In this document: positions 1-64,000 of the stretch, piece after piece
Layout of the letters: the number at the start of each line of letters is the position of its first letter
How positions within the stretch are numbered: the first letter of the stretch is position 1
Assembly (NCBI RefSeq): GCF_058153355.1
Contig: NZ_CM177019.1
Length of the DNA stretch: 64,000 bases
Direction: 5' to 3' (one strand)
The notes under the pieces: generated by a model
The model's database searches: none
Seen by the model: the letters and a program-made list of their open reading frames with translations, nothing else
Told to the model about the DNA's origin: nothing
Translations under genes and position numbers: made by a program

Positions 1-11592: not shown

Positions 11593-12324
11593 ATGAAAAA
11601 AGTTCTGATTGCCGCGTTAATTGCAGGTTTTAGTCTTTCCGCCACAGCTGCCGAAACTATTCGTTTTGCCACCGAAGCCTCCTATCCTCCGTTTGAATCA
11701 ATGGATGCAAACAACCAGATCGTTGGTTTTGACGTCGACCTGGCGCAGGCATTGTGTAAAGAGATTGATGCGACCTGCACTTTCTCTAACCAGGCGTTTG
11801 ACAGCCTGATCCCAAGCCTGAAATTCCGTCGCGTAGACGCAGTGATGGCTGGCATGGATATCACCCCGGAGCGTGAAAAGCAGGTGCTGTTTACCACGCC
11901 GTACTATGACAACTCTGCCCTGTTTGTGGGTCAACAAGGTAAATACACCAGCGTTGATCAGCTGAAAGGCAAAAAAGTCGGCGTTCAGAACGGGACGACG
12001 CACCAGAAATTCATTATGGATAAACATCCGGAAATCACCACGGTTCCTTATGATAGCTACCAGAACGCGAAACTCGATCTGCAAAACGGTCGTATCGACG
12101 GCGTTTTTGGTGACACCGCAGTGGTAACCGAATGGCTGAAAGATAACCCGAAACTGGCGGCTGTCGGCGACAAAGTGACCGATAAAGATTACTTCGGTAC
12201 TGGCCTCGGCATCGCGGTACGTCAGGGCAACACTGAACTGCAGCAGAAATTCAACACTGCGCTGGAAAAAGTGAAGAAAGATGGCACTTACGAAACCATC
12301 TACAACAAATGGTTCCAGAAGTAA
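11593..12324 (+). CDS. artI: arginine-binding periplasmic protein ArtI
   Basis: 243 aa with signal peptide; paralogous to ArtJ downstream. Confidence 0.93.
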   Translation: MKKVLIAALIAGFSLSATAAETIRFATEASYPPFESMDANNQIVGFDVDLAQALCKEIDATCTFSNQAFDSLIPSLKFRRVDAVMAGMDITPEREKQVLFTTPYYDNSALFVGQQGKYTSVDQLKGKKVGVQNGTTHQKFIMDKHPEITTVPYDSYQNAKLDLQNGRIDGVFGDTAVVTEWLKDNPKLAAVGDKVTDKDYFGTGLGIAVRQGNTELQQKFNTALEKVKKDGTYETIYNKWFQK

Positions 12325-12330
12325 TACCTG

Positions 12331-13047
12331 ATGAATGAATTTTTTCCTTTAGCAAGCGCCGCCGGGATGACCGTCGGCCTTGCCGTTTGTGCATTGATTG
12401 TCGGACTGGCGCTGGCGATGTTCTTTGCGGTGTGGGAGTCAGCAAAATGGCGTCCTGTCGCGTGGGCAGGTTCAGCGCTGGTGACCATTCTGCGCGGTCT
12501 GCCAGAAATTCTGGTGGTGCTGTTTATCTATTTTGGCTCCTCGCAGTTACTGCTGACGCTTTCGGATGGCTTCACCATCAATCTTGGGATCGTACAGATC
12601 CCGGTGCAGATGGACATTGAGAACTTCGACGTTAGCCCGTTCCTGTGTGGGGTTATCGCCCTGTCGCTACTGTATGCCGCCTATGCCTCGCAAACCCTGC
12701 GTGGCGCACTGAAAGCGGTGCCGGTGGGCCAGTGGGAATCCGGTCAGGCGCTGGGGCTGTCGAAATCGGCTATCTTTTTCCGCCTGGTGATGCCGCAGAT
12801 GTGGCGTCATGCGCTGCCTGGTCTCGGTAACCAGTGGCTGGTACTGCTGAAAGATACCGCGCTGGTCAGTTTGATAAGTGTGAATGATTTAATGCTGCAA
12901 ACCAAAAGCATCGCCACTCGTACCCAGGAGCCATTTACCTGGTACATTGTGGCGGCGGCGATTTACCTGGTGATTACCCTGCTCAGCCAGTACATTCTCA
13001 AACGCATTGACCTGCGCGCGACACGTTTTGAGCGGAGGCCTGGCTGA
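12331..13047 (+). CDS. artQ: arginine ABC transporter permease ArtQ
   Basis: 238 aa polytopic membrane protein; operon position. Confidence 0.93.
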
Positions 13048-13715
13048 TGCTTGAGTATTTACCCGAACTGATGAAAGGGCTGCACACCAGCCTGACGCTG
13101 ACGATTGCCTCGCTGATTGTGGCGCTGATTCTGGCGTTGATTTTTACCATCATCCTGACGCTGAAAACGCCGGTACTGGTGTGGCTGGTGCGGGGCTATA
13201 TCACGCTATTTACCGGTACGCCGCTGCTGGTGCAGATCTTTCTGATTTACTACGGGCCGGGCCAGTTCCCGACGTTACAGGAATATCCGGCACTGTGGCA
13301 TCTGTTATCAGAACCGTGGTTATGCGCGCTGATTGCATTGTCACTGAACAGTGCCGCGTATACCACGCAGCTGTTTTACGGTGCAATTCGTGCGATCCCG
13401 GAAGGCCAGTGGCAATCCTGTAGTGCCCTGGGGATGAGCAAAAAAGATACGCTGGCGATCCTGCTGCCGTATGCCTTTAAACGCTCACTCTCTTCTTATT
13501 CCAACGAAGTTGTGCTGGTGTTTAAAAGTACCTCTCTGGCTTACACCATTACGCTAATGGAAGTGATGGGTTACAGCCAGTTGTTGTACGGACGCACCTA
13601 CGATGTCATGGTGTTCGGTGCGGCGGGAATTATTTACCTGGTCGTCAACGGCCTGCTGACACTGATGATGCGTCTGATAGAGCGCAAAGCGCTGGCGTTC
13701 GAGCGACGGAATTGA
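13047..13715 (+). CDS. artM: arginine ABC transporter permease ArtM
   Basis: 222 aa; start overlaps artQ stop. Confidence 0.93.
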   Translation: MLEYLPELMKGLHTSLTLTIASLIVALILALIFTIILTLKTPVLVWLVRGYITLFTGTPLLVQIFLIYYGPGQFPTLQEYPALWHLLSEPWLCALIALSLNSAAYTTQLFYGAIRAIPEGQWQSCSALGMSKKDTLAILLPYAFKRSLSSYSNEVVLVFKSTSLAYTITLMEVMGYSQLLYGRTYDVMVFGAAGIIYLVVNGLLTLMMRLIERKALAFERRN

Positions 13716-13743
13716 CATGGCTGCATGCTGATGCCGGATGATT

Positions 13744-13774
<31 letters not shown>

Positions 13775-13804
13775 TCTACCCCGGTTTCCCAGATTGCAGG
13801 CATG

Positions 13805-15112
<1,308 letters not shown>

Positions 15113-15136
15113 TAGTGCATAAAATCATATGATGAA

Positions 15137-15170
15137 GACGGACAACCCACTAAGTTGTCCGTCTTTTTTT
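15137..15170 (+). terminator. intrinsic terminator downstream of artPIQM and upstream of artJ
   Basis: GACGGACAAC-loop-GTTGTCCGTC hairpin followed by TTTTTTT. Confidence 0.55.
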
Positions 15171-15216
15171 ATTCATTATGAATTATTTAATCATATTTAT
15201 TGCATATAAATTCACT
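15169..15216 (+). promoter_or_regulatory. putative tandem ARG boxes (ArgR operator) in the artJ promoter
   Basis: ATTCATTATGAATTAT and TTGCATATAAATTCA resemble the ARG box palindrome, ~70 bp upstream of artJ. Confidence 0.45.
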
Positions 15217-15285
15217 TGATGGCATTGTTATCTCATGCCGCAGACACGGCCAAAAATCATAAGATTGACAGACGGGAGTTCCATC

Positions 15286-16017
15286 ATGAAAAAGTTAGTT
15301 CTTGCCACTTTACTTGCATCCTGTGCATTCGGCGCTTCTGCCGCAGAGAAAATCAATTTCGGCGTATCCGCGACCTATCCTCCCTTTGAATCTATAGGTG
15401 CTAATAATGAGATTGTCGGCTTTGATATCGACCTGGCAAAAGCGTTATGCAAACAGATGCAGGCAGAATGTACTTTTACTAATCACGCTTTCGACAGCCT
15501 GATCCCGTCACTGAAATTCAAAAAGTATGACGCCGTTATCTCCGGTATGGATATCACGCCGGAGCGTAGCAAGCAGGTATCATTTACCACGCCCTACTAC
15601 GAAAACTCAGCTGTTGTGATTGCCAAAAAAGATACCTACAAAACGTTTGCCGACCTGAAAGGCAAACGCATTGGGATGGAAAACGGTACAACGCACCAGA
15701 AATATATTCAGGATCAACACCCGGAAGTAAAAACTGTCTCCTATGACAGTTATCAAAATGCCTTTATCGACCTGAAAAATGGTCGTATTGATGGGGTATT
15801 TGGTGACACAGCGGTGGTTAATGAATGGCTGAAAACCAATCCACAACTGGGCGTTGCAACAGAGAAAGTAACCGACCCGCAGTACTTCGGCACCGGTCTG
15901 GGCATCGCTGTACGTCCGGATAATAAAGCCCTGCTGGAAAAACTGAATAACGCACTGGCAGCGATTAAAGCAGATGGTACGTATCAGAAAATCAATGACC
16001 AGTGGTTCCCGCAGTAA
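15286..16017 (+). CDS. artJ: arginine-binding periplasmic protein ArtJ
   Basis: 243 aa from MKKLVLATLL with signal peptide; synteny. Confidence 0.93.
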   Translation: MKKLVLATLLASCAFGASAAEKINFGVSATYPPFESIGANNEIVGFDIDLAKALCKQMQAECTFTNHAFDSLIPSLKFKKYDAVISGMDITPERSKQVSFTTPYYENSAVVIAKKDTYKTFADLKGKRIGMENGTTHQKYIQDQHPEVKTVSYDSYQNAFIDLKNGRIDGVFGDTAVVNEWLKTNPQLGVATEKVTDPQYFGTGLGIAVRPDNKALLEKLNNALAAIKADGTYQKINDQWFPQ

Positions 16018-16024
16018 GATTCAG

Positions 16025-16050
16025 AAAGCCGCAGCCGCGGCTTTTTTATT
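16025..16050 (+). terminator. intrinsic terminator after artJ (overlaps convergent rlmC stop)
   Basis: AAAGCCGC-AGCC-GCGGCTTT hairpin plus TTTTTATT. Confidence 0.6.
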
Positions 16051-17173
16051 GCTTCACCAGCAGCGTCAGCACTTCATAGTGCGCGGTGTGCGGGAACATA
16101 TCAAAAAGCTGTACCCGTTCAATACGATAACCTGACAATTCGCGGATATCTTTGGCCATCGTTTGGGCGTTACAGCTGGAGTAGATGATAAAACGCGGTG
16201 CCATCGTTGAAAGATAATCACACAGCGGTTTACCAATGCCGCGGCGCGGCGGGTTAACCAGCACCAGCTCCGGCACCTCCCCCTGAGCGGTGGCAAACTG
16301 AGTGGAGTCCAGCGCCTGAAATTGCAAACGCGTTAAGCCCAGTTCAGCAGCTGACTGCTTCGCACAGGCAATGGCCTCTGGCGCAATTTCGATCCCGGTT
16401 AACTGCATGTCAGGCGTCGCGCAGTGTAAACCAAAGCCGCCCACGCCACAGAACAGATCCCACATATGTTTAACCGGCAACTGTCGTACCCAGTCGCGCG
16501 CAGTAGCGTACAGCTGGCTGGCGACCACCGGATTAGTCTGGAAGAAACTTTGTGGACGGATCCACAGCGGCACATCGTTAAAACGCTCAGCCAGCGCCTG
16601 TTGTTCGCTCAGATAAATCTCCGTCTCCCCTTCCATAATCGCCATATGTACCGGCTGAATATTGACGGTAATAACTTTCAGCTGCGGTAATTGTTCCTGT
16701 AACCACGGCAGCGCCTTACGCATTTGCGCCAGTTTGGTATCAGAACGCAGTACAAAACGCAGCATCATGCCGCCATCGCTCTGGCTTTCAGTCAGCAGAA
16801 TGTATTTCAGTTCACCACGCTTACGCGCCACGTTGTAAGGCGTTAAACCCGCACGGGCGATAAACGGTTTTAGCGCCGCAAAAACGGGCGCAAATGAGGC
16901 TGGATAAAGCGGGCAGTCACAAAGGTCTTCCGGTGTACCATCTCGATGCAGCATACCGAGCAGTGGTTTTTCAACGCTACCACTCACCACCATTTTAGCT
17001 TTATTACGAAACCCTTGTTCCGGGCCTGACACCGGCGCACACCATTCCTCAACCGGAAAATCAGCGAGCAGATTTTTAAGATCGGCGGTTTTAGCGGAGA
17101 GTTGCTCTGGAATCGGCTACGTTATCCACTGACAGGAACGACAGCGACCCGCGTCGTAAAGTGCGCACTGCAT
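16046..17173 (-). pseudogene. rlmC: 23S rRNA (uracil747-C5)-methyltransferase RlmC interrupted by an in-frame amber codon at codon 19
   Basis: From ATG at 17171-17173 the frame reads [24 protein letters not shown]...; TAG at 17117-17119 where K-12 has Gln as I recall it; rest of the 375-codon frame intact. Confidence 0.8.
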
Positions 17174-17213
17174 ACATTGACCTTCACATCATCAGGGGCG
17201 ACGATTATACACA

Positions 17214-17702
17214 TTATTGCAACTGGAAGAACCGCCGACTGGTCGAGGGAACGAACAGTAGCAACAGGATGAGCATATCCGGCAACTTCTGCAGCATCAG
17301 GCTATGGAAGATTTCACGTTTTGATTCACCGGGAATGCTGAACAGCTCCGGATAACCATAACCCAGCGAAGCCGCCCACAAATAACTGGCGGCCGTGATT
17401 TGTGTCAACAGATACAGCCAGCGCGCCCAGCGACGCCCTTTCACCAGTGAAAACGCACACCAGATCTCAATGAAAACCAGCACAAGGCTGCTTAAAAAGA
17501 CCAGTGTTAAACTCCAGGTTTGTACGCTGCGATGAATGAACTCGCCAATACCGCGCACGCCCAGCGTATTGAAAATCATCAGCACGTCGAGGCCACGGAT
17601 CATAATAATGGCAAGCGCCGCCACCTGTACCAGCGCAGGCACATTCAGGCGAGCATGAGATGAAGATGTTTTCTTAAAAAATCCCAACGTTTCGTCTTCC
17701 AT
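17214..17702 (-). CDS. ybjO: inner membrane protein YbjO
   Basis: 162 aa hydrophobic protein; synteny. Confidence 0.85.
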   Translation of the reverse strand: MEDETLGFFKKTSSSHARLNVPALVQVAALAIIMIRGLDVLMIFNTLGVRGIGEFIHRSVQTWSLTLVFLSSLVLVFIEIWCAFSLVKGRRWARWLYLLTQITAASYLWAASLGYGYPELFSIPGESKREIFHSLMLQKLPDMLILLLLFVPSTSRRFFQLQ

Positions 17703-17761
17703 GAAAACAATGCCGCGACATGCGCGGCATTATGTAGCCAGGTTGGCAAATTTTAGTGTCT

Positions 17762-18607
17762 TCAGCCACGTCTTGCACGCTGGATATCGCGTATCCGCTG
17801 TTTTTCTGCGCGCGCCATCAGATACCAGGCGATAAATCCGACAATTCCGACTGCGCCGAGGATCAATGTTGCCAGGGCGTTGATTTCCGGATTCACCCCC
17901 ATCCGCACGCTGGAGAAGACCAGCATCGGTAACGTGGTGGCTCCTGGCCCGGAAACAAAGCTGGCAATCACCAGATCGTCGAGCGACAGAGTAAAAGCCA
18001 GTAACCAGCCAGAAATGATCGCGGGCATGATCATCGGTAGCGTAATGACGAAAAACACTTTCAGCGGCGTCGCACCGAGATCCATCGCTGCTTCTTCAAT
18101 GGAACGGTCCAGCTCCCGCAGACGCGACGAAATAACGACTGCCACATAAGCCGTACAGAAAGTGACATGCGCCAGCCAGATGGTGAGCATGCCTCGCTCC
18201 GCAGGCCAGCCGATGGCATGTGCAAGTGCGACGAATAACAACAACAGCGACAAGCCCGTGATCACATCCGGCATCACCAGCGGCGCGGTGATCATAAAGG
18301 CAAAACCATTTGATCCGCGAAACCTGCCAAAGCGCACCAGCACGACCGCCGCAATCGTCCCGAGGATCGCCGCCGCCGTCGCCGCACAGGCCGCAATTGT
18401 CAGGCTTAAACCAACCGCACTCATCATCGCGTCATCGCGCAATAATTCGCCATACCAGCGCGTTGACCAGCCGGCCCACACCGTCACCAGCTTCGAGCTG
18501 TTGAATGAATAGATCACCAGCATCAGCATTGGCGCATAGAGAAAGGTGAAGCCCAGCAGCAAAATCACAATTCGCCAGGGCGAACGAACTACCGGTAAAT
18601 TATTCAT
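17762..18607 (-). CDS. potI: putrescine ABC transporter permease PotI
   Basis: 281 aa from MNNLPVVRSPW; start overlaps potH stop. Confidence 0.93.
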   Translation of the reverse strand: MNNLPVVRSPWRIVILLLGFTFLYAPMLMLVIYSFNSSKLVTVWAGWSTRWYGELLRDDAMMSAVGLSLTIAACAATAAAILGTIAAVVLVRFGRFRGSNGFAFMITAPLVMPDVITGLSLLLLFVALAHAIGWPAERGMLTIWLAHVTFCTAYVAVVISSRLRELDRSIEEAAMDLGATPLKVFFVITLPMIMPAIISGWLLAFTLSLDDLVIASFVSGPGATTLPMLVFSSVRMGVNPEINALATLILGAVGIVGFIAWYLMARAEKQRIRDIQRARRG

Positions 18608-19557
18608 CCGTGTTCTCCCACGCTTTTTTGCTGATGCTTGTGGAACCACATTATCGGCACAATTAGCAGCAGCAACATGATGATCGCTACCGCAGAGGCC
18701 ACCGGCCAGTCGCGGTTATTGAAAAACTCCTGCCACAGCACGCGCCCGATCATGATGCTATCCGGACCGCCGAGCAGCTCCGGGATTACAAACTCGCCCA
18801 CTGCCGGGATAAAAACCAGCATTGATCCGGCAATAATCCCGCCTTTGGTCAGCGGCACGATCACAGTAAAGAACGTTTTCAGCGGTCGTGCACCGAGATC
18901 CAGTGCCGCTTCCACCAGCGAATAATCAATACGAATCAAGGCGGTGTAGATCGGCAGCACCATAAACGGTACATAGGCATAAACAATGCCAATATAAACG
19001 GCCAGGTTTGTATGCAGAATGGTCAGCGGCTGGTCGATAACCCCCAGCCACAGCAGAAAATTATTCAGCACGCCGTTATTTTTTAATATTCCCATCCAGG
19101 CATAAACGCGGATCAGAAACGAGGTCCACGACGGCAGGATCACCAGCAGCAATAAGATATTGCGGGTCGAGGGCTTACTGTGCGCCACCGCCCACGCCAG
19201 CGGATAGCCGATCAGTAAACAACAAATTGTCGAAATCGCCGCAACCTGTAACGACTGGAGATATGCATCGAAATAGAGCGGATCGTCAGTCAGTTGCAGG
19301 AAATTACCGAGATTAAGAGTGATGGAAAGTTGCCCGTCAGCCCACTCCATCAGTTCAGTATAAGGTGGAATAGCGCGCGCCATCTCCGCCAGGCTTATTT
19401 TAAAGACAATCAGAAATGGCAGCAGAAACAGTAAGATCAACCAGATATACGGCAACGCAATGATCAGTTTGCGCCCATGCTTCATTTGCAGCTGCGACAA
19501 CCACAGCTTAAATCCGCCCGGCGGTTTCGACTGGGCAGCAGGTTCAAGTGTACTCAT
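18604..19557 (-). CDS. potH: putrescine ABC transporter permease PotH
   Basis: 317 aa membrane protein; operon position. Confidence 0.93.
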   Translation of the reverse strand: MSTLEPAAQSKPPGGFKLWLSQLQMKHGRKLIIALPYIWLILLFLLPFLIVFKISLAEMARAIPPYTELMEWADGQLSITLNLGNFLQLTDDPLYFDAYLQSLQVAAISTICCLLIGYPLAWAVAHSKPSTRNILLLLVILPSWTSFLIRVYAWMGILKNNGVLNNFLLWLGVIDQPLTILHTNLAVYIGIVYAYVPFMVLPIYTALIRIDYSLVEAALDLGARPLKTFFTVIVPLTKGGIIAGSMLVFIPAVGEFVIPELLGGPDSIMIGRVLWQEFFNNRDWPVASAVAIIMLLLLIVPIMWFHKHQQKSVGEHG

Positions 19558-19566
19558 CTTTGCTCC

Positions 19567-20700
19567 TTAAACCGTCAACACCACACAGCTGTCCACTTCC
19601 CAGCACAAACGCACTTCGTCGCCCCAGGTCGGTAACCCTTTGCGATAACGATGGGCGTTTTGTAGCTGGGCGCTAATCATCTGCCCGCTTTTTAGACGAA
19701 CGTGATACACCGAAAGATCGCCGAGATAGGCAATGTGCATCACCTCCCCTACCGCGAAGTTACAACCATTGGCGGGCGGCTCCTCGCAGAGCATGATTTT
19801 TTCCGGACGCAGCGCCACATGCACCGGCACGTTATCGACCACCGAAGCATCTACATCAACTTTCAGTGGATGCACCAGCCCCGGCGAATAAAGCACCAGA
19901 CCATCTTCCTGACGCTCTTTGAGTACACCTTCAAAGACGTTTACCGAACCGATAAATTCAGCGCTATAGCGGGTGGTCGGATGCTCGTAGATCTCTTCCG
20001 GCTCGCCAATCTGGACAAATTTCCCACGATTCATAATGGCGATACGCCCCGCCATGGTCATCGCCTCTTCCTGATCGTGGGTGACCATCACACAAGTCAC
20101 ACCGACGCGCTCCAGAATATCCACCACTTCAAGCTGCATCCGGTCACGCAATTTTTTATCCAGCGCGCCCATCGGCTCGTCGAGCAGTAATAGTTTTGGG
20201 CGCTTGGCAAGGCTTCGGGCCAGCACCACACGCTGTCGCTGACCGCCGGAAAGCTGATGCGGTTTGCGTTTGGCGAACTCCTGCATATGCACCAGCCCAA
20301 GCATCTCATTGACCCGGCTGGCAATTTCTGCTTTCGGCAGCTTGTCCTGTTTCAGGCCAAAGGCGATGTTCTGCTCCACGGTCATATGCGGAAACAGCGC
20401 GTAAGACTGAAACATCATATTGATAGGGCGCAGGTAAGGCGGCACCTGTGATAAATCGACGCCATCGAGCATAATCTGCCCGGCAGAAGGTTGTTCGAAA
20501 CCTGCCAGCATACGCAGCAGCGTGGACTTGCCACAGCCGGATGCGCCCAGCAGCGCGAAGATTTCGCCTTTATAGATGGTCAGGCTGACATCATCGACCG
20601 CATGCTGACCATCGTAAGATTTAGTCAGATTACGGATTTCTAATAGCGGCGTCAGCGCCTTACGGGTTTTCGCCTGCGGGCGAGGGATAGCGTCATTCAC
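19567..20700 (-). CDS. potG: putrescine ABC transporter ATP-binding protein PotG
   Basis: GTG start at 20698-20700 gives 377 aa (MNDAIPRPQ...); Walker A GASGCGKST, signature LSGGQRQR. Confidence 0.93.
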   Translation of the reverse strand: MNDAIPRPQAKTRKALTPLLEIRNLTKSYDGQHAVDDVSLTIYKGEIFALLGASGCGKSTLLRMLAGFEQPSAGQIMLDGVDLSQVPPYLRPINMMFQSYALFPHMTVEQNIAFGLKQDKLPKAEIASRVNEMLGLVHMQEFAKRKPHQLSGGQRQRVVLARSLAKRPKLLLLDEPMGALDKKLRDRMQLEVVDILERVGVTCVMVTHDQEEAMTMAGRIAIMNRGKFVQIGEPEEIYEHPTTRYSAEFIGSVNVFEGVLKERQEDGLVLYSPGLVHPLKVDVDASVVDNVPVHVALRPEKIMLCEEPPANGCNFAVGEVMHIAYLGDLSVYHVRLKSGQMISAQLQNAHRYRKGLPTWGDEVRLCWEVDSCVVLTV

Positions 20701-20794
20701 GGCTGCTCTCCGGCATTGAATGTGTGCAAGCGCACCATAATGGTGCGAATTGCCGGCGGGTGTGGTGCGCCCGTCCGGCATCTACGACTGCGGA

Positions 20795-21907
20795 TTATTT
20801 TCCGCTCTTCACTTTGGTCCACGCGCGGGTGCGCACACGGTCGATTTTTGGATCCTGCACTTTCAGAGTGAACAACTTCGCACGAACGTCCGCCGGAGGA
20901 TAAATCCCTGGATTATCACGCACTTCCGCGCTTACCAGCGGCGTAGCTTCTTTGTTAGCATTGGCATAGAACACATGGTCGGAAATATGCGCCACCACAT
21001 CCGGGCGCAGCAGGTAATTCAGGAATTGATAGGCTTCGTCTTTATTTTTGGCATCCGCAGGCATGGCGAAGACATCAAAGAACGCCATCGCCCCTTCTTT
21101 CGGAATCGAGAACGAGACATTAACGCCATTCTTCGCTTCCTTCGCGCGGTTTGACGCCTGCCAGACATCGCCCGCCCAGCCAATAGCGACGCAGATATCG
21201 CCGTTTGCCAGGTCGTTAATGTATTGAGATGAATGGAAATAACGAATGTTCGGGCGCAGCTTTAACAGCAGATCGGTTGCCGGTCCGGTGTAATCATCTG
21301 CTTTAGTGCTGTTGGGATCTTTACCGAGATAATTCAGCACGGTAGCAAACACTTCTTCCGGTGCATCAAGGAAAGAGACGCCGCAGCTTTTCAGTTTTTC
21401 CAGATTTTCAGGTTTGAGGATCAAGTCCCAGCTATCGACGGGCGCGTTTTCGCCCAGCACCGCTTTAACTTTATCGACGTTATAACCAATCCCGGTCGTC
21501 GCCCACATATAGGGCATAGCAAATTTATTGTCGGGATCGTGTTTGGCGACCAACTTCAGCAGTTCCGGGTCGAGATTCTTCCACTCCGGCAATTTGTTTT
21601 TATCCAGTGGCTGGAAAACTCCCGCAGTCAACTGGCGCTCCAGAAAGCTGGCAGATGGAACCACCAGGTCAAAGCCGGTGCTCCCTGCCATTAATTTGCC
21701 TTCCAGTACTTCGTTAGAGTCGAAAACATCGTAGACGACTTTAATACCGGTTTCTTTTTCAAAATTGGCCACCGTGTCCGGGGCGATATAATCAGACCAG
21801 TTATAAATGTGGAGTGTTTTTTGTTCAGCCGCGAGCGTGCCGACAGAGACGGCCATCAGAGCACCCGCAACCAGACCCGATAGCCATTTTTTATTTAAGG
21901 CGGTCAT
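20795..21907 (-). CDS. potF: putrescine-binding periplasmic protein PotF
   Basis: 370 aa from MTALNKKWLSGL with signal peptide. Confidence 0.93.
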   Translation of the reverse strand: MTALNKKWLSGLVAGALMAVSVGTLAAEQKTLHIYNWSDYIAPDTVANFEKETGIKVVYDVFDSNEVLEGKLMAGSTGFDLVVPSASFLERQLTAGVFQPLDKNKLPEWKNLDPELLKLVAKHDPDNKFAMPYMWATTGIGYNVDKVKAVLGENAPVDSWDLILKPENLEKLKSCGVSFLDAPEEVFATVLNYLGKDPNSTKADDYTGPATDLLLKLRPNIRYFHSSQYINDLANGDICVAIGWAGDVWQASNRAKEAKNGVNVSFSIPKEGAMAFFDVFAMPADAKNKDEAYQFLNYLLRPDVVAHISDHVFYANANKEATPLVSAEVRDNPGIYPPADVRAKLFTLKVQDPKIDRVRTRAWTKVKSGK

Positions 21908-22257
21908 ATCTCTTTCCTTCTGAAAGTTCGTTAACAAACGAACAAAAGTTGTCACACTGAAAGATATGCAATATTCGTGCATATTTTTTATCGGCTCGGT
22001 GTAAGAAAAGAGAACTCTCTCCCGGCCAGCACTGCTCGCTATATAAAAGCATCGCAAGAATAACTTTAGCCAGGGTTTGAGACTATAGCTCGGATTAAAA
22101 AACGGTATTTAACAAATTTTTATGCGTATTTGCTCTATGTGATAAAGCCAAATCGGCACAAGAGAAGTGAAATAATCTTTAAGAAAAGGTTAAAAATAGC
22201 AGATAATTTTGCAGCACGCAGTCACTGCGGCAGCGACTGCGTACTCGAAAGGTGTTA

Positions 22258-22734
22258 TCAGTGGAGGAAATAGTTTTCGGTAACGTTGTTTTGCCCTTCA
22301 TCGTCAGTCGGTAACAGCAGTTGATGGGCATTAGCTTCAAGAATGACCATCGAAATCTGCTCTTCGCTCTGACGCACGAACCATGCAAACTGCTCATAGG
22401 TTACGCCCTGCATAACGGATAAAGACTGGCAAACCACCAGCTTTGGCAGATTATCATCCTGCATATCAAGAAATGCTTTCACGGTCAGCGAACTGGCATT
22501 GATGGCTGATAAATCCGCCGCCAGCGGCAATACGGCTGAAGGTCGGACTTCCGCCATGGCAGAAAACAGGATCGTGTTATCGATCAGATCGATTTTGGCA
22601 TCAAAGACACCGTCGAAATTCTGCATATGGGGCAGATGCAGAGCCTGACAGTTATCACATTCAAAAAAACTCATCCCCAGGTCATCGAGCCATTGACGCA
22701 ACGTATCCAGACCAGGAACGACCAGCGATGTCAT
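22258..22734 (-). CDS. ybjN: putative sensory transduction regulator YbjN
   Basis: 158 aa from MTSLVVPGLD; synteny. Confidence 0.85.
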   Translation of the reverse strand: MTSLVVPGLDTLRQWLDDLGMSFFECDNCQALHLPHMQNFDGVFDAKIDLIDNTILFSAMAEVRPSAVLPLAADLSAINASSLTVKAFLDMQDDNLPKLVVCQSLSVMQGVTYEQFAWFVRQSEEQISMVILEANAHQLLLPTDDEGQNNVTENYFLH

Positions 22735-22821
22735 AATTTTGTACAACCTCTTCCGATAAAAAGACCGGCACAGCTTACGCAAAAAGCGCAGGCAAAACCA
22801 TGATCAGTAATGTGATTGCGA

Positions 22822-23724
22822 CTAACCACCCGTTTTCAGGCAATATTCTGTCGTGGCGTTGCGTTCGATCCAACGGATCATTTTACCCGCGATGTCGATA
22901 CCGGTGGTTTTTTCTATTCCTTCCAGCCCCGGCGACGCATTCACCTCCATCACCAATGGCCCGCGATTAGCACGCAGAATATCCACACCAGCAACGTCCA
23001 GCGCCATCGTTCGCGCGGCTTTTATCGCGATTTCACGCTCCTGTGGTGTGATACTGGCGACGCTTGCCGCGCCTCCACGATGCAAATTGGAACGAAAATC
23101 GCCCTCTTTCGCCCGCCGTTCAATCGCAGCGACCACTTCATCGCCAACAACCAGACAGCGGATATCGCACCCTTGCGCCTCTTTGATATATTCCTGCACC
23201 AAAATATGCGCGTTCAGACCGCGGAAAGCGTCAATCACGCTTTCCGCCGCCTGACGCGTCTCCGCCAGCACGACACCAATTCCCTGCGTACCTTCAACCA
23301 GCTTAACCACCAGCGGCGCACCACCGACCATGTCGATTAAATCGCTGGTATCATCCGGCGAATGCGCAATGCCCGTGACAGGCAGGTCGATGCCCTGACG
23401 CGCCAGCAGCTGCATGGAACGCAACTTGTCACGCGCCCGGGCAATGGCGACCGACTCATTGAGCGGATAGCTCCCCAGCATTTCAAACTGACGTAGCGCC
23501 GCCGTCCCATAAAAGGTAATGGCGGTGCCAATACGCGGGATCACAGCGTCAAAATGGGGTAACTTGCGGCCTTTGTAGTGAATAGAAGACGCCGCAGGAT
23601 TTATGTTCATGTAGCAAGAAAGCGGATCAAGAATTTCAACCAGGTGACCACGCTGTATAGCGGCTTCACGCAGCCGCTTACACGAATAGAGCGTTCCATC
23701 CCGGGACAATATGGCAATTTTCAC
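22822..23724 (-). CDS. rimK: ribosomal protein S6 L-glutamate ligase RimK (ATP-grasp)
   Basis: 300 aa ORF recognised as RimK. Confidence 0.93.
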
Positions 23725-23784
23725 CCTGCACCTCTCTGTCAGACCTGGTCAAAAGCCCGCGTATCATACATCGGCGTGGCGGTT

Positions 23785-24507
23785 TTACCGCGTAGCCCAA
23801 CCCTGTTTGTGCAAATAATCCAGTATAAATGGGCGGCTTTCTTTAATGATTGTTCGGCGGATATGATCGCTCCAGGTATCCCGGCGATTATTGCTGCCAC
23901 GGGTGAGGTAATATTCCGCCAGCTGCTCGTCATACTGCGCCAGTGCGTCTTTATCCAGCGGTTGATAGCTGTTTTCATGCACCAAAATGGAAGCCGGTAA
24001 ACGCGGCTTAAGATCCGGATTATCCGCAGGCCAGCCAAGGCACAGCCCAAACAGCGGCAGAACATGCTGCGGTAATTTCAGCAGTTCCGTCACCGCTTCA
24101 ATATTATTGCGCAGGCCGCCGATATATACCCCGCCCAATCCCAGCGATTCCGCTGCGGTTAACGCATTCTGCGCCATCATTGCCGTATCAACGACACCGA
24201 GCAACAGTTGTTCCGCCAGGCCAAGTTGTGCATCCGGACAGATCTGTAAATGGCGGTTAAAGTCGGCACAGAACACCCAAAACTCCGCCGCTTTCGCTAC
24301 GTGTTTTTGCCCGCCGGTCAGCGTCACCAGTTCATCACGTAACGCTTTGTCGGTAATGCGAATAATGCTACTGCACTGCAAAAAACTGGAACTGGACGTC
24401 GCACGGGCGCTGTTAATAATCGCCTCACGCTGCGCTTCGGAAATGGGTTCATCAGTGAAATGGCGAATGGAGCGATGGCCACAAATAAGTTCAATGGTTG
24501 GCGTCAT
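23785..24507 (-). CDS. nfsA: oxygen-insensitive NADPH nitroreductase NfsA
   Basis: 240 aa ORF recognised as NfsA. Confidence 0.93.
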   Translation of the reverse strand: MTPTIELICGHRSIRHFTDEPISEAQREAIINSARATSSSSFLQCSSIIRITDKALRDELVTLTGGQKHVAKAAEFWVFCADFNRHLQICPDAQLGLAEQLLLGVVDTAMMAQNALTAAESLGLGGVYIGGLRNNIEAVTELLKLPQHVLPLFGLCLGWPADNPDLKPRLPASILVHENSYQPLDKDALAQYDEQLAEYYLTRGSNNRRDTWSDHIRRTIIKESRPFILDYLHKQGWATR

Positions 24508-24778
24508 TATCTTTTTCTCTTTCTGAACGTGAATATTGCGGTGGACGGTTCATCAGCTGTGGGGCAAGACGTTTTGCCACCTGAAGAATAACCACCACCG
24601 CAGCAGGAAGCATGAGCAAAACACCGAGAAAAATCATCAGAATCTGCACCTCTGGCCGAGAAAATGGCTCAGGCAGCGACAGGGAGCCGCTTACCGACAG
24701 CAGCGCCACCGCCAGCAACATCATTCCGATAAATTCCAGTATCAACACGCTTTTAGGCAATTTACCGATCGCGCGCAT
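24491..24778 (-). CDS. ybjC: small inner membrane protein YbjC
   Basis: 95 aa hydrophobic ORF upstream of and overlapping nfsA. Confidence 0.8.
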   Translation of the reverse strand: MRAIGKLPKSVLILEFIGMMLLAVALLSVSGSLSLPEPFSRPEVQILMIFLGVLLMLPAAVVVILQVAKRLAPQLMNRPPQYSRSEREKDNDANH

Positions 24779-24937
24779 ACGCTTCCCTCTGCAAAGTGAG
24801 CCTTCAGTCTAAAACTTTTCACTGTATTGTGTTTAACAGTTATAGCTTTTAGCAATTAATGCAACAGGTTAAACCTACTTTCAGCGAATACATTTTAGCG
24901 TGATCATTACAGGCATAAGTCTATGAGGAGAGAAATA

Positions 24938-25195
24938 ATGCAAACCGTTATTTTTGGTCGTCCGGGTTGCCCTTACTGTGTGCGTGCAAAAGATCTGGCT
25001 GAGAAATTGAGCAATGAACGCGATGATTTTCAGTATCAGTATGTAGATATTCGTGCGGAAGGGATCACTAAAGAAGATCTACAACAAAAGGCAGGTAAAC
25101 CCGTAGAAACCGTGCCGCAGATTTTTGTCGATCAGCAACATATCGGCGGCTATACCGATTTTGCTGCATGGGTGAAAGAGAATCTGGACGCCTGA
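24938..25195 (+). CDS. grxA: glutaredoxin 1
   Basis: 85 aa from MQTVIFGRPGCPYC, CPYC active site. Confidence 0.93.
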   Translation: MQTVIFGRPGCPYCVRAKDLAEKLSNERDDFQYQYVDIRAEGITKEDLQQKAGKPVETVPQIFVDQQHIGGYTDFAAWVKENLDA

Positions 25196-25204
25196 TCGTC
25201 TGAC

Positions 25205-25237
25205 AAGCCCTCGTGTTGAGGGCTTCATTAATTTTTT
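25205..25237. terminator. hairpin terminator shared by convergent grxA and ybjM
   Basis: AAGCCCTC-GTGTT-GAGGGCTT hairpin followed by T-rich tract. Confidence 0.5.
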
Positions 25238-25602
25238 CTGTGCTGTGATTTAAACAAACTGCTGATAAATAAGAAACACAATGCCCCCAGCGCACACCAG
25301 AACACCGCACTTAATAACCATGCCAGCTCTTGCCAGAATGAGCGTGTTGGTGAAAAAAACAGCCGCATTATGAGCATCGAACAGGGTGCCGCCAGCATTG
25401 CGCCAAATAGAGGTTTCAGGACTTCTCTACGCTGTGAAAAGAAGCTGGCAACCGCTCCAGGAAGAATGAAAAACAGCAAGCCAATTTCAGGATGCCCGGC
25501 AGCCCGAAAAGCGCCTTTCATGTGCGTCGCCAGAAAAAGGCACACCACAATGAAGAGGACAAAACAGCAGATTGCCCCCGCCCAACGTTGTTTATGTTTC
25601 AC
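25228..25602 (-). CDS. ybjM: inner membrane protein YbjM
   Basis: 124 aa hydrophobic ORF; synteny. Confidence 0.8.
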   Translation of the reverse strand: MKHKQRWAGAICCFVLFIVVCLFLATHMKGAFRAAGHPEIGLLFFILPGAVASFFSQRREVLKPLFGAMLAAPCSMLIMRLFFSPTRSFWQELAWLLSAVFWCALGALCFLFISSLFKSQHRKN

Positions 25603-25871
25603 TCGTTCCTCCTGACACTGCGTCTATCGAACACATTTTTCGCCAGTGTGGCGTTCAGTAAGATAAAGCCGCTTCGCATTCCATGCTAATATAGGCCAAC
25701 GCAATTCATATAGCCGTTGATACCTAATGTGATTACACTAGTAAAATATATTGTTACTTTACTATCGTTTAGGTGCGCTGAATGAATCTGCGCCCTGAAT
25801 TCTGGTAAAAAACATTATCGTAAATTACCATTTCTTTCAACAGCTTACTAGTAAACAAGAAGTTAGCCTCC

Positions 25872-27557
25872 GTGAATATAAACGTCGCCGAATTGTTAAA
25901 TGGGAATTACATTCTGTTATTATTTGTGGTCCTCGCGCTTGGGCTATGTCTCGGGAAATTACGACTTGGTTCGATCCAACTGGGTAATTCCATTGGCGTT
26001 TTAGTCGTATCGCTGTTATTAGGCCAACAACATTTCAGCATTAACACCGACGCGCTTAATCTTGGCTTTATGCTGTTTATTTTCTGCGTCGGGGTCGAAG
26101 CCGGACCGAACTTTTTTTCCATTTTTTTTCGCGATGGGAAAAATTACTTAATGTTAGCACTGGTGATGGTTGGCAGTGCGCTGGTGATCGCCTTAGGGTT
26201 AGGTAAGCTGTTTGGCTGGGATATTGGCCTGACGGCCGGTATGTTAGCAGGCTCTATGACGTCAACACCGGTTTTGGTCGGTGCTGGCGATACACTGCGT
26301 CATTCCGGCATGGAAAGCAGGCAGCTCTCACTGGCACTGGATAATCTGAGCCTCGGGTATGCCTTAACCTATTTAATCGGTCTGGTGAGTTTGATTGTTG
26401 GTGCGCGTTACTTGCCGAAATTGCAGCATCAGGACTTACAGACCAGCGCCCAGCAAATTGCCCGTGAACGTGGCCTGGACACGGATGCCAATCGTAAAGT
26501 TTATTTACCGGTGATCCGCGCCTACCGCGTCGGCCCGGAGCTGGTAGCCTGGACCGACGGCAAAAATCTGCGTGAACTGGGTATTTATCGACAAACTGGC
26601 TGTTACATTGAACGTATTCGGCGTAACGGGATTCTGGCAAATCCAGACGGTGATGCCGTACTACAAATGGGCGATGAAATAGCGTTGGTAGGCTATCCCG
26701 ACGCCCACGCCCGACTCGATCCCAGTTTCCGTAATGGCAAAGAAGTTTTCGATCGTGACCTTCTCGACATGCGTATCGTTACCGAAGAAGTGGTCGTTAA
26801 AAACCATAACGCTGTAGGCAAACGTCTCGCACAACTGAAGTTGACCGATCACGGTTGCTTCCTTAACCGCGTCATTCGTAGCCAGATTGAGATGCCGATT
26901 GATGACAACGTCGTGCTTAACAAAGGTGACGTTTTACAAGTCAGCGGCGATGCCCGTCGCGTAAAAACCATCGCCGATCGCATCGGCTTTATCTCGATTC
27001 ACAGCCAGGTCACTGACTTGCTGGCATTCTGCGCCTTCTTTGTTATTGGGCTGATGATCGGGATGATCACCTTCCAGTTCAGCACATTCAGTTTCGGCAT
27101 GGGGAACGCTGCCGGGTTGTTATTCGCCGGAATTATGCTGGGCTTTATGCGCGCTAACCACCCGACCTTCGGTTACATTCCGCAGGGTGCATTAAGCATG
27201 GTGAAGGAGTTCGGCTTGATGGTGTTTATGGCAGGCGTTGGTCTGAGCGCTGGTAGCGGTATTAATAACGGCCTGGGCGCGATTGGCGGTCAGATGTTGA
27301 TTGCCGGATTAATTGTCAGTCTGGTGCCAGTGGTTATCTGCTTCTTGTTCGGTGCTTATGTATTGCGAATGAACCGCGCACTGTTGTTCGGCGCAATGAT
27401 GGGCGCACGCACCTGCGCGCCGGCAATGGAGATCATCAGTGATACAGCTCGCAGTAATATCCCGGCGCTGGGCTATGCGGGCACTTACGCAATCGCCAAC
27501 GTCCTGCTAACGCTGGCTGGGACAATCATCGTCATGGTATGGCCAGGATTAGGATAA
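25872..27557 (+). CDS. ybjL: putative transport protein YbjL (AAE family with TrkA-C domains)
   Basis: 561 aa polytopic membrane protein; synteny. Confidence 0.88.
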
Positions 27558-27599
27558 AACTGAAGTTGCCCTGAAAATGAAATTTTTTTGCACAACCGC

Positions 27600-27630
27600 A
27601 GAACTTTTCCTCAGGGCATCAGTCTTAATT
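27600..27630 (+). promoter_or_regulatory. putative sigma-E promoter of rybB
   Basis: GAACTTT (-35-like) and GTCTTAA (-10-like) just upstream of the RybB 5' end. Confidence 0.45.
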
Positions 27631-27633
27631 AGT

Positions 27634-27713
27634 GCCACTGCTTTTCTTTGATGTCCCCATTTTGTGGAGCCCATCAACCCCGCCATTTTGGTTCAAGGTT
27701 GGTGGGTTTTTTG
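27634..27713 (+). ncRNA. rybB: sigma-E-dependent small RNA RybB
   Basis: GCCACTGCTTTTCTTTGATGTCCCCATTTTGTGGAGCCCATCAACC...GGTTGGTGGGTTTTTT recognised as RybB, with its 3' hairpin and U-tail; between ybjL and rcdA as in K-12. Confidence 0.75.
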
Positions 27714-27731
27714 TTATCTAAAATTTATCTA

Positions 27732-28268
27732 CTACCCTGCAACCCTCTCAACCATCCTCAAAATCTCCTCGCGCGATAGCGGCTTACGGTCGGTGACAAA
27801 ATGCAGCGTCATCCCCTCAATAAACGCATCAAGCGCGCGGGCGGTTCCGGGTTCAAACCATTGTTCGAGCGTTTGCTGACTGCGCTGCATCCAGTTTTGC
27901 ATTACCGTTTTTAATAGCGGTTTTCGGCTAGCCAGCGCGTAGAGCTGGTACATCAGCTCCATGTTATCCGGCGTTGCAACCTGTGAGCTGTAGATCATAT
28001 CGGTGATAGCCTGGCATGCGCCCGGAGCATCACTAACATCGCTAAAAAATGCCTGATATTGCCGGGACATGATCTCAGTAAAACTGCTGAACGCCTCCAG
28101 CAACAACTCATCAATTCCTGAAAAATAGTAGGTCATCGACCCCAACGGTACCCCGGCAAGGGTAGCAATTTTGCGGTGCGTAACGGCATGTATTCCGTAA
28201 AGTTTCACCGCCTCCAGCGTGGCCTGGATAATTTTTTCTCGCCGTTGCGGATCGTTAGCGCGACGCAT
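27732..28268 (-). CDS. rcdA: TetR-family transcriptional regulator RcdA (YbjK)
   Basis: 178 aa from [13 protein letters not shown]; TetR-type helix-turn-helix. Confidence 0.85.
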
Positions 28269-28351
28269 GTCATTTCCTCTCTCTGCAATTGTGTACAAAT
28301 GTACACAACCTTGCTAATGTTGTCTTCCCTCTTCTTATTTTGACGTGATCT

Positions 28352-29560
28352 ATGACCGTAAATTCTTCACGTAATGCATTGAAACGCCGAACCTGGGCGC
28401 TGTTTATGTTCTTCTTTTTGCCGGGCCTGTTAATGGCGTCCTGGGCAACTCGTACACCTGCTATCCGCGATATTCTTTCTGTTTCGATCGCTGAAATGGG
28501 CGGAGTCCTCTTTGGTCTGTCGATCGGTTCAATGAGCGGTATTCTCTGCTCGGCGTGGTTAGTGAAACGCTTTGGGACGCGGAATGTCATCCAGGTCACG
28601 ATGTCCTGCGCATTGATCGGGATGATGATATTAAGTCTGGCACTCTGGCTGACATCGCCCCTGCTCTTTGCCGTTGGTCTCGGCGTCTTTGGGGCAAGTT
28701 TTGGTTCTGCGGAAGTGGCGATAAACGTTGAAGGTGCTGCCGTTGAGCGAGAAATGAATAAGACGGTTTTGCCGATGATGCACGGTTTTTATAGCCTGGG
28801 CACGCTGGCAGGCGCTGGTGTCGGGATGGCACTGACGGCCTTTGGCGTTCCGGCAACGGTGCACATTTTATTGGCGGCGCTGGTAGGCATCGCGCCTATT
28901 TATATCGCCATTCAGGCAATCCCTGACGGTACGGGCAAAAATGCTGCCGATGGCACCCAGCATGGTGAAAAAGGCGTACCTTTTTATCGGGATATCCAGT
29001 TGCTGCTGATTGGTGTTGTGGTACTGGCGATGGCCTTTGCCGAAGGTTCTGCCAACGACTGGTTACCCTTATTAATGGTTGACGGTCACGGTTTTAGCCC
29101 TACTTCCGGCTCGCTGATTTATGCCGGTTTTACCCTGGGGATGACTGTTGGACGCTTTACCGGCGGTTGGTTCATCGACCGTTATAGTCGCGTTGCCGTG
29201 GTTCGGGCCAGTGCACTGATGGGAGCGTTGGGTATTGGGCTGATTATTTTTGTCGATAGCGCCTGGGTCGCTGGGGTGTCTGTTGTACTTTGGGGACTGG
29301 GGGCCTCGCTGGGCTTCCCGCTGACCATTTCTGCCGCCAGCGATACCGGCCCCGATGCACCGACCCGCGTCAGCGTAGTGGCGACGACCGGTTATCTGGC
29401 TTTCCTCGTCGGGCCGCCGCTGCTGGGCTATCTCGGCGAACATTATGGATTACGTAGTGCAATGCTGGTTGTACTGGCGCTGGTTATTCTTGCGGCTATT
29501 GTCGCGAAAGCCGTCGCCAAACCCAATACCAAAACGCAGACGGCGATGGAGAATAGTTGA
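28352..29560 (+). CDS. ybjJ: MFS-family inner membrane transporter YbjJ
   Basis: 402 aa, 12-TM-like hydrophobic profile; synteny. Confidence 0.85.
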
Positions 29561-30375
29561 TGAGCATTAAATTAATTGCGGTTGACATGGATGGTACTTT
29601 CTTAAGCGATCAAAAAACCTATAACCGTGAGCGGTTTATGGCTCAGTATCAGCAGATGAAAGCACAAGGCATTCGCTTTGTGGTCGCCAGCGGGAATCAA
29701 TATTATCAGTTAATCTCTTTCTTCCCTGAAATTGCTAATGAAATTGCCTTTGTGGCTGAAAACGGCGGTTGGGTTGTAAGCGAAGGCAAAGATGTTTTTA
29801 ATGGCGAGCTGTCGAAGGATGCGTTTGCTACTGTGGTGGAACATTTACTGACGCGCCCAGAAGTGGAAATTATTGCCTGCGGAAAAAATAGCGCCTATAC
29901 CCTCAAAAAATATGACGATGCCATGAAAACGGTAGCGGAAATGTATTATCACCGTCTGGAATACGTCGATAACTTTGATAATTTAGAAGATATCTTCTTT
30001 AAGTTTGGCCTGAATCTTTCCGATGAACTGATTCCACAAGTGCAAAAAGCATTACATGAGACCATCGGCGATATTATGGTGCCGGTCCACACCGGCAACG
30101 GCAGCATCGATCTGATTATCCCCGGCGTACATAAAGCGAATGGCCTGCGCCAACTTCAGAAATTATGGGGAATAGACGACAGCGAAGTGGTGGTCTTCGG
30201 CGATGGTGGTAACGATATTGAGATGCTGCGTCAGGCAGGCTTTAGTTTTGCGATGGAAAATGCTGGCAGCGCGGTCGTCGCAGCGGCAAAATACCGGGCA
30301 GGCTCCAATAATCATGAAGGTGTACTGGATGTGATCGATAAAGTTCTTAAACACGAAGCGCCTTTTGATCAATAA
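29560..30375 (+). CDS. ybjI: HAD-superfamily (Cof-type) phosphatase YbjI
   Basis: 271 aa; HAD motif I VDMDGTFL; paralogous to ybiV at 55767. Confidence 0.85.
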   Translation: MSIKLIAVDMDGTFLSDQKTYNRERFMAQYQQMKAQGIRFVVASGNQYYQLISFFPEIANEIAFVAENGGWVVSEGKDVFNGELSKDAFATVVEHLLTRPEVEIIACGKNSAYTLKKYDDAMKTVAEMYYHRLEYVDNFDNLEDIFFKFGLNLSDELIPQVQKALHETIGDIMVPVHTGNGSIDLIIPGVHKANGLRQLQKLWGIDDSEVVVFGDGGNDIEMLRQAGFSFAMENAGSAVVAAAKYRAGSNNHEGVLDVIDKVLKHEAPFDQ

Positions 30376-30460
30376 AAACGGTAGCACGCCCGGCAACACA
30401 AAGCCTGAATGAAGGCTGCATAATTCGCAGAAATTAACCCGCTGCATTATTTCAGGCGAA

Positions 30461-30745
30461 ATGATTATGAGAAATTGTCTACTGTTGGGCGCGCTTTTAA
30501 TGGGCTTTACTGGTGTGGCAATGGCGCAAAGTGTCACCGTCGATGTGCCGAGTGGATACAAAGTGGTTGTGGTCCCTGATTCAGTCAGCGTTCCACAAGC
30601 AGTCAGCGTCGCGACTGTGCCGCAAACCGTCTATGTGGCTCCTGCGCCAGCTCCGGCTTACCGCCCGCATCCGTATGTTCGCCATCTTGCCAGCGTAGGT
30701 GAAGGGATGGTTATCGAACACCAGATTGATGACCATCACCATTAA
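30461..30745 (+). CDS. ybjH: uncharacterised secreted protein YbjH
   Basis: 94 aa with signal peptide; synteny. Confidence 0.75.
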   Translation: MIMRNCLLLGALLMGFTGVAMAQSVTVDVPSGYKVVVVPDSVSVPQAVSVATVPQTVYVAPAPAPAYRPHPYVRHLASVGEGMVIEHQIDDHHH

Positions 30746-30751
30746 TTTGAA

Positions 30752-30788
30752 AATGCCTGATTGCTTTGCGCAACCAGGCATTTTTTTA
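30752..30788 (+). terminator. intrinsic terminator after ybjH
   Basis: GCCTGATTGC-loop-GCAACCAGGC hairpin followed by TTTTTTT. Confidence 0.55.
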
Positions 30789-32018
30789 CCCTTCGTGCGA
30801 ATTACCCATCTGTTTATCTTTTAAAAAGATAACCATCAGCAGCAGCCACAAAATCCCGTTGGCAAGGTTGAAGAGATTAAACAGGCCGTTGCCCCCATTC
30901 AGCCAGGCATGTTTGCTGATTTCAATACCGACGGTAAAAATAAGCATTTGCAACATTCCCATCGCCGCAGAAACCGTACCTTTACTCATATCGCTGGCAA
31001 ACAGGGTCAATCGCACCAATCCCGCATTCGCCAGGCCAATACCGAAAGCATAAATACTTAACCCAGCGGTCATCCACAAATACGCGTGCGATGAGATAAC
31101 CGTTGCCGCAGCAGCGACCAACAGGCCAATCATAATTGGCCAGCCGCCCATAATAATCAATGAACGTACGGTGCGGCGCGAGGTCAGACGCGCTAGCAGC
31201 AAGTTACCCGCAATTAATGCCCCGAAAATAGGCACTTGCAGCAAGCCATATTCATAGCTACTCAACTGCTCGCCGGTAATGATGATAATCGGCGACTGGG
31301 CGATCCACGCCAGCAACGGCAGGCTAACAAAACCCAGCGCCAGTGCCCCTGCCACAAAGCGACCGTTCTTCAGCACCAGCTTATAGTCACGACCGAGTTC
31401 TTTCAGCGACAGTTTCTCGCCTATACGCGTGGCGGTTTCAGGCATGGCTCGTTGCAGACCGAAAAAGGAGATCGCTGCCAATGCGGCAAACAAGACAAAC
31501 ATCCCCTCCCAGGGCAGCACATGGATCCACGCCGCGCCCACCAGCGGACCGAGTAGCGGCGCAATCAGCGCCACGTTCGCCATCAGCGCGGTGATCTTGA
31601 TACAAACCGCCTCTTCGAAGGACTCCTGAATTGCAGCGTAACCCACAGCGCCAATGAAACAGAGGCTTATGCCCTGCAAGAAGCGCAACAGCGTGAATTG
31701 TTCAATGTTTTGCGCCAGTAATATCGCCAGACAAGTGATGATAAACCACACTACCCCCGCCAGCATCACCGGACGGCGACCAATACGATCCGACAGTGGT
31801 CCCAGCAGCCACTGTAAAAACATCCCGCCCGCCAGATACGCGGTCATCGAAGTAGGAACCCAATCAATGCCCGCCTGATACTGCTCCACCACGGCCAACA
31901 TGCCGGGTTGAATCATATCGTTGCCGATATAGGTTGAAAATTCGTAAAGCACCAGACAGAGAGGGAAAAGTAACGCCTGACGTCCAAGCCTGGCACCGGA
32001 AGCTAATCTATTTTGCAT
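30786..32018 (-). CDS. mdfA: multidrug efflux MFS transporter MdfA (Cmr)
   Basis: 410 aa from [20 protein letters not shown]. Confidence 0.92.
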
Positions 32019-32303
32019 GCAATTTCTTCGCCAATAATAATCGCGCAAAGTTTAATAAAAGCGCAGCTAACGAGAAAGCGAATTTTGTAGCTGAAACTTC
32101 GGTTAAGCACATTCTTACATTATTGCGAGTATAGCTACGCTTTCTTTAAGTTTTATTTAACCTATGCTCGTTACAATCAGCCACCGTAAACAGGGCCGCT
32201 TGAGGGAAATAAGACGATGCCGCTTTACCCAGTTTAACCTGCACTTTATTCTCAACGACTTGCCTGTATTGGCTCCCTTTTAATCACTTTGCGTCGGGAA
32301 GTT

Positions 32304-32900
32304 ATGCTGGAAAATTTGAATCTCTCTCTATTCTCTCTTATTAACGCGACGCCAGACTCGGCTCCGTGGATGATCTCGTTGGCGATTTTTATTGCTAAAG
32401 ATTTGATTACCGTGGTGCCGCTGCTGGCCGCAGTACTTTGGTTGTGGGGGCTTACAGCACAACGGCAACTGGTGATAAAAATCGCAATCGCGCTGGCGGT
32501 CAGCCTGTTTGTGTCCTGGACGATGGGGCATCTTTTTCCGCACGACCGACCCTTTGTCGAAAATATCGGCTATAACTTCCTGCATCATGCGGCGGATGAC
32601 TCATTCCCGAGCGATCACGGTACGGTGATTTTCACCTTTGCACTGGCATTTTTATGCTGGCATCGCCTGTGGTCCGGCTCACTTTTAATGGTGCTGGCCG
32701 TCGTCATTGCCTGGTCGCGCGTTTATCTTGGCGTCCACTGGCCGCTGGATATGCTCGGTGGATTGCTGGCAGGTATGATTGGCTGCCTTAGCGCCCAGAT
32801 TATCTGGCAAGCGATGGGGCATAAACTCTATCAACGTCTGCAATCGTGGTATCGTTTCTGTTTTGCATTACCGATCCGCAAAGGCTGGGTGCGTGACTGA
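32304..32900 (+). CDS. ybjG: undecaprenyl-pyrophosphate phosphatase YbjG (PAP2 family)
   Basis: 198 aa from MLENLNLSLF; PAP2 motifs (PSDHG, SRVYLGVHWP). Confidence 0.88.
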   Translation: MLENLNLSLFSLINATPDSAPWMISLAIFIAKDLITVVPLLAAVLWLWGLTAQRQLVIKIAIALAVSLFVSWTMGHLFPHDRPFVENIGYNFLHHAADDSFPSDHGTVIFTFALAFLCWHRLWSGSLLMVLAVVIAWSRVYLGVHWPLDMLGGLLAGMIGCLSAQIIWQAMGHKLYQRLQSWYRFCFALPIRKGWVRD

Positions 32901-32957
32901 TCTCTGCTAAAAAGTGTAGTATTGAGCGGCTCGCTTCAATAACTATTCAGAGGGATT

Positions 32958-33716
32958 ATGGAAACTCGTCGCGAAGAGCGTATCGGGCAGCTGCTGCAAG
33001 AATTAAAACGCAGCGATAAGTTACATCTTAAAGACGCCGCCGCCCTGCTTGGGGTTTCGGAGATGACGATTCGTCGCGATCTGAACAACCACAGTGCGCC
33101 CGTCGTTTTGCTAGGCGGCTATATTGTTCTGGAACCGCGCAGCGCCAGCCATTACCTGTTAAGCGATCAAAAATCCCGCCTGGTGGAAGAAAAACGCCGA
33201 GCGGCAAAACTGGCTGCGACGCTGGTAGAACCCGATCAGACCCTCTTTTTTGACTGTGGCACCACCACACCGTGGATTATTGAAGCGATTGATAATGAAA
33301 TCCCTTTCACCGCCGTTTGTTATTCGCTAAATACCTTTCTGGCACTGAAAGAGAAACCTCATTGCCGCGCGTTTCTTTGCGGTGGTGAATTTCACGCCAG
33401 CAACGCCATTTTCAAACCCATCGATTTTCAGCAAACGCTGAATAATTTTTGCCCGGATATCGCTTTTTATTCCGCGGCGGGGGTGCATGTCAGTAAGGGC
33501 GCTACCTGTTTTAATCTTGAAGAGTTGCCGGTAAAACACTGGGCCATGTCGATGGCGCAAAAGCATGTGCTGGTTGTCGACCACAGTAAATTTGGCAAGG
33601 TGCGTCCGGCACGCATGGGTGACCTGAAACGCTTTGATATTGTGGTGAGCGATTGTTGCCCGGAAGATGAGTATGTGAAGTACGCGCAGACGCAGCGTAT
33701 TAAGTTGATGTATTAA
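32958..33716 (+). CDS. deoR: deoxyribose operon repressor DeoR
   Basis: 252 aa, N-terminal HTH; synteny. Confidence 0.93.
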   Translation: METRREERIGQLLQELKRSDKLHLKDAAALLGVSEMTIRRDLNNHSAPVVLLGGYIVLEPRSASHYLLSDQKSRLVEEKRRAAKLAATLVEPDQTLFFDCGTTTPWIIEAIDNEIPFTAVCYSLNTFLALKEKPHCRAFLCGGEFHASNAIFKPIDFQQTLNNFCPDIAFYSAAGVHVSKGATCFNLEELPVKHWAMSMAQKHVLVVDHSKFGKVRPARMGDLKRFDIVVSDCCPEDEYVKYAQTQRIKLMY

Positions 33717-33763
33717 TGATGCATAACCGGATGACGTTTCCACGCCATCCGGTTATCACAAAA

Positions 33764-34966
33764 TTATGAGAACCAGCTGCCGAACCACTGATGGAATTTC
33801 ATCATCACGAAATCCCACATCCGACCAAAGAATCCACCCTCTTCCACATTTTCCATCACGATCAGCGGGCGCTGTTCAATGGATTTACCGTTAAGCTGGA
33901 AATCAATGGTGCCGACAACCTGACCTTTTTTCAGCGGTGCGGTAAGCTGCGGTTCCGTTAATGTATAACTCGCTTTCAGGTTTTTCAGCTGCCCACGCGG
34001 TATGGTCACGGATCCCGCTTCGCCTGCCCCGAGATTCACTTCGCTCTTATCACCAAACCAGACGCGCTGAGTCACAAAGGTGGCATCAGGTTTAATTGGC
34101 GTCACGGTTTCAAAGAAGCGGAAACCCCAGGTCAATAATTTCTCAGACTCATTAAAACGGATACGGTCAGTTTTCGCCCCCAGCACTACGGAGATTAAAC
34201 GCATATCGCCCTGGGTAGCCGAAGCAACCAGATTATATCCCGCGCCTGCCGTGGTTCCTGTCTTCATGCCATCAACATTCAGATTGCTGCTCCATAGCAG
34301 ACGGTTACGGTTAGGCTGACGAATTTTGTTGAAGGTGAACTCTTTCTCTTTATGAATGGCGTACTCTTCTGGCACATCGTGAATCAGTGCTTTACCCAGC
34401 AATGCCATATCGCGCGCGGTACTGAACTGCCCCGGCGCATCCAGACCGTGCACCGTCTGGAAGGTCGTGTTGGTCAGCCCCAGTTTTTTGGCATAACCAT
34501 TCATCAAACCAATAAATGACTCCTGGCTCCCGGCAACGTAATCAGCCAGCGCAATACAGGCGTCATTACCGGACTGGATAATCACGCCTTTGTTCAAGTC
34601 TGCCACCGAAACCTGATCGCCTGGTTTGAGGAACATTACCGACGAACCACGCAGTGCCGGGTTTCCCGTCGCCCAGGCATCTTTACCGACCGTCACCATA
34701 TCGGTGAGTTTAATCTTATCGGCCTTAAGCGCCTGCCCAACCACATAGCTGGTCATGATTTTAGTCAGGCTCGCGGGGTCCAGTTTCTCATCCGCATTGC
34801 CTTCTGCCAGCACTTTACCGCTGGCGTAATCCATTAAAATCCATGCACGCGCATCCACGCTCGGCGCGTCAACGGTTTGTTCCGCCGCGAATGCCGTTGG
34901 GGCAAAAAGGAATAAAAATGCAGAACCCGCTGCAAGACCACGAAGGAGAGAGGAGTATTGCGTCAT
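33764..34966 (-). CDS. dacC: D-alanyl-D-alanine carboxypeptidase DacC (PBP6)
   Basis: 400 aa from [11 protein letters not shown] with signal peptide; SxxK (SLTK) active site. Confidence 0.93.
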
Positions 34967-35212
34967 AAATGCCACCCGAGTATCCATTCAAAAAAAATAC
35001 GTTATATCGCCGTATGATAAGTTCGGTGATTAATAACGCACACACAAACTTAAAGAAACCGTAAGTTGGTAAAGTTTTTAAAGTTTATGCAATATCCTGC
35101 CGCTTCGCTGCTTCTGCCGTCATTTTTTTGCCAGCTGTTGCTTAAAAGTTAACTTTACTTCACCATCAATGTCCTGTTCAGCCTGTGGCTGCCTGTCGGA
35201 AAAGGGGTAAGT

Positions 35213-35839
35213 ATGATTACGCTGTGGGGTCGGAATAATTCAACCAACGTAAAAAAAGTATTGCTGATGCTCGAAGAACTGGAACTACCTTATGAGCAAA
35301 TTCTCGCGGGCCGTGAGTTTGGGGTAAACCACGATGCTGATTTTCTGGCGATGAACCCTAACGGGCTGGTGCCGTTGTTGCGTGACGACGAAAGTGATCT
35401 CATCCTTTGGGAATCAAATGCCATTGTCCGCTATCTGGCGGCACAGTATGGGCAAAACCGCCTGTGGATCGACTCACCGGCACGCCGTGCAGAAGCGGAA
35501 AAATGGATGGACTGGGCAAACCAGACGCTCAGTAATGCCCATCGCGGGATCCTGATGGGATTAGTCAGAACACCACCGGAAGAGCGCGATCAGGCCGCCA
35601 TTGATGCCAGTTGCAAAGAGTGCGACGCCCTGTTTGCCCTGCTCGATGCGGAACTGGCAAAAGTAAAATGGTTCTCTGGCGACGAGTTTGGTGTGGGCGA
35701 TATCGCTATCGCTCCGTTCATCTACAATTTATTTAACGTTGGCCTGACCTGGACACCGCGTCCAAATCTGCAACGCTGGTATCAGCAACTCACTGAACGC
35801 CCCGCAGTGCGCAAAGTGGTGATGATCCCCGTTAGCTAA
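35213..35839 (+). CDS. gstB: glutathione S-transferase GstB (YliJ)
   Basis: 208 aa GST-fold protein; synteny. Confidence 0.88.
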
Positions 35840-36951
35840 TTGCGTGGGCTAACTTTAAGTAATTCCCCACTGGACTCGTCGGTGAGAACGTATAAATAAC
35901 CGTCGGGTCCAGTGCGAACATCACGAATTCGCTGCCCTCTGTCCGTTAAAATACGGCCATCTTCTGTCACTTTGTCGCCGTTGACGCTCATCACAATGAC
36001 ATCTTTATCTTTCAGCGCGCCAATAAATAATTTTTGCTGCCACTGGGGGAATTTATCGCTGTTATAGAAGGCCATGCCGCTCACGGCGGGCGAATCTTTC
36101 CAGTAAAAAACAGGTTGCTCGGTCCCGGCGACGATCTCCCCTTTCGCTTCCGGTATCTTAAATCCCGAATAGTTGATTCCCCAGGTTGCCAGCGGCCAGC
36201 CGTAGTTTTTGCCTTTTTGCGGGATATTAATTTCATCACCACCGCGGGGGCCATGTTCATTTAGCCACAGTGCATTACTCCAGGGATTCATCGCCATTCC
36301 TTGCGGGTTACGAATACCATAAGACCAGATCTCGGCGCGTGCATCGGATCTCCTGGCAAAAGGATTATCATCCGGGATCTCGCCCTAGTCAGTAAGACGC
36401 ACCAGTTTGCCCTGTAATTTATCCAGATCCTGCGCCGTCGGGCGCTGATTGTTTTCGCCCAGAGCAATAAAAAGATAACCTTTACCGTCGAATACCAGCC
36501 GCCCGCCAAAATGGTTGCCGGTAGACAGTTTTGGCATCTGGCGAAAAATGGTGCGGAAGTCGGTCACTTTTGAGAGATCATCACTTAAACGACCATACCC
36601 CACGGCAGTTCCGGCTTTGCCATCATCGCCAACTTCGGAATAGCTTAACCAGATGCGGCGCGACTGGGCAAAATCAGGTGCTAAAGCCACATCCATTAAG
36701 CCGCCCTGCCCGTGCGCCCAAACTTCCGGCACTCCGGAAAGCGGCGCAGATAATCCTTTTCCTGCTTGCCAGCGACGTAACTCACCGCCGCGCAGGGTGA
36801 TTAACATGCCGTGATTATCAGGTAAAAAGGCCAGCGCCCAAGGGTGAGCGAGTTTGTCTTGCAGTACCTCGACATTTACCGTTGCAGGAGCCGCCCAGAG
36901 AGCGGAAGAAAGACAAATAAGGGGCACAGAGAAAAAGAATTGTCGATGCAT
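35836..36951 (-). pseudogene. yliI: soluble aldose sugar dehydrogenase YliI interrupted by an in-frame amber codon (codon 189 of 371)
   Basis: ORFs 36385-36951 and 35836-36297 are in the same frame; frame reads ...KLVRLTD*GEIPDDNPF... with TAG at 36385-36387; total 372 codons equals full-length yliI. Confidence 0.8.
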
Positions 36952-37031
36952 AACGCCTCCGGATTGACTCTGGCTTAAAGCGTAGTCAGTGGAGGCGATA
37001 ACAAATTCATTTTTACAAAAACTTAAACATG

Positions 37032-37056
37032 AAGGGGGAGACGCTTTCTCCCCCTT
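37032..37056 (-). terminator. hairpin downstream of bssR (possible terminator)
   Basis: AAGGGGGAGA-loop-TCTCCCCCTT perfect inverted repeat just 3' of the bssR stop. Confidence 0.4.
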
Positions 37057-37061
37057 AGTTT

Positions 37062-37445
37062 TCAGGCCTTCTCAAGCATGGCGTGCTTCTGCAGGCTCTG
37101 GATACTCAGCGTTAAGCTCATCAGACAATTTTCAAGCTTATCGGCGTTGACGGTAATAACAGTCGGGCAATCATGGTGCCCACTCATCAAACATACTGCG
37201 GCTGTCGCTAATGCTTCTTCAGCATGATGAAGAGCACTCCACTCTTCCTGATCCAGATGAAGATTCAACCGCAGCGATTTATCGTGCAGTTCGCGATTCA
37301 GTTTAAAAAAGTTATCTCGTAGATGATTGCTTTCGCTGACGGACATGTATCCTTTTGCCTTCCTCAGTTGCACGTATGCGGCGAGGTCAACGCGTGCGTC
37401 GATCAACCGGTTCAGCAGGTCGATTCGCTGTCTGTCAACGAACAT
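37062..37445 (-). CDS. bssR: biofilm regulator BssR (YliH)
   Basis: 127 aa from MFVDRQRIDLLNRL. Confidence 0.88.
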   Translation of the reverse strand: MFVDRQRIDLLNRLIDARVDLAAYVQLRKAKGYMSVSESNHLRDNFFKLNRELHDKSLRLNLHLDQEEWSALHHAEEALATAAVCLMSGHHDCPTVITVNADKLENCLMSLTLSIQSLQKHAMLEKA

Positions 37446-37657
37446 ACTTCGATCCTCCTCTTTCCAGCCTTGTTGCAATTAAATAGTATGGCTATTTTTT
37501 GAGCAAAATGCTGTCCAGGATCAATTCTTCACGCCGAATTAACAAAATTTACATTTCCTTCGCCTCCGCCAGCGAATGAGATTGCGATACAAATTTTATC
37601 CAGAACTCTGTAGAATCCCTGCCCTGACCTTTCCTGTAACTGAATATTTTTTAAGCT

Positions 37658-38983
37658 ATGAGCAAAGTAACTCCCCAGCCGAAAATCGGCTTTGTTTCCC
37701 TTGGCTGCCCGAAAAACCTTGTCGATTCAGAGCGTATTCTCACCGAACTACGCACTGAAGGTTATGACGTGGTACCGAGCTATGACGATGCGGACATGGT
37801 GATCGTCAACACCTGCGGCTTTATTGACAGCGCGGTACAAGAATCACTGGAAGCCATTGGTGAAGCGTTGAATGAAAACGGCAAGGTAATTGTGACCGGT
37901 TGTCTGGGGGCAAAAGAAGATCAGATCCGCGAAGTCCACCCGAAAGTGCTGGAAATCACCGGGCCTCATAGCTATGAGCAGGTTCTGGAGCACGTTCATC
38001 ACTACGTGCCAAAACCGAAACACAACCCGTTCCTGAGCCTGGTGCCAGAACAAGGTGTGAAACTGACGCCGCGTCATTATGCCTATCTGAAAATTTCTGA
38101 AGGCTGTAACCACCGCTGCACCTTCTGCATTATTCCGTCTATGCGCGGCGATCTGGTGAGCCGTCCAATTGGCGAAGTGTTAAGTGAAGCGAAACGACTG
38201 GTTGATGCGGGCGTTAAAGAGATTCTGGTGATCTCGCAGGATACTTCCGCCTATGGCGTCGATGTTAAACATCGTACTGGCTTCCACAACGGCGAGCCGG
38301 TAAAAACCAGCATGGTCAGCCTGTGTGAACAGTTATCGAAACTGGGGATCTGGACACGTCTGCACTACGTTTACCCTTATCCACACGTGGACGACGTCAT
38401 CCCACTGATGGCGGAAGGCAAAATCCTGCCGTATCTGGATATCCCGTTGCAACACGCCAGCCCGCGCATTCTCAAACTGATGAAGCGTCCGGGTTCTGTA
38501 GATCGCCAACTGGCGCGCATCAAACAGTGGCGCGAAATCTGCCCGGAACTGACCCTGCGCTCAACCTTTATTGTCGGCTTCCCTGGCGAGACGGAAGAAG
38601 ATTTCCAGATGCTACTCGATTTCCTGAAAGAAGCACGTCTGGATCGCGTTGGCTGCTTTAAATACAGCCCGGTTGAAGGCGCAGACGCCAATGCCCTGCC
38701 TGACCAGGTTCCGGAAGAAGTGAAAGAAGAACGCTGGAACCGTTTCATGCAGCTGCAGCAGCAGATTTCCGCCGAGCGCCTGCAAGAGAAAGTGGGCCGT
38801 GAAATTCTGGTGATTATCGACGAAGTGGACGAAGAAGGCGCGATTGGTCGCAGCATGGCAGATGCACCGGAAATCGACGGCGCGGTTTATCTCAATGGTG
38901 AAACCAACGTTAAGCCGGGTGATATCCTGCGTGTGAAAGTCGAGCACGCCGATGAGTACGATTTGTGGGGTAGCCGGGTTTAA
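37658..38983 (+). CDS. rimO: ribosomal protein S12 methylthiotransferase RimO (radical SAM)
   Basis: 441 aa; radical-SAM CxxxCxxC (CNHRCTFC); TRAM domain. Confidence 0.93.
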
Positions 38984-39029
38984 TTAATTCAGGCAGGGCA
39001 ACATCATTTGCCCTGCCTGCTAATAATGA

Positions 39030-40358
39030 TTACTGCCAGCTAATCTGCGCCCTGCCGTTTTTCTTGCTCTTATACAGCCGCTCATCCGCCAGCATTTTCA
39101 AACGTTCAACGGTGGTACATTCATTTGAATGCGCTACGCCGATACTGGTGCTCAAGTTAATACTCCCCACCTGGAAATGGACGATTTCTTTTAGAATCGA
39201 TAGCAACTCCTCCAGCGTTCCGCCAGTATAAATCACCGCAAATTCGTCACCGCCGAAGCGGTAGACTTTACCTTTATCTACCGGAATTTGTGATTTAAGG
39301 ATTTTCACCACTTTCATCAACACTTCATCGCCCAGCAAATGACCGAAGGTGTCGTTAATGTTTTTGAATTTATCGACATCAAAAAGACACAGATAGCCGC
39401 CTTTTTCCGGCAGGGCTTTTAAATCTTCATCAAAGGATTTTCTGCCCATTGCTTTGGTCAGGTCGTCCAGAAACGCCGAGTTATACATACTGTAGAGTTT
39501 TTTGACATCGGCAGCCGAGAAGAAAAGCCCACCGTCCAGGACGCGTTCAAAATGGTTATTAATAATGGCTTCTTTCTCCACAATGCCACGATTAATCACT
39601 CTGCGCACCAGATAAAGGCAGCTAGCACCCGATATCACTGCCACCAATGCAGCAAAGAAAATAATCAACATACATACCTGAAAATAAACGTCTTTTTTAT
39701 ACGAAAATACGTACAATCCGGTCGGCAAATAGGCGAAGTGCTCCATTGCTTCCGAAACGGTGAAGATGGCGTTTTTAGCATTATATTCATCACCGGTCAC
39801 CGGTTTACCGTTCTTAAACAGAGAGAACATCAGGTTCTCGCTATCCATCGCCAGCGATTTTGACAGTAAAGAAAAACGCTCCAGACCAAGCAAAAATATC
39901 AGACTGCGATTGTGAGTTACCGGATAGAGGTAATAGACGAAGGTTTTACCGTCAAAAGAGATAAACCCTGTATTTTTGACATGTCGATACTTAACAACCT
40001 GCATAATATCTGCACAATAATTTTTCTCGAACTCCTTTACCTGAATACATTCGTCACTGGAAATCAGATAAGGACCGACATCGTACAAATAAGAGGGTGA
40101 AACCGAGTCGGCGTAAGCTGTGCGCAAGCCAACCAACAGCTGTTCCTCCGTGGGATTTAGCGTGTTGATGAGATCAATTGCCACGCTACGCCGATATTCA
40201 GCAATATTTGCCACCGCAAAAGCAGTATCAATAACGGACTGTTTCAGGCCATACACCCGTTCCTTTACCATTTGAGTGTAGATCCCGCAGGCAACTGCTG
40301 AAATCATGATAAAAATCAGCAGACTGACTGTAAGTACGAACTTATTGATTCTGGACAT
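39030..40358 (-). CDS. dgcI: diguanylate cyclase DgcI (YliF), membrane GGDEF protein
   Basis: 442 aa; GGDEF motif (RFGGDEF) in C-terminal domain. Confidence 0.88.
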
Positions 40359-40365
40359 ACGTAAA

Positions 40366-42714
40366 CTACTCTTTTACTAATTTTCCACTTTTATCCCAGG
40401 CGGAGAACGGCATGGGTTTCTGGTACAGATACCCCTGAGCCTGAACACATCCTAATTTGATTAATTCGCGCGCAACGTCTTCGCTCTCTACGCCTTCAGC
40501 AATCACCGGGATCCGGTTATAGCGTGCCAGATCGAAAATAATGCGCACAATTTTCCCCGCAGTACCGAAAATATCGCCGGTAAATTGCGAGTCCACTTTT
40601 ATACTGTCTGGATTAATTTCATAAAAACGTTTCAGGTTTGACAAACCGGTGCCAAAGTCATCAATCGATATCCGTACCCCTTGTTTACGCAGTTGTTCAA
40701 TATTGAGATAAAAATGTTCATTAATTCGCTCGATCACAGTTTCAGTGATCTCAACACAGAGGCTGTTCGCCTTCAGGCCATTTTCTTTCATGATGGTGGT
40801 AAAACGCTCATGAAAGTGTGGTTCGTTTAACTGCCAGGGCGAAACATTAATATGCAGTAAGAAACCGTCCTTCAGCGACGCACGCTGACTAAAATGTCTG
40901 AATTCACCCATTGCCGTTTTAATAATCTGATAACCTAGCTCATTGATAAACCCGATATCTTCAGCAATGGTAATGAACTTCAGCGGTGAAATGATCCCCC
41001 GCTCCGCAGACACCCAACGGCACAACGCCTCCGCGCCCAGAATGGCGCGGGTGTTAATATCAACGATCGGTTGATAGACCAGGAATAGTTCGCCAATTTC
41101 CATTGCATGGCGAATATTACGCGCAATCCAGATATTCTCTTCTATTTCGTTGAGTTTCGCGTCATCACAGAAAATAAACTCTGAGAACATATGGTCACGG
41201 ATACTGGAAATCGCCAGTTTCAGTTTTTCTGCGTAACTCCAGGCGTTTTCTCCCTGCAAAGGTTCACAAATAGCAGACTTATGGATGCGCAGATTGCGGT
41301 AGCCAAAGCTGCTGTCAAAATCGTTTACCGTCGCTATCTTACGGGTAAACGTCTGGACATTTTCCCGGCACAGGAGTAAATAAAGATCGGCATTGAATGT
41401 CACGATATCGCAGCATTGTGCATATTTCTCGGCAATTCGCTGACACAGTTTTCTGACGATTTTATTACGCTCATCGACACCAAACACCGCTTCAACGGCT
41501 TCCAGGCCACACAGTTTGATGATCCCCACAGCCAGATACTGATTATTGTTGGACTCAATAATCGCCATATTTTTAATAAAACCGCTTTCTTGATCGTAAG
41601 AGATCAGCGAGAGCAATTTATTTGACCGTTCAATTTCGGCATCTTTCATTTCCGCGATCGAATTTTTGATGCTGATAATCTCTTTCGCATCGCCTTCGCG
41701 AATTTTCAGAGCCTCGATTTGATCCGTTGAGTCGGGCAAAAATGCCAGCGTATTAACCAGCTCGGTCATTTCAGAAAATTGCCGACGGAACACACGAGTG
41801 GTCATTAAATAAACCACCAGCAATACGATAATAATGAAAGCAAACGGCAGATAAAAAAGTTTATCTGATGCGTTCAATAAATTACCGCCAGGATAATAAA
41901 AATAGATTTCGAATAATGCGTTGTTTGGCACCGCTGATGTTTTTTCGATATATTCAGTATCGACAGAATCAATAATATTATAATTACCTTCGCTATTATA
42001 AATAATCAGTTTTTCACGAGCGAGTTGATTCTTGGCAATGATCTCATGGCCTTGTTTCAAAAATAGAACTTCATCATTAGCGCTGATTTGATCAAGATAC
42101 TCGTTCAGATATCGCCAGTTTAAATCGACATGAATTTTATCCACCACTAACAAATCGTGATCTTTGCCGTTGATGCGTAGCGTAAAAGAGATACATTTTT
42201 TACCCGGACGATCAAAGCAATTGTATGCCGGATTCCAGCTGTTGTTAGAGTCATCTGAAGCCACCGACCACGGTCGTTTCGATGGGTTAAAATCGGCAAA
42301 AATAACCCGCCCTGACTCGTCGACAAGCGGTCCATTTACTTGTTCCTGATGATAAACAACGATTTTATCATTCGCCCTCCGCGAAAAGAGATAATATTTA
42401 TTATCATCAAGTACCAGTCCCACCGAGTCTAAAAATGGCATCATTTCCATTTTAAGGATCACAGCGCGTTGAATCTCCTCTGTATTTTTTAATAAATACA
42501 GTGAGTCCTTTAATGTCAGGGCCGAACGTTCAATATCTTTAAAGAAATAGCCAACGTTTTTCTGAATAAGTTCAAAGCGGCTATCGGCACGTTTTACCGC
42601 GCGTTCCGATACCAGTTGATAGTTAATGATGAAAAAAAGGCCAATAAATGACAGTGCTGCCAATAAAAATAAAATTATCAGCCTTATCTTTATCTTTTCG
42701 TATAAACTCAGCAT
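40366..42714 (-). CDS. pdeI: c-di-GMP phosphodiesterase PdeI (YliE), membrane EAL protein
   Basis: 782 aa from [12 protein letters not shown]; C-terminal EAL domain; adjacent to dgcI. Confidence 0.88.
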
Positions 42715-42891
42715 GTTAATACATTTAACAAAATAACTGTCTGAACGCTGTGCCGCTGCAAAAACAGTCCCTTGCTGCGGCTTTTTAACCAAATTACCCG
42801 ATTCTACAAAATCAGCAGAAAGTTACAACACTTGCTTAGGGCAATAATTTCCTGTGAGGTGATTACCCTTTCAAGCAATATTCAAACGTAA

Positions 42892-43803
42892 CTATCCTTT
42901 AATTTTCGGATCCAGCGCATCGCGTAAACCATCACCCAACAAATTGAACGCCAGTACAGTCAGAAAAATAGCCAGGGCCGGAAAAATAGCGACATGCGGC
43001 GCGATAACCATATCCGCTCGTGCCTCATTGAGCATCGCTCCCCACTCTGGTGTCGGCGGCTGCGCGCCGAGGCCGAGAAACGACAGGCTGGCCGCAGAGA
43101 TAATCGAGGTGCCAATGCGCATGGTGAAAAACACCACGATAGAAGAGACGGTCCCAGGCAGAATATGACGCAATAAAATGGTCATATCGCTGGCACCAAT
43201 ACTGCGTGCTGACTCAATAAAGGTTTGCTGTTTCAACACCAGCGTATTGCCGCGCACCAGTCGGGCAAACGCGGGGATGGAAAAAATGGCAACGGCGATA
43301 ATCACGTTAGCGATGCCGCTTCCCAACACCGCAACAACAGCGATCGCCAGTAAAATACCCGGGAAGGCAAACAGCACATCGCAAATGCGCATGATCAGCC
43401 GATCCCACCAGCCTTCATAATATCCCGCCAGCAAGCCCAGCAACGTCCCGATCGCCGCACCGATAAACACTGCAAACACGCCCGCCGCCAGCGAGATTTG
43501 CGCACCAACCAGGACACGGCTGAAAATGTCGCGTCCCAGTGAATCGACGCCAAACCAGTGCTGCAAAGAAGGTCCGTTATTCAGATTGTCATAATCGAAA
43601 AAATTTTCGGCGTCATAGGGGGCGATCCAGCGTGCAAAAATGGCCACCACAATCAATAAAATGACGAACAATGCGGCGGCCATCGCCATATGCTGATGGC
43701 GAAATCGTCGCCAGAATTCATGCCACGGTGTACGTACCTGGTCAGGTTTAACCAATGGCATGGCGTTTAACACCGCCTGACGTCGCCAGTTAAATAGTCG
43801 CAT
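42892..43803 (-). CDS. gsiD: glutathione ABC transporter permease GsiD
   Basis: 303 aa ABC permease; operon position. Confidence 0.92.
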
Positions 43804-43805
43804 CC

Positions 43806-44726
43806 TTACTTGTACCTGATAGCCGGGTTAATGGCGGCATAAAGCACATCCACCACTAAGTTGATAAGAATAAATTCCAGCGAGAAAAGCAGAATTTCCG
43901 CCTGAATCACCGGGTAATCGCGCATTTCTACGGAGTCGACGAGTAAGCGTCCAAGTCCGGGCCAGTTGAAGACTTTCTCCACCACAATGGAACCACCGAG
44001 TAAAAAGCCAAACTGTAAGCCCATCATGGTCACTACCGGGATCATCGCATTGCGTAACCCGTGTTTGAGGATGACCCAGGTTTCGCTCACCCCTTTCGCC
44101 CTCGCGGTGCGCATATAATCTTCGCTTAAAACGTCGACAAACGATGCGCGGGTAAAGCGCGCCATCACGGCTTCCACTGCCGCGCCGAGCGTCAGGGAGG
44201 GTAAAATGTAGTGCTGCCAACTGTCTGCACCTACGGTGGGTAACCAGCCAAGTTCAACTGAGAAAACCTGAATCAACAGTATTCCTAACGCAAATGCCGG
44301 GAATGAAATCCCTGATACCGCGATAGTCATACTTAATCGATCCGGCCAACGGTTACGCCAGACAGCGGCGATAATACCAGCCCCCATGCCGAACAGCACC
44401 GCCCAGGTCATACTGGTAATAGTCAACCATAGAGTAGGCATAAAGCGGCTGGCAATCTCATCGGCAACCGGACGACGCGACACCATCGACAGGCCAAAAT
44501 CCCCCTGCACAGCATTGCTGATATAGTGCCAGAACTGGTGATACATCGGCTGATCCAACCCCAGCTGCTGACGCACCAGTTCTATAACCTGCGCATCAGC
44601 TTCGGGCCCGGCAATCAATCGCGCCGGATCGCCGGGCAGCATATGGACAAATAAAAACACCAGCACCGAGACGATAAACAGCGTCGGAATCAACCCCAGT
44701 AAGCGTTTGATAACGTAATTAAGCAT
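43806..44726 (-). CDS. gsiC: glutathione ABC transporter permease GsiC
   Basis: 306 aa ABC permease. Confidence 0.92.
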
Positions 44727-44743
44727 TCCACTCCCTGCGTTGC

Positions 44744-46282
44744 TTATTGCAAATCCGCGTCTTCAAAGCTGAAACCGGTGTCTGGCATGATCCAAAAACC
44801 GGTCAGGTTTTTACTGTGTGCCGACACCAGTTTTTCTACCACCAGCGGGATCCACGGCGACTCTTGCCAGATGATATCCTGCACCGCCTTATACAAGCGC
44901 GCCTTTTGCGCCGGATCGTTGGTTTTCAGCGCCTGGGCAAGCTCGTCATCCACCTGCTTATTGCTGTAAAACGCAGTATTAAACAGCGTCGGCGGCCAGT
45001 TCTGCGAGGCGAACAGTGGCGATAGCGCCCAGTCAGCTTCACCAGTCGAGGCCGACCAGCCAGTGTAAAACATTCTCACGCCGCTCTCTTTCTGCCCTTT
45101 ACCTTCAACTTCTGCCGCCCGCTGCCCGGCATCCATCGCCGTTACCTGGGCTTTAATCCCCACCTGCGCTAGCTGTTGCTGGGTAAATTGCAGCACTTTC
45201 TGTGCGGTACTGTGATTATGTGATGACCACAGCGTGGTACTGAAGCCGTTGGGATACCCCGCCTCTTTCAATAATTCACGCGCTTTCGCCGGATCGTAAG
45301 GCCACGGTTGATAACTTTGCGCGTAGGCAATACTCGGTGGCACCACACCAGTAGCAGGAACTGCATATCCCGCAAAGGCCACTTTCACCAGTGCCTGACG
45401 GTTAATGGCGTAATTCAGCGCCTCACGGACCTTCGGGTTATCGAACGGCTTTTGCGTCACGTTCATACTGATATAACGCTGCATAATTGACGGACTGGCC
45501 ATCAACTCGATATTTTTGTTTTTCTCCAGTAGCGCCGCTTGTTCATAAGGGATGGGAAAAGCAAATTGCGCTTCACCGGTTTGCAGCATTGCCGCACGGG
45601 TGTTGTTATCCGCCACCGGACGCCAGGTTATGCTGTCCAGTTTGGGCAATCCTGGCTGCCAGTAACCCGCGAATTTTTTCACCTTCACAAAATCGGTCTG
45701 ATTCCAGGTATCCAGTTCATACGGCCCGGTTCCCACCGGATGAAAACCAATATCCTTGCCATATTTTTCCAGCGCTGCCGGTGAAATCATCGCGGTCGCC
45801 GGATGGGCAAGAATATTAATAAACGCTGAAAACGGCTGTTTGAGGGTAATCTTTACCGTTGTCGGATCGATCGCTTCCGTTTTGGCAATATTCTTATACA
45901 GGTTATAGCGTTTAAGATGATTCGCCGGATCGCTGGCCCGGTCCAGATTCGCTTTTACCGCTGCTGCGTTGAAATCGGTGCCATCCTGGAATTTAATTCC
46001 TTCCCGCAGTTTCACGGTGTAAGTAAGGCCGTCATCGGAAACGGTATAACTCTCCGCCAGCACGTTTTTCAGTTTCATCTCTTTATCGAGACCGAACAGC
46101 CCCTGGTAAAACGATTTCGCTACGGCCTGAGATAACGTGTCATTCGCGTCATATGGATCGAGCGTGGTGAAGTTCGATCCTACCGCCACCACCACATCTT
46201 TGGCAGCGAATGCACAAGATGCCATCAACGCTGTCGCAATGCCCAGCGCCACTAACCCACTACGGTGTACAGCTCTTGCCAT
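44744..46282 (-). CDS. gsiB: glutathione-binding periplasmic protein GsiB
   Basis: 512 aa from [14 protein letters not shown] with signal peptide; ATG at 46280-46282. Confidence 0.92.
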
Positions 46283-46301
46283 TTTATTCTCCGCCTGAAT
46301 G

Positions 46302-48173
46302 TTATCTACGCATGAATGCGTATTCTGATTGTGGTTGTGCGACGTAATGCCCCGGCCCGACGCATTGCAACGAGACGGCTGCAACCTCTTCGCCACGCAG
46401 ATGAATATTGCTGGGAAGATCGTCCGACAGCAGTACACGCTGCGGTCGTTGTCGGGACGGTTCAGCGACCGGAACTGCCGCCAGTAATTTACGCGTATAA
46501 GGATGCTGCGGGTTTTCAAAGACCGCGCGCCGTGGACCAATTTCAACAATTTGTCCGAGATACATCACCGCCACACGATGACTAATCCGCTCTACCACGG
46601 CCATATCGTGGGAGATAAACAGATACGCAATGCCGAAATCACGCTGGAGATCGAGCAACAAGTTGATAATCTGCCCGCGAATAGAAACATCCAGCGCCGA
46701 GACGGCTTCGTCGGCAATGATCACTTTTGGATTCAATGCCAACGCGCGAGCAATGCAGATGCGCTGGCGCTGACCGCCGGAAAACTCATGCGGGTAACGC
46801 CAGGCATGTTCAGGTAACAGGCCCACGCGCTCCAGCAACCACGCAACGCGTGCAGCCGCTTCTTTACCTGGCAATAAACCGTGTACGCGCAGCGGTTCGA
46901 TAATCGAATCACCGATGGTCTGACGTGGGTCCAGCGAAGCGTAAGGGTCCTGAAAAATAAACTGAATATCGCGACGCAATGCCTGAAGTTTGCCGGGTGA
47001 CAAAGTATCGATTCGCTGACCGTTAAAGATAATTTCGCCGCCCTGCGATTCGACCAGGCGCAGCAACGCCCGCCCGGTAGTGGATTTACCGCTGCCAGAC
47101 TCGCCCACCAGCGATAGCGTTTCGCCAGGCCAGAGATCAAAACTGACTTTCTCAACGGCATGCACTTCCCGCGTTACGCGATTCAACAAACCGCTGCGCA
47201 AAGGGAAACGGGTGACCAGATTACGCACCCGTAAAACAGGTTCGCCATCCACCACCGTTTTCTGCTCGATGGGTGGTTCCTGTTTCGCTGGATGTTCAAG
47301 CGATATCAATGGGAAACGTCGGGGATAATCTAACCCTTTCATCGCACCAAGTTGCGGAACAGCAGCTAACAGCGCACGGGTGTAAGGATGTTGCGGTGCA
47401 TGAAAAATCTGTTCGACGCTACCCGTTTCCACCGCCTCGCCCTGATACATCACCAGTACCCGATCGGCAATCTCTGCCACCACGCCCATATCGTGAGTGA
47501 TAAAGATAACGCCCATCGACATCTCTTTTTGCAATACTTTGATTAATTGCAGGATCTGCGCCTGAATAGTGACATCCAGCGCGGTGGTTGGCTCATCGGC
47601 AATCAGCACCGCCGGACGGCATGACAACGCCATCGCAATCATCACTCGCTGGCGCATCCCGCCAGAGAGTTGATGCGGATAACGTGAAAGAATGGTTTGT
47701 GCCTCCGGAATGCGTACCTGATCCAGCATCCGCTTCGCCTCGACCATTGCTTCTTCACGACTGGCGTTTTGATGCAGACGAATTGATTCGGCAATCTGTT
47801 CACCCACAGTAAATACCGGGTTCAGCGATGTCATCGGCTCCTGAAATATCATCGCCATATCCGCACCGCGCACATGGCGCATTTGTGCAGCGCTCTGTTC
47901 GCTAAGTTCAATCACCTCACGACTGCGCCGCCGCAACAGCATTTGATCGCACGGCACTAAACCACCCGCCTGTTCCAACAGGCGCATCAATGCCAGCGCA
48001 GTCACTGACTTACCGGAGCCGGATTCGCCAACAATTGCCAGCGTCTCACCACGTTGTAGGCTAAAAGAGAGATTGCGGACCGCAGCTATTTTCTGCTGGT
48101 CCTGCCTAAAGGCAATATTCAGATTTTCAACCGCCAGCACATCACCGGCATCAAGTTCATCACTGTGTGGCAA
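46302..48173 (-). CDS. gsiA: glutathione ABC transporter ATP-binding protein GsiA (two ABC domains); start codon uncertain
   Basis: Two Walker A/signature sets; the codon aligning with the remembered K-12 N-terminus ([10 protein letters not shown]) is TTG at 48171-48173, the ORF also extends to a GTG at 48281; overlaps iaaA 3' end. Confidence 0.85.
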
Positions 48174-49125
48174 CGGTGTCCCCTTTTTCACGGTAGATAC
48201 CGGTGGTTGGCGTATCGCCTGCGTAGCCCCAGGCGCGATACATTCCTTCGGTGTTAAACGGTAGCGCGACGTTACCTTCATGGTCGATAGCGATTAAGCC
48301 ACCGCTACCGCCAAGCGCAGGGAGTTTTTCCATTACTACCCGCTCGCAGGCTTCCGCGAGACTTAATCCGCCGTAATCCATTAACGCGGCGATGTCATAT
48401 GCCGCCAGCGCGCGGATGAAGACTTCGCCCGTGCCGGTACAAGAAACCGCCACACTGGCGTTATTGGCGTAGCATCCGGCGCCCACTAAGGGACTATCGC
48501 CAACTCGTCCGGGTAATTTATTGGTCATTCCGCCCGTGGACGTGGCTGCCGCCAGATTGCCGTCTAAATCCAACGCCACGGCACCCACGGTGCCCATTTT
48601 CTGTTTTTCATCCAGTGGCGCACCGCTATGGTCGAGAACCGTTGCCCCTTCCTCGCGCGCTGCCAGGAGTTGTTCATAACGCAAAGGCGTGGAGAAAATC
48701 TCCGGCGAGACGCGCTCCATGCCATGAGCAAACGCAAAATTTTCTGCCCCTTCGCCAATCATCATCACATGCGGGCTTTGCTCCATCACCAGGCGGGCAG
48801 CAAGAACCGGATTACGCAGATGACTCACGCCCGCCACCGCACCGGCTTTCAGGGTGTTACCATCCATCACACAGGCGTCGAGTTCATGCGTTTCATCTCG
48901 CGTAAAGACTGCGCCAATTCCGGCGTTAAACAGTGGACACTCTTCCAGCAGACGCACCGCTTCCGTCACCACATCCAGCGCACTTTCGCCCGCTTCCAGC
49001 ATTTTCTGCCCGGTTTCAACAATGGCAGACAGCGCCTCGATGTAGCGTAATTCCTGTTGCAGACTAATCTGCGCGCGGCTAATTGCACCTGCGCCGCCAT
49101 GAATTGCAATGACTGCTTTGCCCAT
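48160..49125 (-). CDS. iaaA: isoaspartyl dipeptidase / L-asparaginase IaaA (Ntn hydrolase)
   Basis: 321 aa ORF recognised as IaaA; first gene of iaaA-gsiABCD cluster. Confidence 0.92.
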
Positions 49126-49328
49126 AGTATTCGTCCATTAAGGGTGGCTCGCCACTTTTGCTATAAATATCAGAATTTTTATGAATTACTCATTCAATTT
49201 TTGAATATAGAAAGATGGATATGGCATGTAAAGGCAGGAGCCAGCGCTACGCCCGAGGTGGCATACAGTCTGTGGCGTTTTTCTGACATAATAGGCAAAT
49301 TCGATTTTGCCTCCGCAGGAGTGTTTTC

Positions 49329-50564
49329 ATGGAATTTACCACCGGATTGATGTCGCTCGACACCGCGCTTAATGAGATGCTTTCTCGCGTTACCCCACTG
49401 ACCGCCCAGGAAACGCTGCCACTGGTACAGTGTTTTGGTCGTATTCTGGCGAGCGATGTCGTTTCGCCACTGGATGTCCCGGGGTTTGATAACTCCGCTA
49501 TGGACGGCTACGCGGTGCGTTTAGCCGATATTGCCTCCGGGCAACCGCTGCCCGTTGCCGGTAAATCCTTTGCCGGTCAGCCGTACCATGGTGAATGGCC
49601 TGCGGGTACCTGCATTCGTATTATGACCGGTGCGCCGGTGCCGGAAGGCTGCGAAGCGGTGGTGATGCAGGAACAGACCGAACAGACTGACGCTGGCGTG
49701 CGTTTTACTGCTGAAGTGCGTAGCGGGCAAAATATTCGCCGTCGCGGTGAAGATATCTCTGCGGGTGCGGTTGTTTTCCCAGCGGGAACACGCCTGACTA
49801 CCGCAGAGCTGCCAGTGATTGCTTCGCTGGGAATTGCCGACGTTCCGGTGATTCGTAAAGTGCGAGTAGCGCTGTTTTCCACCGGTGATGAACTCCAGTT
49901 GCCAGGCCAGCCGCTGGGCGACGGCCAAATCTACGATACCAACCGTCTCGCCGTGCACCTGATGTTAGAACAGCTGGGTTGCGAGGTAATCAACTTAGGG
50001 ATTATTCGCGACGATCCACACGCCCTGCGCGCCGCATTTATTGAAGCTGATAGCCAGGCAGATGTGGTGATCAGTTCCGGCGGTGTATCGGTTGGTGAAG
50101 CGGATTACACCAAAACCATTCTCGAAGAGCTGGGTGAAATCGCCTTCTGGAAGCTGGCGATTAAACCGGGTAAACCGTTCGCGTTCGGTAAACTCAGCAA
50201 TAGCTGGTTCTGCGGCCTGCCGGGTAATCCGGTTTCAGCAACGCTGACCTTCTATCAACTGGTACAGCCGTTATTGGCAAAATTGAGCGGCAACACCGCC
50301 AGCGGCCTGCCCGCGCGTCAGCGCGTACGCACGGCTTCTCGCCTCAAGAAAACGCCTGGTCGCCTTGATTTCCAACGTGGTGTGCTGCAACGCAATGCTG
50401 ACGGTGAACTGGAAGTCACCACCACCGGGCATCAGGGCTCACATATATTTAGCTCTTTTAGCCTCGGCAACTGCTTTATCGTACTGGAACGCGAGCGCGG
50501 CAATGTAGAAGCGGGCGAATGGGTGGAAGTAGAACCGTTTAACGCGTTATTCGGAGGCCTGTAA
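49329..50564 (+). CDS. moeA: molybdopterin molybdenumtransferase MoeA
   Basis: 411 aa ORF recognised as MoeA. Confidence 0.93.
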
Positions 50565-51313
50565 TGGCGGAACTCAGCGATCAGGAGATGCTGCGCTACA
50601 ACCGGCAAATCATTCTGCGCGGTTTTGATTTTGACGGTCAGGAGGCGCTAAAAGATTCTCGTGTGCTGATCGTCGGCCTCGGTGGACTCGGCTGTGCAGC
50701 TTCGCAGTATCTGGCAAGCTCCGGTGTCGGCAACCTGACGCTGCTCGACTTCGACACGGTTTCGCTCTCGAATCTGCAACGCCAGACTCTGCACAGTGAT
50801 GCCACGGTCGGGCAACCGAAGGTGGAATCCGCCCGAGACGCACTGGCGCGGATCAATCCACATATCGCGATTACGCCGGTAAATGCGTTGCTTGATGACG
50901 TGGAGCTTGCTGCATTGATCGCTGAACACAATCTGGTGCTCGACTGCACGGATAACGTTGCGGTACGTAATCAATTGAACGCTGGCTGTTTTGCCGCAAA
51001 GGTGCCGCTGGTTTCCGGGGCGGCAATTCGTATGGAAGGGCAAATCACGGTCTTCACTTATCAGGACGGCGAACCGTGCTACCGCTGCCTTAGCCGTTTG
51101 TTTGGCGAGAACGCGCTAACCTGCGTAGAAGCAGGCGTGATGGCACCGTTGATCGGGGTGATTGGTTCGTTGCAGGCAATGGAGGCGATCAAACTGCTGG
51201 CAGGTTATGGCAAGCCTGCCAGCGGCAAAATCGTCATGTACGATGCGATGACCTGTCAGTTCCGTGAAATGAAACTGATGCGTAATCCGGGGTGTGAGGT
51301 GTGCGGGCAGTAA
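50564..51313 (+). CDS. moeB: molybdopterin-synthase adenylyltransferase MoeB
   Basis: 249 aa; ThiF/MoeB fold; C-terminal CxxC pairs; overlaps moeA stop. Confidence 0.93.
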   Translation: MAELSDQEMLRYNRQIILRGFDFDGQEALKDSRVLIVGLGGLGCAASQYLASSGVGNLTLLDFDTVSLSNLQRQTLHSDATVGQPKVESARDALARINPHIAITPVNALLDDVELAALIAEHNLVLDCTDNVAVRNQLNAGCFAAKVPLVSGAAIRMEGQITVFTYQDGEPCYRCLSRLFGENALTCVEAGVMAPLIGVIGSLQAMEAIKLLAGYGKPASGKIVMYDAMTCQFREMKLMRNPGCEVCGQ

Positions 51314-51325
51314 TTGCCAGCCCCA

Positions 51326-51406
51326 GGCCTGATAAGTCGCGACAAGCGTCGCATCAGGCATTTGCTCCAGACGCCAGATGCGGCGTGAACGCCTTATCTG
51401 GCCTAC
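51326..51406. repeat. REP/BIME palindromic units between moeB and fsaA
   Basis: AGGCCTGATAAGTCGCGACAAGCGTCGCATCAGGCA and GCCAGATGCGGCGTGAACGCCTTATCTGGCCTAC match REP consensus. Confidence 0.7.
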
Positions 51407-51491
51407 GGTTCGGGCGCAGATTTCCAGGCGCGGCAAGCGTTGGTGCCCTCCACCACGTTATCAGCAATTGATGAGGATGCAGAACGTCCTG

Positions 51492-52154
51492 TTAAATCGA
51501 CGTTCTGCCAAAAGCCCCCTGCCAGTCCTGCTCAAACTTCGCCACGGCGGCGTCAACTGCCGGATAGCTAATCATCTGCTGCGCCACATCCAGTGGCAGA
51601 GTAATTGATTCACATCCTGCCAGTAAGCAGTCCAGTGCCTGACGCGGGGTTTTGAAACTTGCGGCTAACACTTTCGCCTGCGGCGCATGCATTTTCAATA
51701 ACTGGTGTAAGTCGGTCACGGTTTGAATACCGCTACCGCCCTGAGCATCAATACGATTAACGTAAGGCGCAACATATTCCGCACCTGCCAGCGCCGACAG
51801 CAGCCCTTGTGCCGCGCCATATACCGCGGTTCCCAGCGTCGGAATCCCTTCCGCTTTTAACATCTTAATAGCTGCCAGCCCCTCGGCGGTCACCGGAACT
51901 TTCACCACGATATCAGCAATAATAGAGCGCAGCTTACGCGCGTCATTCACCATCCCTTCGGCAGTGGTAGCCATCACCTGGGCAAACAGACGCCCCTGAC
52001 CGCCCATCGCTTCGTGAAGCTCCGGAAGTACCACCTCCAGCGGTTTTTTACCCGCGGCGATAATACTTGGGTTAGTGGTCACACCCGCCAGCGGAAAAAT
52101 ACGTGACAGCGCCTTCACCGCAACAACGTCTGAAGTATCCAGATACAGTTCCAT
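51492..52154 (-). CDS. fsaA: fructose-6-phosphate aldolase 1
   Basis: 220 aa ORF recognised as FsaA. Confidence 0.93.
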
Positions 52155-52283
52155 ACCATCCTCAAAATGTACTTTTTGTCTGAATGTAGACTATCACGGG
52201 AAAACTCTCTGAACAGTTGACGCACATCAATCAAACTTTCATTCGAAAGTATTTTAATGTTTGAACGAAACAGAGAGGCAACT

Positions 52284-53183
52284 ATGATTTTCAATATTCA
52301 GCGCTACTCGACCCATGACGGCCCCGGCATCCGCACGGTCGTATTTCTTAAAGGCTGTTCGCTGGGCTGCCGCTGGTGTCAGAATCCGGAAAGCCGCGCC
52401 CGCACGCAGGATCTGCTGTATGACGCACGTCTGTGCCTGGAAGGCTGCGAGCTGTGCGCTAAGGCCGCGCCGGAAGCGATTGAGCGCGCGCTGAATGGTT
52501 TGCTTATTCATCGGGAAAAGTTAACCCCGGAGCATCTGACGGCGTTAACCGACTGCTGCCCGACACAGGCGTTAACCGTGTGTGGTGAAGTGAAAAGCGT
52601 TGAGGAGATCATGGCGACCGTTCTGCGCGACAAACCGTTTTACGATCGCAGCGGCGGCGGCTTAACGCTTTCCGGTGGTGAGCCGTTTATGCAGCCGGAA
52701 ATGGCGATGGGGCTACTGCAAACCAGCCACGAAGCCGGTATTCATACTGCGGTAGAAACCTGTCTGCATGTGCCGTGGAAATACATCGCCCCTTCTCTGC
52801 CGTATATCGATCTGTTTCTTGCCGATTTAAAACACGTTGCCGACGTGCCGTTTAAACAGTGGACCGACGGTAACGCCGCCAGAGTGCTGGATAACCTGAA
52901 AAAACTCGCAGCGGCGGGGAAAAAAATCATCATCCGCGTGCCGTTGATTCAGGGCTTTAATGCCGATGAAACCTCTGTGAAAGCCATTACTGATTTTGCC
53001 GCCGACGAGCTGCACGTCGGCGAAATTCATTTCCTGCCCTACCACACGCTGGGCATCAACAAATATCACTTACTTAATCTGCCCTATGACGCCCCGGAAA
53101 AACCGCTTGATGCGCCAGAACTGCTCGACTTTGCCCTGCAGTATGCCTGCCAGAAAGGGTTAACCGCGACCTTACGAGGATAA
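52284..53183 (+). CDS. ybiY: putative glycyl-radical enzyme activating protein YbiY (PflE-like radical SAM)
   Basis: 299 aa from [18 protein letters not shown]; CxxxCxxC motif; precedes ybiW. Confidence 0.88.
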
Positions 53184-53188
53184 CAACC

Positions 53189-55621
53189 ATGACCACACTG
53201 AAACTGGACACGCTCAGCGACCGCATTAAAGCGCACAAAAATGCGCTGGTTCATATTGTGAAACCGCCGGTCTGTACCGAGCGCGCGCAGCACTATACCG
53301 AGATGTATCAACAACATCTCGATAAGCCGATCCCGGTACGTCGCGCGCTGGCGCTGGCCCATCACCTGGCGAATCGCACCATCTGGATCAAACACGATGA
53401 GTTGATCATCGGCAACCAGGCAAGCGAAGTTCGCGCCGCGCCGATCTTCCCGGAATATACCGTCTCCTGGATCGAAAAAGAGATTGATGATCTGGCGGAT
53501 CGTCCGGGTGCAGGTTTTGCGGTGAGCGAAGAGAACAAACGCGTTCTGCATGAAGTGTGCCCTTGGTGGCGCGGTCAGACGGTACAGGATCGCTGCTATG
53601 GCATGTTTACCGATGAGCAAAAAGGCCTGCTGGCGACCGGTATCATTAAAGCGGAAGGTAATATGACCTCCGGCGATGCGCACCTGGCGGTCAATTTCCC
53701 ACTGTTGCTGGAAAAAGGGCTTGATGGTCTGCGCGAGAAAGTGGCGGAGCGCCGCATGCGTATTAACCTGACCGTGCTGGAAGATCTGCACGGCGAGCAA
53801 TTCCTGAAAGCGATTGATATCGTGTTGGTGGCGGTCAGTGAACATATTGAACGTTTCGCTGCCCTGGCGCGTGAAATGGCCGCTACCGAACCCCGCGAAA
53901 GCCGTCGCGATGAACTGCTGGCGATGGCCGAAAACTGCGACCTTATCGCCCACCAGCCGCCGCAGACTTTCTGGCAGGCGCTGCAACTGTGCTACTTCAT
54001 CCAGTTGATTTTGCAGATCGAATCTAACGGTCACTCAGTATCGTTTGGTCGTATGGACCAGTATCTCTACCCGTACTATCGCCGCGACGTTGAACTGAAC
54101 CAGACACTGGATCGTGAACACGCCATCGAGATGCTGCATAGCTGCTGGCTGAAACTGCTGGAAGTGAACAAGATCCGCTCCGGCTCGCACTCAAAAGCCT
54201 CTGCGGGAAGTCCGCTGTATCAGAACGTCACCATTGGCGGGCAAAATCTGGTTGATGGTCAGCCGATGGACGCGGTGAATCCACTCTCTTACGCAATCCT
54301 CGAATCTTGCGGCCGCCTGCGTTCCACTCAGCCTAACCTCAGCGTGCGCTACCACGCGGGAATGAGTAACGATTTCCTCGATGCCTGCGTACAGGTGATC
54401 CGCTGCGGCTTCGGGATGCCGGCGTTCAACAACGACGAAATCGTCATCCCGGAATTTATTAAACTCGGTATTGAACCGCAGGACGCTTACGACTACGCGG
54501 CGATTGGCTGTATCGAAACCGCCGTCGGTGGCAAATGGGGCTATCGCTGCACCGGGATGAGCTTTATCAACTTCGCCCGCGTGATGCTGGCGGCGCTGGA
54601 AGGCGGTCGTGATGCCACCAGCGGCAAAGTGTTCCTGCCACAAGAAAAAGCGTTGTCAGCGGGTAACTTCAACAACTTCGATGAAGTGATGGACGCGTGG
54701 GACACGCAAATCCGTTACTACACCCGTAAATCAATCGAAATCGAATATGTCGTCGACACCATGCTGGAAGAGAACGTGCACGATATTCTCTGCTCGGCGC
54801 TGGTGGATGACTGTATTGAGCGAGCGAAAAGCATTAAACAAGGCGGCGCGAAGTATGACTGGGTTTCTGGCCTGCAGGTCGGCATTGCTAACCTCGGCAA
54901 CAGCCTGGCGGCAGTGAAGAAACTGGTGTTTGAACAGGGCGCGATTGGTCAGCAACAACTGGCTGCCGCACTGGCGGATGACTTCGACGGCCTGACGCAC
55001 GAGCAGCTGCGTCAGCGGCTGATTAACGGCGCGCCGAAGTACGGCAACGACGATGATACTGTCGATACGCTGCTGGCTCGCGCTTATCAGACCTATATCG
55101 ACGAACTGAAGCAGTACCATAACCCGCGCTACGGTCGTGGTCCGGTTGGCGGCAACTATTACGCGGGTACGTCGTCTATCTCCGCTAACGTACCGTTTGG
55201 CGCGCAAACTATGGCAACGCCGGACGGGCGTAAAGCCCACACCCCGCTGGCAGAAGGCGCAAGCCCGGCTTCCGGTACTGATCATCTTGGCCCTACTGCG
55301 GTCATTGGCTCGGTGGGTAAACTGCCTACGGCAGCGATTCTCGGCGGCGTGTTGCTCAACCAGAAACTGAATCCAGCAACACTGGAGAACGAATCTGACA
55401 AGCAGAAACTGATGATCCTACTGCGCACCTTCTTCGAGGTGCATAAAGGCTGGCATATTCAGTACAACATCGTTTCCCGCGAAACGCTGCTGGAAGCGAA
55501 AAAACATCCGGATCAGTACCGCGATCTGGTGGTGCGCGTAGCGGGTTATTCCGCCTTCTTCACTGCGCTCTCTCCAGACGCACAGGACGATATCATCGCC
55601 CGTACTGAACATATGCTGTAA
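53189..55621 (+). CDS. ybiW: putative pyruvate formate-lyase-like glycyl radical enzyme YbiW
   Basis: 810 aa; C-terminal glycyl-radical motif (RVAGYSAFF). Confidence 0.9.
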
Positions 55622-55766
55622 TCTCCTTCGCCCGGCGGCGTCGTCGCCGGGCCAAATCATTCACATCATCAATTCCGCTCTCACTTTCATTCGAAATATA
55701 ATTTGTGCTCTGCGTCACATTGTTATTACACTGTTACGGTTTCATTTTCGAGCCAGGAGCACACCT

Positions 55767-56582
55767 ATGAGCGTAAAAGTTATCGTCACAGACATGGACG
55801 GTACTTTTCTTAACGATGCCAAAACGTACAACCAACCACGTTTTATGGCGCAGTATCAGGAACTTAAAAAGCGCGGCATTGAGTTCGTTGTCGCCAGCGG
55901 TAATCAGTATTACCAGCTTATTTCGTTCTTTCCTGAGCTAAAGGATGAGATCTCTTTTGTCGCGGAAAACGGCGCACTGGTTTACGAACATGGCAAGCAA
56001 CTGTTCCACGGCGAACTGACCCGACATGAATCAAGAGTTGTCATTGGTGAACTGCTGAAAGACAAGCAGCTCAATTTTGTTGCCTGCGGTTTGCAAAGCG
56101 CGTATGTCAGTGAGAATGCGCCAGAAGCATTCGTCGCGCTAATGGCAAAACACTACCATCGTCTGAAACCTGTGAAAGATTACCAGGATATTGATGATGT
56201 ACTGTTCAAGTTTTCGCTCAACCTGCCTGACGAACAAATCCCGTTAGTGATCGACAAACTGCATATTACGCTCGATGGCATTATGAAGCCCGTCACCAGT
56301 GGTTTTGGCTTTATCGACCTGATTATTCCTGGCCTGCATAAAGCGAATGGTATTTCGCGGTTACTGAAACGCTGGGATCTGTCACCGCAAAATGTGGTAG
56401 CGATTGGCGACAGCGGTAACGATGCGGAGATGCTGAAAATGGCGCGTTATTCCTTTGCGATGGGCAATGCTGCGGAAAACATTAAACAAATCTCCCGTTA
56501 CGCTACCGATGATAATAATCATGAAGGCGCGCTGAATGTGATTCAGGCGGTGCTGGATAACACCGCTCCTTTCAATAAGTAA
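55767..56582 (+). CDS. ybiV: HAD-superfamily sugar phosphatase YbiV
   Basis: 271 aa; HAD motif [10 protein letters not shown]. Confidence 0.9.
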
Positions 56583-56591
56583 CCTTTTCCC

Positions 56592-56626
56592 GGCCGGAGC
56601 AATCGTTCCGGCATCTCTCTTTTTTG
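56592..56626 (+). terminator. intrinsic terminator after ybiV
   Basis: GCCGGA-loop-TCCGGC hairpin followed by CTCTTTTTTG. Confidence 0.55.
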
Positions 56627-56733
56627 CTCACTTTGTGCACTTACTCAAGATTTTCATCTTGCGTTAACTTATTTTTAACTTAAAGTATCAATCATAACTA
56701 TTTTCACTTTCGAACGAAAGCTGTGAGGTTGAT

Positions 56734-57993
56734 ATGACTTTTACCTATGAGACACTGCCAACAGATGCGAAAACGGCTATCCGTAAGATGAAAGCGGAGC
56801 TGCGACAACAGATCGGCGATGTACAACAGGTCTTCGATAAACTCTCTGCAAAAATCGAAGCACGTGTAGCAGAAATAGACGCCCTCAAAGGGCAAGGATT
56901 ACCGGTTTGGCCGGAAGTCCCATATAGCGACGTTGCAGCAGGTACAGTGAGTGAAGCCACGCGCAATGAAATTAAACGTCGCGGCTGTGCAGTAATTAAA
57001 GGCCATTTCCCCCGCGAACAGGCACTGGCATGGGATCGCGCAATGCTTGACTATCTTGATGCCAATCATTTTGATGATGTTTATAAAGGTCCCGGCGACA
57101 GCTTCTTTGGATCGCTGGAGGCATCTCGTCCTGAAATCTACCCTATTTACTGGTCGCAGGCACAAATGCAGGCGCGACAAAGTGACAATATGGCGGCGGT
57201 GCAATCTTTCCTTAACCGCCTGTGGAAGTCTGAAAGCAACGGCAGGCAGTGGTTTGATCCCGATATTAGCGTGATCTATCCGGACAGGATCCGCCGCCGC
57301 CCACCAGGCACGACGTCTAAAGGTCTGGGTGCACACACTGATTCTGGGGCGCTGGAACGTTGGTTATTACCCGCTTATCAGCGTGTTTTTGCCCATGTTT
57401 TCAACGGTAATGTCGACGATTACGATCCGTGGGATGCTGCATACCGTACTGATGTTGAAGAGTACACGGTGGATAACACCACAAAATGTTCGGTGTTCCG
57501 CACTTTTCAAGGCTGGACGGCGCTTTCCGATATGTTACCAGGACAGGGATTATTGCATGTGGTGCCAATCCCGGAAGCGATGGCGTATGTTTTATTGCGC
57601 CCACTGCTGGATGACGTACCGGACGATGAGTTGTGTGGGGTCGCTCCTGGCAAAGTTCTGCCCATTTCAGAGAAATGGCATCCACTACTGATTAAAGCAC
57701 TCACTTCCATTCCAGCTATTACAGCGGGGGATTCCGTCTGGTGGCACTGCGACGTGATCCACTCCGTCGCATCGGTAAATAATCAACAAGGCTGGGGGAA
57801 TGTGATGTATATCCCTGCCGCGCCGATGTGTGAGAAAAACCGGGCTTATGCGCATAACGTCAGGAAAGCACTGGAAAAAGGGGCATCACCGGGCGATTTC
57901 CCTCGAGAAGATTATGAAGCAAACTGGGATGGCCGATTTACGCTGGATGATCTGAACATTCACGGTAAGCGCGCGCTGGGCATGGATGTTTGA
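56734..57993 (+). CDS. ybiU: DUF1479-family protein YbiU
   Basis: 419 aa ORF; synteny. Confidence 0.85.
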   Translation: MTFTYETLPTDAKTAIRKMKAELRQQIGDVQQVFDKLSAKIEARVAEIDALKGQGLPVWPEVPYSDVAAGTVSEATRNEIKRRGCAVIKGHFPREQALAWDRAMLDYLDANHFDDVYKGPGDSFFGSLEASRPEIYPIYWSQAQMQARQSDNMAAVQSFLNRLWKSESNGRQWFDPDISVIYPDRIRRRPPGTTSKGLGAHTDSGALERWLLPAYQRVFAHVFNGNVDDYDPWDAAYRTDVEEYTVDNTTKCSVFRTFQGWTALSDMLPGQGLLHVVPIPEAMAYVLLRPLLDDVPDDELCGVAPGKVLPISEKWHPLLIKALTSIPAITAGDSVWWHCDVIHSVASVNNQQGWGNVMYIPAAPMCEKNRAYAHNVRKALEKGASPGDFPREDYEANWDGRFTLDDLNIHGKRALGMDV

Positions 57994-58083
57994 GAGGTGA
58001 TGGATTAGTAGAAGTGAATTGATGTGAGGTTAAGAAAGCAGGTTCGGTGTTGCTCAGATTGCTGACAAAGTGCGCTTTGTTCA

Positions 58084-58117
58084 TGCCGGATGCGGCGTGA
58101 CCGTCTTATCCGACCTA
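58084..58117. repeat. REP palindromic unit downstream of ybiU
   Basis: TGCCGGATGCGGCGTGACCGTCTTATCCGACCTAC matches REP consensus. Confidence 0.6.
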
Positions 58118-58213
58118 CAAAATCATGCAAATTCAATATATTGCGATACACTGGTAGATACTGTTATGGCCTGCAAGTTTTTTTCTACCCCGGTTTCCCA
58201 GATTGCAGGCATG

Positions 58214-59440
<1,227 letters not shown>

Positions 59441-59487
59441 TGATAAGCGTAGCGCATCAGGCAATTTTGCATTTGTCATCAGTTTCA

Positions 59488-59512
59488 GTAGCCCTGACCC
59501 TATCAGGGCTAC
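59488..59512 (-). terminator. hairpin downstream of ybiT (possible terminator)
   Basis: GTAGCCCTGA-loop-TCAGGGCTAC inverted repeat just 3' of the ybiT stop; weak T-tract. Confidence 0.35.
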
Positions 59513-59522
59513 TGATAATAAC

Positions 59523-61115
59523 TTACTCGATCCCTTTACTACGCAGGTAATCTTCGTAATTACCGCTAAAGTCGATCACGCGTTCCGGGGTGATTTCCAG
59601 AATGCGAGTCGCCAGGGAGCTTACAAACTCACGGTCGTGAGAAACAAAGATCAGCGTACCCTGATACAGTTCCAGCGCCATGTTCAGCGACTCGATAGAT
59701 TCCATATCCAGGTGGTTGGTCGGTTCGTCCATGATCAGAATATTCGGCTTCTGCATCATTAACTTACCAAACAGCATCCGCCCTTTTTCTCCACCGGAAA
59801 GCACTTTCGCTGGCTTTTTGATGTCGTCCTGGCTGAACAGCAAACGACCGAGAATGCTGCGTACCGCCTGCTCGTCATCGCCTTCCTGCTTCCACTGACT
59901 CATCCATTCGAATACGGTCAGATCATTTTCGAACTCATATTCGTGGTCCTGGGCGTAGTAACCAATGCGCGCGTTTTCAGACCATTTTACGGTGCCGCTG
60001 TCCGGTTGCAGATCGCCCACCAGCGTTTTCAGCAGCGTTGATTTACCGACGCCGTTGGTACCCAGTACCGCCAGTTTTTCACCCACTTCCAGCAGCAGGT
60101 TGAGATTTTTAAACAGGGGACCGTTATCAAACCCTTTGGTCAGACCTTCCACTTCCAGCGCGTTACGGAAAAGTTTCTTATCCTGTTCAAAACGGATGAA
60201 CGGGTTCTGACGGCTGGAGGCTTTCACCTCTTCAAGTTTGATTTTATCAATCTGGCGTGCGCGCGAAGTTGCTTGGCGAGATTTCGAGGCGTTGGCACTA
60301 AAGCGGCTAACGAAAGATTGCAACTCAGCAATCTGCGCTTTCTTCTTGGCGTTATCAGCCAGCAGACGTTCACGCGCCTGAGTCGCCGCCGTCATGTACT
60401 CATCGTAGTTGCCCGGATAAACGCGCAGTTCACCGTAATCCAGATCCGCCATGTGGGTACAAACCATGTTAAGGAAGTGACGGTCGTGCGAGATGATGAT
60501 CATGGTGCTGTCACGCTCGTTCAGCACCTGTTCCAGCCAACGAATGGTGTCGATGTCGAGGTTGTTGGTCGGTTCGTCGAGCAGGAGAATGTCCGGATCA
60601 GCAAACAGCGCCTGCGCCAGCAGCACACGCAGCTTCCAGCCAGGAGCAACTTCACTCATCGGGCCGTAGTGCTGTTCCACTGGGATTCCCACGCCAAGCA
60701 ACAGTTCACCGGCGCGAGCTTCCGCAGAGTAACCGTCCATTTCGCCGTATTTCACTTCCAGATCGGCCACTTTATAGCCGTCCTCTTCACTCATTTCCGG
60801 CAAAGCATAGATGCGGTCGCGCTCCTGCTTCACTTCCCACAACTCTTTATGCCCCATGATCACCGTATCCAGCACGGTGAACTCTTCAAAGGCAAACTGA
60901 TCCTGACGCAATTTACCAATGCGCTCGTTGGGATCGAGGGAAACGTTACCCAGCGTCGGCTCTAAGTCGCCGCCGAGGATCTTCATAAAGGTGGATTTAC
61001 CACTACCGTTCGCGCCAATCAGGCCGTAACGGTTGCCGCCGCCAAACTTGACGGAAATGTTTTCAAACAACGGCTTACTGCCGAACTGCATGGTGACGTT
61101 ACTGGAAACTAACAC
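59523..61115 (-). CDS. ybiT: ABC-F family ATPase YbiT (two ABC cassettes, no transmembrane domain)
   Basis: 530 aa; two Walker A motifs ([18 protein letters not shown]) and two LSGGE signatures. Confidence 0.92.
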
Positions 61116-61333
61116 AGGCGTATCCTGAAAAGAGATATGACAAACCGCGTATTATGCCATAAGTCTGAAAGAAGATCCCGTCCCCCGCTTAAGGTCTACA
61201 CTCTTCCCAAAGGCAAAAAATGTGATTTCGTACACATCTGATTTCACTGTGAGCTGGAATGAACTTATAATGCGCTTCCAATACTCTAATATTCTCAACC
61301 CAATGGCCTGCCAGGCACAAAATCTCGCTTAAC

Positions 61334-62254
61334 ATGAATATGAAATTGAAAACATTATTCGCAGCGGCCTTCGCTGTTGTCGGCTTTTGCAGTACCGCCT
61401 CTGCGGTAACTTATCCTCTGCCAACCGACGGGAGTCGCCTGGTTGGTCAGAATCAGGTGATCACCATTCCTGAAGGTAACACTCAGCCGCTGGAGTATTT
61501 TGCCGCCGAGTACCAGATGGGTCTTTCCAACATGATGGAAGCTAACCCGGGTGTGGATACCTTCCTGCCGAAAGGCGGTACTGTACTGAACATTCCGCAG
61601 CAGCTGATCCTGCCGGATACCGTTCATGAAGGCATTGTCATTAACAGCGCAGAGATGCGTCTCTATTACTATCCGAAAGGCAGCAACACCGTTATCGTGC
61701 TGCCCATCGGCATTGGTCAGTTAGGCAAAGACACGCCTATCAACTGGACCACCAAAGTTGAGCGTAAGAAAGCAGGCCCGACCTGGACGCCGACCGCTAA
61801 AATGCACGCAGAGTACCGCGCTGCGGGCGAACCGCTTCCGGCTGTCGTTCCGGCAGGTCCGGATAACCCGATGGGGCTGTATGCACTCTACATCGGTCGC
61901 CTGTACGCTATCCATGGCACCAACGCCAACTTCGGTATCGGCCTGCGTGTAAGTCATGGTTGTGTGCGTCTGCGTAACGAAGACATCAAATTCCTGTTCG
62001 AGAAAGTGCCGGTCGGTACTCGCGTACAGTTTATTGATGAGCCGGTAAAAGCGACCACCGAGCCAGACGGCAGCCGTTATATTGAAGTCCATAACCCGCT
62101 GTCTACCACCGAAGCCCAGTTTGAAGGTCAGGAAATTGTGCCAATTACCCTGACCAAGAGCGTGCAGACAGTAACTGGTCAGCCTGATGTGGATCAGGTC
62201 GTGCTGGATGAAGCGATCAAAAATCGTTCCGGGATGCCGGTTCGTCTGAATTAA
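61334..62254 (+). CDS. ldtB: L,D-transpeptidase LdtB (YbiS), links Braun lipoprotein to peptidoglycan
   Basis: 306 aa with signal peptide; YkuD-domain catalytic motif SHGCVR. Confidence 0.92.
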
Positions 62255-62271
62255 TCTTCAAAACTTAAATT

Positions 62272-62302
62272 AAAAGGCGGACTCATAATCCGCCTTTTTT
62301 AT
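62272..62302 (+). terminator. intrinsic terminator after ldtB
   Basis: AAAGGCGG-ACTCATAAT-CCGCCTTT hairpin followed by TTTTTATTT. Confidence 0.6.
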
Positions 62303-62312
62303 TTGCCAGCAC

Positions 62313-63431
62313 CTAGCTGGCCGGGAACATAACTAACAAAACGTATCCCACCAGCGCCGCCCACAACAGCATCGGTATTGAATAGAGATGGAAACGCCAC
62401 CAGATACGGCGATCGTTTGCCATCCGTAACGCAATCAAATTTGCCAGCGATCCGGGTAATAAACCAAAGCCACCCACGTTTACCGCCCATGCCAGTAATA
62501 AAGACGGTGGCACATAATTGAGCAGCAAAATCGTGCTCGGCACGTTACTGATCACCTGCGATAAACCAATCGCCGTTAACCATAATCCGGGTTCGGATAA
62601 ATGACTCACGTTACTTAACACCCCCTGCAAAGCTGGCAGTTGGGTTAGTAAATGGACGTCGATAAACATCGCCATAAATACCAGCAGCAGAGTCCAGTCC
62701 ACGCTGATCACCACGCGACGAGCCAGCAGCGCAAAGCCCGCCGCTACAATCACCAGTCCCCACAGCTCTTGTTTTAACTCCAGCGCCGTCAGAAAGACGA
62801 TATACAGCCCCAGACAACTCCACACCAGCCGCGGTTTCCACTCAGGTGTTTGCGCCCCCGTATGATATTGCAGCGCCTTTCCAGGGAAACAACACCAGCA
62901 CAGTAGGAGGAGTGTCAGCATCATTGCGCCAGCCAGCGGTGCCATTTGGGCAATAAACCCGGCAAACGAAAGACCAGAACGACCCCAGATAAGAATATTT
63001 TGCGGGTTGCCAATCGGCGTCAGTAGCGAACCCGCATTGACTGCCAGCGCCTCAAAAATAATCAGTCGATTAACCGGGATCTCACACAGTCTTTTTAGCG
63101 TGATGGTCAGCGGAACAACTATAAACAGCGCGACATCGTTGGTCAGAAATGTTGAAAGCAGCGCCGCCGCCAGCACCATAAACATTGCCAGCCGACGCTC
63201 AGTAGCAAAGCGGCGCACCATTTTGCGCCCCAGCACATCAAAATAACCGCTTAACTCCACACCTTTGGTCAGCAGCATCAGGCCACTGAGGGTGATGATA
63301 GTGTGCCAGTCGATAGCAGCAAGCCAGGATTTCGGTGCAAAGGGAACGAAAAAACTTAATCCGATGCCAACAAGAATTAATAACTGAAAAAAGCGATCGC
63401 CTTGTAGCGTGCGTAAAAAAGGCAGGCTCAT
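62313..63431 (-). CDS. ybiR: putative anion permease YbiR
   Basis: 372 aa polytopic membrane protein; start overlaps mntR stop. Confidence 0.85.

Positions 63432-64000: not shown

Follow-up and report, generated by a model that had tools for sequence, protein, structure and literature searches.

Does the amber codon near the 5' end of rlmC mark a gene that has been lost, or does it stem from a sequencing error, is it read through by a suppressor tRNA, or is it bypassed by an internal start? We address this question for the stretch of DNA presented above, which was analyzed over its whole length of 64,000 nucleotides and is referred to here as the window. The product of rlmC is responsible for m5U747 in 23S rRNA (PMC3241648; PMC7056703).

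Identity of the reading frame and of its amber codon

The rlmC frame was read and translated on the minus strand, where it runs from an ATG at 17173 to 17171 to a TAA at 16048 to 16046 and comprises 375 codons. Its sole interruption is a TAG at 17119 to 17117, which is codon 19 in the context W-I-T-stop-P-I-P-E-Q and is followed by the base C. With this stop at codon 19, the window does not hold an uninterrupted frame for the full RlmC enzyme. The original prediction had given both the coordinates and the codon number exactly. The features of the locus are as follows.

16046 to 17173, minus strand: rlmC reading frame, very probably a pseudogene, 375 codons plus TAA (K-12 alignment, TIGR02085, and synteny)
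17117 to 17119, minus strand: codon 19, an amber codon (TAG) derived from CAG (Gln) (direct reading, 11 references, and two sister assemblies)
17120 to 17173, minus strand: residual N-terminal open reading frame (ORF) of 18 codons with Cys3, Cys11, and Cys14 (translation)
16046 to 17032, minus strand: mechanical downstream ORF of 328 amino acids (aa) from the GTG at codon 48 (ORF listing)
16023 to 16046, no strand assigned: GC-rich terminator-like hairpin between the convergent rlmC and artJ stops (terminator-like site found on the plus strand)

Alignment to K-12 b0859 revealed a co-linear gene with the same start ATG, 95.2% nucleotide identity, no indels, and one internal stop. With Gln19 restored, the translation scored 731.4 bits against the NCBIfam model TIGR02085, the RlmC equivalog with a curated cutoff of 429.5 bits, and residues 2 to 374 matched profile positions 1 to 374. 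The gene order potFGHI-ybjO-rlmC, with artJ convergent, is shared with K-12, 2020CK-00188, and E2348/69; co-linearity with K-12 around the locus covers 864 to 900 kb. The end of artJ (16017, plus strand) and that of rlmC (16046, minus strand) are 28 nt apart, and on its strand no other gene follows rlmC before the hairpin at 16023 to 16046. Thus, the frame resembles K-12 rlmC (also named rumB or ybjF) in locus, ybjO-rlmC-artJ synteny, start codon, length, and full-length hidden Markov model match. It differs in carrying TAG instead of CAG at codon 19, which closes the frame after 18 codons, and in nine further amino acids, all of which except L151M are found in other E. coli alleles. As had been predicted, the remainder of the frame is intact, with neither indels nor a second stop relative to K-12. 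The possibility that K-12 rlmC starts downstream of the amber codon, named in advance as an observation that would overturn the claim, does not hold, as the annotated K-12 start is the same ATG.

Codons 17 to 19 read ATA ATG CAG in K-12 MG1655, ATA ACG CAG in 2020CK-00188, whose full-length allele is the nearest one, and ATA ACG TAG in the window. Codon 18 of the window is therefore ACG (Thr) as in 2020CK-00188, whereas K-12 has ATG (Met). At codon 19, CAG (Gln) was found in 11 of 11 E. coli reference copies, including K-12 and E2348/69; the alignment to b0859 thus bears out the CAG that the original prediction had assigned to K-12. The window differs from K-12 and 2020CK-00188 at this codon by a single C-to-T transition (Q19 to stop). 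When 5,418 complete E. coli genomes were searched with 69 bases centered on the TAG, no exact match was obtained, and even the best hits deviated at one position. Since every reference carries CAG and the 69-mer lacks an exact match, the transition is private to the lineage of the window.

In K-12 MG1655, the counterpart of the whole window lies in reverse orientation at about 853 to 912 kb, is co-linear with it, and shows 90 to 97% identity depending on the segment. Its closest complete E. coli genomes (about 18, among them R32_14_1F from a goat, 2020CK-00188, and EC42405) show 98.4 to 98.9% identity, and its source is a rare E. coli lineage. A Shigella origin was rejected by argument: the window is not similar enough to K-12, and the sister assemblies were deposited under the name E. 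coli. The window also contains two copies of an insertion sequence.

13725 to 15027: IS621-family (IS110-like) copy between artM and artJ, transposase at 14834 to 13854, minus strand
About 58144 to 59436: IS621-family (IS110-like) copy between ybiU and ybiT, transposase at 59243 to 58263, minus strand

The two copies encode identical transposases of 326 aa. The first adjoins a match to the REP-derived naRNA4 at 15028 to 15108, and a further naRNA4 match lies at 51326 to 51403; these IS621 and naRNA4 repeats are where short-read contigs of the clone are interrupted. Two other regions stand out in composition or divergence. Between ybjQ and ybjP, an island at about 7500 to 10100 has a GC content of 30 to 36%, compared to about 50 to 55% in its flanks. 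It harbors an ORF of 594 aa (9475 to 7691, minus strand) that K-12 lacks and that the annotation of the related genome R32_14_1F describes as a pentapeptide repeat-containing protein, and the adjacent ybjP is unusually divergent (87% nucleotide identity to K-12). The segment from fsaA to ybiU (about 51445 to 58144) is far more divergent than the rest of the window, with 90.3% identity to K-12 and many gaps, and ybiU itself (56734 to 57993, plus strand) shows only 74% nucleotide identity. This divergence suggests that the segment is an allele imported from a distant lineage.

Sister isolates and history of the allele

Sister assemblies were reached via lineage-specific variants of PotG, GsiC, and ArtJ; YbjO was too conserved for this purpose, occurring in 18,491 blocks of the collection. 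The data obtained in this way comprise GCA_015332025.1 and GCA_043012465.1, both deposited as Escherichia coli, and the Logan assemblies of SRR28786219 and SRR31441161. The TAG at codon 19 was read directly in GCA_015332025.1 and in SRR28786219. The ORF of 328 aa located 3' of the stop was found residue for residue on three Logan contigs, as called by gene callers, and a full-length version of the window allele with Gln19 was absent from about 15 billion proteins. The NCBI (PGAP) annotation of GCA_015332025.1 lists no protein for the rlmC locus, a gap of the kind that pseudogenes leave in this table.

Relative to the window, GCA_015332025.1 carries four single-nucleotide polymorphisms (SNPs; at 26350, 43370, 48665, and 52227) and GCA_043012465.1 a different single one (at 46354), while SRR31441161 is identical over 17.6 kb. 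A 1-bp indel was observed in nfsA (24507 to 23785, minus strand), where SRR28786219 and GCA_015332025.1 lack one G of the GG pair at window position 24035. The missing base causes a frameshift near codon 158 in these sister isolates, and nfsA of the window is intact. As shown by these SNPs and the indel, the sister data represent separate isolates and not re-assemblies of the data underlying the window.

This bears directly on the third option of the original prediction, a sequencing or assembly error in the source assembly of the window. For a point mutation, it is independent confirmation that carries weight, and not the likelihood of a chance occurrence. The difference concerns a single base, and the assembly spans the insertion sequence copies and is hence probably based on long reads, both of which would fit an error. 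A substitution is, however, an atypical type of long-read error, and this TAG is shared by two assemblies that each differ from the window elsewhere, namely a short-read NCBI assembly and the Logan assembly of another run. The variant is therefore not confined to one assembly, as an artefact would be. An error has practically no probability left and was excluded as an explanation: the TAG is real and inherited, and it arose before the clone diversified.

Comparison with other alleles provides an estimate of the age of the lesion. Over its 5' 450 nt, rlmC shares 99.1% identity with the B2 strain E2348/69, and from about nt 565 to 1000 it does not differ from 2020CK-00188. rlmC of the window is thus a recombinational mosaic of an ordinary kind, assembled from common E. 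coli alleles: its 5' part is of the B2 type, and its 3' part is of the 2020CK-00188 type. Three of its substitutions are private when E2348/69 is included among the 11 references, namely Q19 to stop, the synonymous A59A, and L151M. A count of 12 private changes (10 synonymous, 1 missense, and 1 nonsense) against 10 references turned out to be an artefact of thin sampling, as it dropped to three once E2348/69 was added. A dN/dS-style argument for long purifying selection followed by a late stop was likewise wrong, because the 5' part is a B2-type allele. Within rlmC of the window, neither a frameshift nor a second stop was found. Since the gene has no further lesion beyond the stop, its inactivation is recent on the scale of allele divergence, yet older than the SNP diversity of the clone itself.

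Possible suppression of the amber codon and possible restart downstream of it

A suppressible allele was the remaining alternative in the original prediction. In this case, a Gln-inserting amber suppressor tRNA (a supE-like glnV or glnX with the anticodon CUA or a tRNA on a mobile element) would keep rlmC functional, together with a second gene of the window, yliI. This gene encodes an aldose sugar dehydrogenase (36951 to 35836, minus strand), and its codon 189 is TAG at 36387 to 36385, whereas K-12 and the closest genomes have CAG. The yliI allele was absent from 18 complete genomes matching the segment and present in GCA_015332025.1, GCA_043012465.1, and SRR31441161, and the gene is split into products of 188 and 151 aa. 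Among about 57 K-12 orthologues in the window, rlmC and yliI are the only broken ones. Both were interrupted by a change from CAG to TAG, so that in each of them the UAG replaces a codon for the very amino acid (Gln) that such a tRNA would insert. CAG to TAG accounts for 9 to 28% of nonsense paths, depending on the transition bias and calculated from the window's own codon content, and the probability that two nonsense mutations are both of this type is about 0.01 to 0.08, for a coincidence that was noticed post hoc. In addition, both amber codons are fixed across all sampled isolates of the clone, and neither gene contains a further lesion.

Several observations argue against suppression. Of the transitions that create a stop codon, CAG to TAG is the commonest, and the nfsA frameshift in sister isolates indicates that inactivation by means other than amber codons also occurs. 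No tRNA genes are located in the 64-kb window. A 23-mer representing the anticodon stem-loop of a supE-type tRNA had no match in 100,044 species-representative genomes, a collection that does not include the genome of the window; in a control search, the window's own TAG-bearing 35-mer had no match there either, so that nothing about the clone follows from this negative result. Among complete E. coli genomes, 155 of 5,423 carry the supE-type allele, and among the matches listed, all 40 of 40 are laboratory derivatives of K-12, to which the clone is 90 to 97% identical. Relatives of the clone possess the normal set of two Gln(CTG) and two Gln(TTG) tRNA genes. All seven genes of the window that end in TAG keep this codon unchanged relative to K-12, an observation that would speak against suppression but is uninformative at the short timescale of the clone.

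The known system closest to such a situation is that of the supE44 (glnV44) laboratory strains of K-12. The likeness lies in a TAG at a Gln codon, where a suppressor would restore the wild-type protein, and here a second allele of this kind is found in yliI. The clone is not K-12, however, and the supE-type allele was found only in K-12 laboratory derivatives among the matches listed and in no species-representative genome. Taken together, suppression of the two amber codons is highly improbable. The same small chance applies to the wider proposal of a wild clone with a Gln-inserting suppressor, in which changes from CAG to TAG would be near-neutral and accumulate, with codon 19 of rlmC and codon 189 of yliI as two instances in 64 kb. 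If this proposal were true, it would represent a natural incipient step toward UAG encoding Gln in a free-living enterobacterium, and a genome-wide excess of CAG-to-TAG changes combined with a CUA tRNA would identify the clone as an amber-suppressor strain of natural origin, which is rare. The pair of Gln-to-amber changes in one window is the one feature that could lend the finding more weight. A strain engineered or recoded in the laboratory was rejected by argument, as several assemblies were deposited as E. coli and are far from K-12. Recoding of TAG of the pyrrolysine or selenocysteine type was likewise rejected, since machinery for it is not known in E. coli.

Two broken genes in 57 do not exceed the usual pseudogene load of E. 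coli isolates. The 2 broken orthologues among about 57, the IS621 copies, and the nfsA frameshift in sister isolates represent ordinary gene attrition.

What could be made from the interrupted gene depends in part on its cysteine residues, which can be compared with those of the paralogue RlmD (RumA; PDB 1UWV/2BH2). The two enzymes share 31% identity and differ in their targets, U747 for RlmC and m5U1939 for RlmD (PMC3241648 for U747). C11, C14, and C87 of RlmC align with C87, C90, and C162 of RlmD, and C3 corresponds to C81 by its motif position as read from the sequences, MAFFT having placed the gap elsewhere. In RumA, the four cysteines coordinate a [4Fe-4S] cluster whose proposed role is to stabilize the central domain, while RlmCD enzymes are cluster-less and have a helix in place of the loop (PMC5614603). 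RlmC lacks the N-terminal TRAM domain of RumA (about 75 residues) and starts directly at the cysteine loop. The alignment of the cysteines shows that the lost N-terminal segment carries cluster ligands. All four codons for cysteines of the RumA ligand type are present in rlmC of the window, but C3, C11, and C14 are located upstream and C87 downstream of the stop, and no single product holds all four. The amber codon was predicted to fall inside the N-terminal cysteine cluster region. More precisely, it lies five codons past the motif C3-x7-C11-x2-C14, so that the 18-residue peptide retains three ligand-type cysteines; the fourth, C87, follows downstream.

In-frame codons at which translation could restart after the stop are GTG48, ATG61, GTG62, GTG63, and ATG74. 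Complementarity to the anti-Shine-Dalgarno sequence was found for GTG48 alone (GAGG, -6.2 kcal/mol) and for none of the other in-frame starts. According to the original prediction, only a product from the downstream GTG could be made. The ORF exists and, with 328 aa matching profile positions 49 to 374 of TIGR02085 at 654 bits, retains the whole methyltransferase domain. Its availability is mechanical, however, as the GAGG is located about 12 to 14 nt upstream of the GTG, a distance that is barely usable, and K-12 has the identical sequence without an annotated start there. Some truncated RlmC may be produced from GTG48, perhaps a trace. As judged from the sequence, such a product would have only one of the four cluster ligands left, with Cys3, Cys11, and Cys14 missing, and an enzyme deprived of both the cluster loop and its first 47 residues is unlikely to be active.

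An N-terminally truncated RlmC of 315 to 328 aa, restarted at GTG48 or ATG61 and methylating U747 without the Fe-S loop, would draw further support from the fact that the cluster is not catalytic and that RlmCD enzymes do without one (PMC5614603). It would, however, have to dispense with profile positions 1 to 48 in addition to the three ligands and rely on a restart codon 87 nt downstream of the stop. Moreover, the RumA cluster is the proposed stabilizer of the central domain, and RlmCD enzymes substitute a helix for it, not nothing (PMC5614603). We regard such an active truncated enzyme as very unlikely, although slightly less so than suppression.

Probable loss of RlmC and its expected consequences for the clone

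The best explanation is very probably a recent, lineage-private nonsense mutation (CAG to TAG, Gln19 to amber) by which rlmC became a pseudogene in a small natural E. coli clone. This corresponds to the recent loss-of-function allele listed first in the original prediction, and it is the option favored by the private C-to-T transition and by the lack of any other lesion in the gene. Ribosomes would terminate after 18 codons, and little or no RlmC would be made. The 23S rRNA of the clone is thus expected to lack m5U747 or to contain trace amounts of it, owing to rare read-through by near-cognate tRNA-Gln. Near-cognate read-through of UAG is rare and is largely due to tRNA-Gln, and in rlmC it would restore the wild-type protein. 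A C following UAG is a weak termination context. Read-through at a sub-percent level would not sustain stoichiometric modification.

The allele probably persists because RlmC is dispensable. Because no further gene lies between rlmC and the terminator that it shares with the convergent artJ, the premature stop has no polar effect on neighboring genes. The phenotype of the Keio rlmC knockout is mild, with some accumulation of 17S precursor at 20°C, few changes in the proteome, and a moderate effect on growth (PMC7056703), and earlier work on E. coli rlmC knockouts was summed up as "no significant change in phenotype" (PMC4605293). These mild phenotypes and the terminal position of the gene indicate that a mutation in rlmC is tolerated. 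The Keio strain resembles the clone in the expected consequence, i.e., the lack of RlmC and an unmethylated U747, and it is viable (PMC7056703). It is an engineered deletion in K-12, whereas the window contains a spontaneous point mutation in a wild clone.

Loss of rlmC could also have been positively selected. Without m5U747 in helix 35, near the macrolide/ketolide site, the clone would gain an advantage under antibiotics, and the allele would have spread by a sweep and not by drift. Sister isolates carry a frameshift in nfsA, and as loss of this gene is classically linked to nitrofurantoin resistance, this is a hint that the clone may have been exposed to drugs. In other species, disruption of RlmCD raises the telithromycin MIC in Streptococcus pneumoniae (PMC4605293), and RlmC F193L arose in Haemophilus parainfluenzae under long-term azithromycin (PMC9927455). 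The pneumococcal effect, however, acts via RlmAII and reduced m1G748 in cells carrying erm(B), an arrangement that E. coli does not have (PMC4605293), and the rlmC literature cited here reports no such phenotype for E. coli (PMC7056703; PMC4605293). The findings in S. pneumoniae and H. parainfluenzae do not transfer directly to E. coli. Furthermore, the lack of recurrence of the TAG-bearing 69-mer in the 5,418 genomes argues against selection, in a search that covers this exact allele only. An adaptive loss therefore has a very small probability, comparable to that of an active truncated enzyme.

The nonsense mutation in rlmC is an ordinary pseudogene-forming lesion in a dispensable gene, and events of this kind are already known. 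It adds one more dispensable rRNA modification gene to those lost by point mutation in a natural isolate, which in itself matters little. It predicts a wild E. coli clone without m5U747 in its 23S rRNA, and the clone could serve as a natural knockout for the role of m5U747 outside K-12, in ribosome maturation in the cold and in macrolide/ketolide binding.

Follow-up and report, generated by a model that had tools for sequence, protein, structure and literature searches.

Some lineages of Escherichia coli K-12 stably carry rpoS(Am), in which codon 33 is changed from CAG to TAG, and these lineages also carry supE44. In lacI, Coulondre, Miller, Farabaugh and Gilbert reportedly described in 1978 amber hotspots that arise by changes of CCAGG to CTAGG. 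CCWGG sites are hotspots of G:C>A:T mutation at the methylated base (PMC13250602), and the suppression of amber codons by natural tRNAs has been reported to occur in nature (PMC11848022). E. coli chromosomes contain 45–95 pseudogenes each, or about 1.5% of their genes (Touchon et al. 2009, PMC2617782).

We found one in-frame amber codon in each of two genes, rlmC and yliI, within a 64-kb stretch of E. coli DNA (hereafter the window), and we compared the two alleles with these systems. The yliI change is exactly like the lacI hotspots, as the inner cytosine of a CCAGG site, the base methylated by Dcm, is replaced by thymine and an in-frame CAG becomes TAG. The original prediction on the window had missed this point. 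On the other hand, the rlmC change lies outside any Dcm site. Both alleles are similar to rpoS(Am) in that a Gln codon CAG was changed to a stably carried TAG, so that suppression with insertion of Gln would yield the wild-type protein. However, the suppressor allele is documented in K-12, whereas it is hypothetical in the present lineage. The closest likeness is to the young, strain-specific pseudogenes of E. coli (PMC2617782), in which one inactivating point mutation has hit a non-essential gene that is intact in all other respects and is confined to one clone. We see no substantive difference from these, and among the complete genomes that could be compared (only 18 for yliI), neither allele was found outside this clone.

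Amber codons and truncated products

The features are listed in Table 1. Both codons are CAG (Gln) in K-12 MG1655, as shown by gap-free alignments of rlmC (1128 nt, 95.2% identity) and yliI (1116 nt, 95.3% identity). They are also CAG in R32_14_1F and 2020CK-00188, the closest two complete genomes, in which rlmC and yliI are annotated as intact. Both genes of the window thus have an in-frame stop where their orthologues have a sense codon. Each change is C>T on the coding (minus) strand, or G>A on the plus strand of the window. The original prediction, which had asked for a comparison with close relatives, described both stops as CAG-to-TAG changes on the minus strand and as G-to-A changes on the plus strand; the three reference genomes bear this out.

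Table 1. Positions of the rlmC and yliI features in the window
Feature	Position	Strand	Remarks
rlmC pseudogene (23S rRNA m5U747 methyltransferase)	16046..17173	-	Colinear with K-12 b0859 over all 1128 nt; single in-frame amber codon
rlmC amber codon 19 (TAG)	17117..17119	-	Read as 17119-17117 in the translation of 16046-17182(-); ancestral CAG; context ACG-CAG-CC, not a Dcm site
rlmC residual 328-aa ORF	16046..17032	-	Starts with GTG (codon 48); product reported by gene callers
yliI pseudogene (PQQ-dependent aldose sugar dehydrogenase)	35836..36951	-	Colinear with K-12 b0837 over all 1116 nt; single in-frame amber codon
yliI amber codon 189 (TAG)	36385..36387	-	Read as 36387-36385 in the translation of 35836-36951(-), ...KLVRLTD*GEIPDD...; ancestral CAG
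Former Dcm site in yliI	36384..36388	-	CCAGG in relatives (GAC-CAG-GGC), CTAGG in the window
yliI residual C-terminal ORF	35836..36297	-	153 aa in the ORF list; 151-aa fragment from the Logan gene caller

Apart from the stop codons, the two reading frames are well preserved. With TAG read as Gln, RlmC matches the NCBIfam equivalog TIGR02085 (RlmC) with 731 bits over the full profile (positions 1–374), and YliI matches PDB 2G8S over residues 21–370 (E = 6e-238). Since the only private missense change besides the stop is L151M in rlmC and D35A in yliI, and neither gene has an indel, the lesions look young.

The RlmC chain would end after 18 of its 375 residues. Missing from the 328-aa residual ORF are the first 47 residues, among them Cys3, Cys11 and Cys14, which are putative Fe–S ligands. 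Because a product restarted at GTG codon 48 would be without these N-terminal cysteines, and judging from the early truncation, m5U747 is probably not made in this clone. YliI would be truncated at residue 188 of 371, with loss of the C-terminal half of the β-propeller, and this truncation suggests that the aldose dehydrogenase activity would be lost. No polar effect is expected from either amber codon, because both rlmC and yliI are followed by a convergent gene (artJ and gstB).

We then investigated the other genes of the window. All 53 other K-12 orthologues lying fully within it align without gaps, have their start codons and terminal stops, and contain no internal stop, in agreement with the original description of the remaining genes as intact. 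ybjM is one codon shorter than in K-12 and has the same length in R32_14_1F and 2020CK-00188.

A natural clone with both alleles

The window comes from a wild E. coli that has diverged to about 96% identity with K-12 and 98–99% identity with the nearest complete genomes and that carries copies of IS621. Both TAG codons are also present in the NCBI assembly GCA_015332025.1, which has no protein recorded for rlmC or yliI and is identical (100%) to the window over 5.6 kb around yliI, TAG included. In the Logan assemblies, the 328-aa residual product of rlmC and the 188-aa N-terminal product of yliI are found in three contigs each; the two truncated products occur together on contig SRR28786219_69 and on two similar contigs. 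Exactly five assemblies contain the alleles of GstB and PotG that are specific to the clone. The members differ by their own SNPs, an nfsA frameshift and IS621 insertions. The alleles belong to a small natural E. coli clone of five assemblies. Among its members are GCA_015332025.1 and GCA_043012465.1, and the clone is also represented by the read sets SRR31441161, SRR8656992 and SRR28786219.

These data bear on two other explanations. Single-base differences in any one assembly can be errors, but the same TAGs were recovered from an independent NCBI assembly and from Logan assemblies of separate read sets. We rejected a sequencing or assembly error at one or both codons, which is extremely improbable. 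The original prediction had also allowed for deliberate amber alleles. Such codons would have been engineered on purpose, for suppression or genetic-code-expansion work. The shared codon type, and nothing else, points in this direction. The targets would be two unrelated, obscure and non-essential genes in a wild, IS621-carrying backbone, and the five independently sequenced assemblies share the alleles while differing by natural SNPs and the nfsA frameshift. Deliberate engineering is therefore hardly credible and unsupported by the clone data.

We also looked for the two haplotypes outside the clone. A search of about 5,400 complete E. coli genomes gave no exact match to either of the 61-mers centred on the two TAGs. 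The closest hits differ by one mismatch. In all, 5,420 records matched for rlmC and 18 for yliI, and the yliI result covers only the 18 genomes with flanks similar enough to be aligned by megablast. RlmC and YliI haplotypes with Q19 and Q189 restored have no record in the protein collection searched, and no sister lineage with the same haplotypes but CAG was found in that collection; thus, the mutations can be dated no further than as shared by the clone. Both stop codons could be useful for recognising this clone.

Mutation spectrum, Dcm sites and strand

The window contains 225 private substitutions, of which 113 (50%) are G:C>A:T, 28% are A:T>G:C and 22% are transversions. They cluster in recombination tracts, and those in coding sequence are mostly synonymous, as expected under normal purifying selection. 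The differences within the clone are few and mixed in type (G>T, G>A, A>G and single-base indels). This spectrum is natural and not mutagen-like.

C>T nonsense mutations would be in excess after chemical mutagenesis of the EMS or NTG type or in a past or present G:C>A:T mutator (for example, one lacking functional ung, vsr or mismatch repair), and the original prediction had raised a mutagenised lineage. This idea is consistent with both nonsense changes being G:C>A:T, with G:C>A:T being the largest class of private changes, and with the bias of G>A over C>T on the plus strand (68 to 45, p = 0.04), which is the direction of both amber changes. However, G:C>A:T makes up only half of the private changes, below the dominance of about 90% taken as the criterion, and a normal natural spectrum that is clustered in recombination tracts and mostly synonymous in coding sequence, together with few and mixed within-clone differences, argues against it. 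Dcm-methylated positions are also without significant enrichment: 2 of 178 are changed in the window, compared to 111 of 20,862 other G/C positions (odds ratio 2.1, p = 0.25). The same counts do not demonstrate a Dcm hotspot effect in this lineage, which is a difference from the lacI hotspots and a point against the Dcm route proposed below for yliI. Mutagenesis or a mutator thus lacks support here, and we consider it very unlikely.

The alleles very probably arose through two C>T transitions that occurred spontaneously, independently and fairly recently, and they represent ordinary strain-specific pseudogenes in dispensable genes. Each transition would have turned a Gln codon CAG into an amber codon and would then have been inherited clonally. 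In yliI, deamination of 5-methylcytosine at the inner C of CCAGG would give thymine directly, and a T:G mismatch missed by very-short-patch repair may have been fixed as CTAGG. The dcm and vsr genes lie outside the window. In rlmC, an ordinary C>T transition without a Dcm site would suffice. The GC skew is negative on the plus strand of the window, and the minus strand is therefore the leading strand. rlmC and yliI are both read from this leading, G-rich strand, so that both changes are C>T on the leading, non-transcribed strand, in the direction favoured for cytosine deamination. This direction also prevails among the private changes of the window (68 to 45, p = 0.04).

Probable coincidence and possible amber suppression

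We then asked whether the match between the two mutations exceeds chance, and found that it does not. CAG>TAG accounts for 8% of all nonsense paths if rates are uniform and for 20% if transitions are favoured fourfold; the lineage's own spectrum raises this share to 25%, and a tenfold Dcm hotspot to as much as 35%. With the lineage's own spectrum (25–35%), CAG>TAG is the most probable single nonsense path. The probability that both mutations are CAG>TAG is thus about 0.06–0.12. Requiring the same strand as well roughly halves this value, as the same strand has a probability of about 0.5, with 30 of the 56 genes and 270 of the 493 CAG codons on the minus strand. At a pseudogene frequency of 1.5%, about 0.84 pseudogenes are expected among the 56 genes of the window, and two or more of any type have a probability of about 0.2, which is not unusual. 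For nonsense types alone, the probability of two or more in 56 genes is about 0.04–0.06, a mild local excess that counts against plain coincidence. The matching mutation type and strand are most likely coincidental, as codon usage and mutation bias both raise the odds of such a match. This favours coincidence, the first option offered by the original prediction.

The original prediction had also raised a suppressor-carrying lineage. In this explanation, the clone would have a natural amber suppressor, for example a supE-like allele of glnV or glnX with the anticodon CUA or a tRNA-CUA borne by a mobile element, that reads both TAGs as Gln. RlmC and YliI would then be at least partly functional, and amber alleles would be tolerated and could accumulate. 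Both stops replace Gln, so a Gln-inserting supE-type suppressor would give back precisely the original residue. Each ORF is otherwise intact except for one further private missense change, and the alleles have been kept in all detectable members while the clone diversified; these observations are also compatible with suppression. However, young lesions account for the preserved ORFs just as well, and CAG>TAG is the likeliest nonsense path anyway. No tRNA gene lies within the window, which hence gives no positive evidence for a suppressor. The natural TAG terminators (7 of 55 genes) are all the same as in K-12, none having become TAA or TGA, although this comparison has low power for a recent suppressor.

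The clone was also followed beyond the window. A look-up of the PoxB allele gave about 9 kb more, with six further genes and no in-frame stop, and a look-up of the YbiR allele returned only non-clone strains (98–99% identity). In-frame TAG codons are thus found in 2 of the 55 K-12 orthologues in the window, with none in the 53 others, and in none of the six clone genes outside it. The sequence covered is about 73 kb, in a genome of roughly 5 Mb, and within it the absence of more such codons is a weak, indirect sign against suppression. In R32_14_1F, we located asnB, a tRNA cluster (Met-Leu-Gln-Gln-Met-Gln-Gln) and ubiF, which mark the glnV/glnX region. Eight contigs encode the UbiF allele of R32_14_1F, apparently from R32-like strains, and none of the three listed is from the clone. 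We consider suppression very unlikely. If it were true, the clone would be a wild E. coli lineage with constitutive, at least partial, amber read-through, and a moderately interesting case for studies of translation fidelity and of how stop-codon usage evolves.

Two independent spontaneous transitions remain the preferred explanation. Before a matched pair of CAG>TAG changes is read as a sign of mutagenesis, suppression or engineering, one should allow for codon usage, transition bias, Dcm sites and strand asymmetry. As ordinary young pseudogenes, the rlmC and yliI alleles in themselves matter little.

Amber codons in rlmC and yliI

The 64-kb window is E. coli chromosomal DNA spanning hcr to mntR, and its counterpart in the reference K-12 MG1655 lies at ~853-912 kb in reverse orientation. 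Identity to the window is ~96% for K-12 and 98-99% for the nearest complete genomes, R32_14_1F (from goat) and 2020CK-00188 (from human), varying along the window in a mosaic manner. The genes for the 23S rRNA m5U747 methyltransferase (rlmC) and the PQQ-dependent aldose sugar dehydrogenase (yliI) align to K-12 with zero gaps and have TAG at codons 19 and 189, respectively. The original prediction that both stops arose from CAG is borne out by K-12, R32_14_1F and 2020CK-00188, which all have CAG at both codons; rlmC and yliI are annotated as intact in the latter two. Since these relatives have CAG, each site underwent C>T on the coding strand, and the coordinates place both genes on the minus strand, so that the change is G>A on the plus strand, as had been proposed.

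If the TAGs are decoded as Gln, rlmC yields a product that scores 731 bits against the whole profile of the RlmC equivalog TIGR02085, and residues 21-370 of the yliI product match the solved structure of the E. coli enzyme (2G8S). Thus, both stops lie inside conserved coding sequence. Besides the stop, each gene has one missense change private to the window's lineage (L151M in rlmC and D35A in yliI) and no indels, which fits young lesions. The rest of the genes were also correctly described as intact: all 53 other K-12 orthologues lying wholly inside the window have a start codon and a terminal stop, with no indels or internal stops. ybjM ends one codon before its K-12 counterpart, with TAA where K-12 has CAG. 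This length (124 aa) is common to R32_14_1F and 2020CK-00188, and the early end is therefore neither confined to the window's clone nor a lesion.

Positions of the amber codons and other features in the window
Feature	Position	Strand	Description
rlmC	16046-17173	minus	from translation (23 residues, not shown)
rlmC amber TAG	17119-17117	minus	from translation
yliI	35836-36951	minus	from translation, ...KLVRLTD*GEIPDD
yliI amber TAG	36387-36385	minus	from translation
IS621 copy 1	13749-15026		artM-artJ intergenic spacer; IS110-family, 326-aa transposase
IS621 copy 2	58154-59435		ybiU-ybiT intergenic spacer; IS110-family, 326-aa transposase
Pentapeptide-repeat gene	7691-9475	minus	
nfsA	23785-24507	minus	
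ybjM	25225-25602		
ybiU	56734-57993		

A natural clone carrying both alleles

An exact copy of the 188-aa N-terminal fragment of YliI is on record, as is one of the 328-aa residual ORF of RlmC; the two share a single contig (SRR28786219_69) of the Logan read-set assemblies, and two more similar Logan contigs carry these products. Both TAGs are also present in NCBI assembly GCA_015332025.1, which is 99.99-100% identical to the window over the rlmC and yliI regions and has no protein recorded for either gene. Clone-specific alleles of PotG and GstB (T19M) each occur in three Logan assemblies, two NCBI assemblies and no others, and further members (GCA_043012465.1, SRR8656992 and SRR31441161) were recognised at the window's left end. 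Relative to the window, the clone genomes show a few SNPs, one change in homopolymer length and a 1-bp nfsA deletion. They represent separate isolates of a single clone, and both ambers are older than their divergence. The 61-mers centred on each TAG had no exact match in complete E. coli genomes (5,420 records matched for rlmC and 18 for yliI), and the Gln-restored RlmC and YliI proteins, when looked up, were absent from the record. Deliberately made amber alleles, as had been suggested, are implausible, since the backbone is wild, bears IS621 and was sampled five times independently.

The two IS621 copies, whose transposases agree with the annotation 'IS110-like element IS621 family transposase', have identical transposase ORFs and identical aligned 300-nt ends. 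Neither site is occupied in K-12, the first copy is likewise absent from R32_14_1F and 2020CK-00188, and no gene is interrupted by either copy. In draft and Logan assemblies of the clone, contigs apparently end at the first copy.

nfsA is intact in the window; a 1-bp deletion at 24036 in GCA_015332025.1 and SRR28786219 causes a frameshift at about codon 158. Nitrofuran resistance usually begins with loss of nfsA, and the frameshift suggests that drug selection has acted within the clone. Between ybjQ and ybjP, a 2.6-kb island absent from K-12 bears a pentapeptide-repeat-annotated gene that is annotated as frameshifted in 2020CK-00188. At the 5' end of this gene, the window has A7 in a poly-A/T homopolymer (~9468-9474) and other members of the clone have A8. 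This change alters the called N-terminus (589, 594 or 608 aa) and may represent phase variation.

Mutational origin and the matching pair

The 225 substitutions private to the window's lineage are bunched at 6001-8000 (41), 16001-22000 (65) and 44001-46000 (33), indicating recombination tracts with donors in unsampled lineages. rlmC lies within one SNP-dense block, and its TAG may have been imported with the tract or may be later in origin. The ybiU ORF is intact (419 aa) and shows 74% nucleotide and 81% amino acid identity to K-12, against 93-97% for neighbouring genes; it appears to be a strongly diverged allele acquired by recombination. R32_14_1F, the closest complete relative, has two gene clusters between cydA and sucD (3295000-3344999), a hut operon for histidine utilisation and one for methylaspartate mutase/ammonia-lyase. 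To our knowledge, K-12 has neither at this position, and these clusters may be useful for placing the lineage.

The ancestral yliI site, GAC-CAG-GGC, includes the Dcm site CCAGG, in which the change hit the inner cytosine, the base methylated by Dcm. Deamination of 5-methylcytosine to thymine would convert CCAGG to CTAGG, the textbook source of lacI amber hotspots. Sites of the form CCWGG are an established hotspot for G:C>A:T changes (PMC13250602). The rlmC context, ACG-CAG-CC, contains no Dcm site, so this change is an ordinary transition. The GC skew of the plus strand is negative, so the leading strand is the one from which both genes are read. On this strand, which is also the non-transcribed one, both changes are C>T. 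The private substitutions share this asymmetry (plus-strand G>A 68 vs C>T 45, p = 0.04). The proposed mutagenised lineage, or a mutator, is at odds with their spectrum, as only 50% are G:C>A:T, with 28% A:T>G:C and 22% transversions. Moreover, they bunch in recombination tracts, are mostly synonymous within genes and are not significantly enriched at Dcm positions.

In the 56 genes of the window, 5,925 routes lead to a stop by a single-base change, all of which we enumerated. CAG>TAG makes up 8% of routes at uniform rates, 20% if transitions are four times as likely, 25% under the lineage's private-substitution spectrum (which makes it more probable than any other route) and 30-35% when the 31 CAG codons in a C-CAG-G context receive a 5-10-fold hotspot factor. 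At shares of 25-35%, the probability that both stops are CAG>TAG is 0.06-0.12, and that of any shared route 0.13-0.17; the shared strand adds a factor of ~0.5. The match in route and strand is unremarkable for a post hoc pattern, in line with the coincidence that the original prediction had allowed for. An E. coli chromosome carries 45-95 pseudogenes, ~1.5% of genes (PMC2617782). About 0.84 are thus expected in 56 genes, with a probability of ~0.2 for two or more (~0.04-0.06 for nonsense lesions alone), and two is within the normal range.

A suppressor tRNA in the clone is judged very improbable. The window itself has no tRNA gene. The signs are indirect and neutral to negative: all seven natural TAG terminators are kept, and in sequence of the clone next to the window six more genes are free of in-frame stops. 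The data are best explained by rlmC and yliI being ordinary amber pseudogenes that arose independently and are specific to the clone; yliI was hit at a Dcm hotspot, and both stops came about by the likeliest of the mutational routes.

Predicted consequences

The genes following rlmC and yliI (artJ and gstB, respectively) are convergent, so polar effects would not be expected. RlmC would end after 18 residues, and if translation restarted at GTG codon 48, the protein would lack Cys3, Cys11 and Cys14, presumably Fe-S cluster ligands. YliI would lack the C-terminal half of its propeller.

Follow-up and report, generated by a model that had tools for sequence, protein, structure and literature searches.

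The window analysed here, a 64-kb stretch of E. coli DNA, carries the genes rimO, bssR, yliI, gstB and dacC in the order that they have in K-12 and in three other E. coli genomes. On the minus strand, from 36951 to 35836, translation gave one frame of 371 codons followed by the terminal stop, interrupted once, at codon 189 (Table 1). When glutamine was restored at this codon, the product aligned with PDB 2G8S (E. coli YliI/Asd) over residues 21-370 (E=6.2e-238), and a single Pfam domain, GSDH (PF07995), was recognised in the restored protein from residue 34 to 366 (E=3e-134). The yliI region was found in 5424 of the 5426 complete RefSeq E. coli genomes, with a top identity of 98.4%. By its full-length similarity and its chromosomal position the gene is the orthologue of YliI/Asd (GSDH), although it has no uninterrupted frame. 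An earlier note on this DNA, made from the letters alone, had named the full-length product an aldose sugar dehydrogenase, and the end-to-end match of the restored protein with 2G8S bears this out.

Table 1. Positions of the yliI features and of the other elements of the window that are mentioned in the text.
Feature	Position	Strand	Basis or remark
yliI (asd) pseudogene	35836..36951	-	translation; gap-free alignment; 2G8S and GSDH matches; synteny
bssR-yliI intergenic region, intact	36952..37061	-	bssR terminator hairpin and GGAGG ribosome-binding site
Premature TAG (amber), codon 189; ancestral CAG (Gln)	36385..36387	-	frame reading, intact alleles and K-12
CTAGG, from Dcm site CCAGG; changed at 36387, the inner C that Dcm can methylate	36384..36388	-	intact relatives read GAC-CAG-GGC
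N-terminal ORF, 188 aa; signal peptide and first propeller half	36385..36951	-	ORF listing; exact product in Logan assemblies
C-terminal remnant ORF, 153 aa; starts at internal Met219, without signal peptide	35836..36297	-	ORF listing
rlmC	17173..16046	-	
TAG at codon 19 of rlmC	17119..17117	-	CAG in a panel of four genomes
Direct repeats, two copies of 1294 bp	13745-15038 and 58154-59447	+	100% identical; each with an IS621 element
IS621 transposases	13854-14834 and 58263-59243	-	IS110 family, 326 aa, RNA-guided
Pentapeptide-repeat protein gene	7691-9460	-	589 aa, intact
ybiV	55767-56582	+	

According to the literature, YliI is a periplasmic, soluble, PQQ-dependent aldose sugar dehydrogenase, one of only two PQQ enzymes known in E. 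coli and typically of low abundance. It works with PQQ imported from outside, and PQQ-dependent growth relies on this external supply. The K-12 gene for YliI/Asd (b0837) occupies the same position between bssR and gstB and has the same length as the gene in the window, from which it differs at 52 nucleotides and 13 amino acids, the stop included. At codon 189 the comparison with K-12 yliI gave CAG, whereas the TAG of the window interrupts the frame in the middle of the domain. The ATG start of yliI is intact, and the 110 nt upstream of it show one difference from K-12 and three from the closest allele. At its other end yliI is convergent with gstB, the two genes overlapping by 4 bp.

The minus strand reads ...CTT ACT GAC TAG GGC GAG..., with T at 36387, A at 36386 and G at 36385, and the peptide context of this single internal stop is LVRLTD*GEIPDD. 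The gene was aligned without gaps, over 1116 columns, with two intact alleles of E. coli that are 98.4% and 97.8% identical to it, both of which have CAG in columns 565-567. The earlier note had proposed that the amber codon splits yliI into two ORFs and that it is the only defect of the gene. Both statements stood: according to the ORF listing and the translation the two ORFs share a frame and sum to the 371-codon gene, no indels separate it from the intact alleles, and the start codon, the ribosome-binding site and the upstream region are preserved. The other changes in yliI that are private to this lineage amount to one missense substitution (D35A) and six synonymous ones, and since no further decay is seen, the inactivation appears to be young. 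Taken together, these observations argue strongly that yliI is a recent, lineage-specific nonsense pseudogene, very probably produced by one C-to-T change that turned CAG into TAG at codon 189.

With regard to the consequences, translation would stop after Asp188 and release an exported fragment of 188 residues, with roughly one half of the six-bladed beta-propeller that makes up the single domain of the protein. As the stop falls midway in the GSDH domain, the loss of the C-terminal half of the propeller, which the earlier note had also predicted, agrees with the domain layout. Such a half-propeller would not be expected to fold into an enzyme able to bind PQQ and sugar, and from this layout the gene is most likely null. 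The C-terminal ORF of 153 aa is probably not translated, and would probably be useless if it were. A polar effect of the stop is most likely absent, because yliI and gstB are convergent and no downstream gene relies on yliI being transcribed. Tolerance of the loss may be explained by the existence of a second PQQ-dependent periplasmic dehydrogenase, by the low abundance of YliI and by its use of PQQ supplied externally. Soluble PQQ-dependent aldose dehydrogenase activity is thus predicted to be missing in this lineage, which would be left with the membrane enzyme Gcd, assuming that gcd, which lies outside the window, is present. In the annotation of this genome yliI should carry a pseudogene flag ("internal stop"); beyond that, the allele is of little importance.

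The TAG on the haplotype of the window was not found in complete RefSeq E. coli genomes, where each of the 18 genomes with the same flanks carries CAG, and the exact 50-mer containing the TAG had no match in 100,044 species-representative genomes. The closest complete RefSeq E. coli genome reaches 98.9% identity over 24 kb. Because this best identity is only 98.9% and the species representatives lack the TAG 50-mer, the lineage of the window is a rarely sequenced one of E. coli. The same mutation was present elsewhere: yliI of strain 21B8 (NZ_CP040309.1, FEK99_RS08265) carries the identical C565T, giving Q189* at the same CCAGG site, and is called a pseudogene with an "internal stop" by PGAP. 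The 21B8 allele has a K-12-like haplotype, which departs from K-12 at seven positions and from the allele of the window at 51, and at this distance Q189* must have arisen independently in the two strains, without shared ancestry. A different nonsense allele, Q303*, occurs in AR_0114, and other truncated or frameshifted YliI products are present in the public protein collection. Since nearly all complete genomes keep yliI and the lesions are scattered (Q189* twice, Q303*, frameshifts), loss of the gene appears to be tolerated but rare, recurring sporadically. An allele of this kind is already annotated publicly, in 21B8, and the case of the window is an ordinary one.

The C-to-T change struck the inner C of a CCAGG sequence, and for this reason deamination of 5-methylcytosine at a Dcm site is, in our view, the most likely origin of the amber codon, a reading that is plausible, if unproven, and that we hold with moderate confidence. 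The dcm and vsr genes are located outside the window. In this mechanism the inner C would have been methylated, deaminated to thymine and escaped very-short-patch repair, leaving TAG; 5-methylcytosine deamination is normally countered by Vsr through this repair pathway (PMC2715241). The classic precedents are the amber hotspots at CCAGG sites in lacI (Coulondre et al., 1978, as reviewed in PMC12606429), and a hotspot effect of roughly 10-fold has been reported for such Dcm sites (PMC12606429). The hotspots described by Coulondre, Miller, Farabaugh and Gilbert (1978) likewise involve the change of CCAGG to CTAGG at the inner C, turning CAG into an amber codon; in contrast to them, what the window holds is one naturally occurring allele of a wild isolate. 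If it did arise in this way, the allele would be a case from nature of the textbook change of CCAGG to CTAGG that yields amber codons.

The reading that competes most closely with a Dcm origin is that the C-to-T change was an ordinary replication error, or a deamination of unmethylated cytosine, which fell within CCAGG by chance and in which Dcm had no part. Codon 189 is the only CAG codon of K-12 yliI in the CCAGG register, and Dcm positions account for 3 of the 43 sites at which a transition would create a stop in the restored yliI of the window, so that a chance match would have a probability of about 7%. When lineage-private substitutions were polarised against four E. coli genomes over the whole window, 3 of 94 private G:C>A:T changes fell at Dcm 5mC positions, which make up 1% of G:C positions; this enrichment of about threefold, at only p=0.067, would also speak against chance, as would the roughly 10-fold effect reported at such sites and the fact that the site at codon 189 was mutated twice independently. 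On the other hand, in favour of an ordinary origin, G:C>A:T changes dominate the private changes window-wide (96/176).

The stop allele was also counted at four yliI codons in complete E. coli genomes, two of them at Dcm sites and two not. At the Dcm sites, codon 189 (CAG>TAG) had a stop in a single genome of 5175, that of strain 21B8, and codon 257 (TGG>TAG) in none of 5422, while outside Dcm sites a stop was seen in 1 of 5421 at codon 303 and in none of 5414 at codon 174 (both CAG>TAG). Population frequencies at these four codons in complete E. coli genomes therefore do not separate codon 189 from the non-Dcm controls, and the equal frequency at codon 303, together with the lack of any stop at the Dcm codon 257, is in favour of chance. 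Recurrence at codon 189 was dropped as evidence of hypermutability, the non-Dcm codon 303 having one carrier as well. All considered, an origin without Dcm is a tentative alternative, less probable than Dcm deamination though by no means negligible.

A sequencing or assembly error, with the true gene intact and CAG at codon 189, would also account for a difference of one base only, and for the fact that no complete RefSeq E. coli genome has this TAG on this haplotype. The public protein collection contains the exact truncated product of 188 aa, there derived from Logan assemblies only, and three Logan contigs carry it. One of these, the 36,317-bp contig of SRR28786219, has the same TAG in yliI, and across a 20,567-bp locus it differs from the window by a single mismatch, at window position 46354. 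The TAG has thus been recovered from a separately assembled public read set whose locus differs elsewhere by one base, which makes reads with CAG at this position unlikely. Furthermore, the change is a substitution, unlike the homopolymer indels typical of sequencing errors. The read sets could in principle be those of the window assembly itself, against which the single mismatch argues weakly. An error confined to a single assembly is unlikely, and we consider it very improbable that the TAG is an error of any kind.

Codon-by-codon comparison with close relatives showed 53 of 55 genes of the window to be intact, the exceptions being yliI and rlmC. The lineage-private changes comprise 155 synonymous, 19 missense and 2 nonsense substitutions, with a normal, transition-biased spectrum. 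A hypermutator, a mutagenised or a Shigella-like decaying genome was ruled out by this normal spectrum and by the 53 intact genes.

The second nonsense change is a private CAG-to-TAG at codon 19 of rlmC. It does not lie in a Dcm site, and apart from it the gene is intact. None of 5418 complete E. coli genomes has this TAG; they match the surrounding 61-mer with one mismatch. The product of rlmC is the 23S rRNA m5U747 methyltransferase. The rlmC TAG was also found on the 36,317-bp Logan contig of SRR28786219, alongside that of yliI, and the same contig encodes a truncated RlmC of 328 aa from a GTG restart. Among the candidate starts of RlmC, only this 328-aa GTG form was represented in the protein collection; products from the others were not found there.

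The presence of two ambers raised the possibility of a natural Gln-inserting amber suppressor (supE-like, with anticodon CUA), by which the TAG codons of yliI and rlmC would be partly read as Gln to give wild-type proteins. The two lineage-private CAG-to-TAG changes (yliI Q189* and rlmC Q19*) in 55 compared genes fit this reading: both stem from Gln codons, so that a supE-type tRNA would give back exactly the wild-type protein, the two lie on one Logan contig, and that of rlmC is missing from all 5418 genomes. Still, the reading is very improbable, the least probable of those considered here, since 2 nonsense beside 19 missense changes are unremarkable (P of at least 2 in 21 of about 0.28, assuming that nonsense changes make up about 5% of non-synonymous ones), no transition path to a stop is commoner than CAG>TAG in E. 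coli codon usage, so that two Gln-to-amber changes would be met fairly often, no tRNA gene lies within the 64-kb window, and yliI and rlmC are both non-essential in E. coli. A search for a suppressor tRNA inside the window accordingly returned none. Were the isolate to carry such a suppressor, selection would hardly act on CAG-to-TAG changes, which could build up, the ambers of the window would be the visible part of TAGs tolerated genome-wide, and only then would the yliI case gain interest. With yliI taken as a nonsense pseudogene, its amber codon, that of rlmC and the two IS621 copies of the window could possibly serve as a set of markers for the lineage.

The two IS621 copies lie in the artM-artJ and DUF1479(ybiU)-ybiT intergenic regions and are absent there in four comparison genomes; they are 97.7-99.6% identical to IS621 elements annotated elsewhere in E. 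coli. The SRR28786219 contig with both amber alleles ends at about 15086, just past the first IS621 copy, and at about 51402, in the moeB-fsa intergenic region, ends that fit breaks of short-read assembly at repeats. Between ybjQ and ybjP the window has an intact pentapeptide-repeat protein gene, which is annotated as frameshifted in the close relatives 2020CK-00188 and EC42405, and no K-12 gene is annotated between ybjP and ybjQ. Finally, ybiV shows 92.7% identity, with two gaps, to the otherwise closest genome, while its neighbours show 98-100%, and this divergence suggests a recombined allele.

Follow-up and report, generated by a model that had tools for sequence, protein, structure and literature searches.

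Background

In Escherichia coli K-12 MG1655 (NC_000913.3), the isoaspartyl/beta-aspartyl peptidase gene iaaA (b0828, 866568..867533) is followed by gsiA (b0829, NP_415350.2, 867520..869391), which encodes the ATP-binding subunit of a glutathione ABC importer, in the gene order moeA / iaaA-gsiA-gsiB-gsiC-gsiD. The two coding sequences are annotated with an overlap of 14 nt, and the first codon of the gsiA coding sequence is TTG, preceded by an AAGGGG Shine-Dalgarno sequence. E. coli has three canonical start codons, of which TTG is one; about 3% of genes use it, and its output is roughly 10–100% of that of AUG (bioRxiv 10.1101/063800).

The arrangement resembles that of translationally coupled overlapping gene pairs in general, in which adjacent genes lie on the same strand and the Shine-Dalgarno sequence and start codon of the downstream gene are contained in the coding sequence of the upstream one. 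The iaaA/gsiA overlap differs from the commonest forms of such pairs in its length, 14 nt instead of 1 or 4 nt (ATGA, TGATG). A 1-nt overlap is found at the iaaA-gsiA junction of Cedecea and of 'Enterobacter' Ag1 and R1.

Organization of the locus

The window, the whole 64,000-nucleotide stretch of DNA that was analysed (contig NZ_CM177019.1 of NCBI RefSeq assembly GCF_058153355.1), shares with K-12 MG1655 the TTG start, the AAGGGG Shine-Dalgarno sequence, the 14-nt overlap and the gene order given above. Its context matches the K-12 region iaaA-gsiA-gsiB-gsiC-gsiD, with gsiA as the first transporter gene of the cluster. Both genes at the junction lie on the minus strand, and codons are cited below in their direction of reading where the higher coordinate is given first.

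The iaaA gene, the counterpart of K-12 b0828, spans 48160..49125 (-) and consists of 321 codons, ending in a TGA stop at 48162..48160. Its product scores 712.4 bits against the NCBIfam equivalog NF007589 (cut-off 567), with residues 1–321 of 321 aligned. The gsiA coding sequence spans 46302..48173 (-), with 623 codons and a stop, and was assigned by its open reading frame, by profile and by identity to the K-12 gene. GsiA read from the TTG scores 1376.3 bits against the NCBIfam equivalog NF007613 (cut-off 1077), and residues 1–623 align with positions 1–623 of the 623-position profile. A search of the PDB found no solved structure of GsiA; the best relatives there are Rv1281c and DppD/OppD/OppF.

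The overlap between the two genes covers 48160..48173 (-), 14 nt read in different frames, and is annotated likewise in K-12 and in strain Z0117EC0005. On the minus strand, the iaaA frame ends ...ATC TAC CGT GAA AAA GGG GAC ACC GTT GCC ACA CAG TGA, which puts the iaaA stop 11 nt downstream of the first TTG base.

The gsiA start codon and its Shine-Dalgarno sequence

The codon at 48171..48173 (-), read directly from the sequence, is TTG. It corresponds to the annotated start of K-12 b0829 at 867520 and occupies a conserved position. In the gsiA frame the junction reads, on the minus strand, ...GTG AAA AAG GGG ACA CCG TTG CCA CAC AGT GAT GAA CTT GAT GCC GGT, and the codons that follow the TTG encode PHSDELDAG. 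The Shine-Dalgarno sequence AAGGGG lies at 48180..48185 (-), 6 nt upstream of the TTG and within the iaaA coding sequence. The TTG together with a Shine-Dalgarno sequence at a 6-nt spacer agrees with a canonical initiation region, defined as ATG, GTG or TTG with a Shine-Dalgarno sequence 5–9 nt upstream. Duplex energies with the anti-Shine-Dalgarno sequence ACCUCCUUA are -7.8 kcal/mol for the TTG versus -3.0, -1.5 and -2.3 kcal/mol for the in-frame codons GTG 48191, ATG 48281 and GTG 48140, respectively.

The initial annotation had placed the TTG at 48171-48173 within the 3' end of iaaA, which the codon reading and the open reading frame coordinates bear out. It had also named a GTG at 48281 as the sole upstream in-frame start, with no ATG available; this was an error, since both the list of open reading frames and a walk along the codons give ATG at 48281..48279.

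The best explanation as a whole, to which we assign a probability of roughly 90%, is that translation of gsiA begins at the TTG at 48173..48171 (-), as is standard in E. coli. The AAGGGG sequence 6 nt upstream would guide the ribosome to the TTG on an iaaA-gsiABCD transcript by ordinary Shine-Dalgarno-directed initiation, and the TTG would be read as formyl-methionine, giving a GsiA of 623 residues.

Conservation of the start across Enterobacteriaceae

A scan of species-representative genomes for GsiA gave 80 related loci, in 71 of which a homologue of iaaA lies directly upstream of gsiA on the same strand. Twenty-six Enterobacteriaceae junctions, those of the window and three E. coli records among them, were compared on the basis of aligned N-termini. 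The position of the E. coli TTG is start-capable at every junction (TTG in 9, GTG in 11 and ATG in 6), and its last two bases, TG, are invariant. A Shine-Dalgarno sequence precedes the start in all 26, with energies from -5.5 to -12.6 kcal/mol, and AAGGGG or AAGGAG is conserved in relatives.

Residues 2–8 of GsiA (PHSDELD in the window; PHS-D/E-EL-D across genera) are conserved despite synonymous changes in the DNA. This conservation at the protein level implies that translation starts at or before residue 2. Additionally, in 8 of the 26 junctions the gsiA frame opens only 3–5 codons upstream of the conserved start, which makes longer forms of the protein impossible in those species. Enterobacter, Lelliottia, Leclercia and related genera have the same gsiA start position, a Shine-Dalgarno sequence (GGGGG or GGAG), the same operon order and the same PHS(D/E)EL(D) N-terminus; they differ in that the TAA stop of iaaA lies inside the Shine-Dalgarno sequence, a gap of 9–13 nt separates the genes, and the start is GTG or ATG.

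Alternative start sites

Upstream of the TTG, the gsiA frame is closed by a TAA at 48296..48294. Between the two lie an in-frame ATG at 48279..48281 (-) and an in-frame GTG at 48189..48191 (-), which would give proteins of 659 and 629 residues, respectively; both were rejected as starts. In a public protein collection, the 623-residue K-12 model is present on at least 1000 contigs versus 6 contigs for the 659-residue form and 3 for the 629-residue form. The longer models, from the ATG and the GTG, are rare annotation variants that over-extend the protein.

The longest-ORF model would start gsiA at the ATG (48281..48279) and read an open frame of 46302..48281 (-), adding an N-terminal extension of 36 residues encoded out of frame inside iaaA. 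No start codon in the open frame precedes this ATG, and the 659-residue protein does appear in public databases, on the 6 contigs noted above. However, the ATG has no Shine-Dalgarno sequence (-1.5 kcal/mol), E. albertii lacks a start codon at this position, and the gsiA frame of Enterobacter, Lelliottia, Cedecea, Siccibacter and others is interrupted by a stop 3–5 codons ahead of the conserved start. Moreover, the TTG position marks the beginning of the NCBIfam GsiA profile and is the start in the curated K-12 gsiA model; both argue against the 659-residue form. We regard initiation at this ATG as highly improbable.

Initiation at the GTG at 48191..48189, located six codons before the TTG, would give the 629-residue protein and is also very unlikely. 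This codon is start-capable, in frame and near the conserved N-terminus, and the corresponding model exists on 3 contigs, but no Shine-Dalgarno sequence lies within range of it (-3.0 kcal/mol). Its position is occupied by GCG in E. coli SCPM-O-B-8794, which belongs to a divergent lineage, and in E. albertii, and at junctions of the Enterobacter type a stop in the gsiA frame separates the equivalent of this GTG from gsiA.

A start downstream of the TTG, at the GTG at 48140..48138 (codon 12), would turn the preceding residues into an untranslated leader. A GTG at codon 12 of gsiA is common in relatives, and the alignment of the ABC domain with solved homologues begins near GsiA residue 11. Against this stand the weak Shine-Dalgarno sequence of the GTG (-2.3 kcal/mol), the inclusion of the residues preceding codon 12 in the NCBIfam GsiA equivalog profile, and the preservation of residues 2–8 (PHS-D/E-EL-D) as protein across genera, where the underlying changes are synonymous (cca/ccg, agt/agc, ctt/ctg/ctc). 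Such a start is scarcely credible.

The TTG start in K-12 and in the E. coli population

Alignment to K-12 gsiA, proposed with the initial annotation as a check, revealed the identical TTG arrangement with an annotated start. The window, K-12 MG1655 and the closest strain, Z0117EC0005, share the same sequence over 127 nt around the junction. Given this identity and the start-capable codon in 26 of 26 aligned junctions, the TTG is not a coincidental match. Across 601 nt, identity of the window is about 97.3% with K-12-type strains and 99.8% with Z0117EC0005. The GsiA proteins of the window and K-12 are 98.4% identical (residues 1–623) and the IaaA proteins 98.8%; allelic differences in GsiA downstream of the start are Asp11 in the window versus Asn11 in K-12, and Arg23 versus Met23. 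In all the E. coli records that were inspected, Z0117EC0005 and 23CRST011 among them, RefSeq places the start at this TTG.

Of 5426 complete E. coli genomes, 5425 contain the 601-nt region. A 90-nt segment at the junction is exactly identical in 5075 complete genomes, and a 22-nt core, comprising the Shine-Dalgarno sequence, the spacer, the TTG and 7 nt beyond it, is found exactly in 5233. When a 53-nt query was used whose positions 26–28 are the TTG, so that every 28-nt megablast seed must cover it, 5422 of the 5425 genomes matched; in the remaining three the TTG is intact and flanked by two SNPs (GACGCCG TTG CCACAT AG). Every complete E. coli genome with the locus, 5425 of 5425, thus retains the codon. 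The spacer variant ACC to GCC occurs in 65 genomes, plus the three double variants. The change of CAC to CAT, found in one genome plus the same three double variants, is silent in gsiA but ends iaaA earlier, at a new TAG; for this variant RefSeq annotates an 11-nt iaaA/gsiA overlap with the TTG start unchanged.

The middle T of the TTG is the third position of an iaaA valine codon (GTT), where a change would be silent for IaaA, and yet it never varies. Its invariance indicates selection on the gsiA start.

Because K-12 has the identical arrangement with an annotated start, the feature is ordinary: a TTG start overlapping iaaA is a normal, already annotated feature of E. coli. The suggestion of a rare TTG/GTG start overlapping iaaA holds for TTG, which is borne out by K-12, RefSeq and conservation. 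The other suggestion, that an ancestral ATG was replaced by TTG in this strain alone, perhaps lowering or abolishing GsiA expression, has nothing in its favor beyond the general rarity of TTG relative to ATG, and is refuted by the presence of the same codon in K-12, in all 5425 locus-bearing complete E. coli genomes, in E. albertii and in two Citrobacter species.

Published start-site data

In the INRI-seq data (Table S2 of PMC9825163), the gsiA start at 867520 has a peak of 0 in five of five replicates, by a method that confirms only about 70% of annotated starts. The Ribo-RET data from the same source likewise give a peak of 0 at 867520, by a method that confirms only about 18% of annotated starts. 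The iaaA gene is also negative in the INRI-seq/Ribo-RET data (PMC9825163). The missing peaks are weak negative evidence against the TTG start. Within the accessible portion of the TRAINSPOTTER N-terminomics supplement, the N-terminus of IaaA is among the entries and gsiA is not. A literature search on the gsiA start codon, on TTG or on translational coupling returned nothing relevant and no direct experimental confirmation of the N-terminus. The predicted TTG start of gsiA rests on curated annotation and comparative evidence, which we judge to be strong.

Origin of the overlap

In Enterobacter, Lelliottia, Leclercia, Phytobacter, Superficieibacter, Pseudocitrobacter and Siccibacter, IaaA has ...IYRE at its C-terminus, and a TAA stop follows. 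The stop in those seven genera belongs to a Shine-Dalgarno sequence, TAAGG(G/A)G, and gsiA begins 9–13 nt past the TAA. In the junction alignment, the codon that aligns with this stop in the window is AAA, encoding Lys314 of IaaA (48184..48186, -). The aligned codon is AAA in both Escherichia and Citrobacter, where IaaA is eight residues longer (KGDTVATQ) and terminates at a TGA inside gsiA.

An ancestral TAA stop of iaaA, located within a TAAGGGGG Shine-Dalgarno sequence, may have changed to AAA in Escherichia and Citrobacter, which would have extended IaaA into gsiA. As judged from the sequence comparison, the overlap would be most simply explained by this lineage-specific loss of the iaaA stop, with the gsiA start itself unmoved. 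Superficieibacter and Pseudocitrobacter combine a TTG start with a TAA stop of iaaA; the use of TTG is therefore independent of the overlap.

Possible coupling of gsiA to iaaA translation

The layout of a coupled pair is present at this junction, in that the gsiA Shine-Dalgarno sequence and start codon lie inside the end of iaaA on the same strand; co-transcription was assumed from the K-12 operon. The genes ybiK (iaaA)-yliABCD have been described as an operon for glutathione use under CysB regulation, which fits such co-transcription. A sigma-70-like promoter match (TTTACA, 17-nt spacer, TATATT) is located at 49204..49232 (-), upstream of iaaA in the intergenic region between iaaA and moeA. 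It is the sole match in 47900-49400 and, judged on consensus only, is not significant by itself (1 found versus 1.4 expected from shuffled sequences). No sigma-70-like promoter was found inside iaaA, and no terminator-like site was found on the coding strand at the iaaA-gsiA junction.

From the location of the gsiA initiation signals inside iaaA and the weaker TTG start, we infer that GsiA synthesis is plausibly, and probably, coupled to the translation of iaaA. Ribosomes finishing iaaA would reinitiate at gsiA or prevent the site from folding. As a structural basis for coupling, a conserved RNA hairpin that masks the Shine-Dalgarno sequence and start codon is not supported: RNAalifold on 21 junctions gave -1.18 kcal/mol with no covarying pair. 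The local fold around the E. coli gsiA start is not unusual (z = -1.27).

The absence of an INRI-seq peak on an isolated fragment from -30 to about +150 is compatible with coupling and is not diagnostic of it. In a stronger form of coupling, the synthesis of GsiA in Escherichia and Citrobacter would depend entirely on ribosomes finishing iaaA, and the change of TAA to AAA would have brought the Shine-Dalgarno sequence and weak TTG of gsiA within iaaA, tying the output of the transporter to that of the peptidase. We hold this stronger form to be possible and rather doubtful. If GsiA were wholly dependent on iaaA ribosomes, this would explain why the isolated gsiA region gave no INRI-seq signal in vitro.

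Implications

The 623-residue GsiA model that begins at the TTG is the right one for the window, and the value of the result is one of annotation. The TTG start says nothing special about the strain and matters little in that respect. As a minor point on evolution, loss of the iaaA stop would have turned a short intergenic gap into the 14-nt overlap in the Escherichia/Citrobacter lineage.

Origin of the iaaA–gsiA overlap

The gsiA gene is encoded on the minus strand and begins with TTG (48173–48171) within the 3′ end of iaaA (49125–48160). The iaaA stop region was compared near position 1985 in loci L007, L009, L011–L016, L019 and L027, which belong to the set of related genomes compared at this junction. 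In the alignment, Escherichia and Citrobacter have a lysine codon, AAA (window 48184–48186, minus strand), at the position where Enterobacter-type genomes have the iaaA stop codon TAA, and their IaaA carries an additional eight-residue tail, KGDTVATQ. The change from TAA to AAA thus accounts for both the lengthening of IaaA by 8 residues and the conversion of a 9–13 nt gap into the 14-nt overlap with gsiA.

The same-strand pairing of iaaA and gsiA reaches well outside the enterobacteria. An iaaA homologue lies immediately 5′ of gsiA in 71 of 80 related loci, many of them from Betaproteobacteria. The non-enterobacterial loci (L041–L082; Achromobacter, Bordetella, Paraburkholderia, Variovorax, Cupriavidus and others) differ from the window in that a gap generally separates the two genes, and in the GsiA N-terminus.

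For the gsiA start annotated in K-12 (867520, which corresponds to window 48173), published initiation-site maps contain no peak, either in vitro by INRI-seq or in vivo by Ribo-RET (PMC9825163 Supplementary Table S2). In the same data iaaA is likewise negative, and INRI-seq gives positive results for gsiB, gsiC and gsiD.

Variation among E. coli genomes

A CAC to CAT substitution at gsiA codon 3, found in 4 of 5425 E. coli genomes, is silent in gsiA and gives iaaA a TAG one codon earlier, so that IaaA is shorter by one residue and the overlap is reduced to 11 nt. The allele is present in E. coli 23CRST011 (locus L083, 263–273), NZ_CP021726.1 and NZ_CP146250.1, and as a single-SNP allele in NZ_CP195973.1. 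Between the gsiA Shine-Dalgarno sequence and the TTG, an ACC to GCC variant (68 genomes) corresponds to IaaA T317A.

One complete E. coli genome has no match to the locus, and five matching places fall on E. coli records labelled as plasmids. In strain 'ExPEC' from mussels (NZ_CM172609.1, hit H143), the matched gene bears only the label 'ATP-binding cassette domain-containing protein', not gsiA, and may be disrupted.

RNA elements and lineage of the window

Rfam matches exceeding the gathering score elsewhere in the window comprise the sRNA RybB (27637–27715, plus strand, 104.8 bits) and two minus-strand naRNA4 (CssrE) elements (15028–15108 and 51326–51403), one of which directly follows moeB.

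Identity to the window over positions 47900–48500 (601 nt) is 99% or higher in just 10 complete E. coli genomes out of 5425; the closest is the dog isolate Z0117EC0005 (99.8%), with the majority at approximately 97.3%. GsiA of the window has Arg23 and Asp11, compared to Met23 and Asn11 in K-12. This scarcity of close genomes, together with the two GsiA residues, indicates that the window belongs to a sparsely sampled E. coli lineage.

What the first reader, a model, noticed from the sequence alone, without database searches (positions are those of the whole stretch)
51326..51406. Intact REP/BIME units are candidate further targets for the resident IS
The moeB-fsaA BIME contains GCCTTATCTGGCCTAC, one mismatch from the TTATCAGGCCTAC target occupied at both IS sites. 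The REP at 58084-58117 (CTTATCCGACCTAC) is similar. With an apparently active bridge-RNA recombinase in the genome, such REPs are predicted insertion hotspots.
Basis: inference. Interest (0 to 1): 0.25.

Follow-up and report, generated by a model that had tools for sequence, protein, structure and literature searches.

The report
Variant REPs: weak IS621 targets
The flagged sequences are ordinary E. coli-type REP/BIME repeats that differ from the resident IS621's preferred target at the base read by a wobble-tolerant guide nucleotide. IS621 can hit them only rarely, and this follows already published IS621 biology.

Summary
Window 51323-51406 is a real two-REP BIME between moeB and fsa. It contains TTATCTGGCCTAC, and 58106-58118 contains TTATCCGACCTAC. 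Two 100% identical IS621-like copies each sit in a reconstructed TTATCAGGCCT|AC target.

The resident bridge RNA carries the published wild-type guides, which encode ATCGGGCCTAC. The natural target ATCAGGCCTAC works only because guide G53 forms a G:T wobble at target position 4. The flagged REPs have T or C at that position, giving G:A or G:G mismatches; one also has A at position 6.

- IS621 at the moeB-fsa BIME: 0 of 5,426 complete E. coli genomes, in either orientation. About 1,000-1,500 of those genomes carry this BIME.
- IS621 at the 58085-58118 REP: 0 genomes.
- IS621 at the window's two occupied sites: 13 and 1,056 genomes.
- Exact junctions with the wild-type guide: ATCAGGCCT about 1,193 genomes, ATCCGGCCT 55, ATCTGGCCT 11 (5 loci), ATCCGACCT 6.
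- One ATCTGGCCT case (strain C11, ybaL-gsk) is an insertion into a REP identical to the flagged one, and the empty site in K-12 has the same base.

These REPs are therefore usable but rare off-targets, not hotspots. REP targeting by IS621 and its position-4 tolerance are already published.

The parts
51323..51359 (-). Left REP of the moeB-fsa BIME. It is Z2-like and reads GCCTGATGCGACGCTTGTCGCGACTTATCAGGCCTGG on the minus strand. The left-target half and CT core match IS621's target perfectly (ATCAGGC-CT), but the right-target bases are GG instead of AC.
   Evidence: Sequence; 2-mismatch match; part of the Rfam naRNA4 hit. No E. coli genome has IS621 here in this orientation.
51373..51406 (+). 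Right REP of the moeB-fsa BIME. It is Y-like: GCCAGATGCGGCGTGAACGCCTTATCTGGCCTAC. Its tail ATCTGGCCTAC has T at target position 4, and the 5' arm carries the compensating A (GCCAGAT pairs with ATCTGGC), so the hairpin stem is kept.
   Evidence: Sequence; 1-mismatch match. Conserved in 5 of 5 E. coli genomes that carry the BIME. No IS621 here in 5,426 genomes. An identical REP at ybaL-gsk is occupied in strain C11.
58085..58118 (+). Y-type REP with tail ATCCGACCTAC (C at position 4, A at position 6, so two mismatches to the guide). It is the partner REP of the BIME whose other REP already holds IS copy 2, 35 bp away.
   Evidence: Sequence; 2-mismatch match. No IS621 in this REP in 5,426 genomes. 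Exact ATCCGACCT junctions with the wild-type guide occur in 6 genomes at other loci.
15078..15111 (+). Y-type REP with tail ATCCGGCCTAC (C at position 4). It is the partner of the REP occupied by IS copy 1. The finding did not mention it, but it is the same class of near-cognate site.
   Evidence: Sequence; 1-mismatch match; Rfam naRNA4 hit 15028-15108 at 79.2 bits.
13747..15028 (-). Resident IS621-like copy 1, with the CT core on both sides, inserted in a Z2-type REP tail ATCAGGCCT|AC next to artJ. The transposase ORF is 13854-14834. The bridge-RNA coding region is about 14835-15012, with the LTG-coding DNA at 14955-14963.
   Evidence: It is 97.6% identical to canonical IS621, with 4 of 326 amino-acid differences. 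Both guides are identical to the published bridge RNA. The site is occupied in 13 E. coli genomes.
58156..59437 (-). Resident IS621-like copy 2, 100% identical to copy 1, inserted in a Z1-type REP tail ATCAGGCCT|AC next to ybiT.
   Evidence: The site is occupied by IS621 in 1,056 of 5,426 E. coli genomes.

Best explanation
The flagged sequences are ordinary enterobacterial REP elements. One pair forms a BIME between the convergent genes moeB and fsa, and the other is the unoccupied partner of the BIME that holds IS copy 2.

The resident element is an IS621 variant whose bridge RNA has the published wild-type guides: LTG AUCGGGCCU, and RTG GUAG preceded by UGC. The LTG pairs with the bottom strand of target positions 1-9 and the RTG pairs with CTAC on the top strand.

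The abundant Z-type REP tail ATCAGGCCTAC is a good target because guide G53 wobble-pairs with the bottom-strand T opposite A4. The flagged REP tails have T4 (giving G:A) or C4 plus A6 (giving G:G and a second mismatch). The left REP of the BIME has the wrong right-target bases (GG instead of AC).

These are therefore near-cognate, low-efficiency off-targets. Insertion can happen, but at a per-site rate roughly one to two orders of magnitude below cognate REPs.

Shown here: the sequences, guide identity, natural occupancy counts and one clean precedent. Taken from published work: the pairing geometry and the low mismatch tolerance. Inferred: the size of the rate difference, and that the variant inner hairpin of this bridge RNA does not change specificity.
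For: - Guides are identical to the published 177-nt bridge RNA; the differences lie only in the inner hairpin between LTG and RTG.
- The LTG pairs with the bottom strand, and G53:T is a non-canonical pair.
- The published assay found 173 sites; ATCAGGCCTAC plus ATCGGGCCTAC took 96.21% of insertions, and tolerance at position 4 was attributed to rG:dT.
- The window holds no unoccupied exact ATCRGGCCTAC; both exact sites are occupied.
- No genome of 5,426 has IS621 at either REP of the moeB-fsa BIME or at the 58085-58118 REP. The same query design finds 13 and 1,056 genomes for the window's occupied sites.
- Exact left junctions with the wild-type guide: A4 about 1,193 genomes, C4 55, T4 11, C4A6 6.
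- Of 58 metagenomic junctions, 37 are A4, 4 are the exact G4 target ATCGGGCCT (7 more carry G4 plus another change), 0 T4, 2 C4 and 3 C4A6.
- Unoccupied C4 and C4A6 sites are about as common as A4 in 568 kb of held sequence. Unique sites counted: 12 A4, 13 C4, 9 C4A6, 2 T4.
- Published natural targets for the wild-type guide number 834 unique sequences; the T4 11-mer occurs only 7 times in the whole file, against 596 for A4.
- Precedent that T4 is usable: strain C11 has IS621 in GCCAGATGCGGCGTGAACGCCTTATCTGGCCT|AC at ybaL-gsk, and the empty K-12 site has the same T4 REP.
Against: - The moeB-fsa BIME is absent from most E. coli: K-12 lacks 103 bp that include the T4 REP. The real denominator is about 1,000-1,500 genomes, of which perhaps 40% carry IS621.
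- Genome counts are not independent events, because strains are related.
- The abundance of each REP class was estimated from only 568 kb of partly redundant sequence, so the per-site rate ratio is rough.
- The resident bridge RNA differs from wild type in the inner TBL hairpin (two substitutions and one inserted base), and the effect on specificity is untested.
- Only 64 kb of this genome is visible, so other copies sitting in variant REPs cannot be excluded.
Confidence: 0.85

Rival explanations
1. One reading: the variant REPs are insertion hotspots for the resident IS, comparable to the REPs already occupied.
For: They are REPs with an intact CT core and AC right-target bases, and are one or two bases from the occupied target. 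IS621 does tolerate a non-Watson-Crick pair at position 4. The two IS copies are 100% identical, consistent with recent activity.
Against: The tolerated position-4 variant is specifically the G:T wobble; T4 and C4 give G:A and G:G. No genome of 5,426 is occupied at these sites, against 13 and 1,056 at the cognate sites in the same window. Exact junction counts are 11 (T4) and 6 (C4A6) against about 1,193 (A4). Published work reports 96.2% of insertions at A4/G4 and 'low mismatch tolerance'.
Confidence: 0.03
2. The variant REPs are completely refractory. Apparent insertions in T4 or C4 REPs in other genomes are all A4 or G4 targets that mutated after insertion.
For: At codA-cynR the T4 junction (3 genomes) keeps a G in the 5' arm (GCCGGAT). 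The same locus appears with C4 in the published target list (seq834), so that T looks like a later C-to-T change.
Against: Four other T4 loci carry the compensating A in the REP 5' arm (GCCAGAT...ATCTGGC), which is a pre-existing REP subtype. The K-12 empty site at gsk-ybaL already has the T4 REP. C4 junctions with the wild-type guide occur in 55 genomes, and C4 is the standard Y-REP tail, not a derivative of A4.
Confidence: 0.04
3. The C4-type REPs (15101 ATCCGGCCTAC, 58108 ATCCGACCTAC) are the cognate targets of sister IS621-like elements whose guides are reprogrammed to C at position 4. They would be hot only if such an element is present elsewhere in this genome.
For: The published target sets include 245 natural targets for guide ATCCGGCCTAC and 35 for guide ATCCGACCTAC. 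One metagenomic element, L014, carries LTG ATCCGGCC. About 558 E. coli genomes have only more divergent IS621-like left ends (90-95% band).
Against: Both elements in the window carry the G4 guide. No guide group for ATCTGGCCTAC exists among published groups with at least 20 targets, so this does not cover the main flagged site. The rest of the genome is not visible.
Confidence: 0.08

Closest known systems
IS621 (IS110 family) bridge-RNA-guided recombinase and its REP targets (Choi et al. 2003, cited in PMC11208160; Durrant et al. 2024, PMC11208160; Hiraizumi et al. 2024, PMC11208158)
   Same: The resident element is 97.6% identical in DNA, differs at 4 of 326 amino acids, and has identical LTG and RTG guides and donor ends. 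Both copies sit in ATCAGGCCT|AC REP tails with a CT core, exactly as published.
   Different: The inner hairpin of the target-binding loop reads UUAGGUUUUCAACCU instead of UUGGGUUCUAACCU. A G:U pair becomes A-U, one loop base changes and one base is inserted, making the element 1,280 bp against 1,279. The right end carries a few substitutions.
E. coli REP / BIME elements (Y, Z1 and Z2 palindromic units; Rfam naRNA4 RF02564)
   Same: The flagged region is a two-REP BIME in an intergenic region between convergent genes. It scores above the Rfam gathering threshold and has the conserved CTAC tail.
   Different: The right REP is a less common subtype with an A:T pair in the stem (GCCAGAT/ATCTGGC) in place of the usual G:C (GCCGGAT/ATCCGGC). 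The left REP has a mutated tail (CTGG instead of CTAC). The BIME is present in only about a fifth to a quarter of E. coli genomes.
Off-target sites of programmable bridge recombinases (Durrant et al. 2024, genome insertion assays)
   Same: These are sites with one or two mismatches and an intact CT core, used at low frequency.
   Different: Here the evidence comes from natural occupancy across genomes rather than a selection experiment. The mismatch falls at the one position where the natural system already relies on a wobble pair.

Membership tests
REP/BIME (enterobacterial palindromic units) | Imperfect palindrome of about 35 nt ending in the conserved (G)CCTAC tail, able to form a stable hairpin | tested here: met
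   Sequences at 51323-51359(-), 51373-51406(+) and 58085-58118(+). Fold of -47.9 kcal/mol, z = -5.5.
REP/BIME (enterobacterial palindromic units) | Two REPs in inverted orientation forming a mosaic element, recognised by a curated model | tested here: met
   Rfam naRNA4 RF02564 scores 73.7 bits against a gathering score of 59.5 at 51326-51403. The same family scores 79.2 bits at 15028-15108.
REP/BIME (enterobacterial palindromic units) | Extragenic location, typically at the 3' ends of genes | tested here: met
   The element lies between the moeB stop (51313) and the fsa stop (about 51492, minus strand). Annotation of homologous loci agrees.
IS621 / IS110-family bridge recombinase (the resident element) | DEDD RuvC-like N-terminal domain plus C-terminal Tnp (Transposase_20) domain | tested here: met
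   Pfam PF01548 at 86.7 bits and PF02371 at 91.7 bits. The protein differs from the E. coli IS621 transposase at 4 of 326 residues.
IS621 / IS110-family bridge recombinase (the resident element) | Left-end non-coding region encoding the bridge RNA with target-binding (LTG/RTG) and donor-binding loops | tested here: met
   Alignment to the published 177-nt bridge RNA shows identity except for three changes in the inner TBL hairpin. No Rfam family exists for it.
IS621 / IS110-family bridge recombinase (the resident element) | Insertion flanked by the CT core with no terminal inverted repeats, and a donor junction ACAGTATCT|TGTAT | tested here: met
   The ends read ...ACAGTATCT|AC and ...GGCCT|TGTATTATCC at both copies.
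IS621 / IS110-family bridge recombinase (the resident element) | Current recombination activity | not testable with these tools
   Only indirect evidence is available: two copies identical over 1,280 bp and an intact ORF.
Cognate IS621 target site (ATC[A/G]GGC-CT-AC) | CT core at positions 8-9 | tested here: met
   All four candidate sites keep CT.
Cognate IS621 target site (ATC[A/G]GGC-CT-AC) | Positions 1-7 complementary to the LTG, with only a G:T wobble allowed at position 4 | tested here: not met
   51396 has T4, 15101 has C4, and 58108 has C4 and A6. Only 51323(-) has a perfect left half.
Cognate IS621 target site (ATC[A/G]GGC-CT-AC) | Right-target bases AC complementary to the RTG | tested here: met
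   Met at 51396, 58108 and 15101. Not met at 51323(-), which has GG.
Cognate IS621 target site (ATC[A/G]GGC-CT-AC) | Recurrent natural occupancy by IS621 in related genomes | tested here: not met
   No genome of 5,426 is occupied at the moeB-fsa BIME (both orientations) or at the 58085-58118 REP. The positive controls give 13 and 1,056 genomes.

The most novel reading that the evidence does not exclude
REP subfamilies and IS621-lineage guides may be co-diversifying. Z-type tails (A4) are exploited by the G4 guide through a wobble pair. Sister elements have reprogrammed guides for Y-type tails (ATCCGGCCTAC, ATCCGACCTAC). The T4 subtype, with its compensatory stem change GCCAGAT/ATCTGGC, would then be a REP variant that keeps its hairpin while largely escaping every common guide. 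On this reading, the intact T4 REP at moeB-fsa marks partial immunity to the IS rather than a future hotspot.
Probability: 0.1. Interest if true: 0.4.

Novelty: already known. Interest (0 to 1): 0.1.

Why it matters
It matters little beyond bookkeeping. IS621's preference for REP tails has been known since 2003. Its RNA-guided basis, the position-4 wobble and its low mismatch tolerance were published in 2024.

This check adds a natural-population calibration. Across 5,426 complete E. coli genomes, near-cognate REPs with a true mismatch at position 4 are used, but far less often than cognate REPs, and the specific flagged sites are never used. That is a modest data point for anyone predicting off-targets of bridge recombinases from sequence similarity alone: the identity of the mismatch matters, not just the number of mismatches.

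Tried and rejected
- I scanned GTDB species-representative genomes for the IS621 left-end 35-mer and found 0 hits, so no cross-species target logo came from that source.
- I looked for a bridge-RNA family in Rfam and found none; only the BIME family naRNA4 matched.
- I first assumed that the BIME-plus-IS hits topping the chimeric search (F8704-2 and others, C4) were the same locus as the T4 hit in strain C11. Fetching them showed different loci, yjgA-mpl against ybaL-gsk, so that idea was dropped.
- I first treated '0 of 5,426' as the denominator for the moeB-fsa site. A later search showed that K-12-like genomes lack 103 bp including the T4 REP, so the denominator was corrected to about 1,000-1,500 genomes.
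- I tried to read the list of 173 experimental insertion sites in Durrant et al. Supplementary Table 3. The stored copy is truncated and holds none of the target strings.
- Choi et al. 2003 (PMC166490) is not held in the library.
- A full per-genome census of each REP tail class was not possible. Only 568 kb of held sequence could be counted.

Full report
**What is in the window**

The region 51323-51406 holds two REPs in inverted orientation, between the stop codon of moeB (51313, + strand) and that of fsa (about 51492, - strand).
- The left REP, read on the minus strand, is GCCTGATGCGACGCTTGTCGCGACTTATCAGGCCTGG.
- The right REP is GCCAGATGCGGCGTGAACGCCTTATCTGGCCTAC.
- Rfam's BIME-derived family naRNA4 matches 51326-51403 at 73.7 bits, above its gathering score of 59.5.
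- The pair folds at -47.9 kcal/mol, z = -5.5.

The second sequence named in the finding, CTTATCCGACCTAC, is at 58105-58118 within a Y-type REP (58085-58118). Matches to TTATCAGGCCTAC with up to two mismatches are ten-fold over chance (10 against 0.94).

**The resident IS**

Two copies lie on the minus strand, at 13747-15028 and 58156-59437. They are identical over 1,294 bp including short flanks.

- The 326-aa ORF has the DEDD_Tnp_IS110 and Transposase_20 domains.
- It differs at 4 residues from the E. coli IS621 transposase, and the element is 97.6% identical to canonical IS621.
- Against the published 177-nt bridge RNA (Durrant et al. 2024, Supplementary Table 2), the only differences lie in the small hairpin between the two target guides.
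- The left target guide (AUCGGGCCU) and the right target guide (GUAG, preceded by UGC) are unchanged.

**What the guide actually specifies**

The published work is explicit. The target-binding loop encodes ATCGGGCCTAC. The naturally observed target ATCAGGCCTAC is accepted because position 4 forms a non-canonical rG:dT pair. In a genome-wide assay, 129 ATCAGGCCTAC sites plus 2 ATCGGGCCTAC sites took 96.21% of all insertions, and mismatch tolerance was otherwise low (PMC11208160).

The structure paper shows the LTG (A50-U58) pairing with the bottom strand, and G53 pairing non-canonically with the T opposite A4 (PMC11208158).

It follows that:
- T at position 4 (51396-51406) puts an A opposite G53.
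- C at position 4 (15101-15111 and 58108-58118) puts a G opposite G53.
- 58108 also has A at position 6.
- The left REP of the moeB-fsa BIME has a perfect left half and core, but GG instead of AC in the right-target bases.

'One mismatch from the occupied target' is numerically true. It hides the fact that the occupied target is itself the wobble variant of the encoded one.

The window contains no unoccupied exact ATCRGGCCTAC. Its two exact sites are the two occupied ones. At two mismatches, the 11-mer is at chance frequency, 28 found against 23 expected.

IS621-family sequence occurs in 2,244 of 5,426 complete E. coli genomes, at 13,149 places. I built chimeric queries of 300 nt of flank plus 300 nt of the IS left end, for an insertion at each candidate.

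| Site tested | Genomes with the junction |
|---|---|
| T4 REP of the moeB-fsa BIME | 0 |
| Left REP of that BIME (opposite orientation) | 0 |
| 58085-58118 REP | 0 |
| Control: window's artJ-side copy | 13 |
| Control: window's ybiT-side copy | 1,056 |

A correction is needed on the denominator. The moeB-fsa BIME is itself polymorphic.
- K-12 lacks 103 bp that include the T4 REP.
- From the ranked spread of hits, roughly 1,000-1,500 genomes carry the full BIME.
- In the five E. coli genomes with the BIME that I read, the T4 tail is conserved.

**Are such variants ever used?**

I searched 85-nt junctions made of 12 nt of target and 73 nt of the left end. The left-end part runs through the G4 guide, so an exact match proves a wild-type guide.

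| Target at the junction | Genomes with an exact match |
|---|---|
| ATCAGGCCT | about 1,193 |
| ATCCGGCCT | 55 |
| ATCTGGCCT | 11 |
| ATCCGACCT | 6 |

An independent sample of 58 left junctions from metagenome contigs gave 37 A4, 4 exact ATCGGGCCT (7 more carry G4 plus another change), 0 T4, 2 C4 and 3 C4A6, the last three from one locus.

Durrant et al.'s list of natural targets has 834 unique sequences for the wild-type guide. The T4 11-mer occurs 7 times in the whole file, against 596 for A4.

Unoccupied C4 and C4A6 tails are about as frequent as A4 in the 568 kb of Escherichia sequence I held, and T4 is several-fold rarer. The deficit is therefore not due to a lack of sites. My rough estimate is a per-site usage one to two orders of magnitude below cognate REPs. 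This figure is inferred, not measured.

**The eleven T4 junctions**

They fall at five loci.
- At codA-cynR (3 genomes) the 5' arm still has G. The same locus appears with C4 in the published list, so the T is probably a later C-to-T change.
- The other four loci have the compensating A in the 5' arm, which marks a pre-existing REP subtype. They are gntP-fimH (5 genomes), yfaE-inaA, tRNA-Leu-rsmC and ybaL-gsk.
- The ybaL-gsk case in strain C11 is decisive for 'possible'. The occupied REP is identical over all 34 nt to the flagged REP, and the empty site in K-12 already reads ATCTGGCCTAC.

**Verdict**

The flagged REPs are ordinary REP/BIME elements and near-cognate, rarely used off-targets of a known REP-targeting bridge recombinase. 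They are not hotspots.

The C4-type tails are the cognate targets of sister IS621-like elements with reprogrammed guides. The published sets hold 245 natural targets for guide ATCCGGCCTAC and 35 for ATCCGACCTAC. Neither copy in this window has such a guide.

All of this sits within published knowledge, so the finding scores low on interest and is classed as already known.

Noticed in passing
window 14940-14965 and 59349-59374 (minus strand), inside both IS copies: The resident bridge RNA differs from the published IS621 bridge RNA only in the inner hairpin of the target-binding loop (UUAGGUUUUCAACCU against UUGGGUUCUAACCU). A G:U closing pair becomes A-U, one loop base changes and one base is inserted. 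Both guides are untouched.
   Followed up: partly
window 58156-59437 (ybiT side) and 13747-15028 (artJ side): The ybiT-adjacent REP is occupied by IS621 in 1,056 of 5,426 complete E. coli genomes, so it is either an old insertion or a strongly preferred site. The artJ-adjacent site is occupied in only 13. In this divergent Escherichia lineage the two copies are 100% identical to each other.
   Followed up: partly
L043 (metagenome contig OKVO01000332.1) about 1560-1660: This is a 63-bp solo remnant of the IS621 left end, at a Y-REP locus that carries a full IS621 in other contigs (L022, L030). The remnant stops exactly where the LTG-coding DNA would begin. It is followed by a repeat of the target's own ATCCGACCT and then the native right flank. 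It looks like a deletion that used the guide-coding DNA as a pseudo-target, but two bases do not fit a simple core exchange.
   Followed up: partly
window 14953-14963 and 59362-59372 (minus strand): The DNA that encodes the left target guide (ATCGGGCCT followed by TA) is itself a perfect left-target-plus-core site with mismatched right-target bases. It is therefore a built-in pseudo-target inside every copy. That copies stay intact suggests right-target mismatches block insertion well, which also argues against the ATCAGGCCTGG REP at 51323-51333.
   Followed up: no
L068 (E. coli VTB97585v, NZ_CP178711.1 4343679-4346963): This IS621 has the gntP left flank shared with four other strains, but an msrA-side right flank instead of fimH. 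That implies a rearrangement (inversion or deletion) between two IS621 copies or REPs.
   Followed up: no
L014 (metagenome contig OQDE01001778.1): This IS621-like element has the guide ATCCGGCC (C at position 4) and an altered right-guide region (CGCGGUAG), yet sits in an ATCAGGCCT target. A reprogrammed guide is thus found at a non-cognate REP.
   Followed up: no
window 51342-51444 compared with K-12 (L075): The moeB-fsa BIME is a presence/absence polymorphism in E. coli. K-12-like genomes, the majority, keep only the first 19 nt of the left REP and lack 103 bp that include the whole right REP.
   Followed up: yes
window 59488-59512: A non-REP hairpin, CAGTAGCCCTGAC...CTATCAGGGCTACTG, lies next to ybiT. 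It contains ATCAGGGCTAC, which is one mismatch (position 7) from the IS621 target, and sits 65 bp from the left end of IS copy 2.
   Followed up: no
whole window: The window is 90-95% identical to most E. coli genomes and 98% identical to only a few (for example strain R32_14_1F from goat). It therefore comes from a divergent Escherichia lineage. The IS621 left-end 35-mer was absent from all GTDB species-representative genomes.
   Followed up: partly
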